DNA of 64,000 nt from positions 63,736,001 through 63,800,000 of the forward strand of contig CM059441.1 in NCBI GenBank assembly GCA_030390025.1, given 5' to 3'. Positions 1 to 64,000 of this stretch are shown one piece after another (the first letter of the stretch is position 1; every line of letters starts with the position of its first letter). The stretch comes from Squalus acanthias (taxonomy: Eukaryota). The notes below the pieces were generated by a model. That model ran no database searches. It was not told the DNA's origin and saw nothing but the letters and a program-made list of their open reading frames with translations. The translations under genes and the position numbers were made by a program.

Positions 1-64
1 ACCATCACTGTGGAACATGAGTGTACAGATACTTCCACATCTCTCTAAATACAAAAAAAATAAT

Positions 65-820
65 GGCCCGTAATTTCCGACAGGAGACTTCCTGCGTGCG
101 GATACCTCCTATCGGAAAAAAATCTACGCTGTTACCTGAGGGCTCCCGAGGTCCAGACACTTCCGATCCTGGGCCTCTCCACAGTCGAAATGCGCAGGGC
201 CCACGTATCCCAGGGGCACAGGCGGTTCACAATCGTCCCTGGGATCACGTGGGCCAGGCCAGCCAATAGGAGAAGGGAATCTCCCTTCATACATTTGACA
301 GATAGACCCGTCAAAAGTATGAATTGAGATCACCCCAAAAAGAAACTAAAACATTAAATATATTTTAAAAAAACCATCACGTTTTTAAAATGAGTTAAAA
401 TTACATTAAATTAAATATTTTAAACAAAAATTTAATTTTTTGAAAAAAATAATTGAAGTTTTTTACGGGGCTAAAACTGAACTTACCTTTTTTAAAAGTA
501 TTTTAAAATTATAAATGAGTGAAATTTTTTTTTTTAACTTCTTTTCAACTCTTATGCTGGTAAAAGCAGGCCTTACACTTTTTTTACGCATAAGATTTCT
601 AAGGGTTTTCTGTGGGCGGAGTTTCTGCAGAAAGCGGAACTCTCCCCCCGCAGAGGCCCTTCTCCAGGGCAGGCGTCCGATCTGTCTAGAGCATTCTTGA
701 CAGATCGGAAATGCTGGTTTTCAGTGCATCCGCTTCGCATGCCTGAAACCGGCATTTCCGATGTCCCTACGGGTGTGAACACAGCACGTACACACCCTTA
801 GGCGACGGAAAATACGGGCC
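65..820. mobile_element. PIF/Harbinger-type MITE (non-autonomous DNA transposon), family 1
   Basis: TIR GGCCCGTAATTTCCG at 65 vs CGGAAAATACGGGCC ending 820 (14/15 match); AAT on both flanks (62-64, 821-823) as 3-bp TSD; shares internal blocks with 48128-48874 and 29431-30195. Confidence 0.85.
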
Positions 821-904
821 AATATCGAATGGAGACTGTGGAATTTACCAAGCCTATGACACACTCTCACACGCATATAAACACACTCATACACTCTCTG
901 TCTC

Positions 905-1412
905 TCCTCTCTCTCCTTCTTTAAGATGACCTTTGAAACCTACCTCTTTAACCAAGCTTTCGGTCACCTGTCTTAATATCTCCTTATGTGGCTCGGTGTC
1001 AATTTTTGACTGAGCGTCTTAAAGGAGGAGAGAGAGGCGGAGAGGCGGAGAGGCTTAGGGAGGGAATTCCAGAGCTTAAGGCCTAGACGGCTGAAGGCAC
1101 AGCCGTCAATGGTGGAGCGAAGGGAATCGGAGATGAACAACAGGCCAGAATTGGAGGAATGCAGAGATCTCGGAAGGTTGTCGGACCGGAGGAGATTAAA
1201 GAGATAGGAAGGGGGCGAGGGCCATGGAGGGAACTGAACACGCGGATGAGAATTTTAAATTCGAAGTGTTTCCGGACTGGGAGCCAATGTAGGTCAGCGA
1301 GCAACAGAGGGTAATGGGTGAATGGAACTTAGGACATGTTGCAGCAGAGTTTTCAGATTAACTGTAGTTTACAGAGGGTTGAAGATGGGAGAGCCGTCCA
1401 GGAGAGAGTTGG
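905..1412 (-). mobile_element. L2-type LINE 3' fragments (a short + strand tail followed by a - strand piece)
   Basis: ORF 1083-1304 LADLHWLPVRKHFEFKILI is typical of the L2 ORF2 C-terminus; same sequence recurs at 3478-4070 and 20632-21330. Confidence 0.75.
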
Positions 1413-1447
1413 AATTACCTGCTGACTCACCTCTGGTCTTGTTCCAG

Positions 1448-1723
1448 ATCCACCCAAAGAGACGACAGTGGCCATAAGCGGAGCCACGGGCGGAATAAGA
1501 GAGGGAGACAACATCATGTTAACCTGCTCCAGTGAAAGCGTCCCTCCGGCATCTAGTTACGCCTGGTTCAGGGTCGACAGAAACATGATCACCCAGTTAA
1601 ACACAAGTGCTCGGTCCATCTACTCCGGTCACCTAACACGGGCGAATGATGCCAGTTTCTATTGCACAGCGAGGAACCCATTGGGTAACGGCACGTCGAC
1701 CATTGTACACCTGAGTGTGGAAT
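1448..1723 (+). CDS. Gene A (MAG/Siglec-like receptor) exon: Ig C2-type domain
   Basis: ttccag|ATCCACCC ... GTGGAAT|gtaagt; phase 1-1, 276 bp; xPPKETTVAISG...IMLTCSSESVPPASSYAWF...DASFYCTARNPLG...HLSVE has the Ig C-W-C core. Confidence 0.92.
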
Positions 1724-1919
1724 GTAAGTAGTTTACTCTATCTGACTCTTATTTAAACTCAGGCACTTCCTGTCTGTGAAAAGCTTACTTCTTGTCGTCA
1801 CATTTCCAGTATGCACTTTTCCCGTTGTGTCCGGTTTCCACAGTTATAATGGTAACTGCCTATGTTAATGTCACACTTAATTCTTGCGTGCTGGACCGGT
1901 TCCTGATTGGGCCAGGGAT

Positions 1920-3130
1920 CCTAGAATCATAACATGATACAGCACAATCGGAAGCCATTCTTTGAAAGAGCTATCCAATTAGTTCCACTCTCTTTCCTCA
2001 TAACCCTGCAAAATTTTGTCACTTCTAATATTTATCCAATTACCTTTTGAAAGTTACAATTGGATCTGCTTTCACTGCTTTTTCAGGCAGTGCATTCGAG
2101 ATCTTAACAACTGCCGAAAAAAAAATTCTTCTCATCTCACCACTGGTTCTTTTGCCAACTACCTAAAATTTCTGTCCTTTGGTTAAAACCCTTCTGCCAT
2201 TGGAAACAGTTTCTCCTTATTTACTCTGTTAAAACCCTTCATGATTTAAACACCTCTATTAAATCTCCCCTTAACCGTCTCTGCTGTAAGGGGAACAACC
2301 CCAGCTTCTCCAGTTTCTCCACGTACCGGCACTCCCTCATCCCTGGTACCATAGAGTCATAGAATCATAGAAATTTACGGCAGAGAGGAGGCCATTCGGC
2401 CTATACTGTCTGCGCCGGCCTAAAAAGAGCTATCTAGTCTAATCCCACTTTCTAGCTCTGGGTCCGTAGCCTTGTAGGTTACAGCAGTTCAGGTGCATAT
2501 CCAAGTTCTTTTTAAATGTGATGAGGGTTTCTGCCTCTACCACCCTTTCAGTCAGTGAGTTCCAGACCCCCACCACCCTCTCGGTGAAAAGAATTCTCCT
2601 CAACTCCCCTCTATTACTTTAAATCTATGCCCCATGGTTATTGACCTCGCTGCTAAGGGAAATAAGTCCTTCCTATCCACTCTATCTGGGTCCCTCATAA
2701 TTTTATACACTACAATTAAATCTCCCCTCAGCTTTCTCTGTTCCAAAGATAACAACCCCAGCCTATCCAATCTTTCCTCATAGCTAAAATTCTCCAGTTC
2801 TGGCAACATCCTCTTCAATTTCCTCTGTACCTTCTCTAGTGTAATCACATTGTTCCTGTATTGTGGTGACCAGAACTGTACGCAGTACTATAGCTGTGGC
2901 CTAAATCGTGTTTTATACGTTTCTAGCATAACCTCCCTGCTCTTATATTCGATGCCTCGGTTAGTAAATCTCTTCTGCACCCTCTCTAAGGCCTTCCTAA
3001 AGCATGTGGTGACCAGAATTGGACACAATATTCCAGCTGAGGCCGAACCAATGATTTACCAGAGGTTTAGCAATAATGTCCTTGCTTCTGTACTTTCTGC
3101 CTCTATTTATAAAGCCAAGTATCTCATCAT
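1920..3130 (-). mobile_element. Stacked CR1 LINE 3' fragments
   Basis: ORF 2600-2848 LEKVQRK..RMLPEL..FSYEERLDRLGL.SLE.R.LRGDLI is the CR1 ORF2 C-terminus; catagaat-type 3' tails. Confidence 0.8.
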
Positions 3131-3477
3131 ATAGAGATGAAGTGGATTAACAGATAATGCACGGTCCTTGCGATCTCCTGTACTGGCTTTCGATCGCCTG
3201 AGGGTGTTAGAGAGGAGTTTTCGAGCGTATTTTCTTTCCCTTATTGGCCCTGGGATTTTATCTCTGAATTTTAAGTCTCTCCCAGGAGATTACATGTCTG
3301 TGGGGGGAACGAGGAGGATGAAGTGTCTAGACATGCGGCTCCAGACATCATGAGCATCTGGGGGTGGGGGTCGGTGGGGTGGGGGAAACTGATGGACCAG
3401 CTGGGGTCTCGCTGCCCACCCCACCTCCCCGGTCATTATCGTACGAAACGCGCTGATGCTGGGTGAGGTGCCCGCAT

Positions 3478-4070
3478 CGTTACAACAGCAACAACTTGCA
3501 TTTATATAGCGCCTTTAACATACTAAAATGTCCCACGGCACTTCACAGAAGCGTTATCAGACAAAATTTGATAGCAAACCACATAAGGAGATATTAGGGC
3601 AGATGACCAAAAGCTTGGTCAAAGAGATAGGTTTTAAGGAGCGTCTAAAAGGAAAGAGAGAAAGACGCAGCGAGGTTTAGGGAGGGAATTCCAGAGCTTA
3701 GTGCCTAGGTAGCTGAAGGCACGGCCGCCAATGGTGGAGCGGTTAAAATCGGGGATGAGCAGAAGGCCAGAACTGGAGGACCGCAGAGATCTCGGAGAGT
3801 TGTAGAACTGGATGATGTTACAGAGATAGGGAGGGGCGAGGCCATGGAGGGATTTGAAAACAAGATTGAGAATTTTAATATCGAGGCGTAGCTGGACCGG
3901 GAGCCAATGTAGGGCAGCAAGCACAGGGGTGATGGGTGAATGAAATTTGCTGCGAGTTAGGATACAGGGCAGCAGAATTTTGGATGAGCTCAAGTTTACG
4001 GAGGGCGGAAGATATGAGGCCGGCCAGGATTGCATTGGAATAGTCAAGTCTAGAGGTAACAAGAGGGTTT
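3478..4070 (-). mobile_element. L2-type LINE 3' fragment
   Basis: ORF 3634-4062 ITPVLAALHWLPV...APPYL...GGRAFSY..KLWNSLP; tail gcatttatatagcgcc. Confidence 0.82.
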
Positions 4071-4142
4071 CAGTGTTAGGATTCTATCTTACAGTCTTAC
4101 AGTGCTACGACATTGTCTAATTTGTTATTCTTACTCCCTCAG

Positions 4143-4436
4143 ATAAGCCAGAGATTTCCCGGGAGTCGGAATGCACACGGACGGCCAAGGGTGTCACCTG
4201 CGTCTGCGTGGCCAGATCCAACCCACCCGGAGACCTCACCTGGCACCTTCCCCTCGCTAACGTCAGCGGCAACCAAACAAGCGGCCATTTCGTGACGTGG
4301 CGGGTCAGCGACGGGCAGCTGGTGACTGGCTCCCTGACCCTGACGGGTCGCGAGGGTGAGGAGGGAGCGACGGTCTTCTGCTCAGTTAGAAACCAGCACG
4401 GAGAAGCAATGTTCAAGGTGTACCTGTGGGCCAAAG
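4143..4436 (+). CDS. Gene A exon: membrane-proximal Ig domain resembling MAG domain 5
   Basis: ccctcag|ATAAGCCA ... GCCAAAG|gtaaga; phase 1-1, 294 bp; YKPEISRESECTRTAKGVTCVCVARSNP...LVTGSLTLTG...VFCSVRNQHG parallels MAG d5 (ES.C......QCLCVVKSNP...LTSILTL...ICTARNLYG). Confidence 0.92.
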
Positions 4437-4444
4437 GTAAGAGC

Positions 4445-5680
4445 ACTTTTCGGGATCGCTGTCAATTCAGGTGCCTAGATCCTTAAGCTCTGGAATTCCC
4501 TCCCTCAACCTCTCCGCCTCTCTCTCTCCACTTCCTTTAAGACGCTCCTTAAAACTTATCTCTTTGACCAAGGTTTTGGTCATCTGTCCTAATGTGATAT
4601 GTGATAAGGGCATCTTGATGAAAGTTGATAGGGTAGATAGAGAGAAACCATTTACCCTGTTGGGGGGAGTCCAGAACTAGGGGGCATAACCTTAAAATTA
4701 GAGCTAGGCCATTCATGGGTGATGTCAGAAGCACTTCTTCACACAAAGGTTAGTGGAAATCTGGAACGCTCTCCCCCAAAGAGATCTTGATCTCGGGGGT
4801 CAATTGAAAATGAAAATAAGTTGCACAAACTCGGGTTATATTGAAGTACTGTGTTCAGTTCTGAGCACCACAATTTAGGAAGGATATATTGGCCTTGGAG
4901 GGAGTGCAGTGTAGATTTACCAGAATGAAACCCGGAATCAAAGGGTTATCTTACGAGGATAGGTTACACAAACTAGGGTTGTATTCCCTGGAATTTAGAT
5001 GGTTAGGGGTAATTTGATTGAAGTTTTCAAGATATTCTGGGGAACAGACAGGGTAGATAGAGAGAAACTATTTCCGCTGGTTGGGGAGTCCAGGACTAGA
5101 GGACATAGCCTAAAAATTAGAGCCAGGCCTTCAAGGAGTGAAGTTAGGAAACACTTTAACACACACAAAGGGTGGTAGAAGTTTGGAACTCTCTTCTGCA
5201 AATGGTCAATTGTTATTTTTAAATCTGAGATTGATAGAATTTTGTTAACCCAAGGTATTAAAGATATAGGGCAAGGCAGGTATATGGAGGTAGGGCACAG
5301 ATCAGCCATGATCTCGTTGAATGGCAAAAAAAGCTCAAGGGGATGAATGACCTGCTCCTGTTCCTATGTTCCTTCCTATGGTCCTATGTGGCTCGGTGTC
5401 AAATTTTGTCTGATTTATGCTCCAGTGAAGCACCTTGGGAAGTTTTACTATGTTAAAGGTGCTATATAAATGCAAGTTGTTGTTGTCTGATACAAGTCAG
5501 CTGATTGTTGCATCACTTAGAGCAGAATTGTCCCAGGGATGAGGGACTTCAGTTACAGGGAGAGACTGGAGAAGATGGGGTTGTTCTCTTTAGAGCAAAG
5601 AAGATTAGGGGAGATTTAATAGAGGTGTTCAAAATCATGAAGGGTTTTGATAGAGTAGATAGAGAGAAACTGGAAGCTGA
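4445..5680 (+). mobile_element. Mosaic of L2 tail and CR1 3' fragments
   Basis: CR1 motifs VDRVDREK.F, gagtccagaactagggggc, gaatggc..ctcctgttcctatg; L2 tail tttgaccaag...aaaggtgctatataaatgcaag. Confidence 0.7.
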
Positions 5681-5754
5681 CTAATATTACATCTTTAGAT
5701 ATTACATATATAGATATTACATAAATTGATTTTATACATAAATGTTTCACAGTA

Positions 5755-5935
5755 AAGGAAGACTTACATTTATATAATGCTTATATAGTCCCAAAACACT
5801 TTACAGCCAATGAAGTACTTCTGAAGTGTAGTCACTGTTGTAGTGTAGGAAACATGATCGCAAATTTACGCACAGCAAGATCCCACAAACAGCAACGTGA
5901 TAATCACCAAATAATCTGTTATTTTAGTAATGTTA
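5755..5935 (-). mobile_element. SINE 3' fragment
   Basis: acagccaatgaagtactt..gaagtgtagtcactgttg, the reverse complement of the SINE 3' region seen at 15400-15550. Confidence 0.65.
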
Positions 5936-6124
5936 TATATATAAACATATATAGATATTACATATATAAAATGGTTCACTAATATTCCTTTAGAGAATGT
6001 ACCTTGCTGTCATTACCCCGTCTGGGCCTATATGTGACTCCAGTCCCACACCAACGTGGTTGACTCTTAACTACCCTCTGAAGTGGCCACTCAGTTTGTA
6101 TCAAACCAACTACCAGCACCTCAT

Positions 6125-6550
6125 GGAATCATAGAATCATAGAATCGTTACAGCACAGTAAGAGGTCATTCGGCCCATCGAGCCAGTGTCTGCTCTCTGC
6201 AAGAGCACTTCAGCTAGTCCCCATCCTCCGTCCTCTCCCGTAGCTCTGCAAATTTTTTTCCTTCATTTACTTACCTAATTCCCTTTTGAAAACCATGATT
6301 GAATTTGCTTCCACCACCCTTTCAGGCAGTGCATTCCAGATCATAACCACTCACTGCGTCAAAAAGTTTTTTCTCATATCACCTTTGGATCTTCTGCCAA
6401 TCGCCTTAAATCTATGTCCTCTGGTTCTCGACCCTTCCGCCAATGGGAACAGTTTCTGTCTCTCTACTCTGTCCCACCCCCTCATGATTTTGAACACCTC
6501 TATCAAACTCCTCTCAACCTTCTCTGCTCTAAGGAGAGCAACCCCAGCTT
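6125..6550 (-). mobile_element. CR1 3' fragment (followed by a LINE family B tail to about 6645)
   Basis: ORF 6351-6572 LIEVFKIMRGWDRVERQKLFPLAEGSRTRGHRFK; catagaat tail repeats. Confidence 0.78.
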
Positions 6551-6736
6551 CAAGAAGATGTCCCACCACCACCTTCTCAAGGGACAGCTAGAGTAGGGCA
6601 ATAAATGTCGGCCTTGCCAGCGGTGCCCACATCCTGAGAATGAATTGCCAAAAATTGAGCGAGTGCTTCACTTCTCGAGGTACATTGGAGCATTGTTCTA
6701 AAACTGTACTGCAGTAATTAATGGCTGTTTTTACAG

Positions 6737-6833
6737 GTAGAGACTCCAATAAATGGCAAGTAGGATTGCTTGTAGCTGGGATCACGTTGAGTGTTGAACT
6801 GGCTGGATTCTTAACCTTCAAGTGCATGAGAAA
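6737..6833 (+). CDS. Gene A exon: transmembrane segment
   Basis: ttttacag|GTAGAGAC ... ATGAGAAA|gtaagt; phase 1-2, in frame with both neighbours; GRDSNKWQVGLLVAGITLSVELAGFLTFKCMRK. Confidence 0.85.
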
Positions 6834-7179
6834 GTAAGTGCGAAGGTTTAACTTTTTTTTATCAAAGTCTTTACTTCAATCTTCCCTCCTTAAGTCAGTG
6901 ATTGGTTAAGCACCAGACGCCACTCCCATAAGTGATCCCTGTGTCCCCTGCAATCTGGAGTGTGTCTTTCACGGCCCAGTATCCAGGTGAACGCTAACAA
7001 GACCCAGAGATCCCTCACTATGCACGCTAGCTGCTGGATTGTATCAGGTCATCTTGTGATTCGACAACACCACAGTGACTACACCTCGATAAACAATCGA
7101 TTGTCTGTGAAGCACTTTGGGATGTCCCGAGGATGTGAATAAATTCCTGCACATTCGTATGTTCTATCTCTCTCTGATT

Positions 7180-7995
7180 TAGATTCACAAGGATGATACC
7201 AGAACTGAGAGGTTATAACGATCAGGAAAGACTGAACAGGCTGGGGCACTTTTCTTTAAAAAAGAGAAGAGTGACCTGATAGAGGTCTTTATGATTATGA
7301 AGGGGTTTGATAGGGTAGATGTAGAGAAGATGTTTCCACTTGTGGGGTAGACTAAAACTAGGGATCATCAATATAGGATAGTCACTAATAAATCCAATCG
7401 GGAATTCAGGAGAAACTCTTTACCTAGAGAGTGGTGAGAATGTGGAACACATGGAGTGGTTGAGGCTAATAGCGTAGATGCATTTAAGGGGAAGCTAGAT
7501 AAGTACATGAGGGAAACATAAATAGAAGGATATGTTGATAGGGTTAAATGAAGAGGGATGGGAGGAGGCTCTTGTGGAGGATAAATCCGGCATGGACCAG
7601 TTGAGCCAGTTAAGGGGAGATTCAACAGAGGCGTTCAAAATCATGAGGGGTTTTGATAGAGTAAATAAGGAGAAACTGTTTCCACTGGCCGAAGGGTCGG
7701 TAACCAGAGGACACAGATTTACCGTCACTGGCAAAAAAGCCAGAGAGGTAGATGAGGAGAAATATTTTTACACAGCGAGTTGTTCTGATCTGGAATGCAC
7801 TGCCTGAAAGGGCGGTGGACGCTGATTCAATAGCAACTTTCAAAAAGGGATTTGGATAAATACTTGAAAAGGAAACATTTTCTGGGCTATGGGGAAAGAG
7901 CAGGGGGCAGTGGGATTAATTGGAGAGCTCCTTCAAAGACCCAGCACAGGCACGATGGGCCGAATGGCCTCTTTCTGTGCTGTGTGATTCTATGA
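7180..7995 (+). mobile_element. Two CR1 3' fragments
   Basis: FKIMRGFDRVNKEKLFPLAEGSVTRGHRF; ends gggccgaatggcctctttctgtgctg. Confidence 0.78.
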
Positions 7996-8128
7996 TTCAA
8001 TGTATGTGGACAGAAGCGATTTAAAGAAACAGCCCAGTAGTTGCTGTAATGTTACAGTGGGGTCTGGGTCTGTCCTGCACTGACACGCTGATATATGATA
8101 ACCACAGTGCGATATTCTGCTATTTCAG

Positions 8129-8210
8129 GAGAAAGGCAGCGACTGAGGGGAGAGATTCACAGACCAGTGACATTGCAATGACCGACAGTCCACTCTCCGC
8201 GCAGCACCAG
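8129..8210 (+). CDS. Gene A exon: juxtamembrane cytoplasmic exon
   Basis: tatttcag|GAGAAAGG ... CACCAG|gtacag; phase 2-0, joins the TM exon to the terminal exon in frame; RKAATEGRDSQTSDIAMTDSPLSAQHQ. Confidence 0.8.
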
Positions 8211-8394
8211 GTACAGGAATTGTTTCCGTTTAGACCGAAGCCTCAATCTCAGCGTGTAGACAACACGTGTCGGAGATTCCCAGTTGGGTTGTCCATTAAT
8301 TTCTGCCTATGGTGTCAGCCGTGGCTCAGTGGGTTTAGCACTCTCTCTCTCGCCTCTGAGTCAGAAGGTCGTGGGTTCGAAGTCCCACTCATTA

Positions 8395-10356
8395 GAAATT
8401 AAGAACGTAAGAATTAGGAGCAGGAGTTGGCCATTCGGCCCCTCGTTCCTGCACTGCCATTCAATAAGACCATGGCTCATCTTCGACCTCAACTCCAGTT
8501 CCCCACCCGATCCCCATATCCCTTGGTTCCCCTAGAGTCCAAAAATCTATCTCTCTCAGCCTTGAATATACTCAATGACTCAGCATCCACAGCCCTTTGG
8601 GTTAGAGAATTCCAAAGATTCACAACCCTCTGAATGAACAAATTCCTCCTCATTTCTGTCTTAAATAGCCGACCCTTTATACTGAGACTATGCCCACTAG
8701 TTCTAGACTCTCCAGCCAGGGGAAACAACCTCTCAGCATCTATCCTGTCAATCCCCCTCAGAATCTTATATGTTTCAATGAGATCACCTCTCATTCTTCT
8801 CAGCTCCAGAGAGTATAGGCCCAATCTACTCAATCTCTCCTCATAAGACAACCCTCTCATCCCAGGGATCAATCTAGTGAACCTACGCTGCATCACCTCT
8901 AAGGCATTTGTGTATGTCCTTTCTCAGATAAGGAGACCAAATTGTGCACAGTACTCCAGGTGTGGTCTCACCAAAGCCCTGCACAATTGTACTAAGACTT
9001 CCTCACTCTTGTACTCCAACTCCCTTGCAATAAAGGCCAAAATGCCATTTGCCTTCCTAATTGCTTGCTGGAACTGCATGCTAACTTTCTGTGTTTCCTG
9101 TACGACAACACCTAAATCTCTCTGAACACCAACATTTAATAGTTTCTCACCATTAAAAAAATTCTGTTTTTCTATTCTTCCTACCAAAGTGAATAACCCA
9201 ACATTTCCACACATTATACTCCATCTGCCACCTTATTGCCCACTCACTTAAACTGTCTATACCCCTTTGCAGGCTCTTTGTGTCCTCCTCACTGCTTACT
9301 TTCCCACCTAGCTTTGTATCATCAGCAAACTTGGATACATTGCACTTGGTCCCTTCATCTAAGTCATTAATATAGATTGTAAATAGCTGAGGCCCAAGCA
9401 CTGATCCTTGCGGCACACCACCAGTTACAGCCTGCCAACCTGAAAATGACCCATTTATCCCTACTCTCTGTTTTCTGTCCTTTCACCAATCCTCTATGCT
9501 TACTAATATATTATCCCCAACCGCATGAGCCCTTATCTTGCATAGCAACCTTTTATGTGGCACCTTATTGAATGCCTTTTGGAAATTCAAATATACTACA
9601 TCCACTGGTTCCCATTTATCTACCCTGCTAGTTACATCCTCAAAAAACTCGATTAAACTTGTTAAACACAATTTCCCTTTCATAAAACCATGTTGACTCT
9701 GCCTAATCATATTATGATTTTCTATGTGCCCTGTTACCACATCCTTAATAATGGATTCCAGCATTTTCCCGACGACTGATGTCAGGCTAAGTGGCCTATA
9801 ATTCCCTGATTTTTCTTTCCCTCCTTTCTTGAATAGCAGGGTTTCATTTTCTACTTTCAAATCCGCTGGGACCGTTCTAGAATCTAGGGAATTTTGGAAG
9901 ATCACAAGCAATGCATCCACTATCTCTGCAACCACCTCTTTTAGAACCCTTGTATGTAGGCCATCAGGTCCATGGGATTTGGTGGCTTTCAGTCCCATTA
10001 GTTTCTCAAGTACCTTTTCTTAGCTACGTTAAGTTCCTCACTCTTATTAGCCCCTTGGTTCCCCACTATTTTTGGTAAGCTTTTTGTGTTTTCTACTGTG
10101 AAGACAGATACAAAATATTTGTTCAAAGTCTCTGCCATTTTCTTATTCCCCATTATAATTTCACCTGTCTCACCCACTAAGAGACCAACGCTTACTTTTG
10201 CTACTCTCTTCCTTTTTACATACTTGTAGAAGCTCTTAGAATCTGTTTTTATATTTCTTGCTAGTTTACTCGCATATTCTATTTTCTCCCTTTTTATCAA
10301 ATTTTTGGCCATCCCTTGCTGGTTTCCCAAGCTTTCCCAATCCTCAGGCTTACTAT
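8395..10356 (-). mobile_element. 5'-truncated CR1 LINE (degraded ORF2 RT region)
   Basis: ORFs 9483-9998, 9153-9416 (PQGSVLGP..KFADD), 8924-9214 and 8489-8896, separated by frameshifts/stops. Confidence 0.92.
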
Positions 10357-10358
10357 TA

Positions 10359-10663
10359 CTGGTTGAGTGTCCTGAATCCAGCAACCTCGGGACCGAGGCC
10401 GAGCTGGTTTTCGTGTTTTTCCGGACTTCGGAACGTATTTCTGATATCTGAAGTCTGGAAATATCGCAACCTGAACTCGGGCATTTCCGGACTTCGGACG
10501 TCAGAAACATGTTCCGAGTCCGGAAATGCCTGGGCCTGGCTGACGGCGGAAACAGGGTGTCCGGATTCTGGAACATTTTACGGATTCCGGACGACCCTGC
10601 CACCAATCGTCCCGGAGTCCGGATTCCGGATTCCGGAACTCCGGGTTTTGGGCTCTCAAACTG
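10359..10663. mobile_element. Tc1/mariner pogo-Tigger-type MITE (Tigger4/MER46-like ends)
   Basis: Imperfect TIR CTGGTTGAGTGTCCTGAATCC vs revcomp CAGTTTGAGAGCCCAAAACCC (14/21); TA on the left flank, CA on the right; TCCGGA-rich interior. Confidence 0.55.
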
Positions 10664-10709
10664 CATTCCAAAGACTTGAGCCCCATAAGCCAGGCCGACA
10701 CTCTCAGTG

Positions 10710-12915
10710 CCAGTACTGAGGGAGCGCTGCCCTGTCGTAGGGGCTGTACTGAGGGAGCGCTGCCCTGTCGTAGGGGCTGTACTGAGGGACTGCTGTCCTG
10801 TCATAGGAGCTGTACTGAGGGAGTGCTGTCCTGTCGTAGGAGCTGTACTGAGGGAGTGCTGCCCTGTCGTAGGGGCTGTACTGAGGGAGCGCTGCCCTGT
10901 CGTAGGGGCTGTACTGAGGGAGTGCTGTCCTGTCGTAGGAGCTGTACCGAGGGAGTGCTGCCCTGTCACAGGAGCTGTATTGAGGGAGTGCTGTCCTGTT
11001 GTAGGAGCTGTACTGAGGGAGTGCTGTCCTGTCGTAGGAGCTGTACTGAGGGAGTGCTGTCCTTCGTAGGAGCTGTACTGAGGGAGTGCTGTCCTGTCGT
11101 AGGAGCTGTACTGAGGGAGTGCTGTCCTGTCGTAGGAGCTGTACTGAGGGAGTGCTGTCCTGTCGTAGGAGCTGTACCGAGGGAGTGCTGCCCTGTTGTA
11201 GGAGCTGTACTGAGGGAGTGCTGTCCTGTCGTAGGAGCTGTACTGAGGGAGTGCTGTCCTGTCATAGGAGCTGTACTGAGGGAGTGCTGTCCTGTCATAG
11301 GAGCTGTACTGAGGGAGTGCTGCCCTGTCGTAGGAGCTGTACTGAGGGAGTGCTGTCCTGTCGTAAGAGATGTACTGAGGGAGTGCTGTCCTGTCGTAGG
11401 AGCTGTACTGAGGGAGTACTGTCCTGTCATAGGGGCAGTACTGAGGGAGTGCTGCACTGTCGGAGGGGCAGTACTGAGGGAGTGCTGCACTGTCAGAGGG
11501 GCAGTACTGAGGGAGCGCCGCACTATTGGAGGGGCAGTACTGAGGGAGTGCTGCTCTGTCGGAGGGGCAGTACTGAGGGAGTGCTGCACTGTCGGAGGGG
11601 CAGTACTGAGGGAGCGCTGCACTGTCGGAGGGGCAGTACTGAGGGAGTGCTGCACTGTCGGAGGGGCAGTACTGGGGGAGCGCCGCACTGTCAGAGGGGC
11701 AGTACTGAGGGAGTGCTGTCCTGTCGTAGGAGCTGTACTGAGGGAGTGCTGCCCTGTCGCAGGAGCTGTACTGAGGGAGTGCTGTCCTGTCGTTGGGGCA
11801 GTACTGAGGGAGTGCTGCACTGTCGGAGGGGCAGTACTGAGGGAGTGCGGCACTGTCGGAGGGGCAGTACTGAGGGAGCGCCGCACTGTTGGAGGGGCAG
11901 TACTGAGGGAGTGCTGCTCTGTCGGAGGGGCAGTACTGAGGGAGTGCTGCACTGTCGGAGGGGCAGTACTGAGGGAGTGCTGCACTGTCGGAGGGGCAGT
12001 ACTGAGGGAGCGCCGCACTGTCGGAGGGGCAGTACTGAGGGAGCGCTGCACTGTCGGAGGGGCAGTACTGAGGGAGTGCTGCACTGTCGGAGGGGCAGTA
12101 CTGAGGGAGTGCTGCACTGTCAGAGGGGCAGTACTGAGGGAGCGCTGCACTGTCGGAGGGGCAGTACTGAGGGAGTGCTGCACTGTCGGAGGGGCAGTAC
12201 TGAGGGAGCGCCGCACTGTCAGAGGGGCAGTACTGAGGGAGTGCTGCCCTGTCGTAGGAGCTGTACTGAGGGAGTGCTGTCCTGTCGTTGGGGCAGTACT
12301 GAGGGAGTGCTGCACTGTCGGAGGGGCAGTACTGAGGGAGTGCTGCACTGTCGGAGGGGCAGTACTGAGGGAGCGCCGCACTGTTGGAGGGGCAGTACTG
12401 AGGGAGTGCTGCTCTGTCGGAGGGGCAGTACTGAGGGAGTGCTGCACTGTGGGAGGGGCAGTACTGAGGGAGTGCTGCACTGTCGGAGGGGCAGTACTGA
12501 GGGAGCGCCTCACTGTCGGAGGGGCAGTACTGAGGGAGCGCTGCACTGTCGGAGGGGCAGTACTGAGGGAGTGCTGCACTGTCGGAGGGGCTGTACTGAG
12601 GGAGTGCTGCACTGTCAGAGGGGCAGTACTGAGGGAGTGCTGCACTGTCGGAGGGGCAATACTGAGGGAGTGCTGCGCTGTTGGAGGGGCAGTAATGAGT
12701 GAACGCTGCAGTGTTTTAGGGGCAGTACTGGGGGAGCACTGCAGTTTTGTAGGGGCAGTACTGGGGGACCACTGCACGGTTGGAGGGGCAGTACTGGGGG
12801 ACCACTGCACGGTTGGAGGGGCAGTACTGAGTGAGCGCTGCAGTGTTGGCGAGGCTGTATTAAGGGAGTGCTGCACTGTTGGAGGGGCTGTAGTAAGGGA
12901 GTGCTGCACTGTCAG
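10710..12915. repeat. 33-bp minisatellite (about 67 units) expanded inside a SINE
   Basis: Unit gtactgagggagtgctgcactgtcggaggggca, variant gtactgagggagtgctgtcctgtcgtaggagct; 11-aa periodicity in the ORF track. Confidence 0.97.
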
Positions 12916-13243
12916 AGGTGCCTTGTTCACATGAGACGTTAAACCGAGGGCTTTATCTGCCCTATCAGATGGATGCAAAAGGTGCCACGGCCACTATTTC
13001 AAAGAAGAGCAGGGGAGTTCTCCCCGATGTCCTATGTCAAATATTTTTCCCTGAAACAAGATCAGTAAAAAAAAAACAAATGATCTGGTCATCATCACAT
13101 TGCTGTTTTTGAGAACTTGCTGTGCGCAAATTTTCTGCCATGTTTCCTCAATTACAACAGTGACTACACTTCAAAAGTGCTTTGGTACGTCTTGAGGGTG
13201 TGAATTATGGGTCTCAAGTCTCTGGAGTTGGACTCGAACCCTT

Positions 13244-14306
13244 GGGCTGGAATTTCCCCCCAGAAAAATGGGTGGGTTCGGAGCGTGGGTGCAGTTAAAT
13301 TGTTAAAAATGGGATTCCAGACCTGATCCGGCCTCCATCCGCCCACTTCCGGTTTTGACGGAGGCGGGAAGGGGGTGGGACGGGCTGCGGGTGACCAATC
13401 TGCTCCCAGGGGGTGGTACGTCAATTTAAATATTATAATGAGGCTGGAAGCCTCTTTTTTAACCGCCATTTTGTGTTCAACTGCTTGTGGATGGGTGAAA
13501 CCCGGCAGTAAAACCGAGGCGGGGACTGCTGCATCCAGGAGGGAAATGGCTTTATACCGACCTCCTGAACCCAAGGTCCCTACCTACCCCACCCAGCACG
13601 ATCGGAGACCCCCTCACGAGGCCTCTGATCGCCTTCCCAGGCCTCCGATCCCCACCCCCACTGGCAATGCTGAGGCCAGCCCCGATCCTCTCTCCCGCCC
13701 TGCCGAACCCCCTTTCCCCCACCGACTGCCGATCCCTGACACCAGCCCCTCCACCCCGCGATGCCTGCCCTGCATCTGAGGCCTACCCGCCCGCTACCGA
13801 TCCCCAATCCCCCGCCCCCCGTCGACCCCTCGACCCCTCTCCCACCAATCCACGATCCCTGACTGCCGCCCGCCCCCTCAATCCCTGACCATGCCAATCC
13901 CCGACAATCCTTCCGCAATCCTCGACCATGTTGATCCCCGACCCCCCATTCTCCCCCATCCGCGATTCCCCGATTGCCGACTGCTGACCCCCGCTCCCCT
14001 CGCGATCCCCGACTACGGACCCCCCCTGCCCCCACTGATTCCCGACTGCCGATTCCCCGACCGCCCCGGGGCAATTCTACCCCAGGACCGACCGCTCGCT
14101 CCTTCTCTGCATCTGAGGCCTACCCGCCTGCAGCCAGCCAGCCTCTCAAGCTGGCTGGCTGCGGGCGGGATTCCGAGGCCTCACATGCAAACCAGGCCCT
14201 GCCATTAAAGTCGGCAGAGCCTGTGGGAAACCCAGGCCTCCTGGGTTTCCCGCCTACCTCGGAGGTCCCCCGCCCCCAACACGCCTACCTGGAGAAATTT
14301 CCGTCC
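13244..14306. mobile_element. GC-rich putative Harbinger-type non-autonomous element inserted in a - strand SINE head
   Basis: Ends GGGCTGGAATTTCCCC / revcomp GGACGGAAATTTCTCC (12/16); interrupts SINE sequence gactcgaaccc|atgatcttctggctcag; C-rich ccccga-type interior. Confidence 0.6.
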
Positions 14307-14409
14307 ATGATCTTCTGGCTCAGAAGTGAGAGAGAGAGAGAGAGAGAGAGTGCTGCCCACTGATCCATGGCTAACACTAGTGAGACACTGGAATAATTTA
14401 ACCCTCTCA

Positions 14410-14600
14410 GCCCCGTTCTTTCATCGCCGCTGGGTCAAAATCCTGGAACTCCCTCCCTACCAGCACTGTGGGAGTACCTTCACCACAGGGACTGCAGCGG
14501 TTCAAGAAGGCAGCTCACCACCACCTTCTCGAGGGCAATAAGGGATGGGCAATAAATGCTGGCCTTGCCAGCGACGCCCACATCCCATGAACAAATACAA
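14410..14600 (+). mobile_element. LINE family B 3' tail
   Basis: ggactgcagcggttcaagaaggcagctcaccaccaccttctc...gggcaataaatgctggccttgccag, same as 49380-49480 and 56700-56800. Confidence 0.75.
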
Positions 14601-14643
14601 AAAATTGATGTGAGACTATCTTATGCTTCCATTTTCTTTGTAG

Positions 14644-14886
14644 GGTACGCAGAGCACAGTGGTTGTTGACCCCTGGAACACAACCAGTGACGCAAATAGC
14701 GAGGCAAAGAAACCAGTTCCCCAAGATTTCTCTGAAGGTCCGGTGGGAAAAGATGCTGGACATGGACAACCAGATAAGCACGAGGACCTTCTGTACGCCA
14801 ACATCAACTTCTTGAAGCTGCCCAGTGGTGATGGGACGGTCCACCGGGGCGAAGTCACGGAATACGCACGGATCAGATTCCAGTGA
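14644..14886 (+). CDS. Gene A terminal coding exon: cytoplasmic tail with ITIM and ITSM-like motif
   Basis: ttttctttgtag|GGTACG phase 0; GTQSTVVVDPW...HEDLLYANINF...EVTEYARIRFQ*; TGA ends at 14886. Confidence 0.9.
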   Translation, partial: GTQSTVVVDPWNTTSDANSEAKKPVPQDFSEGPVGKDAGHGQPDKHEDLLYANINFLKLPSGDGTVHRGEVTEYARIRFQ

Positions 14887-14901
14887 AACTGAGCACGAAA
14901 C

Positions 14902-15031
14902 GGGGTGAGGGGGGAGGGGTGAGGGGTGAGGGGTGAGGGGTGAGGAGGGAGGGGTGAGGGGTGAGGGGTGAGGGGTGAGGGGGGAGGGGTGAGGGGTGAG
15001 GGGTGAGGGGTGAGAGGTGAGGGTTAGGGTT
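14902..15031 (+). repeat. (GGGGTGA)n heptamer repeat, G-quadruplex-prone, immediately 3' of the gene A stop
   Basis: About 18 units of ggggtga with variants, ending gggttagggtt. Confidence 0.93.
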
Positions 15032-15097
15032 CGTAGAGTTTGATATTCCTGGTAACACCAGACAACCTGCTGGGGGAGATATTGGGCACGGGGAAGT

Positions 15098-15550
15098 GTC
15101 AACCGTGGCTCAGTTGGTAGCACTCTTGCTTCTGAGTCAGGAGGTTGTGGGTTCATATTCCAACTCCAGAGACTTGAACACATAATCCAGGCTAATATTC
15201 CACTGCAGTACTGAGGGATTGCTGCACTGTCAGAGGTGGCGTCTTTAGGATGAGATGTTAAACGAAAGCCCAGTCTGCCCTCTCAGTTGGACAGAAAATA
15301 TCCAATGGCAGTATTTTGAAGAAGAGCAGGGGAGTTAGCCGTAGTGTCCTGTCCAATATTTATCCCTCAAACAACATCACAAAAACACATTATCTGGTCA
15401 TTATCACATTGCTGTTTGTGGGAGCTTGCTGTGTGCAAATTGGCTGCCGGGTTTCCTACATTACAACAGTGACTTCATTGGCTGTAAAGCGCCTTGGGAC
15501 CTCCTGAGGTTGTGAACAGCGCTGTATAAATGCAAGTCTTTCTTTTTCTT
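15098..15550 (+). mobile_element. Full-length Deu-domain tRNA-derived SINE (unexpanded copy)
   Basis: A box tggctcagttgg, B-box-like gttcatattcc, a single cagtactgagggattgctgcactgtcagagg unit, Deu core, L2-like tail ending aaatgcaagtctttctttt. Confidence 0.85.
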
Positions 15551-16409
15551 GACTGAAAGCTTTTGTACTTGGCGTGATTGGGATGAAATGCTTGACCACA
15601 GACAACTTGATGCTGACCCATTGGGACAAGAGATTAGAAGATCCGCCTCTCTCTGCACAAACACTTCTCAGGGAATTCTATAACACAGGAGGAGGCCATT
15701 TGGCCCATCAAGCCTGAAAGAGCTGTCCCCTTAATTCAGTTCCCCCACCCTTTCCCCCATTTGCCCATCGCCCCCGTGCTAGCTCTCTGAAAGAAATCTC
15801 CCCGTAGTCCCAATCCCGTGCCCTATCCCCATACTTTTAAAAAAGTTTCCTATTTCAAATATTTCTCCACTTCCCTTTTTAAATCTATTCTGGATTCTGC
15901 TTCCCCCAGTGTTCCTGGCCGGACATTCCATGACTCAACAAAAGACACTCTCTCTGAACATCTGGACAGTGTGCATTCCACAAAGGGAAGAACAGCTGAG
16001 AGAGGCCATTCGACCCATCGAGCTAAACACTCCACATAACCCCGGGACTCTCCGTCACACCATCCCTCCGCCTCGTGCACGAGGCCAAGGTTTTTGACCC
16101 CACTCCCCGACCTGGATCCAATCCCAGGTTTCGATCGCTCTCCATGAATTACTTCAGTCCTGAACTCCACATTTTCCTTCGCCCCACCATTGATGGCCGT
16201 GCCTTCAGGTGCCTAGGTCCTGAGTTCCGGAATTCCCTCCCTAAACCACTCCACCACTCTCTCCTCTCCTTTAAGACGCTCCTTAAAACCTAACTCTTTG
16301 ACCAAGCTTTTGGTCACCTGTCCGGACATCTCCTTCCGTGCTCGGTGTCAATTTTTTTCTGGTTATGCTCCTGAAAAGTGCCTTGGGACATTTTACTACA
16401 TTTTTTAAA

Positions 16410-18035
16410 ATTTGTTTTATGGGATGTGGGCGTCGCTGGCAAGGCCAGCATTTACTGCCCATCCCTAGTTGCCCTTGAGAAGGTGGTGGTGAGCCACCTT
16501 CTTGAACCGCTACAGTCCGTGTGGTGAAGGTACTTCCACAGTGCTGTTAGGGAGGGAGTTCCAGGATTTTGACCCAGCGACGATGAAGGATCGGCGATAT
16601 ACTTCTAAGTCAGGATGGTGTGTGACTTGGAGGGGAACTTGGAGGTGGTGGTGTTCCCATGTGCCTGCTGCCCTTGTCCTTCTAGGTGGAAGATGTCACG
16701 GGTTTGGGAGGTGCTGCCGAAGTAGCCTTGGCGAGTTGCTGCTGTGCATCTTGTAGATGGTACACACTGCAGCCACGGTACGTCGGTGGTGAATGTTTAA
16801 GGTGGTGGATGGGGTGCCAATCAAGTGAGCTGCTTTGTCCTGGATGGTGTTGAGCTTCTTGAGTGTTGTTGGAGCTGCATTCATCCAGGAAAGTGGAGAG
16901 TATTCCATCACACTCCTTACTTGTGCCTTGTAGATGGTGGAAAGGCTTTGGGGAGTCAGGAGGTGAGACGCTCGCCACAGAATACCCAGCCTCTGACCTG
17001 CTCGTGTTGCCACAGTATTTATGTGGCTGATCCAGTTCAGTTTCTCGTCAATGGTGACCCCCAGAATGTTGATGGTGGGGGATTCAGTGATGGTAATACC
17101 GTTGAATGTCAAGGGGAGGTGGTTAGACTCTCACTTGCTGGAGATAGTCATTGCCTGGCACTTCTGTGGCGTGACTGTTACCTGCCACTTATCAGCCCAA
17201 GCCTGAACGTCGTCCAGGTCTTGTTGCATTTGGGCATGGACTGCTTCATCATCTGTGGAGCTGTGAATTGCGCTGAACACTGTGCAGTCATCAGCAAACA
17301 TCCCCATTTCTGACCTTATGTTGGAGGGAAGCAGCTGAAGATGGTTGGGCCTAGGACAGTGCCCTGAGGAACTCCTGCAGCGATGTCCTGGGGCTGTGAT
17401 GATTGACCTTCAACCACCATCTTCCTTTGTGCTAGGTATGACTCCAGCCAGTGGAGAGTTTTCCCCCCAGTTCTCATTGACTTCAGTTTTACTAGGGCTG
17501 CTTGATGCCACACTTGCTCAACTGCTGCCTTGATGTCAAAGGTAATCACTCTCACCTCACCTCTGGAATTCAGCTCCTTTGTCCATGTTTGGACCAAGGC
17601 TGCAATGAGGTCGGGAGCTGAGTGGTCTTGGCGGAACCCAAACTGGGCATTAGTGAGCAGATTATTGGTGAGTAAGTGCCGCTTGATAGCACTTTCGATG
17701 ACACCTTCCATCACTTTGCTGATGATTGAGATTAGACTGATGGGGTGGTAATTGGCTGGGTTGGATTTGTCCTGCTTTTTTGGACAGGACATACCTGAGC
17801 AGTTTTCCACATTGTCGGATAGATGCCAGTGTTGTTGCTGTACCGGAACAGCTTGGCTAGAGGCATGGCTAGTTCTGGAGCACAAGTCTTCAGCACGATA
17901 GCTGGGATGTTTTCGGGACCCATAGCCTATGCTGTATCCAGTGCGCTCAGCCGTTTCTTGATATCACGTGGAGTGAATTGAATTGGCTGAAGACTGTCTT
18001 CTGTGATGGTGGGGACCTCAGGAGGAGGCCGATAT
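16410..18035 (-). mobile_element. LINE family B (CR1/Jockey-group non-LTR retrotransposon), 5'-truncated and degraded
   Basis: ORFs 17316-17885 (NYHPISLISIISKVME..QFGFRQ..DIKAA..GVPQGTVLGP) and 16696-17112 (LSTIYKAQVRSVMEYS). Confidence 0.9.
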
Positions 18036-19240
18036 GGGAGGCGCTATATAAATACAGGTTGTTTTTGTTGTAACATTGATTTGTGCAGTGTCCTAATGGA
18101 ACCAAGAGGGTCTTTCATCAAGGCGTGCAGTGTGTGGGCAATAAATGCGTTGCATGCCAACAAATAAACATGCCCTTTGAACCTGGTACACCCCAGCCCT
18201 TCTGTGTTGCCACATCATAACTGAGGTACTGCCTTACTGCATGCAGCCATCATGGTAGAAAAGTAATGAACAGACATGTAGCGCCACTCAACTTTGATAT
18301 CAGATCTGAACGTTCTTTTTGATTGTTGCACCTTTTTTATGCTGTGAAAGTTTGCAAGAAGCATATGGGTTATGCATAATATTACATTTATTAACACAAG
18401 GCATTAAAATGCTCAAACTGTTATGTACATTTATATCTATATTAAACATCTTACATCTGTGCACAATTCGTGTCTTCATAACCTTATTTCCTGTTGTCGC
18501 ATTTCCCCACATTGTGTAAATTCTAGTGGCCACATTTATAATGGAAACGCCTATGTAAACATGTCACACTGTATTTACACCGTCCTGCCAGAGGTGGCGC
18601 TGTAGTGTCGCAGTTTTGTATCTGAGAGGAAATCTTCCCACTGTGTTTATGATATTATTAGCACACAGGGAGTGGGGGAATCTTCCCACTCTGTTTACGC
18701 TGCTGTTAAGACAGGTACCAGGGGGCTCTTTCTGTTGTGTTTACATGGTTGTTAAGACAGAGGACTGGGGAAATCTTCCCTCCTCCTCTCAACTTGAGCG
18801 CAGGGCCAGGCCTAGCGGTGAGGGCAACCCCCGCTCCCCCACCCCCACCGCCACCTCCCCCCCCCCCCCCGTTCGTTTGGTCGGCCCTGCTCAAACTTAC
18901 CGGTCTTACACATAAAGAGTGGACACATAGCACAACTATCAAAGGGCTGCCCAGTGTCGTTCGAACAGAAAACCCCCTGATTATCAATAACCTGGTGAAA
19001 CCTTTCAGTTCAGTCCTAAAGCAAACATCTAATATTCACTTTATTATAAATGATTAGATGTCTTGACTGTGTCCATCAACGTTATCAGGTTATCGACTCC
19101 TATCTATCTCGTGAATCGTATTTAAAAGTCTTACATACAGAAAAAAAAGAGTGAAAGTGCATTAAGCGCAGTGACAGACATTCCGCCAAGCTTGAAAATA
19201 GGAAAGTACTTTCCCTTACATAGTTAAGTAGATTTACACA

Positions 19241-19330
19241 GGGTTACACAGAGTTACATTGAGTTACACAGAGTTACATTGAGTTACACAGACTGACATA
19301 GTGTTACACAGAGTTACATTGAGTTACATG
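19241..19330. repeat. 10-bp repeat (gagttacaca/gagttacatt) at the tail of a - strand CR1-derived fragment
   Basis: About 9 tandem units read directly from the sequence. Confidence 0.8.
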
Positions 19331-19581
19331 GAACCCACAGCACAGAAACAGGCCATTCAGCTCAACTGATCACTGTCGGTGTTTATGCTCCACACGAGCC
19401 TTCTCCCACCACTCTTCATCTCACCCGATCAGCATAACCTTCTAACCTTTTCTCCCTCATGTGTTTATCTAGCTTCCCCTGAAATGTATCAGTGCCATTT
19501 GCCTCAACCACTCCACATTCTCACCACTCTCTGGGTAAAGAAGTTTCTCCTGAATTCCCTATTGGATTTATTAAAGATTAT

Positions 19582-20334
19582 GGGCTAGAAATTTGGCTCC
19601 TTTGTGCCTGCCGGTAGCACCTCTGGGGGGCGCTAACAGGGCGCAAAAGGCTTATCACCCGGTGGGGGGGGGAGGAGAAAAAAGCGCCTCCTGAGAAATT
19701 CGGGGAATGTTGCGGAGGCGCTGCCCAATAGCGCTGCGCCAATGCTGTTAGCGCCCCGGGCCGCTGTGCAGCCAGCGATGACGTCATCGCCGTGTGAGGC
19801 TACCTCTTTGCGCCCTGCTGTGTCCACTCACCGACCCGCAGCAGGAATTTGACTGCCCGGCGAGGCTGCCACGGGCGATGTCAGCGCCAGCCTCACTGGT
19901 GGCGAACAGGGCCGACCTCCGCTGGCAGGGTGGTATTTAAAGGGAGGGTGCAGCCGCGACCTGCGTCGCCTTTTTTTTGGGCCGAGGTCCGGGTCGGCCC
20001 TCCGTGGTGGGCTGTGGCGTGCTCCTGGCCACGTCTCAGTGCTGGGCTGCGGCCGCGGCACCATGCCAGCCTGGTGGCCTAGTGTGGGCCATCGGAGGCC
20101 CTGCAGAGTGCGCAGCGTCCCTCCCCTTTAACTGAAGTGGAGGGGCGTTGAAACACAGAGCCTCTGCGGGGCACTGTCGATCGCGCCCCGACATCGCCTC
20201 CGTTACCGCCCCACCAGAAAGTGGAGCGCACAGGATTGGGCTCCACTACCTGTGCAGGCGGTAAACCGAATTTAGTGGCCGGGGCGGTACTTCCTTGCCA
20301 GGCGCCAAACGGGGCGTAACCGAATTTCGCACCC
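19582..20334. mobile_element. Harbinger-type MITE, family 2 (related to the coding Harbinger at 24866-28762)
   Basis: TIR GGGCTAGAAATTTGG vs revcomp GGGTGCGAAATTCGG (11/15); TAT on both flanks; interrupts a CR1 fragment; right end cgccaaacggggcgtaaccgaatttc resembles 28731-28757. Confidence 0.8.
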
Positions 20335-20631
20335 TATTTTATAATCATGGCCACTGGATTTGGACTCCACCACAAGTGGAAACATCTTCTCTATGTCTAT
20401 TGTATCGAACTCTTTCATAATTTTGGAGACTTCTATCAGGTCATCCCTCAGCCTTCTCTTTTCTGCGTTTCCTACATTACAACAGTGACTACACTTCAAA
20501 AAATAGTACTTCATTGGCTGTAAAGCGCTTTGGGACGTCCGGTGGTTGTGAAAGGTGCTATATAGATGCAAGTCTTTTTTTTAAAGATTAAATTTGGGTC
20601 ATGTAGAGCAGAGCATCAGAGAGCTCTCTTT

Positions 20632-22514
20632 CAACAACAACAACTACTTACATTTATATCATGACTTTAATGTAGTAAAATGCCCCAAGGCACTTTATAG
20701 GAGCGTTATCAATACAAATTTTGACACCGAGCCATTTAAGGAGATGACCAAAAGCTTGGTCAAAGAGGTAAGTTTTAAGGAGAGTCTTAAAGGAGGAAAG
20801 AGAAATGGAGAGGCAGAGAGGTTTAGGGGGGGATTTCCAGAGCTTAGGACCAAGGCAGCTGAAGGCATGGCCACCAATGGTGGAGCAATTAAAATCGGGG
20901 ATGTTCAAGAGGCCAGAATTGGTGGAGCGCAGGGATCTCGGGGGGTTTGTGGGGCTGGAGGAGATTACACAGCTAGGGAGGGGCGTGGCCATGGAGGGAT
21001 TTGAAAACAAGGATGAGGATTTTGAAATCGAGATCTTGCTTAACTGGGAGCCAATGTAGGTCAGCGAGCACAGGGGTGATGGGTGAGATGTACTTAGAGC
21101 GAGTTAGGACACAGGCGGCAGAGTTTTGGATGACCTCAAGTTTATGTAGGGTAGAACTAGGGAGGCGAGCCAGGAGTGCATTAGAATAGTCAAGTCTAGA
21201 GGTAACAAAGTTATGGATGAGGCTTTCAGCAGCAGATGAGCTGAGGCAAGGGCGGAGACGGGCGATGTTACGGAGGTGGAAACGGGCGGTCTTAGTGATG
21301 GAGCGGATATGAGGTAGGAAGCTCAACTCGTGCTCAAATATGACACCAAGGTTGCGAACGGACTAGGACAGCCTCAGACAGCTGCCAGGGAGAGGGATGG
21401 AATCGGTGACCGAAGACAATGGCTTTGGTCTTCCCAATGTTTAATTGGAGGAAATTGCCGCTCATCCAGTGCTGGATGTCGGACAAGCAGTCTGACAGTA
21501 TAGAGGTAGCGGAGGGTTCGAGAGAGGTGGAGGAGAGGTAGAGCTGGGTATCATCAGCGTACGTGTGAAAACTCCAGCTGTGTCATCGGATGATGTCACC
21601 GAGGGGCAGCATGTAGATGAGAAATAGGAGAGGGCTACGGATAGATCCTCGGGGGACACCAGAGGTGACGGTGCGGGAGCGGGAAGAGAAGCTGTTGCAG
21701 GTGATTCTATGGCTATAACTGGATAGATAAGAATGGAACCAAGCGAGGGCAGTCCCATCCAGCTGGACGACGGTGGAGAGGCATTGGAGCAGAATATTGT
21801 GGTCAACTGTGTCAAAGGCTGCAGACAGGTCGAAAAGGACCAGGAGCGATAGCTTACCATTGTCACCGTCAATTAAGATGTCATTTGTGACCTTGGTAAG
21901 AGCCGTTTTGGTACCGTGGCAGGGGCAGAAACCTGATTGTAGTGATTCAAACAAAGAGCTCCGGGAAAGACGGGTATGGATATGGGGGGGTGGCAACACG
22001 TTCAAGAACGAACTTTGGAGAGGAAAGGGAGGTTGGGGATAGGGAGGTTGGAGATGGGGCGGTAGTTTGCAAGGACAGAGGGGTCAAGGGTTGGCTTTTT
22101 GAGGAGAGGGGTGATGATGGCAGATTTGAAGGAGAGGGGGACAGTACCTGAGGAGAGAGAACCATTAACAATATCAACTAATATGGGAGCCAGGAAGGGA
22201 AGTTGGGTGGTCAGCAATTTAATAGGAATAGGGTCGAGAGAGCAGGAGGTCGGTCTCATTGACATGATGAGCTTTGAGAGGGCATGAGGGGAGATAGGAG
22301 AGAAACCCAGTGGGCTAGGGGAAGGGAGGGAATTAGCAGAGGCAGTTGAATGGATATTCTCGATCATTTTGACAAAAAAGTCCATGAGCTCCTCGCATTT
22401 ATTGTTGGAGGGGAGGGAGGTGGAAGCAGGGGAGGGTGGTTTGAGAAAAAGGTTTGTGGTGGAGGAGAGAAGCCGGGTGTTATCTTTGTCTACCCGGATG
22501 ATCTTAGAACTATC
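20632..22514 (-). mobile_element. L2-type LINE, degraded ORF2 (RT and C-terminus)
   Basis: ORFs 22002-22385 (CSLDPIP..NYRPISNLP), 21583-22005 (QSGF..DLSAAFDTVDH..GVP.GS), 20973-21326. Confidence 0.9.
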
Positions 22515-24284
22515 TGTTCTTCCCTTAGGACTGTCTGTTCAAAGTTCGAAGCTGACTCCATTTTGGTAACAGTTATGATTTTATTTAAGCATAAGTGAGA
22601 TTCAATGCACTCAGTATTTGAGCAGCAGTTTACAAAGTACAATTAAGAATCATATTACCCACTGTAACTGTCCTAGCTGTCCTTTGGGTAGAAGGCGTGG
22701 CCCATTCCTCGTTCCTTCTACCCACATATGCATTTGCACCAGTTAGGATCAGTGCCCTTCCTGACCCTTCCAACTGAGAATGACCCAAACCTGCTAGGAT
22801 ATACCCCAAGAACTGGAACTACAGAAAGCTCTATCCAATCATGTATCTCCCATACCCCCCATTCGACCCAATCAGGAGCTGGTAAATTCTGTGGCCAGCA
22901 CAGGCCTTAGGCATCCTTTGTCAGAGCCTTAGTGCAATCTTTTTCTGTTTCCATGGTGATGACATAACCCAGGACCTTGCTTTAACCTAATTCTAACAGG
23001 AAAAAGACCAAATTAATACTAACTTAACAACAACTATAAACTGGCAATCTTAGAATTAAACTATGGTCTGGCAACGCTCAATACTAAAAATTAGTAAAAG
23101 GAATTTAGCTGGTTATGTTACTATTGCTCACTTTCCCACATACAAGAACCAGATAAGAGATAAGGCTGAGATAGACCGGAGCCTCCCTCTTCTCTTCCCG
23201 AGCATTTCTAGCAAAAGCAAGGGCAATTCAGCCATAAACATGGCCATCCTTAACACATACCAAAACCTGCAATTTGAAAGTGGTGGATTTTTCAGAATAT
23301 CTGTTCTAACAAAAAGCTTTGGGGTCATTGAACTCTTTGCAATGCCTGATCCCGCAAAATACCATATTCTTGACCCCTCACTCAATCTTATTTCCCATCC
23401 TTCTGCAGGAGGGCAGCCAATTCTAAGTTATTAGCATGTCGGCTAAGTACATATATTTCAAGCAACAGATCATGGTAAAGAAAAAGAAAATCATAATACA
23501 TTGTACAGAAAGCTACAGTTTACCATATGATCAATAAATCATGAAATTAAAAGATTCTCCGGCTCACTCTTTACCCATATCCATCTTGTTGATAATTCTT
23601 ACTAACTATTATTTCTCCCTAACCCTCAATTGTCCCAATCCAAATTCTATGTCCCTCTCCACTTCAAGTTCAATTTCGATTTCTCTGACAGGTGCCAGTG
23701 TGTTTAACTCTATCCTGATTGTTTCATTAATTAGATAGTTTCTCCATAGAGCATGTGTCAGTGCCTTGGTGATTTAGAAAGTTGTCTCACTCTCCTGAGT
23801 CACATTAATCATTTCATGCTGTTCTGTTGTCAAGTGCCTGAGCATGTCTGAGACCCATTCTTCAGTGCAAATTCTGCATGCTAGTTGCTTCATAGGTAAT
23901 AAATCACATTTGCCACACATGACACCTGATACAAGCCATTCTTGGGTTTCAGGTGATGTTATCAAAAGATCGTGGGGTGACTGGAGATCTTTGCTCATCT
24001 CCTCCTGTATAGTCCCATTGTTCCGGGTAGTGGCCAGGCTATCAAATGCAGTTTTCTTAAAAAGTTCATAGGGAAGGCCACAAACATCTGCAAGAGAAAG
24101 CTATCAATTCACTATTCTCACCTACACTTTCCTGACTTTCACTAGATTATACATTGCTACCAGATTGACAACTTTTGGTGAATTGTGCCCAGTTGATGTA
24201 TTCCAATTTAGCCAAGAAAATTATTTTAGAAAAATTCCCATTTGGTGTAACTGTTCTGTTTCTATCTTCCATCCTAAGTGGGGC
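22515..24284 (-). other. Unclassified 1.8-kb block, possible LTR or 3' end of an LTR retroelement
   Basis: Cuts the L2 abruptly at TG (CA on - strand); - strand AATAAA at 22580-22585, about 65 bp from that end; no similarity to other repeats in the window. Confidence 0.35.
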
Positions 24285-24865
24285 ATAGAAACATAGAAGA
24301 TTGGAGCAGGAGTAGGCCATTCGGCCCCTCGAGCCTGTTCCGCCATTTAATGAGATCATGGCTGATCATCCAAATTCAGTTCACCCTCTCCCTTCTTTCT
24401 CCCCATATCCCTTGATCCCTTTAGCTTGAAGAAATATATCTAACTCCTTCTTGAATATATTTAATGAATTGGCCTCAACTGCCTTCTGTGGTAGAGAATT
24501 CCACAGGTTCACCACTCTCTGGGTGAAGAAATTCCTCCTCATCTCAGTCCTAAATAGCTTACCCCTTATCCTTAGACTGTGACCCCTGGTTCTGGACTCC
24601 CCCGCAATCGGGAACATCCTTCCTGCATCTAGTCTGTTTAGTCCTGTTAGAATTTTATAAGTTTCAATAAGATCCCCTCTCATTCTTCTAAACTCTAGCG
24701 AATATAAGCCTAATCGACCCAATCTCTCTTCATACGTCATTCCTGCCATCCCAGGTATCAGTCTGGTGAATCTTCGCTGCACTCCCTCCATGGCAAGAAC
24801 ATCCTTCCTCAGATAAGGCGACCAAAACTGCACACAGTACTCAAGGTGTGGTCTCACCAAGGCCC
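24285..24865 (-). mobile_element. Young 5'-truncated CR1
   Basis: Uninterrupted ORF 24381-24860 VRPHLEYCVQFWSP..IPGMAGMTYEERL; catagaaa tail. Confidence 0.92.
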
Positions 24866-25208
24866 GCAGATCATGAAGTCAGTCGAGCGTGCAACGCCCT
24901 GGTGGCGCCCCGGACTGGATATTGAGTGGCGCCCCCTCCTTTCCGCCTGGTGCAAGCAACGACAGGGAGACTGGAACGTTTCCCAGTCGGTGAGGGGCTG
25001 GGGGGACACTATTTAAAGGCGCCCTCTTCCTGGCTTTTTCTGTGGTAGACATTTTTGCACCTCTCATTCTGACAGAGAGAGAGATTCTGAGAGAGAGAGA
25101 GAGAGACTTCTGCATAGAGGCAGCGTTGTGTGGAGTAGTTTTGGCTACTGAGCATCACTTTGCAGGTACTTTTGGATTTGACCTTCATTACTCGATTGCC
25201 AAGAGACT

Positions 25209-26366
25209 TTGGGGGCTGCACTGATTCGGGGCATCGTCCTGCACCTGCAGAATCGGAGGCAACAGAGACTCAGAGAGAGAGAGGTAATCATGGCCAGACA
25301 GAGGAAGGCCAACAGGCCTCTGCACAGGAGACCTTACCCTCCCAGGGTATTCCGGGAACAATTCTCCGACATTAATTTGTCTGAGGAGCAGTGTTTGCGC
25401 AGGCTGCGCTTCAGCAAGGAGGTGGTCACTGAGCTCTGCCACCTGCCGCATCCAGATCTGCAGCCTCAACTGAGGACCAGGACATCTCTGTCGGTGGCAG
25501 TGAAGGTCACAGTGGCTCTGAATTTTTAAGCCACTGGCTCCTTTCAAGCAGCTACTGGGGACATCGCCAATATCTCCCAGTTCACGGTCCATTGCTGCAT
25601 CCGTCAGTTCACAAATGCCTTCTATAAAAGGAGACGCCAGTATATCTCTTCCCCGATGACCCGGGCCAAACAGCATGAACGCGCATTGGGCTTTGCGAGG
25701 ATAGCGGGCTTCCCCATGGTGCAGGGCACCATTGACAGCACGCATGTGGCATTGCGGGCACCGCATGAGAATACAGAGGTTTTCCGAAACCGCAAGGGGT
25801 TCCACTCCTTAAACGTCCAGTTAGTCTGTGACCACAGACAGCTGATACTCGCTGTCAATGCCTGCTATCCTGGCAGCAGCCATGATGCTTTCATCCTGTG
25901 CTAGACTGGTGTGCCAGAACTTTTCCAGGCACCGCATCAGCCAAGTGGTTGGCTCCTCGGGGACAAGGGTTATCCATTCTGCACCTGGCTGATGACACCG
26001 CTCCGTAACCCCAACACCCCTGCTGAGCCGCGGTACAATGAGAGCCATCTTGCCACCAGGAACATTATTGAGCAGATGATCGACGTGCTCAAGCAACGGT
26101 TCCGCTGTCTGGACCACTCTGGAGGAGCCCTGCAGTACTCGCCTGAGTGAGTCTCCCTCTTCATAGTTGTGTGCTGCATTCTTCATAACCTGGCAATCCT
26201 CAGGACCCAGCCAATGCCACCAGGCCTTGGAGCACCACCAGAGGAGGAGGAAGAGGAGGAGGAAGAGGAGGAGGATGATCAGCAGCAGCACCAAGGTGGG
26301 AGGGAGGCCCACAATGTTGAAACTGGAAGGGCCGTCCGTCAACGTCTGATAGCAAGCTGCTTCTAG
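25209..26366 (+). pseudogene. Harbinger DDE transposase (HARBI1-like) pseudogene
   Basis: ORFs 25209, 25656, 25911 and 26169 share one frame, broken by stops at 25527, 25902 and 26148; motifs [58 protein letters not shown]. Confidence 0.92.
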
Positions 26367-26796
26367 GCCCCTGCTGAGGAAATGGCTTCTGGCATGGAGA
26401 ACAACATAAATGAAAGCAACCCGCAACCCCAAAGCCAGCCAAGACAGCAATGATTCAAAAGGCCAAACCTGTACATTTTGAATACAAAAACGTTTTTATT
26501 TTACAAACTCTGTGTGTCATTTCTTCATGACAAACTAATAGAAACAAACACAAAAAATCATTAATTAACATAACTGGTTCTCACAACCTGGAGATAATGT
26601 CCAAAACACTAAACAAAAGTTTGAACACGAACCTCGGCCTTTAATAAAAAAATTCCCAACATTTCGTCACACCTCCTACTTTTTGCCCTTCGAGGGTGAT
26701 CTCCATCTCTTGCCCACTTGCCCCTTTCCCACCCTACTGCTCCTCCGTAATGGGGCCCCAGTGGCTGCAGCAAGGCTGGTAGAAGGCTGCTGATTG

Positions 26797-28402
26797 TTAA
26801 GAACCTGAGACTACAGATGCCCTTGAAGGACGGCCTCGACCAGCTCTGGGCCTGGAAGGCCCGGCTGCAGACTGCACCAACTCTGCATGGGCGGCAGCAG
26901 TCTGGGCTACAGGTGGTGGCAAGTGCAATGGGGAAGTGACATTGGTGGCAGCAGGAATGCTGTCATCTTCAGAGAGGACAGCAACTAAATGCTCGACTGA
27001 TACACTGGCATTCCCATGAGGCAGCACCTCAGCATCCGGAGCAATCTGCTGGAGCACAGATTGCTGTCCAAACCAGCGACAATGGCAGCAGTCAGTGCTT
27101 GCATGGCCTCAATCTGAGTCTGCATGAGACCAGTCTGAGATTGGATCACGGCAGCCAGTGACTGAATTGCAGCACTAAGTATTTGTGTGGCATCCGCCTG
27201 TGCTACAGCGACGTGCTCCACACTCCTTGCCAGTGCATCGATGCAATCGGGCACCCTTCCGACTGCACCCATGAGCTGAGTGTGCATGTCCACCACCTGG
27301 GTGTTCATTTCAGCGATGAGCCGCTCCTCCTCTGCATCCAGTGCAGCAGGACTCGCTGACCTACTCTCCCTCCGGGGAGAAGGCCCCCGAGCTTCCCTAG
27401 CCACATCGCGTTGCTGCAGCCCGCTGGGTCCCAGAGCTTCACCCTCATCAGACCCTTCCCCCCTGCTCCCCTCCAGGAAAGACGTGGTCCCAGTGTGGGC
27501 ATGGGCTTCCTCGGGAGAGGTTGTCACTGATGCTCCGGCTTCCTCTTCCTCCTCGCCTGCGGCTTCGCTCCCACTGGCAGCTTGAGGGCACGTCTCCTCA
27601 GCTGGTGAATCACCATCTGAAAGCAGGGAGGTACAAGTGTGGCTTTAGCATCAGGACAGGGGGGCAGTAAGGGAGGAAGGAGTGGAGCGATTTAGTAAGT
27701 TGGATTGAAAGTGTCAAAGGCTGGTGTTGTGAGGGACAAGTGGAATGAGAGAGAGAAAGCTGATGACCTTACCATTGCTGTCCCAAACGGGGTCGACCTC
27801 TCCAGGGGCGACGGGACCGATCACCTGGCTTGCCACAATCCTGTGGACGCGCGCCTCAAGATCGCTGAGGTGTTGCAGCTGAGGCCGCCCTCCACCCGTC
27901 CGTTGCTGCTGTCTCCTGTTATGAGATAGCTTGGCCTGCAAGAAAAAGGATGGCATCTGAGTAAATATACAGCCATGGTCTTGCCTGATGTGCCTCCCAT
28001 AGGTGAATAGCCCTTACTGTATGCAAAGTGTGGAATGTGTGTGTGTGTTTCATGAGAGGGCCAAAGGTGTTGGATGAGTGTTGGGCATTGGGGTTTTATG
28101 ACCCTCTGGCCATAGAGTGAGGTTGAAATGGAGGGTTGGAGAGGTATTGAAAAAAAGCCACTCACCCTGACGACCCGAGTGAGGTCGTTGAACTTTTTGC
28201 GACATTAAGTATGGGTCCTGGGCACCATGCTCCTGGAGGAGACATGCTGAGCCACCTCCCTCCACACTCTTCTGTAATCGCGCGGCAAAGGCCTCCTGCC
28301 GCTCTCAGGGAAGAGTATAGATCTTCTGCGCTCCACCGCGCCAACCAAAGCCTCCAAGGCCCGCTCGCTGAAGCGCTGAGCTCGTTCTCTCACCCTCTCC
28401 AT
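26797..28402 (-). pseudogene. Harbinger ORF2: spliced Myb/SANT-like (trihelix) DNA-binding protein pseudogene
   Basis: Exon 1 28402-28166 MERVRERAQRFSERALEALV..VWREVAQHV..RTHT*CRKKFNDL (stop 28205-28207); exon 2 27935-27773 AKLSHNRRQQQRTGGG; exon 3 from 27616 (acidic then coiled region, frameshift near 27060); GT-AG introns in matching phases (0, 1). Confidence 0.85.
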
Positions 28403-28762
28403 AGTCCTTGGCTGGAAAATGTAGTCACAGGTCTCTCCAGGCCGAGATTCAAGGCTCCAATGAGCAGGGTGTGGCTGGAGAGCAAGATCGACCCTCCCCT
28501 TTAAGAACTGGCCGGCATCAGTGTGTCTGTGTTCCATCGCTAACTGACATCACCTGCGCTGCGCCCGCGCTCTGAGTTAGCGCCTTGCACCTCGGCCTTT
28601 GCGTCTTAAGACAGGTGTGCAGCACCTGATTTAGCGCTCCAATCACCTCCAGGGGCGATAAAAGCCAAGTTTGCAGTCGGAGGCGATAATTAGCGCCAGG
28701 CTCTAAACTTTGCGCCCGGCCGATAATTGCGCCCCAAACGGGGTGATACCGAATTTCTCCCC

Positions 28763-29180
28763 AAAGCTTTACTCTTATATTCTAATCCCTTTGTAACAAA
28801 AGCTAACATACCATTTGCTTTCCTAATTGCTTGCTGTACCTGCATGTTAACTTTCTGTGATTCATGTACAAGGACACCCAGGTCCCTCTGAATGCAAACA
28901 TTTCCCAGTCTCTCATCATTCAAAAAATATTCTGCTTTTTTGTTTTTCCTACCAAAGTGGATAGCTTCACACCTCTCCACATTGTATTCCATTTGCCATG
29001 TTCTTGTCCAATCTTGGAGGGTTGTAGAGCTGGAGGAGGTTACAGGGAGGTGCACTCGGCCACAGAGGGATTTGAACACGAAGATGTGGATTTTTAATTT
29101 GAGATGCTGCCAGACCGGGAACCAATATAAGTCAGCGAGCACTGGGGTGATGGGTGAACGGGACTTGGTGCGAGTTAGTA
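28763..29180 (-). mobile_element. CR1 fragment joined to an L2 fragment
   Basis: ORF 28690-29142 is chimeric: LADLYWFPV (L2) then WQMEYNV..RDLGVLVH..KANGML (CR1). Confidence 0.75.
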
Positions 29181-29430
29181 CACTGGGTCACTGCTGAATT
29201 TGGTCCCCAATCATAGCTCAATAAGAATGATCGTCTGCAAAGACTATTAACCATGGATATGTCTGAGCTGATGATGATATTTCCTTGGAGAAGTGACAGA
29301 AGAAGTAAGATTTGCTGCTCCTAAATATTTCATCAACTTCTCACTCTCAAGCTCTGAAAGAGAAAGGAGTTAATGAGACCTCACTTCTTGCCCGACAGCT
29401 CTCGAGAGATCAAAACGACTTTTACACAAT

Positions 29431-30195
29431 GGGCCAGAAATTCGGCTCTTGTCGGGTGAGTACGCGCTGTGTACTCACCCGTAAGGCCACCTGAAGTGCC
29501 GGTTTCCTGCATGCACTGCGCATGCGCGGGAAACCGGAACTTCCGTTCCCCTGAAGGGAGGGGTTCAGAAGTCGAACGCGTGCGCGGGAGAGGCTGCGCA
29601 CACGCAGCAAACTTCGGGGTTTTTTTTTCAGGTTTCTCCGGGAAGGTAAGTATGGAGAAGCTGCACTTTTAAAAAGGAGGCACAAGGCCTGTTTTTAACA
29701 AGGTAAGTGGTTAATTAATTACAATTTAAACATTTTTTCAACAGGTTTATCTTTTTTAGATACTGTAAAGAAAGATAAGTTTATTTTTAGCACCGTTAAA
29801 AAGTATAATTAATTTTTTCAAAAATTAAAATTTTTGTTTAAAGTAGTTAATTTATGTAACTTATAGTTATTTTAAAAATGTGATTTAAAAAAAAATTTAT
29901 TTGACGTTTAAGTGTGGTTTTGGGGCCGATCTCTATTCATAGATTTGACAGGTCTTCCTGTCAAATCTATGAATGAAAATGCCCTGCTAGGATTGGCTCT
30001 CCATGGCCCACGTGATCCCAGGGGACGCTTCGAACTAACTGCGCCCCTGGGACACGCAGGCACTGCGTGCCGGCAGCTGCAGGAGGCCCAGGACCCGAAG
30101 TCCTCGTGGGCCCAAAGCACAACTGCAGGCGCGGTAGGCAAGTACGCGCATGATGCTTGCAACCGCAGGAAGCCGGAAAGCCGAATTTCTGGCCC
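29431..30195. mobile_element. Harbinger-type MITE, family 1
   Basis: Perfect 17-bp TIR GGGCCAGAAATTCGGCT; AAT TSD at 29428-29430 and 30196-30198; inverted relative to the 48128-48874 copy. Confidence 0.92.
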
Positions 30196-30269
30196 AATGT
30201 CTTCATGCTCCAATTTGATTCTCTGTGGGATGATAGGTGCTCTGCAGTGAGTTACAAAGCTTTAAGAAA

Positions 30270-30670
30270 GAAAGGAAATACTTGTATTTTTATTGTGTCT
30301 TTCACAACCTCAGGACGTCCCATAGCGTTTTACAGCCAATGAAGCACTTTTGAAGTGTAGACAATGTTGTAATGTAGGAAACGCGGCAGCCTATTTGTAC
30401 ACAGCAAACTCCCACAAACAGCAATGTGTCAATGACCAGGGATAAATATTGGCCCTAGGACACAGGTGAGAACTCCCCTGCTCTTCTGCCAATAGTGGCC
30501 GTGGGAACTTTTACTTCTAACTGAGAGGGCAGACGGGGCCTCATTTTAACATCTCATCTTAAAGAAGGCACCTCCAAAAGTGCAGCAACTCTCTCAGTAC
30601 TGCCCCTCCGACAGTGCAGCCCTCCCTCAGTACTGGCACTGGGAGCGTGCGCCTGGATTACAGGCTCAAG
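30270..30670 (-). mobile_element. Deu-domain SINE with about two 33-bp units
   Basis: acaacctcaggacgtccc...aactcccctgctcttc...ctcagtactgcccctccgacagtgcagc. Confidence 0.8.
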
Positions 30671-31109
30671 TTCTTGGACTTCCCTTGTCCCTTGAACGAG
30701 AAAGATGTCCTGTATGACAGACTTGAGCCCTAAGCCCAGATCTCAATAATATGTAGAAATCTTTAGAAGGTATGAATCACTGGAATCTGTCTTTATAAAG
30801 TCAGAACACCAACAAAGGACGACGTTGGTCGTGGAAGTGAATTACAATCGTTCCATTACTTTCCCAGGGCCTGTCCGACTGCTCGCCTGGAGAGTAATTG
30901 CTGACACGCAGTGCTGGGCACCAATGGCCTCTTCCTGTGCTGCTTCCTCTGTGTATTTACTTAGAATCGGTTGAAGTGTCACTGTGAGTCAAATCAGGAA
31001 ATGGGGAACTAGTGAGAAAACATCACTTTGTCCTGCCGTGTTGGCAAATTTTTAACTCTTTGAATCCTGAAACTGTGACGATATTTCTGGGCAAAGCACA
31101 GTTTCGAGC

Positions 31110-31815
31110 ATGGCTCAATGGTTTTAGCAATCTCTCTCTTGCCTCTGAGGGAGAAGGTCATGGGTTCAAGTCCCCACTCCAGAGACGTTTGATTGATGTT
31201 GGTTGGGGCATAAATATTTGCCCCAGGACACCGCAGAGAACTCCCCTGCTCTTCTTTGAAATAGTGGCCGTGGGATATTTTATGTCCACATGAGAGGGCA
31301 GATGGCCACTCGGGTTTAACGTCTCATCTGAAAGACAACACCCCCGACATTGCAGCACTCCCTCAGTACTGCCCCTCCGACAGTGCAGCGCTCCCTCAGT
31401 ACTGTCCCTCCGACAGTGCAGCGCTCCCTCAGTACTGCCCCTCCGACAGTGCAGCGCTCCCTCAGTACTGCCCTCTGACAGTGCAGCGCTCCCTCAGTAC
31501 TGTCCCTCCGACAGTGCAGCGCTCCCTCAGTACTGCCCCTCCGACAGTGCAGCGCTCCCTCAGTACTGCCCTCCGACAGTGCAGCGCTCCCTCAGTACTG
31601 CCCTCCGACAGTGCAGTGCTCCCTCAGTACTGTCCCTCTGACAGTGCAGTGGAGCCTCACTCAGTAATGCCCCGCTGATAGTGCACCGCTCCCTCAGTAC
31701 TGCCACTGGGGAGTGTCGGGCTAGATTATCGGTTCAAGTCTCTGGAGTAGGAGTTGAACCCACGACCTTCTGGCTCAGAGACGAGAGACAGAGTGCTAAA
31801 TCCATGAACCACAAC
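31110..31815 (-). mobile_element. Deu-domain SINE with 33-bp array (31350-31705), abutting a + strand SINE head at 31110-31185
   Basis: About 10 units of cagtgcagcgctccctcagtactgcccctccga; head reverse complement gttgaacccacgaccttctggctcagag. Confidence 0.85.
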
Positions 31816-31949
31816 TGCCGCAGCACTGATTGACGGTTAAGTTGACAAAGGGAAGTCTTTCAATTATAGTTGATTTTTAACTACAGAAAATATCTAAAAT
31901 GGAATATTTTATCATTTATATTTACATTTATATTTATATTCCTTTGTAA

Positions 31950-34900
31950 TAGTCTTGAGGGGCTGAATAGGCCTCCTCCTCGTCCTATATAAAAGGCTCG
32001 AGCGGCTGAATGACCTCACACTCTTCCTATGTTACAGGCTCAAGGCACTGAGTGGCCTCCTCCTGTTCCTTTTTAACAGTCTCGAAGGGGCTGGATGGGC
32101 CTCCTCCTGTTCCTATGCAACAGGCTCGATGGGCTGAATGCCCTTCTTCTGTTCCAATATAAAAGGCTCGAGTTGGCTGACTGACCTCCTCCTGATCTTA
32201 TGCAACCGGCTCGAGGGACTGAACAACCGCCTCCTGTTCCTATGTTGCAGGCTTGAGGAGCTGAATGGTCCTCCTTCTGTTCTTATGCAACAGGTTCAAG
32301 AGGGCTGAATGACCTTCTCCTGTTTCTATGTAATGGGTTCGAGGGGCTGAATTGACCTACTCCTCTTCCTATATAACTGGCTCGATGGGCTGAATACCCT
32401 CCTCCTGTTCCTATACAACTGGCTCGATGGGCTGAATACCCTCCTCCTGTTCCGATGTAAAAGGCGCAAGGGGACTGAATGGCCTCCCCCTGTTTCTATT
32501 TAACTAGCTCGAGGAACTGAATGGGCTTAACTCCTGATCCTATGGAACTGGATCAAGGGACTGAATGGCCTCCTCCTATTCATTTGTAACAGCCTCGTGG
32601 GGCTGAAGGGGTCTCCTCCTGTTCTTATGCAGCAGGCTCGAGGTGGCTGAATGGCCTCCTCCTGTTCCTATGTAACAGGCTCGAGGTGGCTGAATGGCCT
32701 CCTCCTGTTTCTATGTAACGGGGTTGAGGGGCTGAATGGCCTCCTCCTGTTTCTATGTAATGGGGTTGAGGGGCTGAATGGCCTCCTCCTGTTTCTATGT
32801 AATGGGGTTGAGGGGCTGAATGGCCTCCTCCTGTTCCTATGTAACCGGCTCGAGGCGGCTGAACGGTCTCCTCCTGTTTCTATGTAACGGGGTTGAGGGG
32901 CTGAATGGACCTACTCCTGTACCTATGCAACATGCTTGAGATGCTTAATGGGCCAACTCCTGTTCATATACAACAGGCTCGATGGGCTGAATGCCCTCCT
33001 CCTGTTCCGATCTAAAAGGCTCGAGGGGCTGAATGGCCTCCTCCTGTTCCTATGTAACAGGCTCGAGGGGCTGAATGGCCTCCTCCTGTTCCTATGTAAC
33101 GGGGTTGAGGGGCTGAATGGCTTCCTCCTGTTTCTATGTAACGGGGTTGAGGGGCTGAATGGAGCTACTCCTGTACCTATGCAACATGCTTAAGATGCTT
33201 AATGGGCCAACTCCTGTTCATATACAACAGGCTCAATGGTCTGAATGCCCTCCTCCTGTTCCTTTGTAACAGACTCAAGGGGCTGAATGGCCTCCTCCTG
33301 TTCCTATGTAACAGGCTCGAGGGGTTGAATGGCCTCCTCCTGTTCCTATGTAACAGCCTCAAGGGGCTGAATGGCCTCCTCCTGTTCCTATGTAACAGCC
33401 TCAAGGGGCTGAATGGCCTCCTCCTGTTCCTATGTAACAGACTCAAGGGGCTGAATGTGGCACCTCCTGGTCTTATGCAACAGGCTGGAAGTTCTGATTC
33501 ACCTCCTCCTGTTCCTATGTAATAAGCTTGAGGGGCTGAATGGCCTCCTCCTGTTGCTATGCAACAGGCTCGCGGGTGAATTGGCCTCCTCCAGTTCCTA
33601 TGTAACAAGCTCAAGGGGCTGAATGGCCTTCTCCTGTTCCTATGTAACAGGCTCAAGATGGTGAATGGCCTCCTCCTTTTCATCTGTAGCAGACTCAAGG
33701 GGGCGGAAAGGGCCTCCTCCTGTTCCTATGTAACATCCTCGAGGGGGCTGAGCGGTCCTCCTCCAGATCCTATGCAACAGGCTCGAGGGGCTGAACGGCC
33801 TCCTCCTGTTCCTATGTAGCAGACTCAAGGGGCTAAATGACCTTTTTGTTCCTATTAAACAGATTCGAGGGGCTGAATGCCTAATCATGTTCCTTTGCAA
33901 CATTCTTGAGATGCTTATTGGGCCTCCTCTTGTTCCTTTGTAATAGTTTCGAGTTGCTGAATGGTCTCCTGTTCCTATGTAACAGGCTTGAGAGGCTGTA
34001 TGTGGCCTCCTCCTCTTCCTTTGTAACATTCTCGAGGGGTTGAATTGGCCTCCTCCTGTACATATGCAACAGGCCCAAAGGGCTGAATGGCCTGTGTAAC
34101 ATGCTCAATTGCATAAATGGCCACCTCCTGTTCCTATGTAAAAGGCTCAAGGGGCTGAATGGCCTCCTCCTGTTCTTCTGTAACAGTCTCAAGGGGCTGA
34201 ATTGCCTTTTCCTGTTCTTATGCAACAGCCTCGAGGGGCTGAATGGCCTCCTCCTGTTCCTATGCAACAGGTTTGGGTGTCTGAATGGCCTCTTCTTTTT
34301 CCTATGTAGTAAGTTCAAGGGGTTAAATGGCCTCCTCCTGTTCCTATGCAACAGGTTCGAAGGGCTGAATGGGCCTGCTCCAGTTCCTATGCAGTAGGCT
34401 CAAGAGGCTGAATGACATCCTGTTCCTATGTAACACGCTCAAGATGGCTGAATGGCCTCCTCCTGTTTCTACGTAACGTGCTTGAGGGGCTGAAAGGCCT
34501 CCTCCTGTTCCTATGCAACAGGTCCAAAGGGCTGAATGGCCTACTCCTGTTCCATGTAACAGGCTCGATGGGCCTGAATGGCCTCCTCTTGTTCCTATGT
34601 AACAGGTCCAAAGGGCTGAATCGGTGTCTCCCTGTTCCTATGTAACAGGTTTGAGGGGCTGAATCACCTAATCATGTAGGCTCGAGCTCTGAATGGCTTC
34701 CTCTTGTTCCTTTGTAACTAGCTCAAGGGGCTGAATGGCCTAAACATGTTCCTATACAACAGGCTCGAGGGGCTGAATGGCCTCCTCCTGTTCCTTTGTA
34801 ACAGTTTCAAGATGTTTATTGGGCTTACTCCTGTTCCTATACAACTGGCTCGAGAGGCTTAATGGCCTCCTCCTGTTCTTATGCAACAGGCTCAAGGGCC

Positions 34901-35475
34901 TGAATGGCATCCTCCTGTGCCTTTGTAACAGTCTTGAGGGGCTGAATGGCCTCCTCCTGTTCCTGTGTAACAGGTTCGAGGGGCTGAATGGGCCTTCTCC
35001 TGTTCCTATGTAACAGGCTCAAGGGGCTGAATGACCTTCTGTTCCTATGCAACAGGCTCAAGATGCCTATTGGGCCTACTCCAGTTCCTATACAACTGGC
35101 TCGAGAGGCTTAATGGCCTCCTCCTGCTCCTATGTAACAGTCTCGAAGGGCTGAATGACCTAATCATGTTCCTATGTAACAGGCTCGAGGGGGCTGAGTG
35201 GGCCTACTCCTGTTCCTATGCACCTGGCTCTCGGGGCTGAATGGCCTCCTCCTATCCCTTTGTAACAACCTCAACAGGCTGGATGGGCCTCCTCCTTTTA
35301 CTAATAACTGGCTCGAGGAGGCTGAATGGCTGCCTCCTGTTTCAATGTAACTGGCTCGAGGGGCTGAAAGAGCCTACTGCTGTTCCTTTGCAACAGGCTC
35401 GAGATGCTTATTTGGCCTACTCCTGTTCCTGTACAACTGGCTCAAGAGGCTGAATGGGCCTCCTCCTGTTCCTAA
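31950..35475 (+). repeat. About 3.5-kb tandem array of a 42-bp unit derived from the CR1 3' terminus
   Basis: Unit aggctcgaggggctgaatggcctcctcctgttcctatgtaac (14-aa periodicity LEGLNGLLLFLCNR); compare the CR1 end at 47186-47230 aggctcgaagggccggatggcctactcctgctcctatc. Confidence 0.93.
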
Positions 35476-35477
35476 GT

Positions 35478-35925
35478 AAAGAAAGACTTGCATTCATATA
35501 GAACCTTTTACGACCACCGGACGTCCCAAAGCGCTTTACAGCCAATTAAGAACTTTTTGAAGTACTGTTGTAATGTAGGAAACGTGGCAGCCAATTTACA
35601 CACAGCAAGCTCCCACAAACAGCAATGTGATAATGACCAGCTATCTGTTTTAGTGATGTTGATTGAGGGATAAATACTGGCCCGGACAACGGGGATAACT
35701 TCCCTGCTGTTCATTGAAATAGTGCCATAGGATCTTTTACCTCCACCTCAGAGAGCATACGAGGCCTCAGTTTAACGTCTTAATGCAGACAGCACCTTTG
35801 ACTGTACAGCACTCACTCAGTACTGCACTGGAGTGTCAGCCTGGATTTTTGTGCTCAAGTCCCTGGAGTGAGACTCGACCCCACAACCTTCTGATTCAGA
35901 GGTGAGGGTGCTACCAACTGAGGCA
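35478..35925 (-). mobile_element. Full-length Deu-domain SINE
   Basis: aaagacttgcattcatatag tail through ctaccaactgag head; one more 42-bp unit follows at about 35930-35972. Confidence 0.85.
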
Positions 35926-36304
35926 GGGCTGGAACAGGCTCGAGGGTCGAAGTGGCTTCCTCCTGTTCCTATGAGGCAACTAAAGTGCAGACAAAAGCCA
36001 GAAATATGTGAGGAACTCAAGTTTGCAGGATGTTCAATGCAGAAATAGACAACGTAAACCCACAGATCTCAACAACAGGTGAAACAATAACAGCCCGTGT
36101 GATGAGGTCACTGTGCTCATTTCACAGATTGTAAAATTCCTCTCCTCCGTTTTACACCCTTGCCTCCAACCAGTGAGGCTCCTTGTCTCTGGTGGAACCT
36201 CCAAACATTTGCCTCCCAGTGCACTTCCAGATTACTTATGTGCAAGTGGCCAGATCGGGAGTAAAGCTCTTACTATTCTGCTTCAGGAATGTTCCTTAAC
36301 CTCA

Positions 36305-36585
36305 CCCAACCGAGAAGGACAAGGCAGCAGGCGCATGGGAAGACCATCACCTCCAAGTTCCCCTCCGAGTTGCACACACACCATCCCAACTTGGTGATAT
36401 ACCAGCCGTTCCTTCATCGCTGGGTCAAAATCCCGGAACTCCCTACCTAACGGCTCTATGGGAGCACCTTCCCCACACGGACTGCAGCGGTTCAAGAAGA
36501 AGGCCCACCAGCACCACCTTCTCAACTAGGGATGGGCAATAAATGCCGGCCTTGCCAGCGATGTCCACATCCCGAGAATGAATTG
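36305..36585 (+). mobile_element. LINE family B 3' tail
   Basis: agaaggacaaggcagcaggcgcatggg...ggcaataaatgccggccttgccagcg. Confidence 0.78.
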
Positions 36586-37332
36586 AAGAAAAATCCAGGA
36601 AGAGCAATCTTGTCTTGTGCCAACCCAATTGTATTGGCGTCACAGTCAATCTTTGTGACCTCTCGGAGGCAAGTCGCCAATTGCTGCCACTCGATGCCCA
36701 AATGGGGGTTGTTGTGTATGGATTTAATGTCATCAGTAACCTCGTGGATAGAAATTCTGCTGCACCAGTCCTGGTGCACTCCAGGAGTGCTCTGTTTCCA
36801 ATGTCACGCACACGTAGCAAACAGAGAAGGTTCTCCCCTGAGCCTTATTCTCAACTCGATTGGACATGTATCCATTCCCGTGATATTCTGCTGTAATAGC
36901 CACCCTGTTTCTGTGTACATCTTAGTTACATTAGTATTCTCCTGCTCTTAAGGCAGTGACTGATACTTGGGTCAGTTCCACAGGTGCAGCAGCGCATGAT
37001 GCCTAAACCAGGTAGCCATTCTGCACGTGTCAGTGGACAAATGGGCTGTTTGACCATGGAGGGCAGCACGCCCGAATCCAAATCTGTCTTCACTCAATCC
37101 GAGCTTAACAGACGGAGTCAATGGTTACAGATTAAGAGCGGGAGGGTTACTTAATTCTCACTCCTTGACCCAAGCACCTGGTTGAGATCTTTTAACCTAA
37201 CACAGACCAGAACCAGGATCTAGGACCATGGCCTCTGTATTCTGTGTCATACAACATGGTTCCACCCAACCAATGAGCCATCAGGGGTGGCTGCTAATTG
37301 TACTTTCAAAGACTGAAATACTAAAATAGTTG

Positions 37333-37338
37333 TTTATT
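37333..37338 (-). promoter_or_regulatory. Candidate polyadenylation signal for gene B
   Basis: AATAAA on the - strand about 820 bp past the stop at 38161, in non-repetitive sequence. Confidence 0.35.
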
Positions 37339-38160
37339 GTAGCTGTAGTTCATTATGTAATCAAAGCTGTTTCATTCATCTATGACATATCAAAAAATCT
37401 TACATCTGCAAGCAACTTTTCCCATCATAATTTCCTCCATCCATATTTACAATGGGAACTGCCGATGCAAGCATGTTATGCTGTAATTACACCCTCCCAG
37501 CAGTGGTGTCGCTGTAGCGCCTCTGTTTCACGTCACCCCGTTCCTCAGTCTGTGCTGCAGAGAATCTCCCAATTCTCCAACTCTGTTTCCCTGCTTCCCA
37601 GATTGCTGTTAGTTTTGCTGTTTAACTATGAATGATAATATAAAATCAAAGTATTACATGAAAATAAGTGGAAGAATGCATGACTGTAAAATAGCGAGTA
37701 AATTATACTGATCTGCCCTGGTCCAATAATCCTCTAACCCTGCTTCCCCTGGAGTCTACACTTGGTTAGGACCATGCTGTAAATATTCACAGACAAGAGA
37801 GTTAATCACAAAATTAAAATTGCCTCAAACACACACACACGGGATTGAATCCACCACTATCCTGGTGGATTGTCTATCAATACCTAAAGACATTTATAAT
37901 CACAATGGAGAGAAGGATGACTCCAACAGTGAGGGGCAATCCTGAAGGAGGGCATACGCAATTAAACCCAGTGAGAATGATCTGGGCTGTATCATCATTC
38001 AACTTTGTGAGATAACATCAGCTCTACAAAACTGCATCAGATTAGAACTTTTTTTTGTGTGGTGAAGTCCTGCGGTTTCTGGGGAGGTGATGTGGAGTTT
38101 CGAATTGATTCTCTTCTTCTGTGCTGTTCCCAGAGTGCGTGTTTTTCATTCTTGTTCAGA

Positions 38161-38277
38161 TTATACATTCCCATATACAGAACTTTCGTCAATCGTACAG
38201 TTTTCGTAAAAATCATGATCTTGATATTGATTGATGCGGCGATTAGATTTGATTTCCAGGTCCTCCTCCTCTTTCTT
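38161..38277 (-). CDS. Gene B terminal coding exon (cytoplasmic tail with Tyr motifs)
   Basis: Polypyrimidine tract ttccttttctattacag|AAGAAA; phase-0 reading KKEEEDLEIKSNRRINQYQDHDFYENCTIDESSVYGNV*; missing from the ORF track (under 60 aa). Confidence 0.72.
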   Translation of the reverse strand, partial: KKEEEDLEIKSNRRINQYQDHDFYENCTIDESSVYGNV

Positions 38278-38375
38278 CTGTAATAGAAAAGGAAATGAGC
38301 AGAGTGACAATCAGCATGATCTGCATTTGGTATCTTCGAATCCAATTAGGAAATTCCACCCGCAATTGCAACCAA

Positions 38376-38759
38376 TGATTATTGATGGTGAACAGTGTTG
38401 GGTTTGATTATTGATACTGAACTGTGTTGGGTTTGATTATTGATATTGAACAGTGTTGGGTTTGATTATTGATATTGAACAGTGTTGGCTTTGATTATTG
38501 ATAGTGAACAGTGTTGGGTTTGATTATTGATAGTGAACAGTGTTGGGTTTGATTATTGATAGTGAACAGTGTTGGGTTTGATTATTGATATTGAACAGTG
38601 TTGGGTTTGATTATTGATATTGAACAGTGTTGGGTCTGATTATTGATAGTGAACAGTGTTGGGTTTGATTATTGATAGTGAACAGTGTTGGGTTTGATTA
38701 TTGATAGTGAACAGTGTTGGGTTTGATTATTGATAGTGAACAGTGTTGGGTTTGATTAT
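38376..38759. repeat. 29-bp minisatellite (about 13 units)
   Basis: Unit gtgttgggtttgattattgatagtgaaca. Confidence 0.95.
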
Positions 38760-38769
38760 GTGATTTATC

Positions 38770-39120
38770 TGTGGTTTTAGCTCTCTCTCTCAACTCCGAA
38801 TCAGAATGTGGTGAATTCAGGTTCCACTCCAGAGGCTTGAACACAAAAGTCTAGGCTGCCACTCCCGTGTAGTACTGAGGGAGTGCTGCACTGTCGGATG
38901 GTGCCGTCTTTTGGATGAGACGTCTGCTCTCTCAGGTGGACGTAAAAGATCCTATGGCACTACATCGAAGAAGAGCAGGAGAGCTCTCCCCGTGTCCTGG
39001 GCCAATATTTATCCTACATCACAATCGTGACTACACTCCAAAAGCACTTCATTGGCTGTGAAGCGCTTTGGGATGTCCAAAGGTGGTGAAAGGAGCAGTG
39101 TATAAATGGGAGTTCTTTCT
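38770..39120 (+). mobile_element. Deu-domain SINE (internally deleted)
   Basis: gtactgagggagtgctgcactgtcgga..ggtgccgtcttttggatgagacg..gaagagcagg. Confidence 0.75.
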
Positions 39121-39184
39121 CTCGGTTTCTGATGGTACCAAGCAGTGTCAGGTTCGATTACGTGTGTTTAACGTGTTTGTGTTG

Positions 39185-41815
39185 TTTATCGGACTGGAGG
39201 AAGTTATACAGTCTACTAGGACCACTGCTTTTCTTCACATATATTAATGACTTAGACTTGGGAGTAAAGGGCACAATTTCAAAATTTGCAGATGACACAG
39301 AACTTTTAAGTATAGTGAACAGTGAGGAGGATAGTGATAGACTTCAAGAGGACATAGGCAGGCTGGTGAAATGGGCGGGCACGTGGCAGATGTAATTTGA
39401 CGCGGAAAAGTGTGAAGTGATACATTTTGGTAGAAAGAACAAGGAGAGGCAATATAAACTAAAGGGTAAATCCTAAAGGGGGTGCATAAACAGAGAGACC
39501 TGGGGGTATATGTGCACAAAGCGTTGAAGGTGGCAGGGCAGGTTGATAAAGCGGTTAAAAAAGCATTCGGGATCCTGGGCTTTATAAATAAGAACATAAG
39601 AACATAAGAAATAGGAGCAGGAGTAGGCCATTCAGCCCTTCGAGCCTGCTCCGCCATTCAATGAGATCATGGCTGATCTTCTGCCTCAACTCCATTTACC
39701 GGCCCTATCGCCATATCCCTTGATGCCCTTACCAGTCAGAAATAGAGGCATAGAGTACAAAAGCAAGGAAGTTATGATGAACCTTTATAAAACACTGGTT
39801 CGGCCTCAACTGGAGTATTGAAACATAGAAACATAGAAGATAGGAGCAGGAGTAGGCCATTCGGCCCCTCGAGCCTGTTCCGCCGTTTAATGACATCATG
39901 GCTGATCATCCAAATTCAGTACCCTGTCCCTGCTTTCTCCCCATATCCCTTGATCCCTTTAGCCTTAATAAATTTATATAACTCCTTCTTGAATATATTT
40001 AATGAATTGGCCTCAACTGCCTTGTGTGGTAGAGAATTCCACAGGTTCACCACTCTCTGGGTGAAGAAATTCCTCCTCATCTCAGTCCTAAATGGCTTAC
40101 CCCTTATCCTTAGACTGTGACCCCTGGTTCTGGACTCCCCCGCCATCGGGAACATCCTTCCTGCATCCTGTTAGAATTTTATCAGTTTCAATGAGATCCC
40201 CTCTCATTCTTCTAAACTCTAGCGAATATAAGCCTAATCGACCCAATCTCTCCTCATACGTCATTCCTGCCATCCCAGGTATCAGTCTGGTGAATCTTCC
40301 CTGCACTCTCTCCACGGCAAGAACATCCTTCCTCATATAAGGTGACCAAAACTGCACACAATACTCAAGGTGTGGTCTCACCAAGGCCCTGTACAACTGC
40401 AGCAAGACATCCTTGCTCCTGTACTCAAATCCTCTCACTATGAAGGCCAACATACCATTTGCCTTCTTAACCACCTGCTGCACCTGCATGCTTAACTTCA
40501 GTGACTGGTGCACAAGGACACCCAGGTCTCGTTGCACTTCCCCTTTTCCCAATCTATTGCCGTTCAGATAATAATCTGTCTTTCTGTTTTTGCCACCGAA
40601 GTGGATAGCCTCGCATTTATCCACATTATACTGCATTTGCCATGCATCTGCCCAATCACCCAACCTATCCAAATCATACTGGAGTTTCTCTGCATCCTCC
40701 TCACAGCACACACGCCCACCCAGCTTTGTGTTATCTGCAAAGTTGGAGATATTACATCTAGTTCCCTCGTTTAGATCATATATATATATTGTGAATAGCT
40801 GGGGTCCTAGCACCGATCCCTACGGTACCCCACTAGTCACTGCCTGCCACTCGGAAAAAGATCCGTTTATTCCAACTCTTTGCTTCCTGTCTGCCAACCA
40901 GTTCTCTATCCAAGACAGTACCTTACCCCCAATCCCGTGTGCTTTAACTTTGCACGCTAATCTCTTATGCGGGACCTTATCGAAAGCCTTCTGAAAGTCC
41001 AAATACACCACATCCACTGGTTCTCCCTTATCTATTCTACCAGTTACATCCTCAAAAAATTCCAGTAGATTAGTCAAGCATGATTTACCTTTTGTAAATC
41101 CATGTTGACTCTGTCCGATCCTGTCACTGTTTTCCAAGTGCTCTGCTATTACATCTTTTCTAATGGACTCTAGCATTTTCCCCACTACCGATGTCAGACT
41201 TACCAGTCTATAATTCCCCGTTTTCTTTCTACCACCTTTTTTAAGTAGTGGGGTTACATTAGCTATCTTCCAATCCATGTCCAATTCTGTGCACCGCACT
41301 TTAGGAAGGATGTGAAATCCTTCAAGAGGGTGCAGAAAAGATTTACGAGAATGATTCCAGGGATGAGGGACTTCAGTTATGTGGATAGACTGGAGAAGCT
41401 GGGGTTGCTCTCCTTAGAGCAGAGAAGGTTGAGAGGAGATTTGATAGAGATATTCAAACTCATGAGGAGTCTAGACAGAGTAGATAGAGAGAAACTGTTC
41501 CCATTGGCGGAAGGGTCAAGAACCAGAGGACACAGATTCAAGGTGATCGGCAAAAGAACCAAAGGCGACATGAAGTAAAACGTTTTGACGCAGCAAGTGG
41601 CTAGGATCTGGAATGCACTGCCTGAAAGGGTGGTGGAGGCAGATTCAATCATAGCTTTCAAAAGGGAATTGGATAAGTACCTAAAGGAAAAAGATTTGCA
41701 GGGCTACGGAGAAAGGGCGGGGGAGTGGGACTAGCCGAAGTGCTCTTGCAGAGAGCTGGCATGTATTTGACGGGCCGAATGGCCTCCTTCTGTGCTGTAA
41801 CCATTCTATGGTTGT
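39185..41815 (+). mobile_element. CR1 fragment hosting two - strand CR1 insertions (39590-39740 and 39820-41277)
   Basis: Host reads ...ISKFADD...ggagtattg|insert|tgtccaattc... and continues as ORF 41312-41578. Confidence 0.85.
39820..41277 (-). mobile_element. Young 5'-truncated CR1 (RT region)
   Basis: ORFs 40820-41299, 40097-40813, 39916-40155; gaaacata tail. Confidence 0.92.
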
Positions 41816-42232
41816 ATGATAATGTGTGATTTCTGATGCCGTATCTAGAGAGTTGGGATGGCGCCATACAATCGTACATCTTTCTTTGGCTGTAAAGTGC
41901 TTTGGGACGTCCTGAGGTGGTGAAAGGGTGGTGTATAAATGGGAGTTAGGGCCTTGTACTCTGTGTGTATGTGACCAAGGAATAACTGCAACGCTATGAA
42001 AAACAATAATCAGAATAAAACTGGACGGACCACCCGGCATCGACCTCGGCACCGACACGACAAAGGCACACCCAGCCCAGTTGACACTGCGAAGTCCTCC
42101 TCACTAACATCTGGGGACTGTGCCAAAATTGGGAGAGCTGTCCCACAGACTAGTCAAGCAACAGCCTGACATAGTCATACTCACAGAATCATACCTTTCA
42201 GCCAGCATCCCAGACTCCTCCATCACCATCCC

Positions 42233-42878
42233 ATAGAAACATAGAAGATAGGAGCAGGAGTAGGCCATTCGGCCCCTCGAGCCTGCTCCGCCATTCGATG
42301 AGATCATGGCTGATCATCCAAACTCAGTACCCTGTACCTGCCTTCTCCCATATCCCTTGATATCTTTAGCTTTAAGAAATATATCTAACTCATTCTTGAA
42401 TATATTTAATGACTTGGCCTCAACTACCTTCTGTGGTAGAGAATTCCACAGGTTCACCACTCGCTGGGTGAAGAAATTCTTCCTCATTTCTGTCCTAAAT
42501 GGCTTACCCCTTATCCTTAGATTATGACCCCTGGTTCTGGACTCTCCGACCATCGGGAACATTCTTCCTGCATCTAGTTTGTCCAGACCTGTCAGAATTT
42601 TATATGTTTCGATGAGATCCCCTCTCATTCTTCTATACTCCAGCGAGTATAAGCCCAATCGACCCAATCTCTCCTCATATGTCATTCCTGCCATCCCAGG
42701 TATCAGCCTTGTGAATCTTCGCTGAACTCCTTCCATGGCAAGAACATCCTTCCTCAGATAAGGTGACCAAAACTGCACACAGTACTCAAGGTGTGGTCTC
42801 ACCAAGGCCCTGTACAACTGCAGCAGGACATCCCTGTTCCGATACTCAAACCCTTTCGCTATGAAGGCCAACATACCA
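42233..42878 (-). mobile_element. Young 5'-truncated CR1
   Basis: Uninterrupted ORF 42314-42874; catagaaa tail. Confidence 0.92.
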
Positions 42879-44165
42879 CCGGCAGGTCAGACCCACCAGA
42901 GGTGGCAGCACAGTGGTATTAAGTTGGGAGGGAGTGGCCCTGGGAATACTCAACACTGACTCAGGACCCCATGAAGTCTCATGGCATCAGGTCAAACATG
43001 GGCAAGGAAACCTCCTGCTGATTACAACCTACCGCCCTCCCTCAGCTGATGAATCAGTACTCCTCCATGTTGAACACCACTTGGAAGAAGCACTGAGTGT
43101 AGCAAGGGTACAGAATGTACTCTGGGTGAGGGACTTCAATGTCCATTACCAAGAGTGGCTCGGTAACACCACTACTGACCGAGCTGGCCGAGTCCTGATG
43201 GACATAACTGCCAGTCTGGGTTGCGACAGGTGTTGAGAGAACCAACTCGAGGGAAAAACCTACTTGACCTCGTCCTCACCAATCTACCTATCGCAGATGC
43301 ATCTGTCCATGATAGTATTGGTAGGAGTGACCACAGCACAGTCCTCACACTGAGGAGACCCTCCATCATGTTGTGTGGCACTACCACCGTGCTAAATGGG
43401 ATAGATTCAGAACAGATCTAGGAGCTCAAAACTGGGTATCCATGAGATGCCGTGGACCATAAGCAGCAGCAGAACTATATTCCACCACAATCTGTAACCT
43501 CATGGCCTGGCATAACTCTTACTCTACCATTCCTATCAAGGCAGGGGACCAACCCTGGTTTAATAAGGAGTGTAGAAGAGCATGTCAGGAGCAGCACCAG
43601 GCATACCTAAAAATGAAGTGCCAAAATGGGGAAGCTGCACACAGGATTACATACATGCTAAACAGCAGAAACAGCATGCTATAGACAGAGCTAATCAATC
43701 CCACAACCAACAGATCATGTCAAAGCTCTGCAGTCCTGCCACATCCAGTCATGAAAGGTGGTGGACAATTAAGCAACTAATGGGAGGAGGAGGCTCCATG
43801 AAAATCCCCATCCTCAATGATGGTGGAGCCCAGCACGTGAGTGCAGAAGACAAGGCTGAAGCGTTCGCAGCCATCTTCAGCCAGAAGTGCCGAGTGGATG
43901 ATCCATCTCGACCTCCTCCTGAGATCCCGACCATCATAGAAGCCAGTCTTCAGCCAATTCGATTCATTCCACGTGATATCAAGAAACGGCTGAGTGCACT
44001 GGATACAGCAAAGTCTGTGGGCAACATCCCGGCTGCCGTGCTGAAGATTTGTGCTCCAGAACTAGCCGCGCCTCTAGCAAAGCTGTTTCAGTACAGCTAC
44101 AACACTGGGATCTACCCGACAATGTGGAAAACTGCCCAGGTATGTCCTGTCCACAAAAATCAGGG

Positions 44166-47100
44166 GTAATTTTTGATAAAGCAGTTCGGGAGCATTTAAA
44201 CTAGTATGGCAGGGGGCTAGAAACCTATGTAGTGAAATAGAGGAAAGTGAAAGGCAGACAGAAATAAATGGTAAAAGGGTGAGGAACAAAAAACAAAGGG
44301 CCAAACTAATTCATAAAAAATGTGAGCATAAAAAAAGCCTGAGGGTTTTATACCTTAATGCGAGAAGCATCAGGAACAAGGTAGATGAATTAGCTGTGGA
44401 AATAGAGGTTAATAATTATGATCTAATTGGGATTACGGAAACATGGTTGCAGGGTGAGCAGGGCTGGGAGCTTAACATACAGGGGTATTCAGTATTTAGG
44501 AAGGATCGACAAAAAAGAAAGGGAGGAGGGGTAGCATTGCTGGTAAAAGAAGGGATAAATGCAATTGAAAGGAAGGATATTAACTCAGTTAATACAGAAT
44601 CTATATGGGTGGAGCTAAGAAATAGCGAGGGGCGAAAAACATTAATAGGAGTGGTATATAGGCCTCCAAATAGTAAAATAGAGGTTGGGGAGGGCATCAC
44701 GAGGGAAATTAGAGAAGCGTGCAATAAGAGCACAGCTGTCATCATAGGTGACTTTAACTTACATATAGATTGGAATAGCCTAATCAGTAAAAATAATGAG
44801 GAGGAGGAATTCCTTGAGTGTTTAAGGGATGGTTATCTGGATCAATATGTCGAGGAACCAACTCGGGAACAGGCTATATTGGACTGGGTACTGTGCAATG
44901 AGAAGGGACTAATTAGTAATCTTGTTGTACGGGGACCCTTGGGTCAGAGCGATCATAACATGATCGATTTCTCACTCGAAATGGAGAGCGAAGAAATTGA
45001 CTCAGATACTAAGGTCCTGAATTTAAACAAGGGGAATTATGATGCCATTAGACGGGAACTGAGTAGGTCTGATTGGACAACGTTCCTGGGAGGACTGGAG
45101 GTAGATAAACAATGGCAAGCATTTAAAGATAGAATGACAAAATTGCAAAAATTGTTTATACCAATCTGGCATAAAAGGAAATCTAAAAAGGTGACTCAAC
45201 CGTGGATAACAGGGGAAATTAGAGACAGCATAAAATCCAAAGATAGGGCGTATAAAATAGCCAAAAAAAGCGCCAGAGCGGAAGATTGGGAACAGTTTAA
45301 GATAGAGCAAAGGAGGACAAAGGGCTTAATCAAGAGGGGCAAAATAGCTTACGAAAGCAAGCTGGCGGAAAATATAAAAACTAACTCCAAAAGCTTTTAT
45401 AAGTATATCAAGAGGAAAAGACTGGTGAAAACCAAAGTTGGCCCATTGCAGTCAGATACGGGGGAATATATAACGGGAAATAAAGAAATGGCAGACCAAC
45501 TAAATGCATACTTTGGGTCAGTCTTTACGAAGGAAGACACAAAAAACCTCCCTGGGATATCGGGAAAAATAGGGACATTTGCAAAGGAGGAAATGACGCA
45601 AGTCAATATCTCTAAGGATATGGTGTTAAGGAAGCTAAAGGGATTGAAGGCGGACAAATCCCCAGGGCCTGATAACATGCATCCTAGGGTGCTGAAGGAG
45701 GTGGCCCTAGAGATAGCGGATGCACTAAGTATGATTTTTCAGAATTCATTAGACTCGGGAACAGTGCCCATGGATTGGAGGGTAGCTAACGTTACCCCAC
45801 TATTCAAAAAGGGGGGTAGGGAAAAAGCAGGTAATTACAGACCTGTAAGCCTTACATCAGTTGTGGGCAAAATGCTGGAGTCCATCATTAAGGATGAAAT
45901 AGCGGAGCACTTAGCAAATGGGGACAGGATAGGACAGAGTCAACATGGATTTACAAAGGGTAAATCGTGCTTGACTAATCTATTGGAATTTTTTGAGGGA
46001 GTAACTGGTAAAATAGATGGGGGAGAGCCAGTAGATGTGGTGTACCTGGACTTCCAAAAGGCCTTCGATAAGGTCCCACATAAAAGATTAGCAGGGAAAA
46101 TTGAAGCTCATGGGATAAAGGGGAAAGTATTGACGTGGATAGAGAACTGGCTGTCAGATAGAAAACAGAGAGTTGGAATAAACGGCTCATTTTCTGAATG
46201 GCAGGCAGTAACAAGTGGGGTACCACAGGGATCTGTCCTGGGTCCCCAGCTGTTCACAATTTACATTAATGACCTGGATCAGGGAGTCGGATGCAGCATT
46301 TCCAAATTTGCAGACGACACTAAACTAGGAGGGGGGGTGGGCTCAGAGGAGGAGACCAGGAAGCTCCAGAGCGATTTGGACAGACTGGGTGATTGGGCGG
46401 ATAAATGGCAGATGCACTATAATGTGGACAAGTGCGAAGTTATCCACCTTGGGTGCAGGAACGGGAGGGCAAATTATTATTTAAATGGCAATAAATTGGG
46501 AGAGGGGGAAGTACAGAGAGACCTGGGTGTTCTTGTACACCAGTCACTGAAGGCGAGCATGCAGGTGCAACAGGCGATCAAGAAGGCAAACGGTATGCTG
46601 GCCTTCATAGCAAAAGGGTTGGAATACAGGAACAGGGATACCTTGCTGCAGCTGTACAGGGCACTGGTGAGACCACACCTCGAGTACTGTGTACAGTTTT
46701 GGTCGCCTCATCTGAGGAAAGATGTTCTTGCCATGGAGGGGGTGCAGCGGCGATTCACCAGGCTGATACCAGGAATGGCGGGATTGACCTATGAGGAGAG
46801 ACTATGTAGTTTAGGGATGTACACACTGGAGTTTAGAAGATTGAGAGGGGACCTCATAGAAGTGTATAAAATTCTGACAGGTCTAGACAGACTAGATGCA
46901 GAAGGAATGTTTCCCTTGGCGGGTGAGAACAGAACTAGAGGACATAATTTAAGGATAAGGGCTAAACCATTTAGGACAGAAATGAGGGGGAATTTCTTCA
47001 CTCAGAGGGTGGTGAACCTGTGGAACTCATTGCCACAGAGGGCAGTGTACGCCAGCTCATTAAATATATTTAAGAGGGAATTAGATATATTTCTACAGGC

Positions 47101-47248
47101 AAAAGGGGTTAAGGGTTACGGAGAGAAGGCGGGGACGGGATACTGAATTGGAGGATCAGCCATGATCTCATTAAATGGCGGAGCAGGCTCGAAGGGCCGG
47201 ATGGCCTACTCCTGCTCCTATCTTCTATGTATCTATGTATCTATGTAT
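44166..47248 (+). mobile_element. CR1 LINE, 5'-truncated just upstream of ORF2, with complete 3' UTR
   Basis: Inserted in LINE B between gtccacaaaaatcagg and ttccaatccggcc; ends (ctatgtat)n. Confidence 0.93.
44279..47146 (+). CDS. CR1 ORF2: apurinic-like endonuclease + reverse transcriptase, uninterrupted (955 aa)
   Basis: APE motifs YLNARS, ITETWL, YRPP, GDFN, SDH; RT motifs KSPGPD, NYRPVSLTS, QHGF, DFQKAFD, PQGSVLGP, FADD; no stop or frameshift; start codon uncertain (GTG). Confidence 0.93.
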   Translation: MRNKKQRAKLIHKKCEHKKSLRVLYLNARSIRNKVDELAVEIEVNNYDLIGITETWLQGEQGWELNIQGYSVFRKDRQKRKGGGVALLVKEGINAIERKDINSVNTESIWVELRNSEGRKTLIGVVYRPPNSKIEVGEGITREIREACNKSTAVIIGDFNLHIDWNSLISKNNEEEEFLECLRDGYLDQYVEEPTREQAILDWVLCNEKGLISNLVVRGPLGQSDHNMIDFSLEMESEEIDSDTKVLNLNKGNYDAIRRELSRSDWTTFLGGLEVDKQWQAFKDRMTKLQKLFIPIWHKRKSKKVTQPWITGEIRDSIKSKDRAYKIAKKSARAEDWEQFKIEQRRTKGLIKRGKIAYESKLAENIKTNSKSFYKYIKRKRLVKTKVGPLQSDTGEYITGNKEMADQLNAYFGSVFTKEDTKNLPGISGKIGTFAKEEMTQVNISKDMVLRKLKGLKADKSPGPDNMHPRVLKEVALEIADALSMIFQNSLDSGTVPMDWRVANVTPLFKKGGREKAGNYRPVSLTSVVGKMLESIIKDEIAEHLANGDRIGQSQHGFTKGKSCLTNLLEFFEGVTGKIDGGEPVDVVYLDFQKAFDKVPHKRLAGKIEAHGIKGKVLTWIENWLSDRKQRVGINGSFSEWQAVTSGVPQGSVLGPQLFTIYINDLDQGVGCSISKFADDTKLGGGVGSEEETRKLQSDLDRLGDWADKWQMHYNVDKCEVIHLGCRNGRANYYLNGNKLGEGEVQRDLGVLVHQSLKASMQVQQAIKKANGMLAFIAKGLEYRNRDTLLQLYRALVRPHLEYCVQFWSPHLRKDVLAMEGVQRRFTRLIPGMAGLTYEERLCSLGMYTLEFRRLRGDLIEVYKILTGLDRLDAEGMFPLAGENRTRGHNLRIRAKPFRTEMRGNFFTQRVVNLWNSLPQRAVYASSLNIFKRELDIFLQAKGVKGYGEKAGTGY

Positions 47249-48127
47249 AATTCCAATCCGGCCAATTACCACCCTGTGAGTCTACTCTCAATCATCAGCA
47301 AAGTGATGGAAGGTGTCATCGACAGTGGTCTCAAGCGGCACTTACTCACCAATAGCCTGCTCACCGATGCTCAGTTTAGGTTTGGGTTTGGCTCTCGACC
47401 TCATTTAAACCTTGGTCCAAACATGGACAAAAGATCTGAATTCCAGAGCTCAGGTGAGAGTGACTGCCCTTGACATAAAGCAGCATTTGACCAAGTGTGG
47501 TATCAAGAAGCCCGAGTAAATAGCTCTTTTCATGACCTCAGGATGTCCCAAAGCACTTTACAGCCAATGAAGTACTTTTGAAGTGTAGTCACTATTGTTC
47601 TGTAGGAAATTTCAAGTCTTTTTTTTGTAAAATTGAAGTCAATTTGAATCAGGGGGAAAACTCTCCACTGACTGGAGGCATACCTAGCACAAAGGAAGAT
47701 GGTTGTGGTTTTTGGAGGCCAATCATCTCAGCCCCAGGACATCGCTGCAGGAATTCCTCAGGGCAGTGTCCAAGGCCCAACCATCTTCAGTAGCTTCATC
47801 AATTACCTTCTCTCCATCATAAGGTCAGAAGTGGGGAGGTTGGCTGATGATTGCACAGTGTTTAGTTCCATTTGCAGCACCTCAGATAATGAAGCAGTCT
47901 GTGCCCGCATGCAGCAAGACGCGAACGACATTCAGGCTTGGGCTGACATGTGGCAAGTAATATTCGTGCCCCACAAGTACCAGGCAATTACTATTTCCAA
48001 CAAGAGAGAGTCTAACCCCCCGCCCCTTGACATTCAACGGCATTACCATTGCCAAATCCCCCACCATCAACATCCTGGGGGTCACCATTAACCAGAAACT
48101 TAACTGGACCAGCCACATAGATATAAG

Positions 48128-48874
48128 GGCCCAGAAATTTGACTCGGAGGCTTGCCGCGGGGGTAAGGATCGCGCGCGATATCACACTCCGCGCTGGCCA
48201 TTGTGTTTTGGGCCCACAGGAACTTCAGGTCCTGGGTCTCTCCCTAGTGCCGGCGCGCAGTGTGTGCGTGTCCCAGGGGCGCAGTTAGTGCGATGCGACC
48301 TCTGGGATCACGTGGGCCATGGAGAGCCAATGGCAGCAGACTATCTTTCATTCATAGATTTGACAGGAGACATGTCAAATCTGTGAATTGAAAGAGACCC
48401 CAAAATAATTTTTTTTTAAAAACCATTACATTAATAAAATAACTATAGTTAAATAAATTAACCACTTTAAACAAAAATTTAAATTTTTGAAAAAATTAAA
48501 AAAATTTTTTAAAGTTATAAAAATAAACTTACCTTTCTTTAAAGTCTCTAAAAAAGATAAACCTGTTGAAAAAAATTAACAATTATACTTAATTAACTAC
48601 TAACCTTGTTCAAAAGGGGTCTTACGCCTCCTTTTTACATGTGTATAATCTTCCATACTTACCCTCGCGTTGAAACCTGAAAAAAAACCTAAGTGTGCTG
48701 CGTGCGCACAGCCTGTAGTGCGCACGCGGTTCACCTAGGAACCGCCCCCTTCGCCATACCGGAAGTGCCGGTTTCCCGCGCATGCGCAGTGCATGCAGGA
48801 AACCGGCACTTCAGGATCTAATACGGGTGAGTACGCAGTGCGTACTCTCCCGTATTAGGCCGAATTTTTGGGCC
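48128..48874. mobile_element. Harbinger-type MITE, family 1
   Basis: TIR GGCCCAGAAATT vs revcomp GGCCCAAAAATT; flanks AAG/AAT; interrupts LINE B; inverted homolog of 29431-30195. Confidence 0.88.
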
Positions 48875-49518
48875 AATGACTATAAGAGCAAGTCAGAGGT
48901 TGGGTATTCTGCGATGAGTGACTCACCTCCTGACTCCCCAAAGCCTTTCCACCATCTACAAGGCACAAGTCAGGAGTGTGATGGAATACTCTCCACTTGC
49001 CTGGATGAGTGCAGCTCCAACAACACTCAAGAAGCTCGACATCATCCAGGATAAAGCAGCCCACTTGATTGGCACCCCATCCACCACCGTAAACATTCAC
49101 TCCCTCCACCACCGGCGCACCGTGGCTGCAGTGTGTACCATCTACAAGATGCACTGCAGCAACTCGCCAAGGCTTCTTCGACAGCACCTCCCAAACCCGC
49201 GACCTCTACCACCTAGAAGGACAAGGTCGACAGGCGCATGGGAACACCACCACCTCCAAGTTCCCCTCCACGTCACACACCATCCTAACTTGGAACTATA
49301 TCACCGTTCCTTCATTGTTGCTGTGTTAAAATCCTGGAACGCCTTCCCTAACAGCACTGTGGGAGTACCTTCACCACGCGGACTGCAGCGATTCAGGAAG
49401 GCGGCTCACCACCAGCTTCTCAAGGGCAATTAGGGATGGGCAATAAATGCTGGCCCTGCCAGTGATGCCCACATCCAAGGAATTAAAAGAAAACGTCACT
49501 CAAGTAGACAGTTGTTAC

Positions 49519-49631
49519 CTGGGCCATTTTGATCAGTGCAGGGAGAATTTTAGCGTATTTCTCCCTCTTCTGTTTTGGACTCATGGACTTCATTTCGGAC
49601 TGGTCCTCTGACACCGGCACTTCCTTCTGGT
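49519..49631 (-). CDS. Gene B putative juxtamembrane cytoplasmic exon (reading frame problem)
   Basis: tgtttttag|ACCAGAAG ... GGCCCAG|gtaaca; 113 bp; entered in phase 2 it reads KPEGSAGVRGPVRNEVHESKTEEGEIR* (TAA 49550-49552); another frame is open to a phase-0 donor (...EKYAKILPALIKMAQ). Confidence 0.5.
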
Positions 49632-49829
49632 CTAAAAACATATTTTAAGACAAGCTTATAAGCACCGGAAATAATAAGAGAGATTCTGGTTGGAATGACT
49701 GGGATTGACGGCTGATTATAATATTTGGACCGCATTTTAACCAATGCACCTGACACAGTGTCTGAAATCTAACCAATTTTATCACTTCAAAAGCGAGCTG
49801 AGGATAAGGAACATGGTTAACTGTGAAGA

Positions 49830-51590
49830 GGGCTATTGGGACTTCAGAGGGACAGAGACAGACTGGGAGATTGGGCAGAGGGATGATATTTAATGCAGAG
49901 AAATGTGAGATTATACACTTTAGGAGGAGTAATAAGGAGAGGAAACAGGGGCTAAATCATAGTATCTTACAGCCCATCGTGCCTGTGCCGGCTCTTTGAA
50001 AGAGCCATCCAATTAGTCCCACCCCCCTGCTCTTTCCCCATAGCCCTTCAAATGTCTTCTCTTCAAGTATTTGTCTAATTCTCTTTTGAAAGCTCCCATT
50101 GAATCTGCTTCCACCACCCTTTCATTCCAGATCACAACTTGTGTGAATAAAAATTCTCCTCATCTTCCCCCCTGGTTCTTTAGCCAATTATCATAAATAG
50201 TGTCCTCTGGTTACCGACCCTCCTGCCAGTGGAAACAGTTTCTCCTTATTTACTCTATCAAAACCATTCAGGATTTTGAACGCCTCGATGAAATCTCCCC
50301 TTAACCATCTCTGCTCTAAGGAGAACAATCCCAACTTCTCCAAGTCTCTCCACATAACTGAAGTCCCTCAGCCCTGGAACCATTCTGGTAAATCTCCTCT
50401 GCACCCTCTCCAAAGCCTTGATGTCCTTCCTAAAGTGTAATGGTTTAAAAGAAGTAGAGGAGCAGAGAAACACAGTGATTCAGATATACGCAAATATTCA
50501 AAAGTGGGAGGACGAGCTGAAGGAGAAAAACTTATGGTGGCAGATATATAACTTGCCACATCGAGAATCGCTCGCCGTTGTTTTAAACGGAAATGTAAAT
50601 CAGGCGGTTTCCATAATGGGCAACTGATCCCAATGCCCATTTCACGGCAGGTTGCAAGTTGAATTTCCGAGCTGTGCTCTCCTACAATGTATAAACAAGG
50701 GGGCCTAAAAAGCCAAGAGGTCGCATTAAACCGGCACAAATCGCTCTCCTGGCCGGCCTCCCATCTTCCACCCTTCATAAACTAGAGCTTATCCAAAGCT
50801 CTGCTGACCCGTATCATAACTAGCACCAAGTCCCGTTCACCCATCACCCCGCTGTTGTTCACTGACCTACAACATTGGCTGCTGGTCCGCCAACGCCTCG
50901 ATTTAAAAATTCTCATCCTTGTTTTCAAATCCTCCACGGCCCTCTCCCCCTCCCTATCTCTGTAACCTCCTCCAGCCCTACAACTCTCCGAAATCTCCGC
51001 GCTCCTCCAATTCTGGCCTCTTGCACATCCCCGATTGCCATCACTCCACCACTGGCGGCCGTGCCTTCAGCTGACTAGGCCCTAAACTCTGCAAATTGTT
51101 ATTGTTGGTGTTGGGTAGATTCCTGTGTCCAGTTTTAGACATCTTACTTTAGGGAGGGTGTCTCGGCCATGGAGAGGGTACAACGAACTTACAATTATAT
51201 AGTGCCTTTCACAATCTCAGGAAGTCCCAAAGCATTGTTCGCTTTCTGCATCCATAATTCAATAACAACTTGCATTTATACAGTGCCTTAACAGGAAAGA
51301 TTATCAAACAAAGATTTGACACCGAACCACATAAGGAGATATTAAGAAAGGTGACCAAAAGCTCGGTCAAAGAGGTAGATTTTAAGGAGCATCTTAAAGG
51401 AAGAGAGTGAGGAGGAGAGGTTTAGGGAGGGAGTTCCAGAGCTTGGGGTCTAGGCAGCTGAAGGCACGGCCGGTGATGGTGGAATGATGGAACACGGGGG
51501 ATGCGCAAGAGGCCAGAGTTGGAGGAGCGCAGAGATCTCGGAGGGTTGTGGGGCTGGAGGAGGTCACAGAGATAGGGAGGGACGAGGCCG
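49830..51590. mobile_element. Mosaic of CR1 and L2 fragments, with about 350 bp of unclassified sequence at 50440-50790
   Basis: CR1 KALERVQRRFTRMVPG (50258-50473); L2 pieces at 50790-51090 (+) and 51260-51590 (-). Confidence 0.7.
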
Positions 51591-51609
51591 TAGTTGCTTT
51601 CATACTCAC

Positions 51610-51730
51610 TTGTTGGTTCTTCTGCGGGCCTTGACAATTAAGCAAATTACGGCCGTAGAGATGATTAGAAGCAAAGCCCCTCCTGCAGCAGCCAATGGGA
51701 TTGTTGGTATCTTCTCCAACCTTCTCCCAG
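51610..51730 (-). CDS. Gene B exon: transmembrane segment
   Basis: ttttataccttag|CTGGGAGA ... AACCAACAA|gtgagt; phase 1-2; AGRRLEKIPTIPLAAAGGALLLIISTAVICLIVKARRRTN. Confidence 0.9.
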
Positions 51731-52109
51731 CTAAGGTATAAAAGGAAAAAAAGAGGACAATATAAGTGCTAATGTACTTTGTTCCATTAATCTCTTGCGC
51801 ACCTTCAAAAGACGAACCCCGCGAATCACTGAGCAGCAAACTGCGTCCCATTTGTGTAAGTGTCAGCCTTTTTGGCTGGCTATCCAACTATAGGAGCAGG
51901 TGTTGCAATTGAGCCCAATCCTCTCAAGCCCTCTTGGGTGGACGTACAAGATCCCGCGGTGTCAATGGGGCGATATATGTCCCTCAACCAACATCGATCC
52001 AAAAAAAATGAGCATTGCTGATTGTGCGATCTTGCTATGCACAAATGTGGCTGCCCCGTTACAACAGTGACCATCCTTCAAAAAAAAAGTACTTAGTTTG
52101 CTGCGAAGT

Positions 52110-53250
52110 GTCAGCCGTGGCTCAGTGGGTAGCACTCTCGCCTCTGAGTCAGAAGGTTTGTGGGTTCAAGTCCCACTCCAGAGACTTGAGCACCAAAATC
52201 TAAGCTGACACTCCCAGTGCAGTACTGAGGGACGCTGCACTGTCGGAGGGGCAGTACTGAGGGAGAGCTGCACTGTCAGAGGGGCAGTACTGAGGGTGTG
52301 CTGCACTGTCAGAGGGGCAGTACTGAGGGTGTGCTGCACTGTCGGAGGGGCAGTACTGAGGGTGTGCTGCACTGTTGGAGGGGCAGTACTGAGGGTGTGC
52401 TGCACTGTCGGAGCGGCAGTACTGAAATAATGCTGCACTGTCAGAGGGGCAGTACTGAGGGTGTGCTGCACTGTCAGAGGGGTATTACTGAAATAATGCT
52501 GCACTGTCAGAGGGGCAATACGGAGGGTGTGCTGCACTGTCAGAGGGGCAGTACTGAGGGTGTGCTGCACTGTCAGAGGGGCAGTACTGAAACAATGCTG
52601 CACTGTCAGAGGGGCAATACGGAGGGTGTGCTGCACTGTCAGAGGGGCAGTACGGAGGGTGTGCTGCACTGACAGAGGGGCAGTACTGAGGGTGTGCTGC
52701 ACTGTCAGAGGGGCAGTACTGAGGGTGTGCTGCACTGTCAGAGGGGCAGTACTGAGGGTGTGCTGCACTGTCAGAGGGGCAGTGCTGACGGAGTGCTGCA
52801 CTGTCAGAGGGGCAGTACTGAGGGAGCGCTGCACTTTCGGAGGGGCAGTGCTGATCGGAGTGCTGCACTGTCAGAGGGGCAGTACTGAGGGAGCGCTGCA
52901 CTGTTGGAGGGGCAGTACTGAGGGAGCGCTGCATTGGCTTTCAGATGAGACATTAAACCGAGGCCCTGTCTGCACTTTCAGATGGATGTAAAAGATCCCA
53001 TGGCCACTATTTCGAAGAAGAGCAGGGGAGTTCTCCCCGGTGCCCTGGCAATATTTATCCCTCAACCAACATCACTAAAACAGAATATCTGGTCATTATC
53101 ACATTGCTGTTCAAGGGAGCTTGCTGTGCACATATTGGCTGCTGCATTTCAACAGTGACTACACTTTTAAAGTACTTCATTGGCTGTGAAGCGCTATGGG
53201 ATGTCCTGAGGTTGTGAAAGGCGCTATAGAAACACATGTTCATTTTTTCC
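52110..53250 (+). mobile_element. Full-length Deu-domain SINE with 33-bp array (52218-52935, about 22 units)
   Basis: A box tggctcagtggg, B box gttcaagtc; unit gtactgagggtgtgctgcactgtcagaggggca; Deu core and tail. Confidence 0.92.
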
Positions 53251-53577
53251 ATTCAACATTATTGCTGATGATGGTTTGACATTTTAGTCAGGACTTCGTA
53301 GTTCAGTCTTTCCGCTAAACTCAACACCTCTTCTATTTTTTGCTGTTACTTTTAACAGGCTGAATGTGGTCCACTTAATCAGCAGGGCAATCAGCACAAA
53401 TACTGCAGAACAGTTCAGACCGGAGCTGAGGAGTATAAATAAACGTGAGCTGATCCCACAGTTAGTCCGCAGTGTGACGCACAGCTGTGATGTCTGGTGT
53501 AAGCGCCTTCTGATCTCGGGGCAGCCGAGCGCAGCAGAGAAGCTGGGGGTTGGAGCCCACTGACGGGAGAAAGATAG

Positions 53578-54575
53578 AGCTTACATTACTATAGCACTTC
53601 TCAGGAGGTCCCAAAACGCTTCACAGCCAATGAAGTACTTTTTAGTCACTGTTGTACTGTAGGGAAATGTGGCAGCCCAATTGCGCACAGCAAGCTCCCA
53701 CAAACAGCAATGTGACAATGACCAGATAATCTCTCTTTTGGTGATGTTGGTTGAGGGATAAATATTGGCCAGGACACCGGGGAGAACTCCCCTGCTCTTC
53801 TTTGAAATAGTGGCCGCGGGATCTTTTTCGTTCACCGGAAAGTGCAGACAGGGCCTCGGTTTAATGTCTCATCTGAAAGTGCAGCACTCCCTAAGTACTG
53901 CCCCTACGACAATGCAGCACTCCCTCAGTACTGACCCCCCAACAGTGCAGCGTTCCCTCAGAACCGCGCCTCCGACAATGCAGCACTCCCTCAGTACTGA
54001 CCCCCCAACAGTGCAGCGTTCCCTCAGTACCGTGCCTCCGACAATGCAGCACTCCCTCAGTACTGACCCCCCAACAATACAGTGCTCCATCAGTACTACC
54101 TCTCTGTCATTGCAGCGCTCCTTCAGTACTGCCCCTCCGACAGTACAGCGCTCCCTCAGTACTGCTCCTCCGACAGTGCAGCGCTCCCTCAGTACTGTCC
54201 CTCCGACAGTGCAGCACTCCCTCAGTACTGCCCCTCCGACAGTGTAGCGCTCCCTCAGTACTGTCCCACCGACCGTGCAGCGCTCCCTCAGTACTGCCCC
54301 TCTGACAGTGCAGCTCTCCCGCAGTACTGCCTCTCCCACAGTGCGGTGCTCCCTCAGTACTGACCCTCAGAAAGTGCAGCGCTCCCTCAGTACTGCCCCT
54401 CCGACAGTGCAGCACTCCCTCAGTACTGCCTCTCCCACAGTGCAGCTCTCCTGCAGTACTCGCACCGGGGAGTTTTAGACTGGATTATGGGGCTCAACTC
54501 TCTGGTATGGGGTCTCAAACCCACTACCTTCTGACTCAGTGGCGAGAGAGAGAGTGCTGACCAACTGAGCCATGG
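53578..54575 (-). mobile_element. Full-length Deu-domain SINE with 33-bp array (53878-54460, about 17 units)
   Basis: Reverse complement of the same SINE; head ends accaactgagccatggct. Confidence 0.9.
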
Positions 54576-54784
54576 CTAAGAACATTAAACGTATAAATGA
54601 TGGAAGGGGTATTTGGGACGTCCTGAGGTCGTGCTATATAAAGGCAAGTTCCTTCTTTCTGTTTCATTTGCACTTTGTGCATAAAGGACAGGTTTCCAAA
54701 ATCCCTAGCAATTGCTGTCTGTCTACTGCACATTGTTGAATCTCTTTCAAATTAGCGTTATAATAGCCATGGGCAGACGCTCAC

Positions 54785-55090
54785 CTTTTCCATTGACAGA
54801 CTGTATTTCCAACTGCATCTGTGATGGTGGGCGACCTTGAGAATTCGCCACAGTGCAGTTTATCATCTCCATGGTCAGGTTGGTCCCATTGATGGTGAGT
54901 GTGTTAGTTACCAAGGGTCCGGACCTGATGCACTGTGTCTCGTTGACCCCGCCTGATCCAGTCACCCCAATGCTCCTTCCAGGCAAATGCCAGTTGACCT
55001 CAACAGATGAGTTGGATTGGACGACACAAAGGCAGGTCACGTTGGTCAGGTACCGCGTGCATTTCGACTCTGACAGTATGACTGCATCAT
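54785..55090 (-). CDS. Gene B exon: membrane-proximal MAG d5-like Ig domain
   Basis: cttacag|ATGATGCA ... GGAAAAG|gtgagc; phase 1-1, 306 bp; NDAVILSESKCTRYLTNVTCLCVVQSN..WHLP..LVTNTLTI..INCTVANSQG; paralogous to 4143-4436. Confidence 0.92.
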
Positions 55091-55149
55091 CTGTAAGATC
55101 TGATTTGAGAAAAAGCCCATTAAATTATCCAGTTCAGTGGACAGGTACA

Positions 55150-55730
55150 CGAAAGCGATCGAACATGGGCCTTTATCTCGAGGGTTGGAATACAAAGGGG
55201 AGGAAGTTATGCTGAGCCTTGTACAGAGCCTTGGTCAGACCGTATCTGGAGTATTGCCTTCAGTTCTGGGCACCGTACCTCAGGAAGGATATATTGGCCT
55301 TGGAGGAGTTGCAGCACAGATTCATCACAATGATACCAGGGCTTAAATTATGAGGGCAGGATGCATAGACTAGGCTTGCATTTTCTCAAGAATAGAAGAT
55401 TAATGGGTTATCTAATCGAGGTGTTTAAGATGTTTAAAGGATTTGATAAGGTAGATAGAGAAAAACTATTTCCTCTGTTGGGGTGAGTTCAGAACAAGGG
55501 GACACAATCTTAAAATTCGAGCTAGGCTGTTCAGGAGTGATGTCAGGAGGCACTTCTTCACACAAAGGGTAGTGGGAATCTGGAAATCTCCCCAAAATGC
55601 TGTGGATCAATTGGAGCTTTCAAGATTGAGATCGATAGATTTGTTGGGTAAGGGTATCAAGGGATATGGAGCAAAGGCAGGTAAATGGAGTTGAGGTACA
55701 GATCAGCCATGATCTAATTGAATGGCTTGA
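55150..55730 (+). mobile_element. CR1 3' fragment
   Basis: SRGLEYKG..LVRP.LEYC motif and CR1 3' UTR gatcagccatgatctaattgaatggc. Confidence 0.78.
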
Positions 55731-55979
55731 CTGACTGGCTAATTGACTGACTGGGAGTGTGGCCTGAATTATAGGGCTCCATTCTCTGGATTGGGAGATC
55801 TCCCGAGGTCGTAAAAGGCGCTATATTCATGCAAATTCTTTCTTTCTTCTAGTTGAACTTAAAGTTTTGTCATTTGAGAGTGTCTTAAGAACTCTGAATT
55901 ATGGAACAAAACATTCGGTTCATTTTGGATCAACGTCAAAATGCAGGAATTTAAAAAAATCAAAATTAAAAGTACTCAC

Positions 55980-56237
55980 TTTCGGTGGGAATTCTAACGG
56001 GCGGAGACCGTGAGCTGCCCAGGGCACTTGTTGCTTTGCAGTAGTAGGAGATTTCCTCTCCGATGTCAAAGGGAACAGTAATAGTTTGAGCAACTTTTCT
56101 CAGATCAGTATCTTTTCCGTTGGAGACCTTGGACCAGGAGAAACTGTGGACTGCTGGGTTACCCTCACTGGAACAACTCAGGGAAATCATATTTCCTTTT
56201 ATGAATGTCATTCTGACGAGAGTGTTTTGAGGAAAGT
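55980..56237 (-). CDS. Gene B exon: Ig C2-type domain
   Basis: tttccaag|ACTTTCCT ... ACCGAAA|gtgagt; phase 1-1, 258 bp; YFPQNT..ISLSCSSEGNPAVHSFSWSK..SYYCKATSALG. Confidence 0.92.
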
Positions 56238-56279
56238 CTTGGAAATACAAAAGTTATCAACACATTAAAGTACTGAGCT

Positions 56280-56810
56280 AAAGTCAGGAGTGTGATGGGG
56301 TGCTCACCACTTGCCTGGAGGGGTGCATTCTGAAAAAACGCTCAAGAAGCTCGACACCATGCCGGACAAAGCAGTCCACTTGATCAGCAGCCCATCCACC
56401 ACCTTAAACATTCACTCCCTCCACCACCGGCGCACCGTGGCTACAGTGTGTACCACCTACAAGATGCACTGCAGCAACTCGCCAAGGGTCCTTCAGCAGC
56501 ACCTCCCAAACCTGCGATCTCCACACCCAGAAGGACAAGGGCAACAGGCGCATGGGAACACCATCGCCTCCAAATTCCCCTCCGAGTCACGCACACACCA
56601 TCCCAATTTGGAGATATATCGGCTGTTCCTTCATCGTCGCTGGGTCAAAAACCTGGAACTCTCAACCTAACAGCACTGAGGGAGCACCTTTGCCATCGGA
56701 ACTGCAGCGGTTCAAGAAGGCAGCTCACCACCACCTTCTCAAGAGGCAACTGGGGATGGGCAATAAATGCCAGCCTTGCCAGTGATGCCCACATCCCGAG
56801 AATAAATTTA
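56280..56810 (+). mobile_element. LINE family B 3' fragment
   Basis: TLKKLD..DKAVHLI..LNIHSLHHRRTVA..YKMH. Confidence 0.82.
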
Positions 56811-56949
56811 AAAAGAGTGAACCCAAGGGAGTTTAACATCTAATATGTGAGTCTCGGACTTTGGCTGGGGAGGCATACAAGTTGGGACTGGATAGAGCTC
56901 CAACACTAGCATGTGTACAAACTGCACTGTGTTCCTGTTTAGAGACTGA

Positions 56950-57425
56950 TTTTACATAGAATTACATAGAATGTACAGCACAGAAACAGGCACAACTGGT
57001 CCATGCCGATGTTTATGCTCCACACGAGTCTCCTCACACCCTACTTCCTCTCACCCTATCAGCATATCCTTCTATTCCTTTCTCCCTCATGTGTTTATCT
57101 AGCTTCCCCTTAAATGTATCTGTGCCATTCGCCTCAACCACTCCATGCAGTAACGAGTTCCACAATTTCATCAGTCTCTGGGTAAAGCAATTAGTGACTA
57201 ACCTATATTTATGGCCCCTAGTTTTGGACTCCCCCCACAAGTGGAAACATCTTCTCAACGTCGACCCTATCGAAATGCTTCATAATTTTAAAGAGCTCTA
57301 TCAGGTAACCCATTAACCTTCTCTTTTCTAGAGAAAAGAGCCCCAGCTTATTCAGTCTTTCCTGATAATAACCTTTCAGTTCTGGTACCATCCTTGTGAA
57401 TCTTTTTTTGCACCTTCTCGAGTGC
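56950..57425 (-). mobile_element. CR1 3' fragment
   Basis: ORF 57034-57258 SKTRGHKY..LWNSL..FKGKLDK. Confidence 0.75.
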
Positions 57426-57487
57426 CTAATTTAATATGTGACCAACTGCACCTGTAACGCAAACAAGACTTGATAGCCAATACTTAC

Positions 57488-57775
57488 ATTTTACACTTAA
57501 GGTGACGGAGTTCACCAGTTGATGGCTGGTTTCAGGGTAGTCGGACGTACAGAGAACAGTTAGCCCGTGATGCTTGAACGAAGGGTTAAAGGTCAGCACA
57601 GTGGAAACCTCGCCACTGTTCTTGGTGATGGTGTTGACAGTGGAATCTGGCAAATCACTCCAGGTTAGAATGGGACGATTATCAGGGCAGGCGTAGAGGG
57701 ATCTGCAGATTATATTCGTGGGTGTCCCTTCGCTTATATCCTCTGGGAGTGATATGTCGGGTCTATCCGGATCAT
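57488..57775 (-). CDS. Gene B exon: Siglec domain-2-type C2 Ig domain
   Basis: ttattgttcag|ATGATCCG ... GTAAAAT|gtaagt; phase 1-1, 288 bp; PDISLPEDISEGTPTNIICRSLYACPDNRPILTW..STVLTFNPSFKHHGLTVLC; the extra Cys (C-x5-CP) is the Siglec d1-d2 disulfide position. Confidence 0.92.
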
Positions 57776-57869
57776 CTGAACAATAAGAAAGATACAGAGG
57801 TTGGCAGTCAAACAGAACAGAGCTGTCGATCCAATGATTCGCTTGGGCTTGTCCTATGATTTTTCAAAG

Positions 57870-58215
57870 AATCATAGAAACTTACAGCACAGAAGGAGGC
57901 CATTCGGCCCGTCGTGCCTGTGCTGGCTCTTTGAAAGAGCAGTCGTGTTTAGTCCCACATCTTCGCTTTTTGTCCGTAACCCTGTGAGTTCCTCATCCTC
58001 AATACCTGTCCAACTCCCTTTAAAATTATTTATGGAATCAGCTTCCACCACCTTTTCAGGTAGAGGGTTCCAGATCCTGACAACTCTCTGAGTGAAAACA
58101 TTTATCCTTATCTTCCCTTGAGATCTTTCTCCAATGATTTTGAATCTATGACCTCTGGTTATTGACCCACGCACCAGAGGGAATAATTTTTCTACATCTA
58201 CTCTATCAAAACCTA
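57870..58215 (-). mobile_element. CR1 3' fragment
   Basis: ORF 57872-58174 SITRGHRFK..FTQRVVRIWN. Confidence 0.78.
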
Positions 58216-61200
58216 GTGAGTATTTCTACAGTCCAGTCTTTAAAGTAAAAGTAAGGTCTCTAGTTTAGAGTAAGTAGTGTTTAATGGGAAGTAATGTCCC
58301 TAGTGTATTTAATATTCTTTAATTTAAAGGAAGTAAAGGCAGTAAATTAAGGGTAGGACATCGCAGGGCAGCTCGGCAGCGTGGAGTGCTCCTCCTGTGC
58401 TATGTGGGAAGTTAGGGACACTTTTGGTGTCCAGGGCGAACACATGTGCAGGAAGTGTCTCCAGCTGCAGCTACTCGAAATCCACGTTTCGACGCTGGAG
58501 CTGCGGCTGGAGTCACTGTGGCGCATCCGCGAAGCTGAGATCTTCGTGGATAGCACGTTTAACGAGGTGGTCACATTGCAGGTAAAGAGTGCACAGGCAG
58601 ACAGGGAATGGGTGACCACCAGACAGAGTAAAAGAACTAGGAAGGTAGTGCAGGAGTCCCCTGGGTCCATCTCCCTCTCCAACAGATTTTGCTTTTTGGA
58701 TACTGCTGGGGGAGATGGTTTCTCAGGGGAATGCAGCAAGAGCCAAGTCCGTGGCACTACGAGTGGCTCAGCTGCACAAGAGGGGAGGAAAAAGAGTGGG
58801 AGAGCAATAGTGATAGGGGATTCTATCGTAAGGGGAACAGATAGACGTTTCTGTGGCCGCAGACGTGACTCCAGGATGGTATGTTGCCTCCCTGGTGCCA
58901 GGGTCAAGGATGTCACTGAACGGCTGCAGGGCATTCTGAAGAGGGAGGGCGAATAGTCAGAGGTCGTGGTTCACATTGGTACCAACGACATGGGTGGAAA
59001 GAGGGATGAGGTCCTGCAACAAGAATTTAGGGAGCTAGGTAGCAGATTAAAAAGCAGGACCTCAAAGGTTGTAATCTCTGGATTACTCCCGGTGCCATGT
59101 GCTAGTGAGCATAGGAATAGGAGGATAGAGCAGATGAATGCGTGGCTAAAGAGTTGGTGCAGGAGGGAGGGTTTTAGTTTCCTGGATCACTGGGTCTGCT
59201 TCTGGGGAAGATGGGATCTGTACAAGTAGGACGGGTTGAACCTGAACCGGAACGGGACCAACATCCTTGCGGGGAGGTTTGCTTGCACCCCCTCCCTATC
59301 TCTGTAACCTCCTCCAACCCTACAATCCTCTGAGATCTCTACCTTCCACCAACTCTGGTCTCTTGTGCCTTCCCGAATTCATCGCTCCACCAATGGCAGC
59401 CATGCCTTCAGCCATCTAGTCCCTAAGCTCTGGAACTCCCTTCCTAACGCTTGGGGTTGGAAAAGAGGTCAGAATTGGTAGAGCACAGAGATCCTAATTT
59501 TAGTGAGAAGTCACCATAACCACAACACAGCAGCACTTAGAACAGACAAACAGTTGAGCCTTCACCCTTTCTGCCCATTCTCACCATGATAGCAAACATG
59601 ATAAAGGTGCAACATATGTTAAAAATAAAAAGCGACAAGCCAGGAAGTCTATAAAAGAGACATAAATACAGAGTTGCACTGTTTGCCTCTGATCTGCTGT
59701 GCAGTTAAATTTCACAGAATCTATGGGCTAGAAATTCATTATAGCCAAGGAATGGGCGGTGTCAGTAGAAAGGTTGGCGAATCAGCGCCAGGCGCAATTG
59801 CTTTAGACTGCACGCAAAATTCGTGCTCACTGCTGGGGGTTTAAACTAACTTGGCAGGGGGATGGGATACGGAGTGGAGCTATAGTAGGGGGTGATGCAC
59901 AGCCAAATATAGAGGAAAAAACAAGGCAGCCTGGAAGGCAGAGCAAATATGTAATGGCACAAGGGAGTATGGCAAGGCTGGATGGCATTTATTTTAATGC
60001 AAGGAGTCTTGCGAGTAAGGCAGATGAATTGAAGGTGTTGATGAACACATGGGAGTATGATATTGTTGCTATCACAGAGACATGGTTGAGGGAGGGGCAG
60101 GACTGGCAGCTCAATATTCCAGGGTATAGAATCTTCAAGCGAGACAGAGGGGGGTGTAAAAGATAAGGGGGTGTCGCAATATTAATCAAGGAATCAATTA
60201 CTGCTGTAAGGAGGCATGATATCTTAGCAGGTTCCTCTAATGAGGCCATATGGGTAGAACTTAAAAACAAAAAGGGGGCAAGCACTTTGCTGGGAGTGTA
60301 CTAGAGGCCCCAAAACAGTCAGGGGGAGATAGAGGAACAGGTATGTAGGCAAATCTCAGAGAAGTGTAGTAATAATAGGGTAATAATAGTAGGGGATTTC
60401 AACTTCCCCAATATTAATTGGGATAGTCAGAGTGTGAAAGGCTTAGAGGGTGCGGAATTCTTAAAGTGCATCCAGGAGAGCTTTTTGAGCCAGCATGTAG
60501 AAAGTCCTGCAAGAGAGGGGGCGGTTCTGGACCTAATTCTAGGGAATGTAGCTGGGCAAGTGGTAGAAGTGTCAGTAGGAGAGCATTTTGGTGACAGTGA
60601 CCATAATTCGGTGAGATTTAAGGTAGTCATGGAAAAGGACAAAGACGGACCGGAAATAAAGGTTCTAAATTGGGGGAAGGCCGATTTTAATATGATAAGG
60701 CAGGATCTGGCCAAAGTGGACTGGGATCAGCTACTTGTAGGAAAATCCACATCAGTGCAGTGGGAGTCTTTCAGAAAGGAAATAGAGAGAGTACAATGCC
60801 AACATGTTCCCGTAAAGGTCAAGGGTGGGACCAACATGCCCAGGGAACCCTGGATGTCAAAGGATATACAAGAATGGATTAGGGAAAAAAGGGAGGCTTT
60901 TGGCAGATACAAAGGACTAAAACCAGTGGAAGCCCTAGAGGAATATAGAAAGTGCAGGGGGGTACTTAAAAAAGAAATTAGGAGAGCGAAGAGGGGGCAT
61001 GAAAAAACACTGGCGTGCAAAATAAAGGAAAATCCCAAGGTGTTTTATAAGTATATTAAGGGCAAGAGGATAAGCCGGGAAAGAGTAGGGCCCATTAGGA
61101 ACCAAAGTGGCAATCTGTGTGTAGAGCCGGAAGATGTAGGTGAGGTTTTAAATGAATATTTTGCATCTGTGTTCACTATGGAGAAGGACGATATAGGCAT

Positions 61201-62862
61201 AGAATCAGGCAGGGGGATTGTGATATACTTGAACAAATTAGTATTGAGAGGGAGGAGGTACTAGCGGTTTTAGCGGGCTTAAAAGTGGATAAATCCCCAG
61301 GCCCAGACGAGATGTATCCCAGGCTGCTGTGTGAGGCAAGGGAGGAGATTGCAGGGGCTCTGACACAAATTTTCAGAACCTCTCTGGCCACAGGGGATGT
61401 GCCAGAGGACTGGAGGACAGCTAACATAGTATCATTATGCAAGAAGTGTAGTAGGGATAAACCAGGGAATTACAGGCCAGTGAGCCTAACATCAGTGGTA
61501 GGGAAATTATTGGAAAAATTCAGAGGGACAGAATTAGTCTCCACTTGGAGAGGCAAGGATTAATCAAGGATAGTCAGCATGGCTTTGTCAGGGGGAGATC
61601 ATGTCTAACCAATTTGATTGAATTTTTCGAGGTGGTGACTAGGTGTGTGGATGAGGGTAGTGCAGTTGATGTAGTCTACATGGACTTCAGTAAGGCTTTT
61701 GACAAAGTCCCACATGGGAGACTGGTCAAAAAGGTAAGAGCCCATGGGATCCAGGGCAATTTGGCACATTGGATCCAAAATTGGCTTAGGTGGCAGGAGG
61801 CAGAGGGTGATGGTCGAAGGTTGTTTTTGTGACTGGAAGCCTGTGTCCAGTGGTGTACCGCAGGGATCGGTGCTGGGTCCTTTGCTGTTTGTAGTGTACA
61901 TTAATGATTTAGATATGGATGTAGGAGGTATGATCAGTAAATTCGCAGATGACACGAAAATTGGTGGAGTGGTAAATAGCGAGGAGGGAAGCCTCAGGCT
62001 GCAGGACGATATAGATGGGTTGGTCAGATGGGCAGAACAGTGGCAAATGGAATTTAACCCTGAAAAGTGTGGGGTGATGCATTTTGGGAGGGCTAACAAG
62101 GCAAGGGAATAAACAATGAATGGTAGGACCCTAGGAAGGACAGTGGATCAGAGGGACCTTGGTGTGCATGTACATAGATCCCTGAAGGCAGCAGGACAGG
62201 TAGATAAGGTGGTTAAAAAGGCATATGGGATACTTGCTTTCATTAGCCGAGGCATAGAATATAAGAGCAGGGAGGTTATGATGGAGCTGTACAAAACGCT
62301 AGTTAGGCCACAGCTGGAATACTGTGTGCAGTTCTGGTCGCCACACGAGAGGAAGGATGTAATTGCATTGGAGAGGGTGCAGAGGAGATTCACCAGGATG
62401 TTATCTGGGCTGGAGCGCTTCAGCTATGAAGAGAGACTGGACAGGCTGGGGTTGTTTTCCTTAGAGTTGAGAAGGCTGAGGGGGGACCTGATTGAGGTGC
62501 ACAAAATTATGAGGGCCATAGATAGGGTAGATAGAAAGGAATTTTCCCCTTAGTGGAGAGGTCAATAACCAGGGAGCATAGTTTCAAGGTAAGGGGCAGG
62601 AGGTTTAGAGGGGATTTGCGGAAAAACATTTTCACCCAGAGGGTGGTTGGAATCTGGAACTCACTGCCTGAAAGGGTGGTAGAGGCAGGAAACCTCACAA
62701 CATTCAAGAAGCATTTAGATGAGCACTTGTAACGCCATAGCATACAAGGCTATGGACCAAGTGCTGGAAAATGGGATTAGAATAGACAGGGCTTGATGGC
62801 TGGCGCGGACACGATGGGCCGAAGGGCCTCTTTCGGTGCTGTATAACTCTATGACTATGACT
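58216..62862 (+). mobile_element. Near full-length degraded CR1 (ORF1 + ORF2)
   Basis: ORF1 then ORF2 fragments 59954-62750 with stops and frameshifts; 3' end ctctatgactatgac. Confidence 0.92.
58381..59280 (+). pseudogene. CR1 ORF1: zinc finger/leucine zipper + SGNH esterase
   Basis: CSSC..CRKC, heptad Leu run, GDSIVR, PGA, HIGTND, WDLYK*DGLNLN; stops at 58954 and 59227. Confidence 0.85.
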
Positions 62863-63150
62863 CTCATTATCTTGAAAACCTCTATTAGGTCACCTCTTAA
62901 CCTTCTCTGTTCCAAGGAGAACAGTCCTAACTTTTCCAACCTCTCCACATAACTGAAGTCCCTCATCCCATGTAACATCCTGGTAAACCTCCTTTGTACC
63001 ATTTCTAAGGCCTTTACATCTTTCCTGATGTGTGGGGCCCAGAATTGTCCACAATACTCCAGCTGAGGCCGAACCTGTGATTTATAAAGTTCGAGCATGA
63101 CCTCCTTGCTTTTGTACTCTGTGCCTCCTCGATCTCTGAAGCCCAAGGAG
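62863..63150 (-). mobile_element. CR1 fragment
   Basis: EYKSKEVMLELYKSQVRPQLEYC..LRGDLIEVFKIM. Confidence 0.8.
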
Positions 63151-63314
63151 CTTTATATGCTTATCTCATCTTCTGGTCAATCTTGAACCTCGGGCTTCTC
63201 AAAAAGGGAAGGACTGTTCCTGACACAGTTGCTGAGGGCAATGTTTTGCAAACGGTTTTGCATTCCCCGCGTTGACATCCCACAACCTGTTCCAGCAAAG
63301 TGACCGAACTAAAA

Positions 63315-63720
63315 AGAAGTCTTACATTTCTATAGCACCTTTCACAACCTCAGTATGTCCCAAAGTGCGTTACAGCCAATTAAGTAGTTTTGAAGTGTAG
63401 TTACTGTTGTAATGTAGGCAACGCAGTAGCCCATTTGCACAGAGCAAGCTCCCACAAACACCAATGTGACAATGACTGGATCATTTTTTTTTAGTGATAT
63501 TGGTTGAGGGACAAATATTGGCCCAGGACACGAGGGAGAACTTCCCTGCTCTTCTTCCAATCAACCTGAGAGGGCAGACGATGCCTCAGTTTAACATCTC
63601 ATCTGAAAGAGTGTCAGCCTGGATTTTGAGCTCAAGTCTCCTCGAGTGGGACTTGAACCCACGACCTCACAGGCGAGAGAGCGAGAATGCTAAACCCATT
63701 GAGCTACGGTTGACACTGAC
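63315..63720 (-). mobile_element. Deu-domain SINE (internally deleted)
   Basis: acagccaattaagtag...cttccctgctcttc...gggacttgaaccc. Confidence 0.78.
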
Positions 63721-63750
63721 AAACTAAGTGTCAAAGGAACTGAGACTTAC

Positions 63751-64000
63751 GGATAACCTGTAGCTGGACGGGTTCTGTGAAAGTATGATCCTTGAAGCCC
63801 TCCAAATCCACATAGAAGTAATACATGCCACTGTCATCGGGTCTGAGATTATTGATCCTCAGGGAGCAATTCTTCTGCTTCAGGTCTCCAACTATTTTGG
63901 CTCGTCCCACGAATTTGTCCATCGCATATTTGGGATCTTTGGTGTAGTAGACTGTATACTTCCAGTAATACCAGTAGTTAAACCAGGCTCCATGCAGGGC
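63751..64000 (-). CDS. Gene B exon (partial): N-terminal Siglec/MAG-type V-set Ig domain
   Basis: Open from the window edge: ALHGAWFNYWYYWKYTVYYTKDPKYAMDKFVGRAKIVGDLKQKNCSLRINNLRPDDSGMYYFYVDLEGFKDHTFTEPVQLQVI|gtaagt (phase 1); E-strand Cys (NCSL) and no F-strand Cys, as in Siglecs. Confidence 0.92.

What the first reader, a model, noticed from the sequence alone, without database searches (positions are those of the whole stretch)
1448..64000. Convergent pair of divergent MAG/Siglec-like receptors with different signalling tails
Seen: two spliced genes face each other (A stops at 14886 on +, B at 38161 on -). They share phase 1-1 Ig exons, a MAG-d5-like last domain (ES.CTR...VTC.CV..SN...WHLP), a phase 1-2 TM exon and a phase-0 terminal exon, but their sequences and tails differ strongly. 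Known: the C-x-C membrane-proximal domain is characteristic of MAG/Siglec-4, while tandem ITIM + ITSM tails characterise CD33-related Siglecs. Inference: this is part of a chondrichthyan expansion of immune-type receptors built on a MAG-like ectodomain (B has 4 visible Ig domains, not 5). This is the best candidate here for an undescribed system.
Basis: partly seen in the sequence, partly recalled or inferred. Interest (0 to 1): 0.75.

Follow-up and report, generated by a model that had tools for sequence, protein, structure and literature searches.

The report
Shark Siglec pair, one arginine-less
These are two spliced genes of a large shark-and-ray family of Siglec-type receptors: one has the inhibitory tail seen in mammalian immune Siglecs and is likely a brake on immune cells, while the other has tyrosine where Siglecs keep their sugar-binding arginine (as do its shark and ray relatives), so it likely binds something else, and this copy carries a frameshift predicted to cut off its signalling tail.

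Summary
Both genes are real and face each other as described. Gene A (+, 3' part only) has a MAG-Ig5-like last domain and an ITIM+ITSM tail; 76 shark and ray proteins match it, many per species. So A has a known Siglec-10-like layout. Gene B is the stranger one. Its V domain has Tyr at the sialic-acid Arg, as do 16 of 16 B-type hits, yet is its best-kept domain (72% vs 61%). Its tail holds two YxN motifs, a type also seen in lungfish, turtle, frog and ray-finned fish proteins. The window's middle tail exon is 20 nt short and frameshifted, giving a tyrosine-free tail; contig depth suggests both forms occur (indirect). Trees reject A+MAG and A+B (AU 0.03, 0.04) but leave B's sister open; no shark MAG was retrieved. 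Verdict: new variant of a known kind.

The parts
1448..1723 (+). Gene A, second-last Ig exon (C2-type), phase 1-1
   Evidence: Pfam Ig_3 E 5.8e-8; 81% to Pristiophorus P0010; GT-AG
4143..4436 (+). Gene A, membrane-proximal MAG-Ig5-like domain with extra C-x-C cysteine, phase 1-1
   Evidence: best PDB hit MAG 5lf5 E 4.8e-12; 76 elasmobranch hits
6737..6833 (+). Gene A, transmembrane exon (phase 1-2), with a Glu inside the helix
   Evidence: sequence; tblastn 76% to P0010; acidic TM residue in 8 of 66 family TMs
8129..8210 (+). Gene A, first cytoplasmic exon (phase 2-0)
14644..14886 (+). Gene A, last exon: ITIM (LLYANI) and C-terminal ITSM (TEYARI)
   Evidence: sequence; 77% to P0010, 36% to gecko L-MAG tail
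63751..64000 (-). Gene B, V-set exon (5' part outside window); Tyr at the sialic-acid Arg position; conserved aromatic-rich C-strand/CC' stretch
   Evidence: best PDB hit MAG E 1.8e-11 with Y aligned to the Arg of MAG's YYFR; Pfam V-set
57488..57775 (-). Gene B, Siglec-type domain 2 with the extra Cys expected for the V-d2 disulfide
   Evidence: PDB Siglec-10 E 8.2e-4, MAG E 1e-3; invariant Cys
55980..56237 (-). Gene B, short C2-type domain 3
   Evidence: Pfam Ig_3 E 1.2e-4, below cut-off; 72% to P0090
54785..55090 (-). Gene B, MAG-Ig5-like C-x-C domain
   Evidence: PDB MAG E 7.1e-8; 83% to P0090
51610..51730 (-). Gene B, transmembrane exon (phase 1-2), uncharged
   Evidence: covered exon-exactly by contigs of 4 of 4 runs laid
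49519..49631 (-). Gene B, middle cytoplasmic exon, 20 nt shorter than the homologous exon and frameshifted; stop at 49552-49550, 31 nt before the donor
   Evidence: comparison with P0090/P0093/P0123 tails, no micro-exon found
38161..38277 (-). Gene B, last exon; phase-0 frame has two YxN motifs 11 residues apart (YENC, SVYGNV); the phase-2 frame (middle exon skipped) gives an 80-aa tail to about 38038
   Evidence: both frames annotated as isoforms X1/X2 in Pristiophorus
30861..30956 (-). Orphan exon-like stretch similar to a cytoplasmic exon of a Carcharodon B-type model; no flanking exons found
   Evidence: tblastn E 7e-8
14887..38160 (.). 23-kb spacer of tandem arrays and transposon-like DNA; no Ig exon of the family found

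Best explanation
The window holds two spliced members of two old, distinct branches of a shark-and-ray Siglec gene cluster: gene A likely works as an inhibitory sialic-acid receptor of the Siglec-10/-11 type, and gene B, which has Tyr in place of the sialic-acid arginine, likely binds a different conserved ligand and would signal through YxN adaptor sites, except that this allele is predicted to make a tail without tyrosines. Shown: exon structure, domain identities, tail motifs, the Arg-to-Tyr change across eight genera of sharks and rays, the frameshift, exon-limited contig cover of B. Inferred for A: Arg-bearing V domain (outside the window; 64 of 71 V domains in its relatives have Arg), Src-kinase phosphorylation of ITIM and ITSM, SHP-1/SHP-2 recruitment, leukocyte expression. 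Inferred for B: loss of canonical sialic-acid binding; a conserved ligand read by the aromatic/basic C-strand and CC' face; Grb2-family SH2 docking on pY-x-N (established SH2 preference, recalled); escape of the truncated transcript from decay (stop 31 nt before the last junction; 50-nt rule recalled), giving a surface decoy.
For: Family size and paralogy: 76 hits, e.g. 8 Pristiophorus clusters and 12 Hemitrygon clusters listing one contig length. Tails: ITIM plus terminal ITSM-like motif in 26 of 66 TM-bearing hits, ITIM only in 25. Three Hypanus proteins have a mid-TM Arg like activating Siglecs (PMC7379906 passage on TM Arg/Lys). Bat Siglec-5/-10 share the C-x-C last domain and ITIM tails. 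V+d2 trees put shark A-type with amphibian and mammalian CD33-related-like proteins (SH-aLRT 88; 78/93), and reject A+MAG and A+B. A-type V domains vary more than their d2 (62.6 vs 71.9%), B-type V less (71.7 vs 61.4%), as MAG does (60.5 vs 40.9%). B-type Tyr in 16 of 16 hits plus Chiloscyllium, Pristis and Stegostoma proteins. Model of the Pristiophorus B protein (pLDDT 74) matches MAG then CD22 best. YxN-ending tails in 8 of 134 new proteins, incl. lungfish, bichir, frog, two teleosts; last-domain tree groups B with them weakly (76/81). MAG R118A lacks sialic-acid binding (PMC5150538 passages).
Against: A's V exon is outside the window, and no RNA was laid on A. The A + tetrapod grouping is not starred in either tree, and the trees have no CD22, Siglec-1, Siglec-15 or shark MAG, so they are unrooted. 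B's sister is unresolved: MAG at 49/71, YxN class not rejected (AU 0.46). [quoted passage not shown] A's own ITIM also has Asn at +2, and B's last motif fits the ITIM consensus, so YxN does not prove Grb2 use. The A vs B conservation contrast is confounded: the A set mixes paralogs. The runs are only guessed to be RNA, have no tissue label, and the two-allele reading rests on bin-depth arithmetic, clear in 2 of 4 runs.
Confidence: 0.68

Rival explanations
1. Gene B is the shark MAG ortholog, or a MAG duplicate, working in glia-axon adhesion without the canonical Arg; A is an unrelated immune neighbour.
For: MAG is the best PDB hit for B's V and last domains and for the fold; B+MAG is one side of a branch in the 48-row tree (49/71); no named shark MAG among 120 listed of 129 gecko-MAG hits.
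Against: B-MAG V identity 33.7% against 60.5% within bony-vertebrate MAG; none of the MAG-invariant CC' motif; four domains, different tail; B-type V exons occur in several copies and in B/A chimeric models; last-domain tree separates B from MAG. One search is weak: it also listed only a handful of ray-finned fish MAGs.
Confidence: 0.12
2. Gene B is a second inhibitory or ITAM-like receptor rather than a Grb2-docking one: its last motif is an ITIM, or the two tyrosines 11 residues apart act as a non-canonical ITAM.
For: SVYGNV fits the ITIM signature quoted in PMC7226832; spacing of the two Tyr equals ITAM spacing (recalled consensus); sequence.
Against: First motif has C, W or Y at +3, not L/I, in the homologs; Asn at +2 is kept at both sites; bony-vertebrate look-alikes carry strings of YxN with varied spacing.
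Confidence: 0.25
3. Gene B in this genome is a decaying pseudogene or the 20-nt loss is an assembly error, so the 'different tail' has no meaning for this pair.
For: Frameshift in 49631-49519; an orphan exon-like remnant at 30956-30861 shows turnover in the cluster.
Against: All ectodomain and TM exons are intact with GT-AG sites and 72-83% identity to Pristiophorus; contigs of 4 of 4 runs cover the TM exon to the base and not unique intron bins; one run (X4) fits the window's form and one (X1) fits a longer form.
Confidence: 0.15
4. The head-to-head-tail (convergent) pair is itself a co-regulated functional unit, an undescribed two-gene system.
For: The orientation is real.
Against: 23 kb of repeats separate the stops; gene models of Pristiophorus, Heptranchias, Cetorhinus, Stegostoma and Carcharodon join B-type starts to A-type ends, which points to same-strand neighbours or shuffling in a larger cluster.
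Confidence: 0.05

Closest known systems
CD33-related Siglec-5/-10/-11 of mammals (here bat XP_059521818 'Siglec-5', XP_036920455 'Siglec-10')
   Same: V + C domains, C-x-C membrane-proximal domain, ITIM plus terminal ITIM-like/ITSM tail, multicopy cluster, members with TM Arg, Arg losses and frameshift polymorphisms (PMC7379906 passages)
   Different: about 30% identity per domain; common descent of the A-type and tetrapod clusters only weakly supported; A has a TM Glu; no mammalian counterpart of B's YxN tail was seen
Myelin-associated glycoprotein (MAG, Siglec-4; PDB 5lf5)
   Same: best structural and sequence match for B's V domain and both last domains; extra Ig5 disulfide pattern; L-MAG tail homologous to A's tail
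   Different: MAG is five-domain, Arg118-bearing and 40-60% conserved across bony vertebrates; A+MAG rejected; B has four domains, Tyr for Arg, another tail
Arg-less Siglecs: human Siglec-XII (R122C), ape SIGLEC5/14 Arg variants incl. one Arg-to-Tyr (PMC7379906)
   Same: loss of the essential Arg; polymorphic frameshift/inactivation
   Different: those are recent, species-level losses; in B the Tyr is shared by sharks and a batoid and sits in the best-conserved domain
RefSeq elasmobranch models named 'MAG-like', 'Siglec-13-like', 'CD22-like', 'sialoadhesin-like' (e.g. XP_038670877, XP_072409840, XP_051864872, XP_067874677)
   Same: these are the direct homologs (A 57-81%, B 67-84% per domain)
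   Different: automatic names only; they do not separate A-type from B-type or note the Arg loss
YxN-tailed Siglec-like proteins of lungfish (XP_043936433), turtle (XP_075763978), bichir (XP_039626491), frog (XP_072281457), tarpon and bonefish
   Same: C-x-C last domain and tails ending in Y-x-N; tarpon and lungfish proteins also lack the Arg
   Different: bichir and frog proteins keep Arg; relation to B weakly supported; label 'YxN class' is mine

Membership tests
Siglec family | N-terminal V-set domain of Siglec type | tested here: met
   B: Pfam V-set 37.9 bits and Ig_CD22 27.4 bits, best PDB MAG, sialoadhesin, Siglec-5/-7. A: exon outside window; present in its closest homologs
Siglec family | Essential Arg on the F strand | tested here: not met
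   B has Tyr. Not testable for A itself; 64 of 71 V domains in A's hits have Arg
Siglec family | Extra cysteines for the V-domain/d2 inter-domain disulfide | tested here: met
   d2 Cys present in window B; all six V+d2 Cys invariant in 16 aligned proteins; V-side Cys lies outside the window
Siglec family | Sialic-acid binding | not testable with these tools
   needs binding assay; B is therefore called Siglec-like, not a sialic-acid lectin
MAG / Siglec-4 ortholog | Five Ig domains, Arg118, MAG-level conservation, grouping inside the MAG clade | tested here: not met
   B four domains, Tyr, 34% V identity, outside the 100/100 MAG clade; A+MAG AU p 0.03. B as sister to MAG neither shown nor rejected
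MAG / Siglec-4 ortholog | Myelinating-glia expression; existence of a separate shark MAG | tested here: inconclusive
   no tissue labels; no shark MAG retrieved by a low-recall search
CD33-related Siglecs | ITIM plus distal ITIM-like/ITSM tail | tested here: met
   gene A LLYANI and TEYARI; not met by B
CD33-related Siglecs | Multicopy, fast-changing cluster with paired activating members | tested here: met
   (activating role of the three TM-Arg proteins is inferred)
CD33-related Siglecs | Common descent with the mammalian cluster | tested here: inconclusive
   88 SH-aLRT, 78/93; unresolved in last-domain tree; no outgroup
CD22 / Siglec-2 ortholog | Seven Ig domains, Arg, multi-ITIM tail | tested here: not met
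   B has four domains and Tyr; CD22 absent from the 60 shown PDB hits; A's tail has two Tyr only. CD22 layout recalled; no CD22 in the trees

The most novel reading that the evidence does not exclude
Jawed vertebrates began with two branches of Siglec-type immune receptors: the ITIM/ITSM branch, so that a CD33-related cluster with inhibitory and activating members already existed before sharks split from bony fish, and a second branch with YxN tails, lost in mammals, whose shark member gave up sialic-acid binding before sharks and rays diverged and now reads a different, conserved ligand, with a tail-less decoy allele segregating today.
Probability: 0.35. Interest if true: 0.7.

Novelty: new variant of a known kind. 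Interest (0 to 1): 0.5.

Why it matters
A published survey states that fish genomes lack inhibitory CD33-related Siglecs (PMC7226832, passages; it studied teleosts), and a 2026 IgSF survey lists the Siglec family cluster under Tetrapoda (PMC13262535, passage). A shark cluster with inhibitory, TM-Arg and YxN-tailed members would move the paired-receptor logic of sialic-acid self-recognition to the base of jawed vertebrates and bear on whether CD33-related Siglecs arose from a MAG-like gene. The B branch gives a ready test case of a Siglec fold kept for a long time without its arginine, where known cases are recent losses; its ligand can be sought with a simple Fc fusion.

Tried and rejected
No genome is held for the window, so flanks, synteny and A's V exon could not be read. 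Micro-exon search to restore B's phase: 38 AG..GT candidates listed, none like the homolog. Missing fifth Ig exon of B: none. Further family Ig or TM exons between the genes: none; one orphan cytoplasmic exon-like hit. Sequencing runs: no RNA holder listed on record; runs were guessed RNA; the laid stretch was swamped by repeats, so no junction or indel row for B was shown. Shark MAG: not among 120 listed of 129 hits. The first careful tree did not finish; the quick tree is reported; 17 of 65 rows were dropped for (long branches, near-duplicates, odd composition, run time) and 12 of 63. A slicing bug gave a wrong skip-isoform line; corrected. Papers not held: four look-ups, among them Bornhofft 2018 on Siglec evolution, which may already discuss cartilaginous fish. 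Earlier scan notes: nothing near, nothing by sequence, unrelated hits by words. No complex prediction was run.
Full report
Observation. The window is repeat-rich (59% self-repeating) and, by its proteins, from a shark: best named matches are Pristiophorus proteins at 72-84% per domain. Gene A (+) has five exons in view, all GT-AG, that splice to one open frame: C2-type Ig, MAG-Ig5-like Ig, TM, and a tail with LLYANI and TEYARI. Last domains hit MAG Ig5 first in the PDB (E 4.8e-12, 7.1e-8) and keep the C..C-x-C pattern that makes MAG's extra Ig5 disulfide (PMC5150538, passages). The 23 kb between the stops hold tandem arrays and transposon-like DNA and no family Ig exon.

All 16 proteins found with this exon have a Tyr-type V domain, as do a Chiloscyllium, a Pristis and a Stegostoma protein: eight genera, sharks and a batoid. 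Among seven B-type sequences V identity averages 71.7% against 61.4% for d2; among seven A-type it is 62.6% against 71.9%; B-MAG V identity is 33.7%, MAG-MAG 60.5%. An aromatic/basic stretch on the C strand and CC' region is invariant in the six complete B-type domains. (2) The TM exon ends in phase 2 and the last exon's tyrosine frame starts in phase 0. The linking exon is 49631-49519; its first four codons match the Pristiophorus isoform X1 in one frame and the rest in another, 20 nt short (113 vs 133 nt), with a stop at 49552-49550. No micro-exon repairs it. The window's allele would end in a short tail with no tyrosine; skipping the exon gives an 80-aa tail, annotated as isoform X2 in Pristiophorus.

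Expression. Twelve runs held part of a B stretch, the best 0.29 of the words where exons alone would give 0.32; none is on record as RNA. Laid on 48900-52200, all four runs gave a TM-exon bin depth equal to 58 bases (56 exon bases plus the 2 expected from a spliced upstream exon) and zero in two unique intron bins. In the middle-exon bin X4 fits 66 bases (window form), X1 fits 58 (stopping at the deletion point), X3 and X6 fit neither simply; X1 and X6 also differ from the window at 51665. This suggests a spliced transcript and two forms, but it is arithmetic on bin depths, not a displayed junction. Gene A was not tested.

The family. A's last domain found 76 proteins among 154 candidates, all sharks and rays, with many per species. 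Of 71 V domains matched in them 64 have Arg, 4 Tyr (B-type starts in fused models), 2 Thr, 1 Lys; 20 of 76 proteins gave no V match. Of 66 TMs found, 26 lead to ITIM plus terminal ITSM-like motif, 25 to an ITIM only; three Hypanus proteins have a mid-helix Arg, the mark of activating Siglecs (PMC7379906, passage), and eight have an acidic residue, as gene A does. Models of five genera join B-type starts to A-type ends; these may be real shuffling or fused predictions.

A profile of the last domain over 1.84 billion proteins gave 571 hits (150 listed). Besides MAG they include bat 'Siglec-5' and 'Siglec-10', axolotl, frog, turtle, lungfish, bichir and teleost proteins (20 named). The bat proteins pair this domain with ITIM tails, and gecko L-MAG's tail aligns with A's (35.6% over 59 aa). 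So A's layout is the known Siglec-10-like one. Among the 134 new proteins of that search 8 end in Y-x-N like B and 12 in an ITSM-like motif by my patterns; tarpon and lungfish YxN proteins also lack the Arg, bichir and frog ones keep it.

Trees (unrooted; no CD22, Siglec-1, Siglec-15 or shark MAG in hand). V+d2, 65 rows, quick: shark A-like groups join amphibian and mammalian CD33-related-like proteins at 88; B (100) joins YxN proteins at 83. V+d2, 48 rows, careful: the first group 78/93; B sister to MAG at 49/71; A+B rejected at p 0.04, A+MAG at p 0.03, B+YxN not rejected at p 0.46; the two rejections are near the 0.05 line. Last domain, 51 rows, 99 columns: window A inside the shark A clade (100/100), window B inside the B clade (100/99), and a weak split (76/81) of B plus YxN and some other fish proteins from MAG, A and tetrapod Siglecs. 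A model of the Pristiophorus B protein (pLDDT 74) matches MAG, then CD22. A gecko MAG search listed no shark protein in 120 of 129 hits, but also few ray-finned fish, so it does not show absence; that sharks have MAG is recalled, not shown.

Mechanism. A: likely binds self sialosides through an Arg-bearing V domain, is phosphorylated on ITIM and ITSM and recruits SHP-1/2 (motifs shown; rest inferred from the family, PMC13358205). B: likely no canonical sialic-acid binding, a conserved other ligand, and adaptor docking on two YxN sites; the window's allele would be a non-signalling decoy. [quoted passage not shown]

Literature. Ten searches (Siglec with shark, cartilaginous fish, elephant shark, chondrichthyan and others) found no description of this family. 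Seen as passages: PMC8455134 (Siglecs named once among gnathostome Ig families; its supplements not read and may list them), PMC4810170, PMC13324653, PMC7226832 (states fish lack inhibitory CD33-related Siglecs), PMC5150538, PMC13262535, PMC7379906; one section of PMC13358205; abstract of PMC12953582. Key reviews (Bornhofft 2018; Cao 2009 and Angata and Varki 2023, both recalled) were not held; I recall that Cao 2009 reported CD33-related-like genes in fish and frog, which would lower novelty. The proteins already exist as automatically named RefSeq models.

Verdict. Real, not an undescribed system: A is a new member of a known receptor kind; B is a new variant, a long-kept Arg-less Siglec-like branch with a YxN tail and a frameshift allele. 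Interest 0.5.

Noticed in passing
window 30956-30861 (-): Orphan exon-like stretch with AG/GT ends, 53-56% like a cytoplasmic exon in Carcharodon models P0078/P0079; lies 3' of B's last exon; no partner exons found.
   Followed up: partly
window 6737-6833 (+): Glu inside gene A's TM helix, shared with four Pristiophorus paralogs; might drive dimerisation or pairing with a TM-basic partner.
   Followed up: partly
P0024, P0032, P0033 (Hypanus sabinus): A-type ectodomains with a mid-TM Arg in a motif spaced like that of an unnamed mammalian Siglec-14/16-like protein (P0197); possible old activating TM exon.
   Followed up: partly
P0002, P0004, P0013, P0072, P0079, P0084, P0085, P0097: Gene models mixing B-type starts with A-type ends; real exon shuffling or fused predictions not told apart.
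   Followed up: no
P0081-P0083, P0086, P0088 (Carcharodon, Cetorhinus): B-type proteins of about 970-1150 aa with domain 3 repeated many times in tandem.
   Followed up: no
P0141, P0222, P0116, P0217: At least two further shark Siglec-like groups with the C-x-C last domain and ITIM/ITSM-like tails; some lack the Arg.
   Followed up: partly
window 10711-12918, 31344-31704, 52219-52933, 53878-54460; 31939-35479; 38376-38764: Tandem arrays: a 33-bp unit at four places, a 42-bp unit in 84 copies, a 29-bp unit in 13 copies.
   Followed up: no
window about 24900-28700: Non-repeated block with transposase-like and companion reading frames on opposite strands, broken by stops; looks like a Harbinger-type DNA transposon (label recalled, not tested).
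   Followed up: no
window 9000-10000, 40100-41400, 42300-46900, 58350-62900: Broken LINE-like reverse-transcriptase and ORF1-like pieces in introns (by eye from six-frame translation).
   Followed up: no
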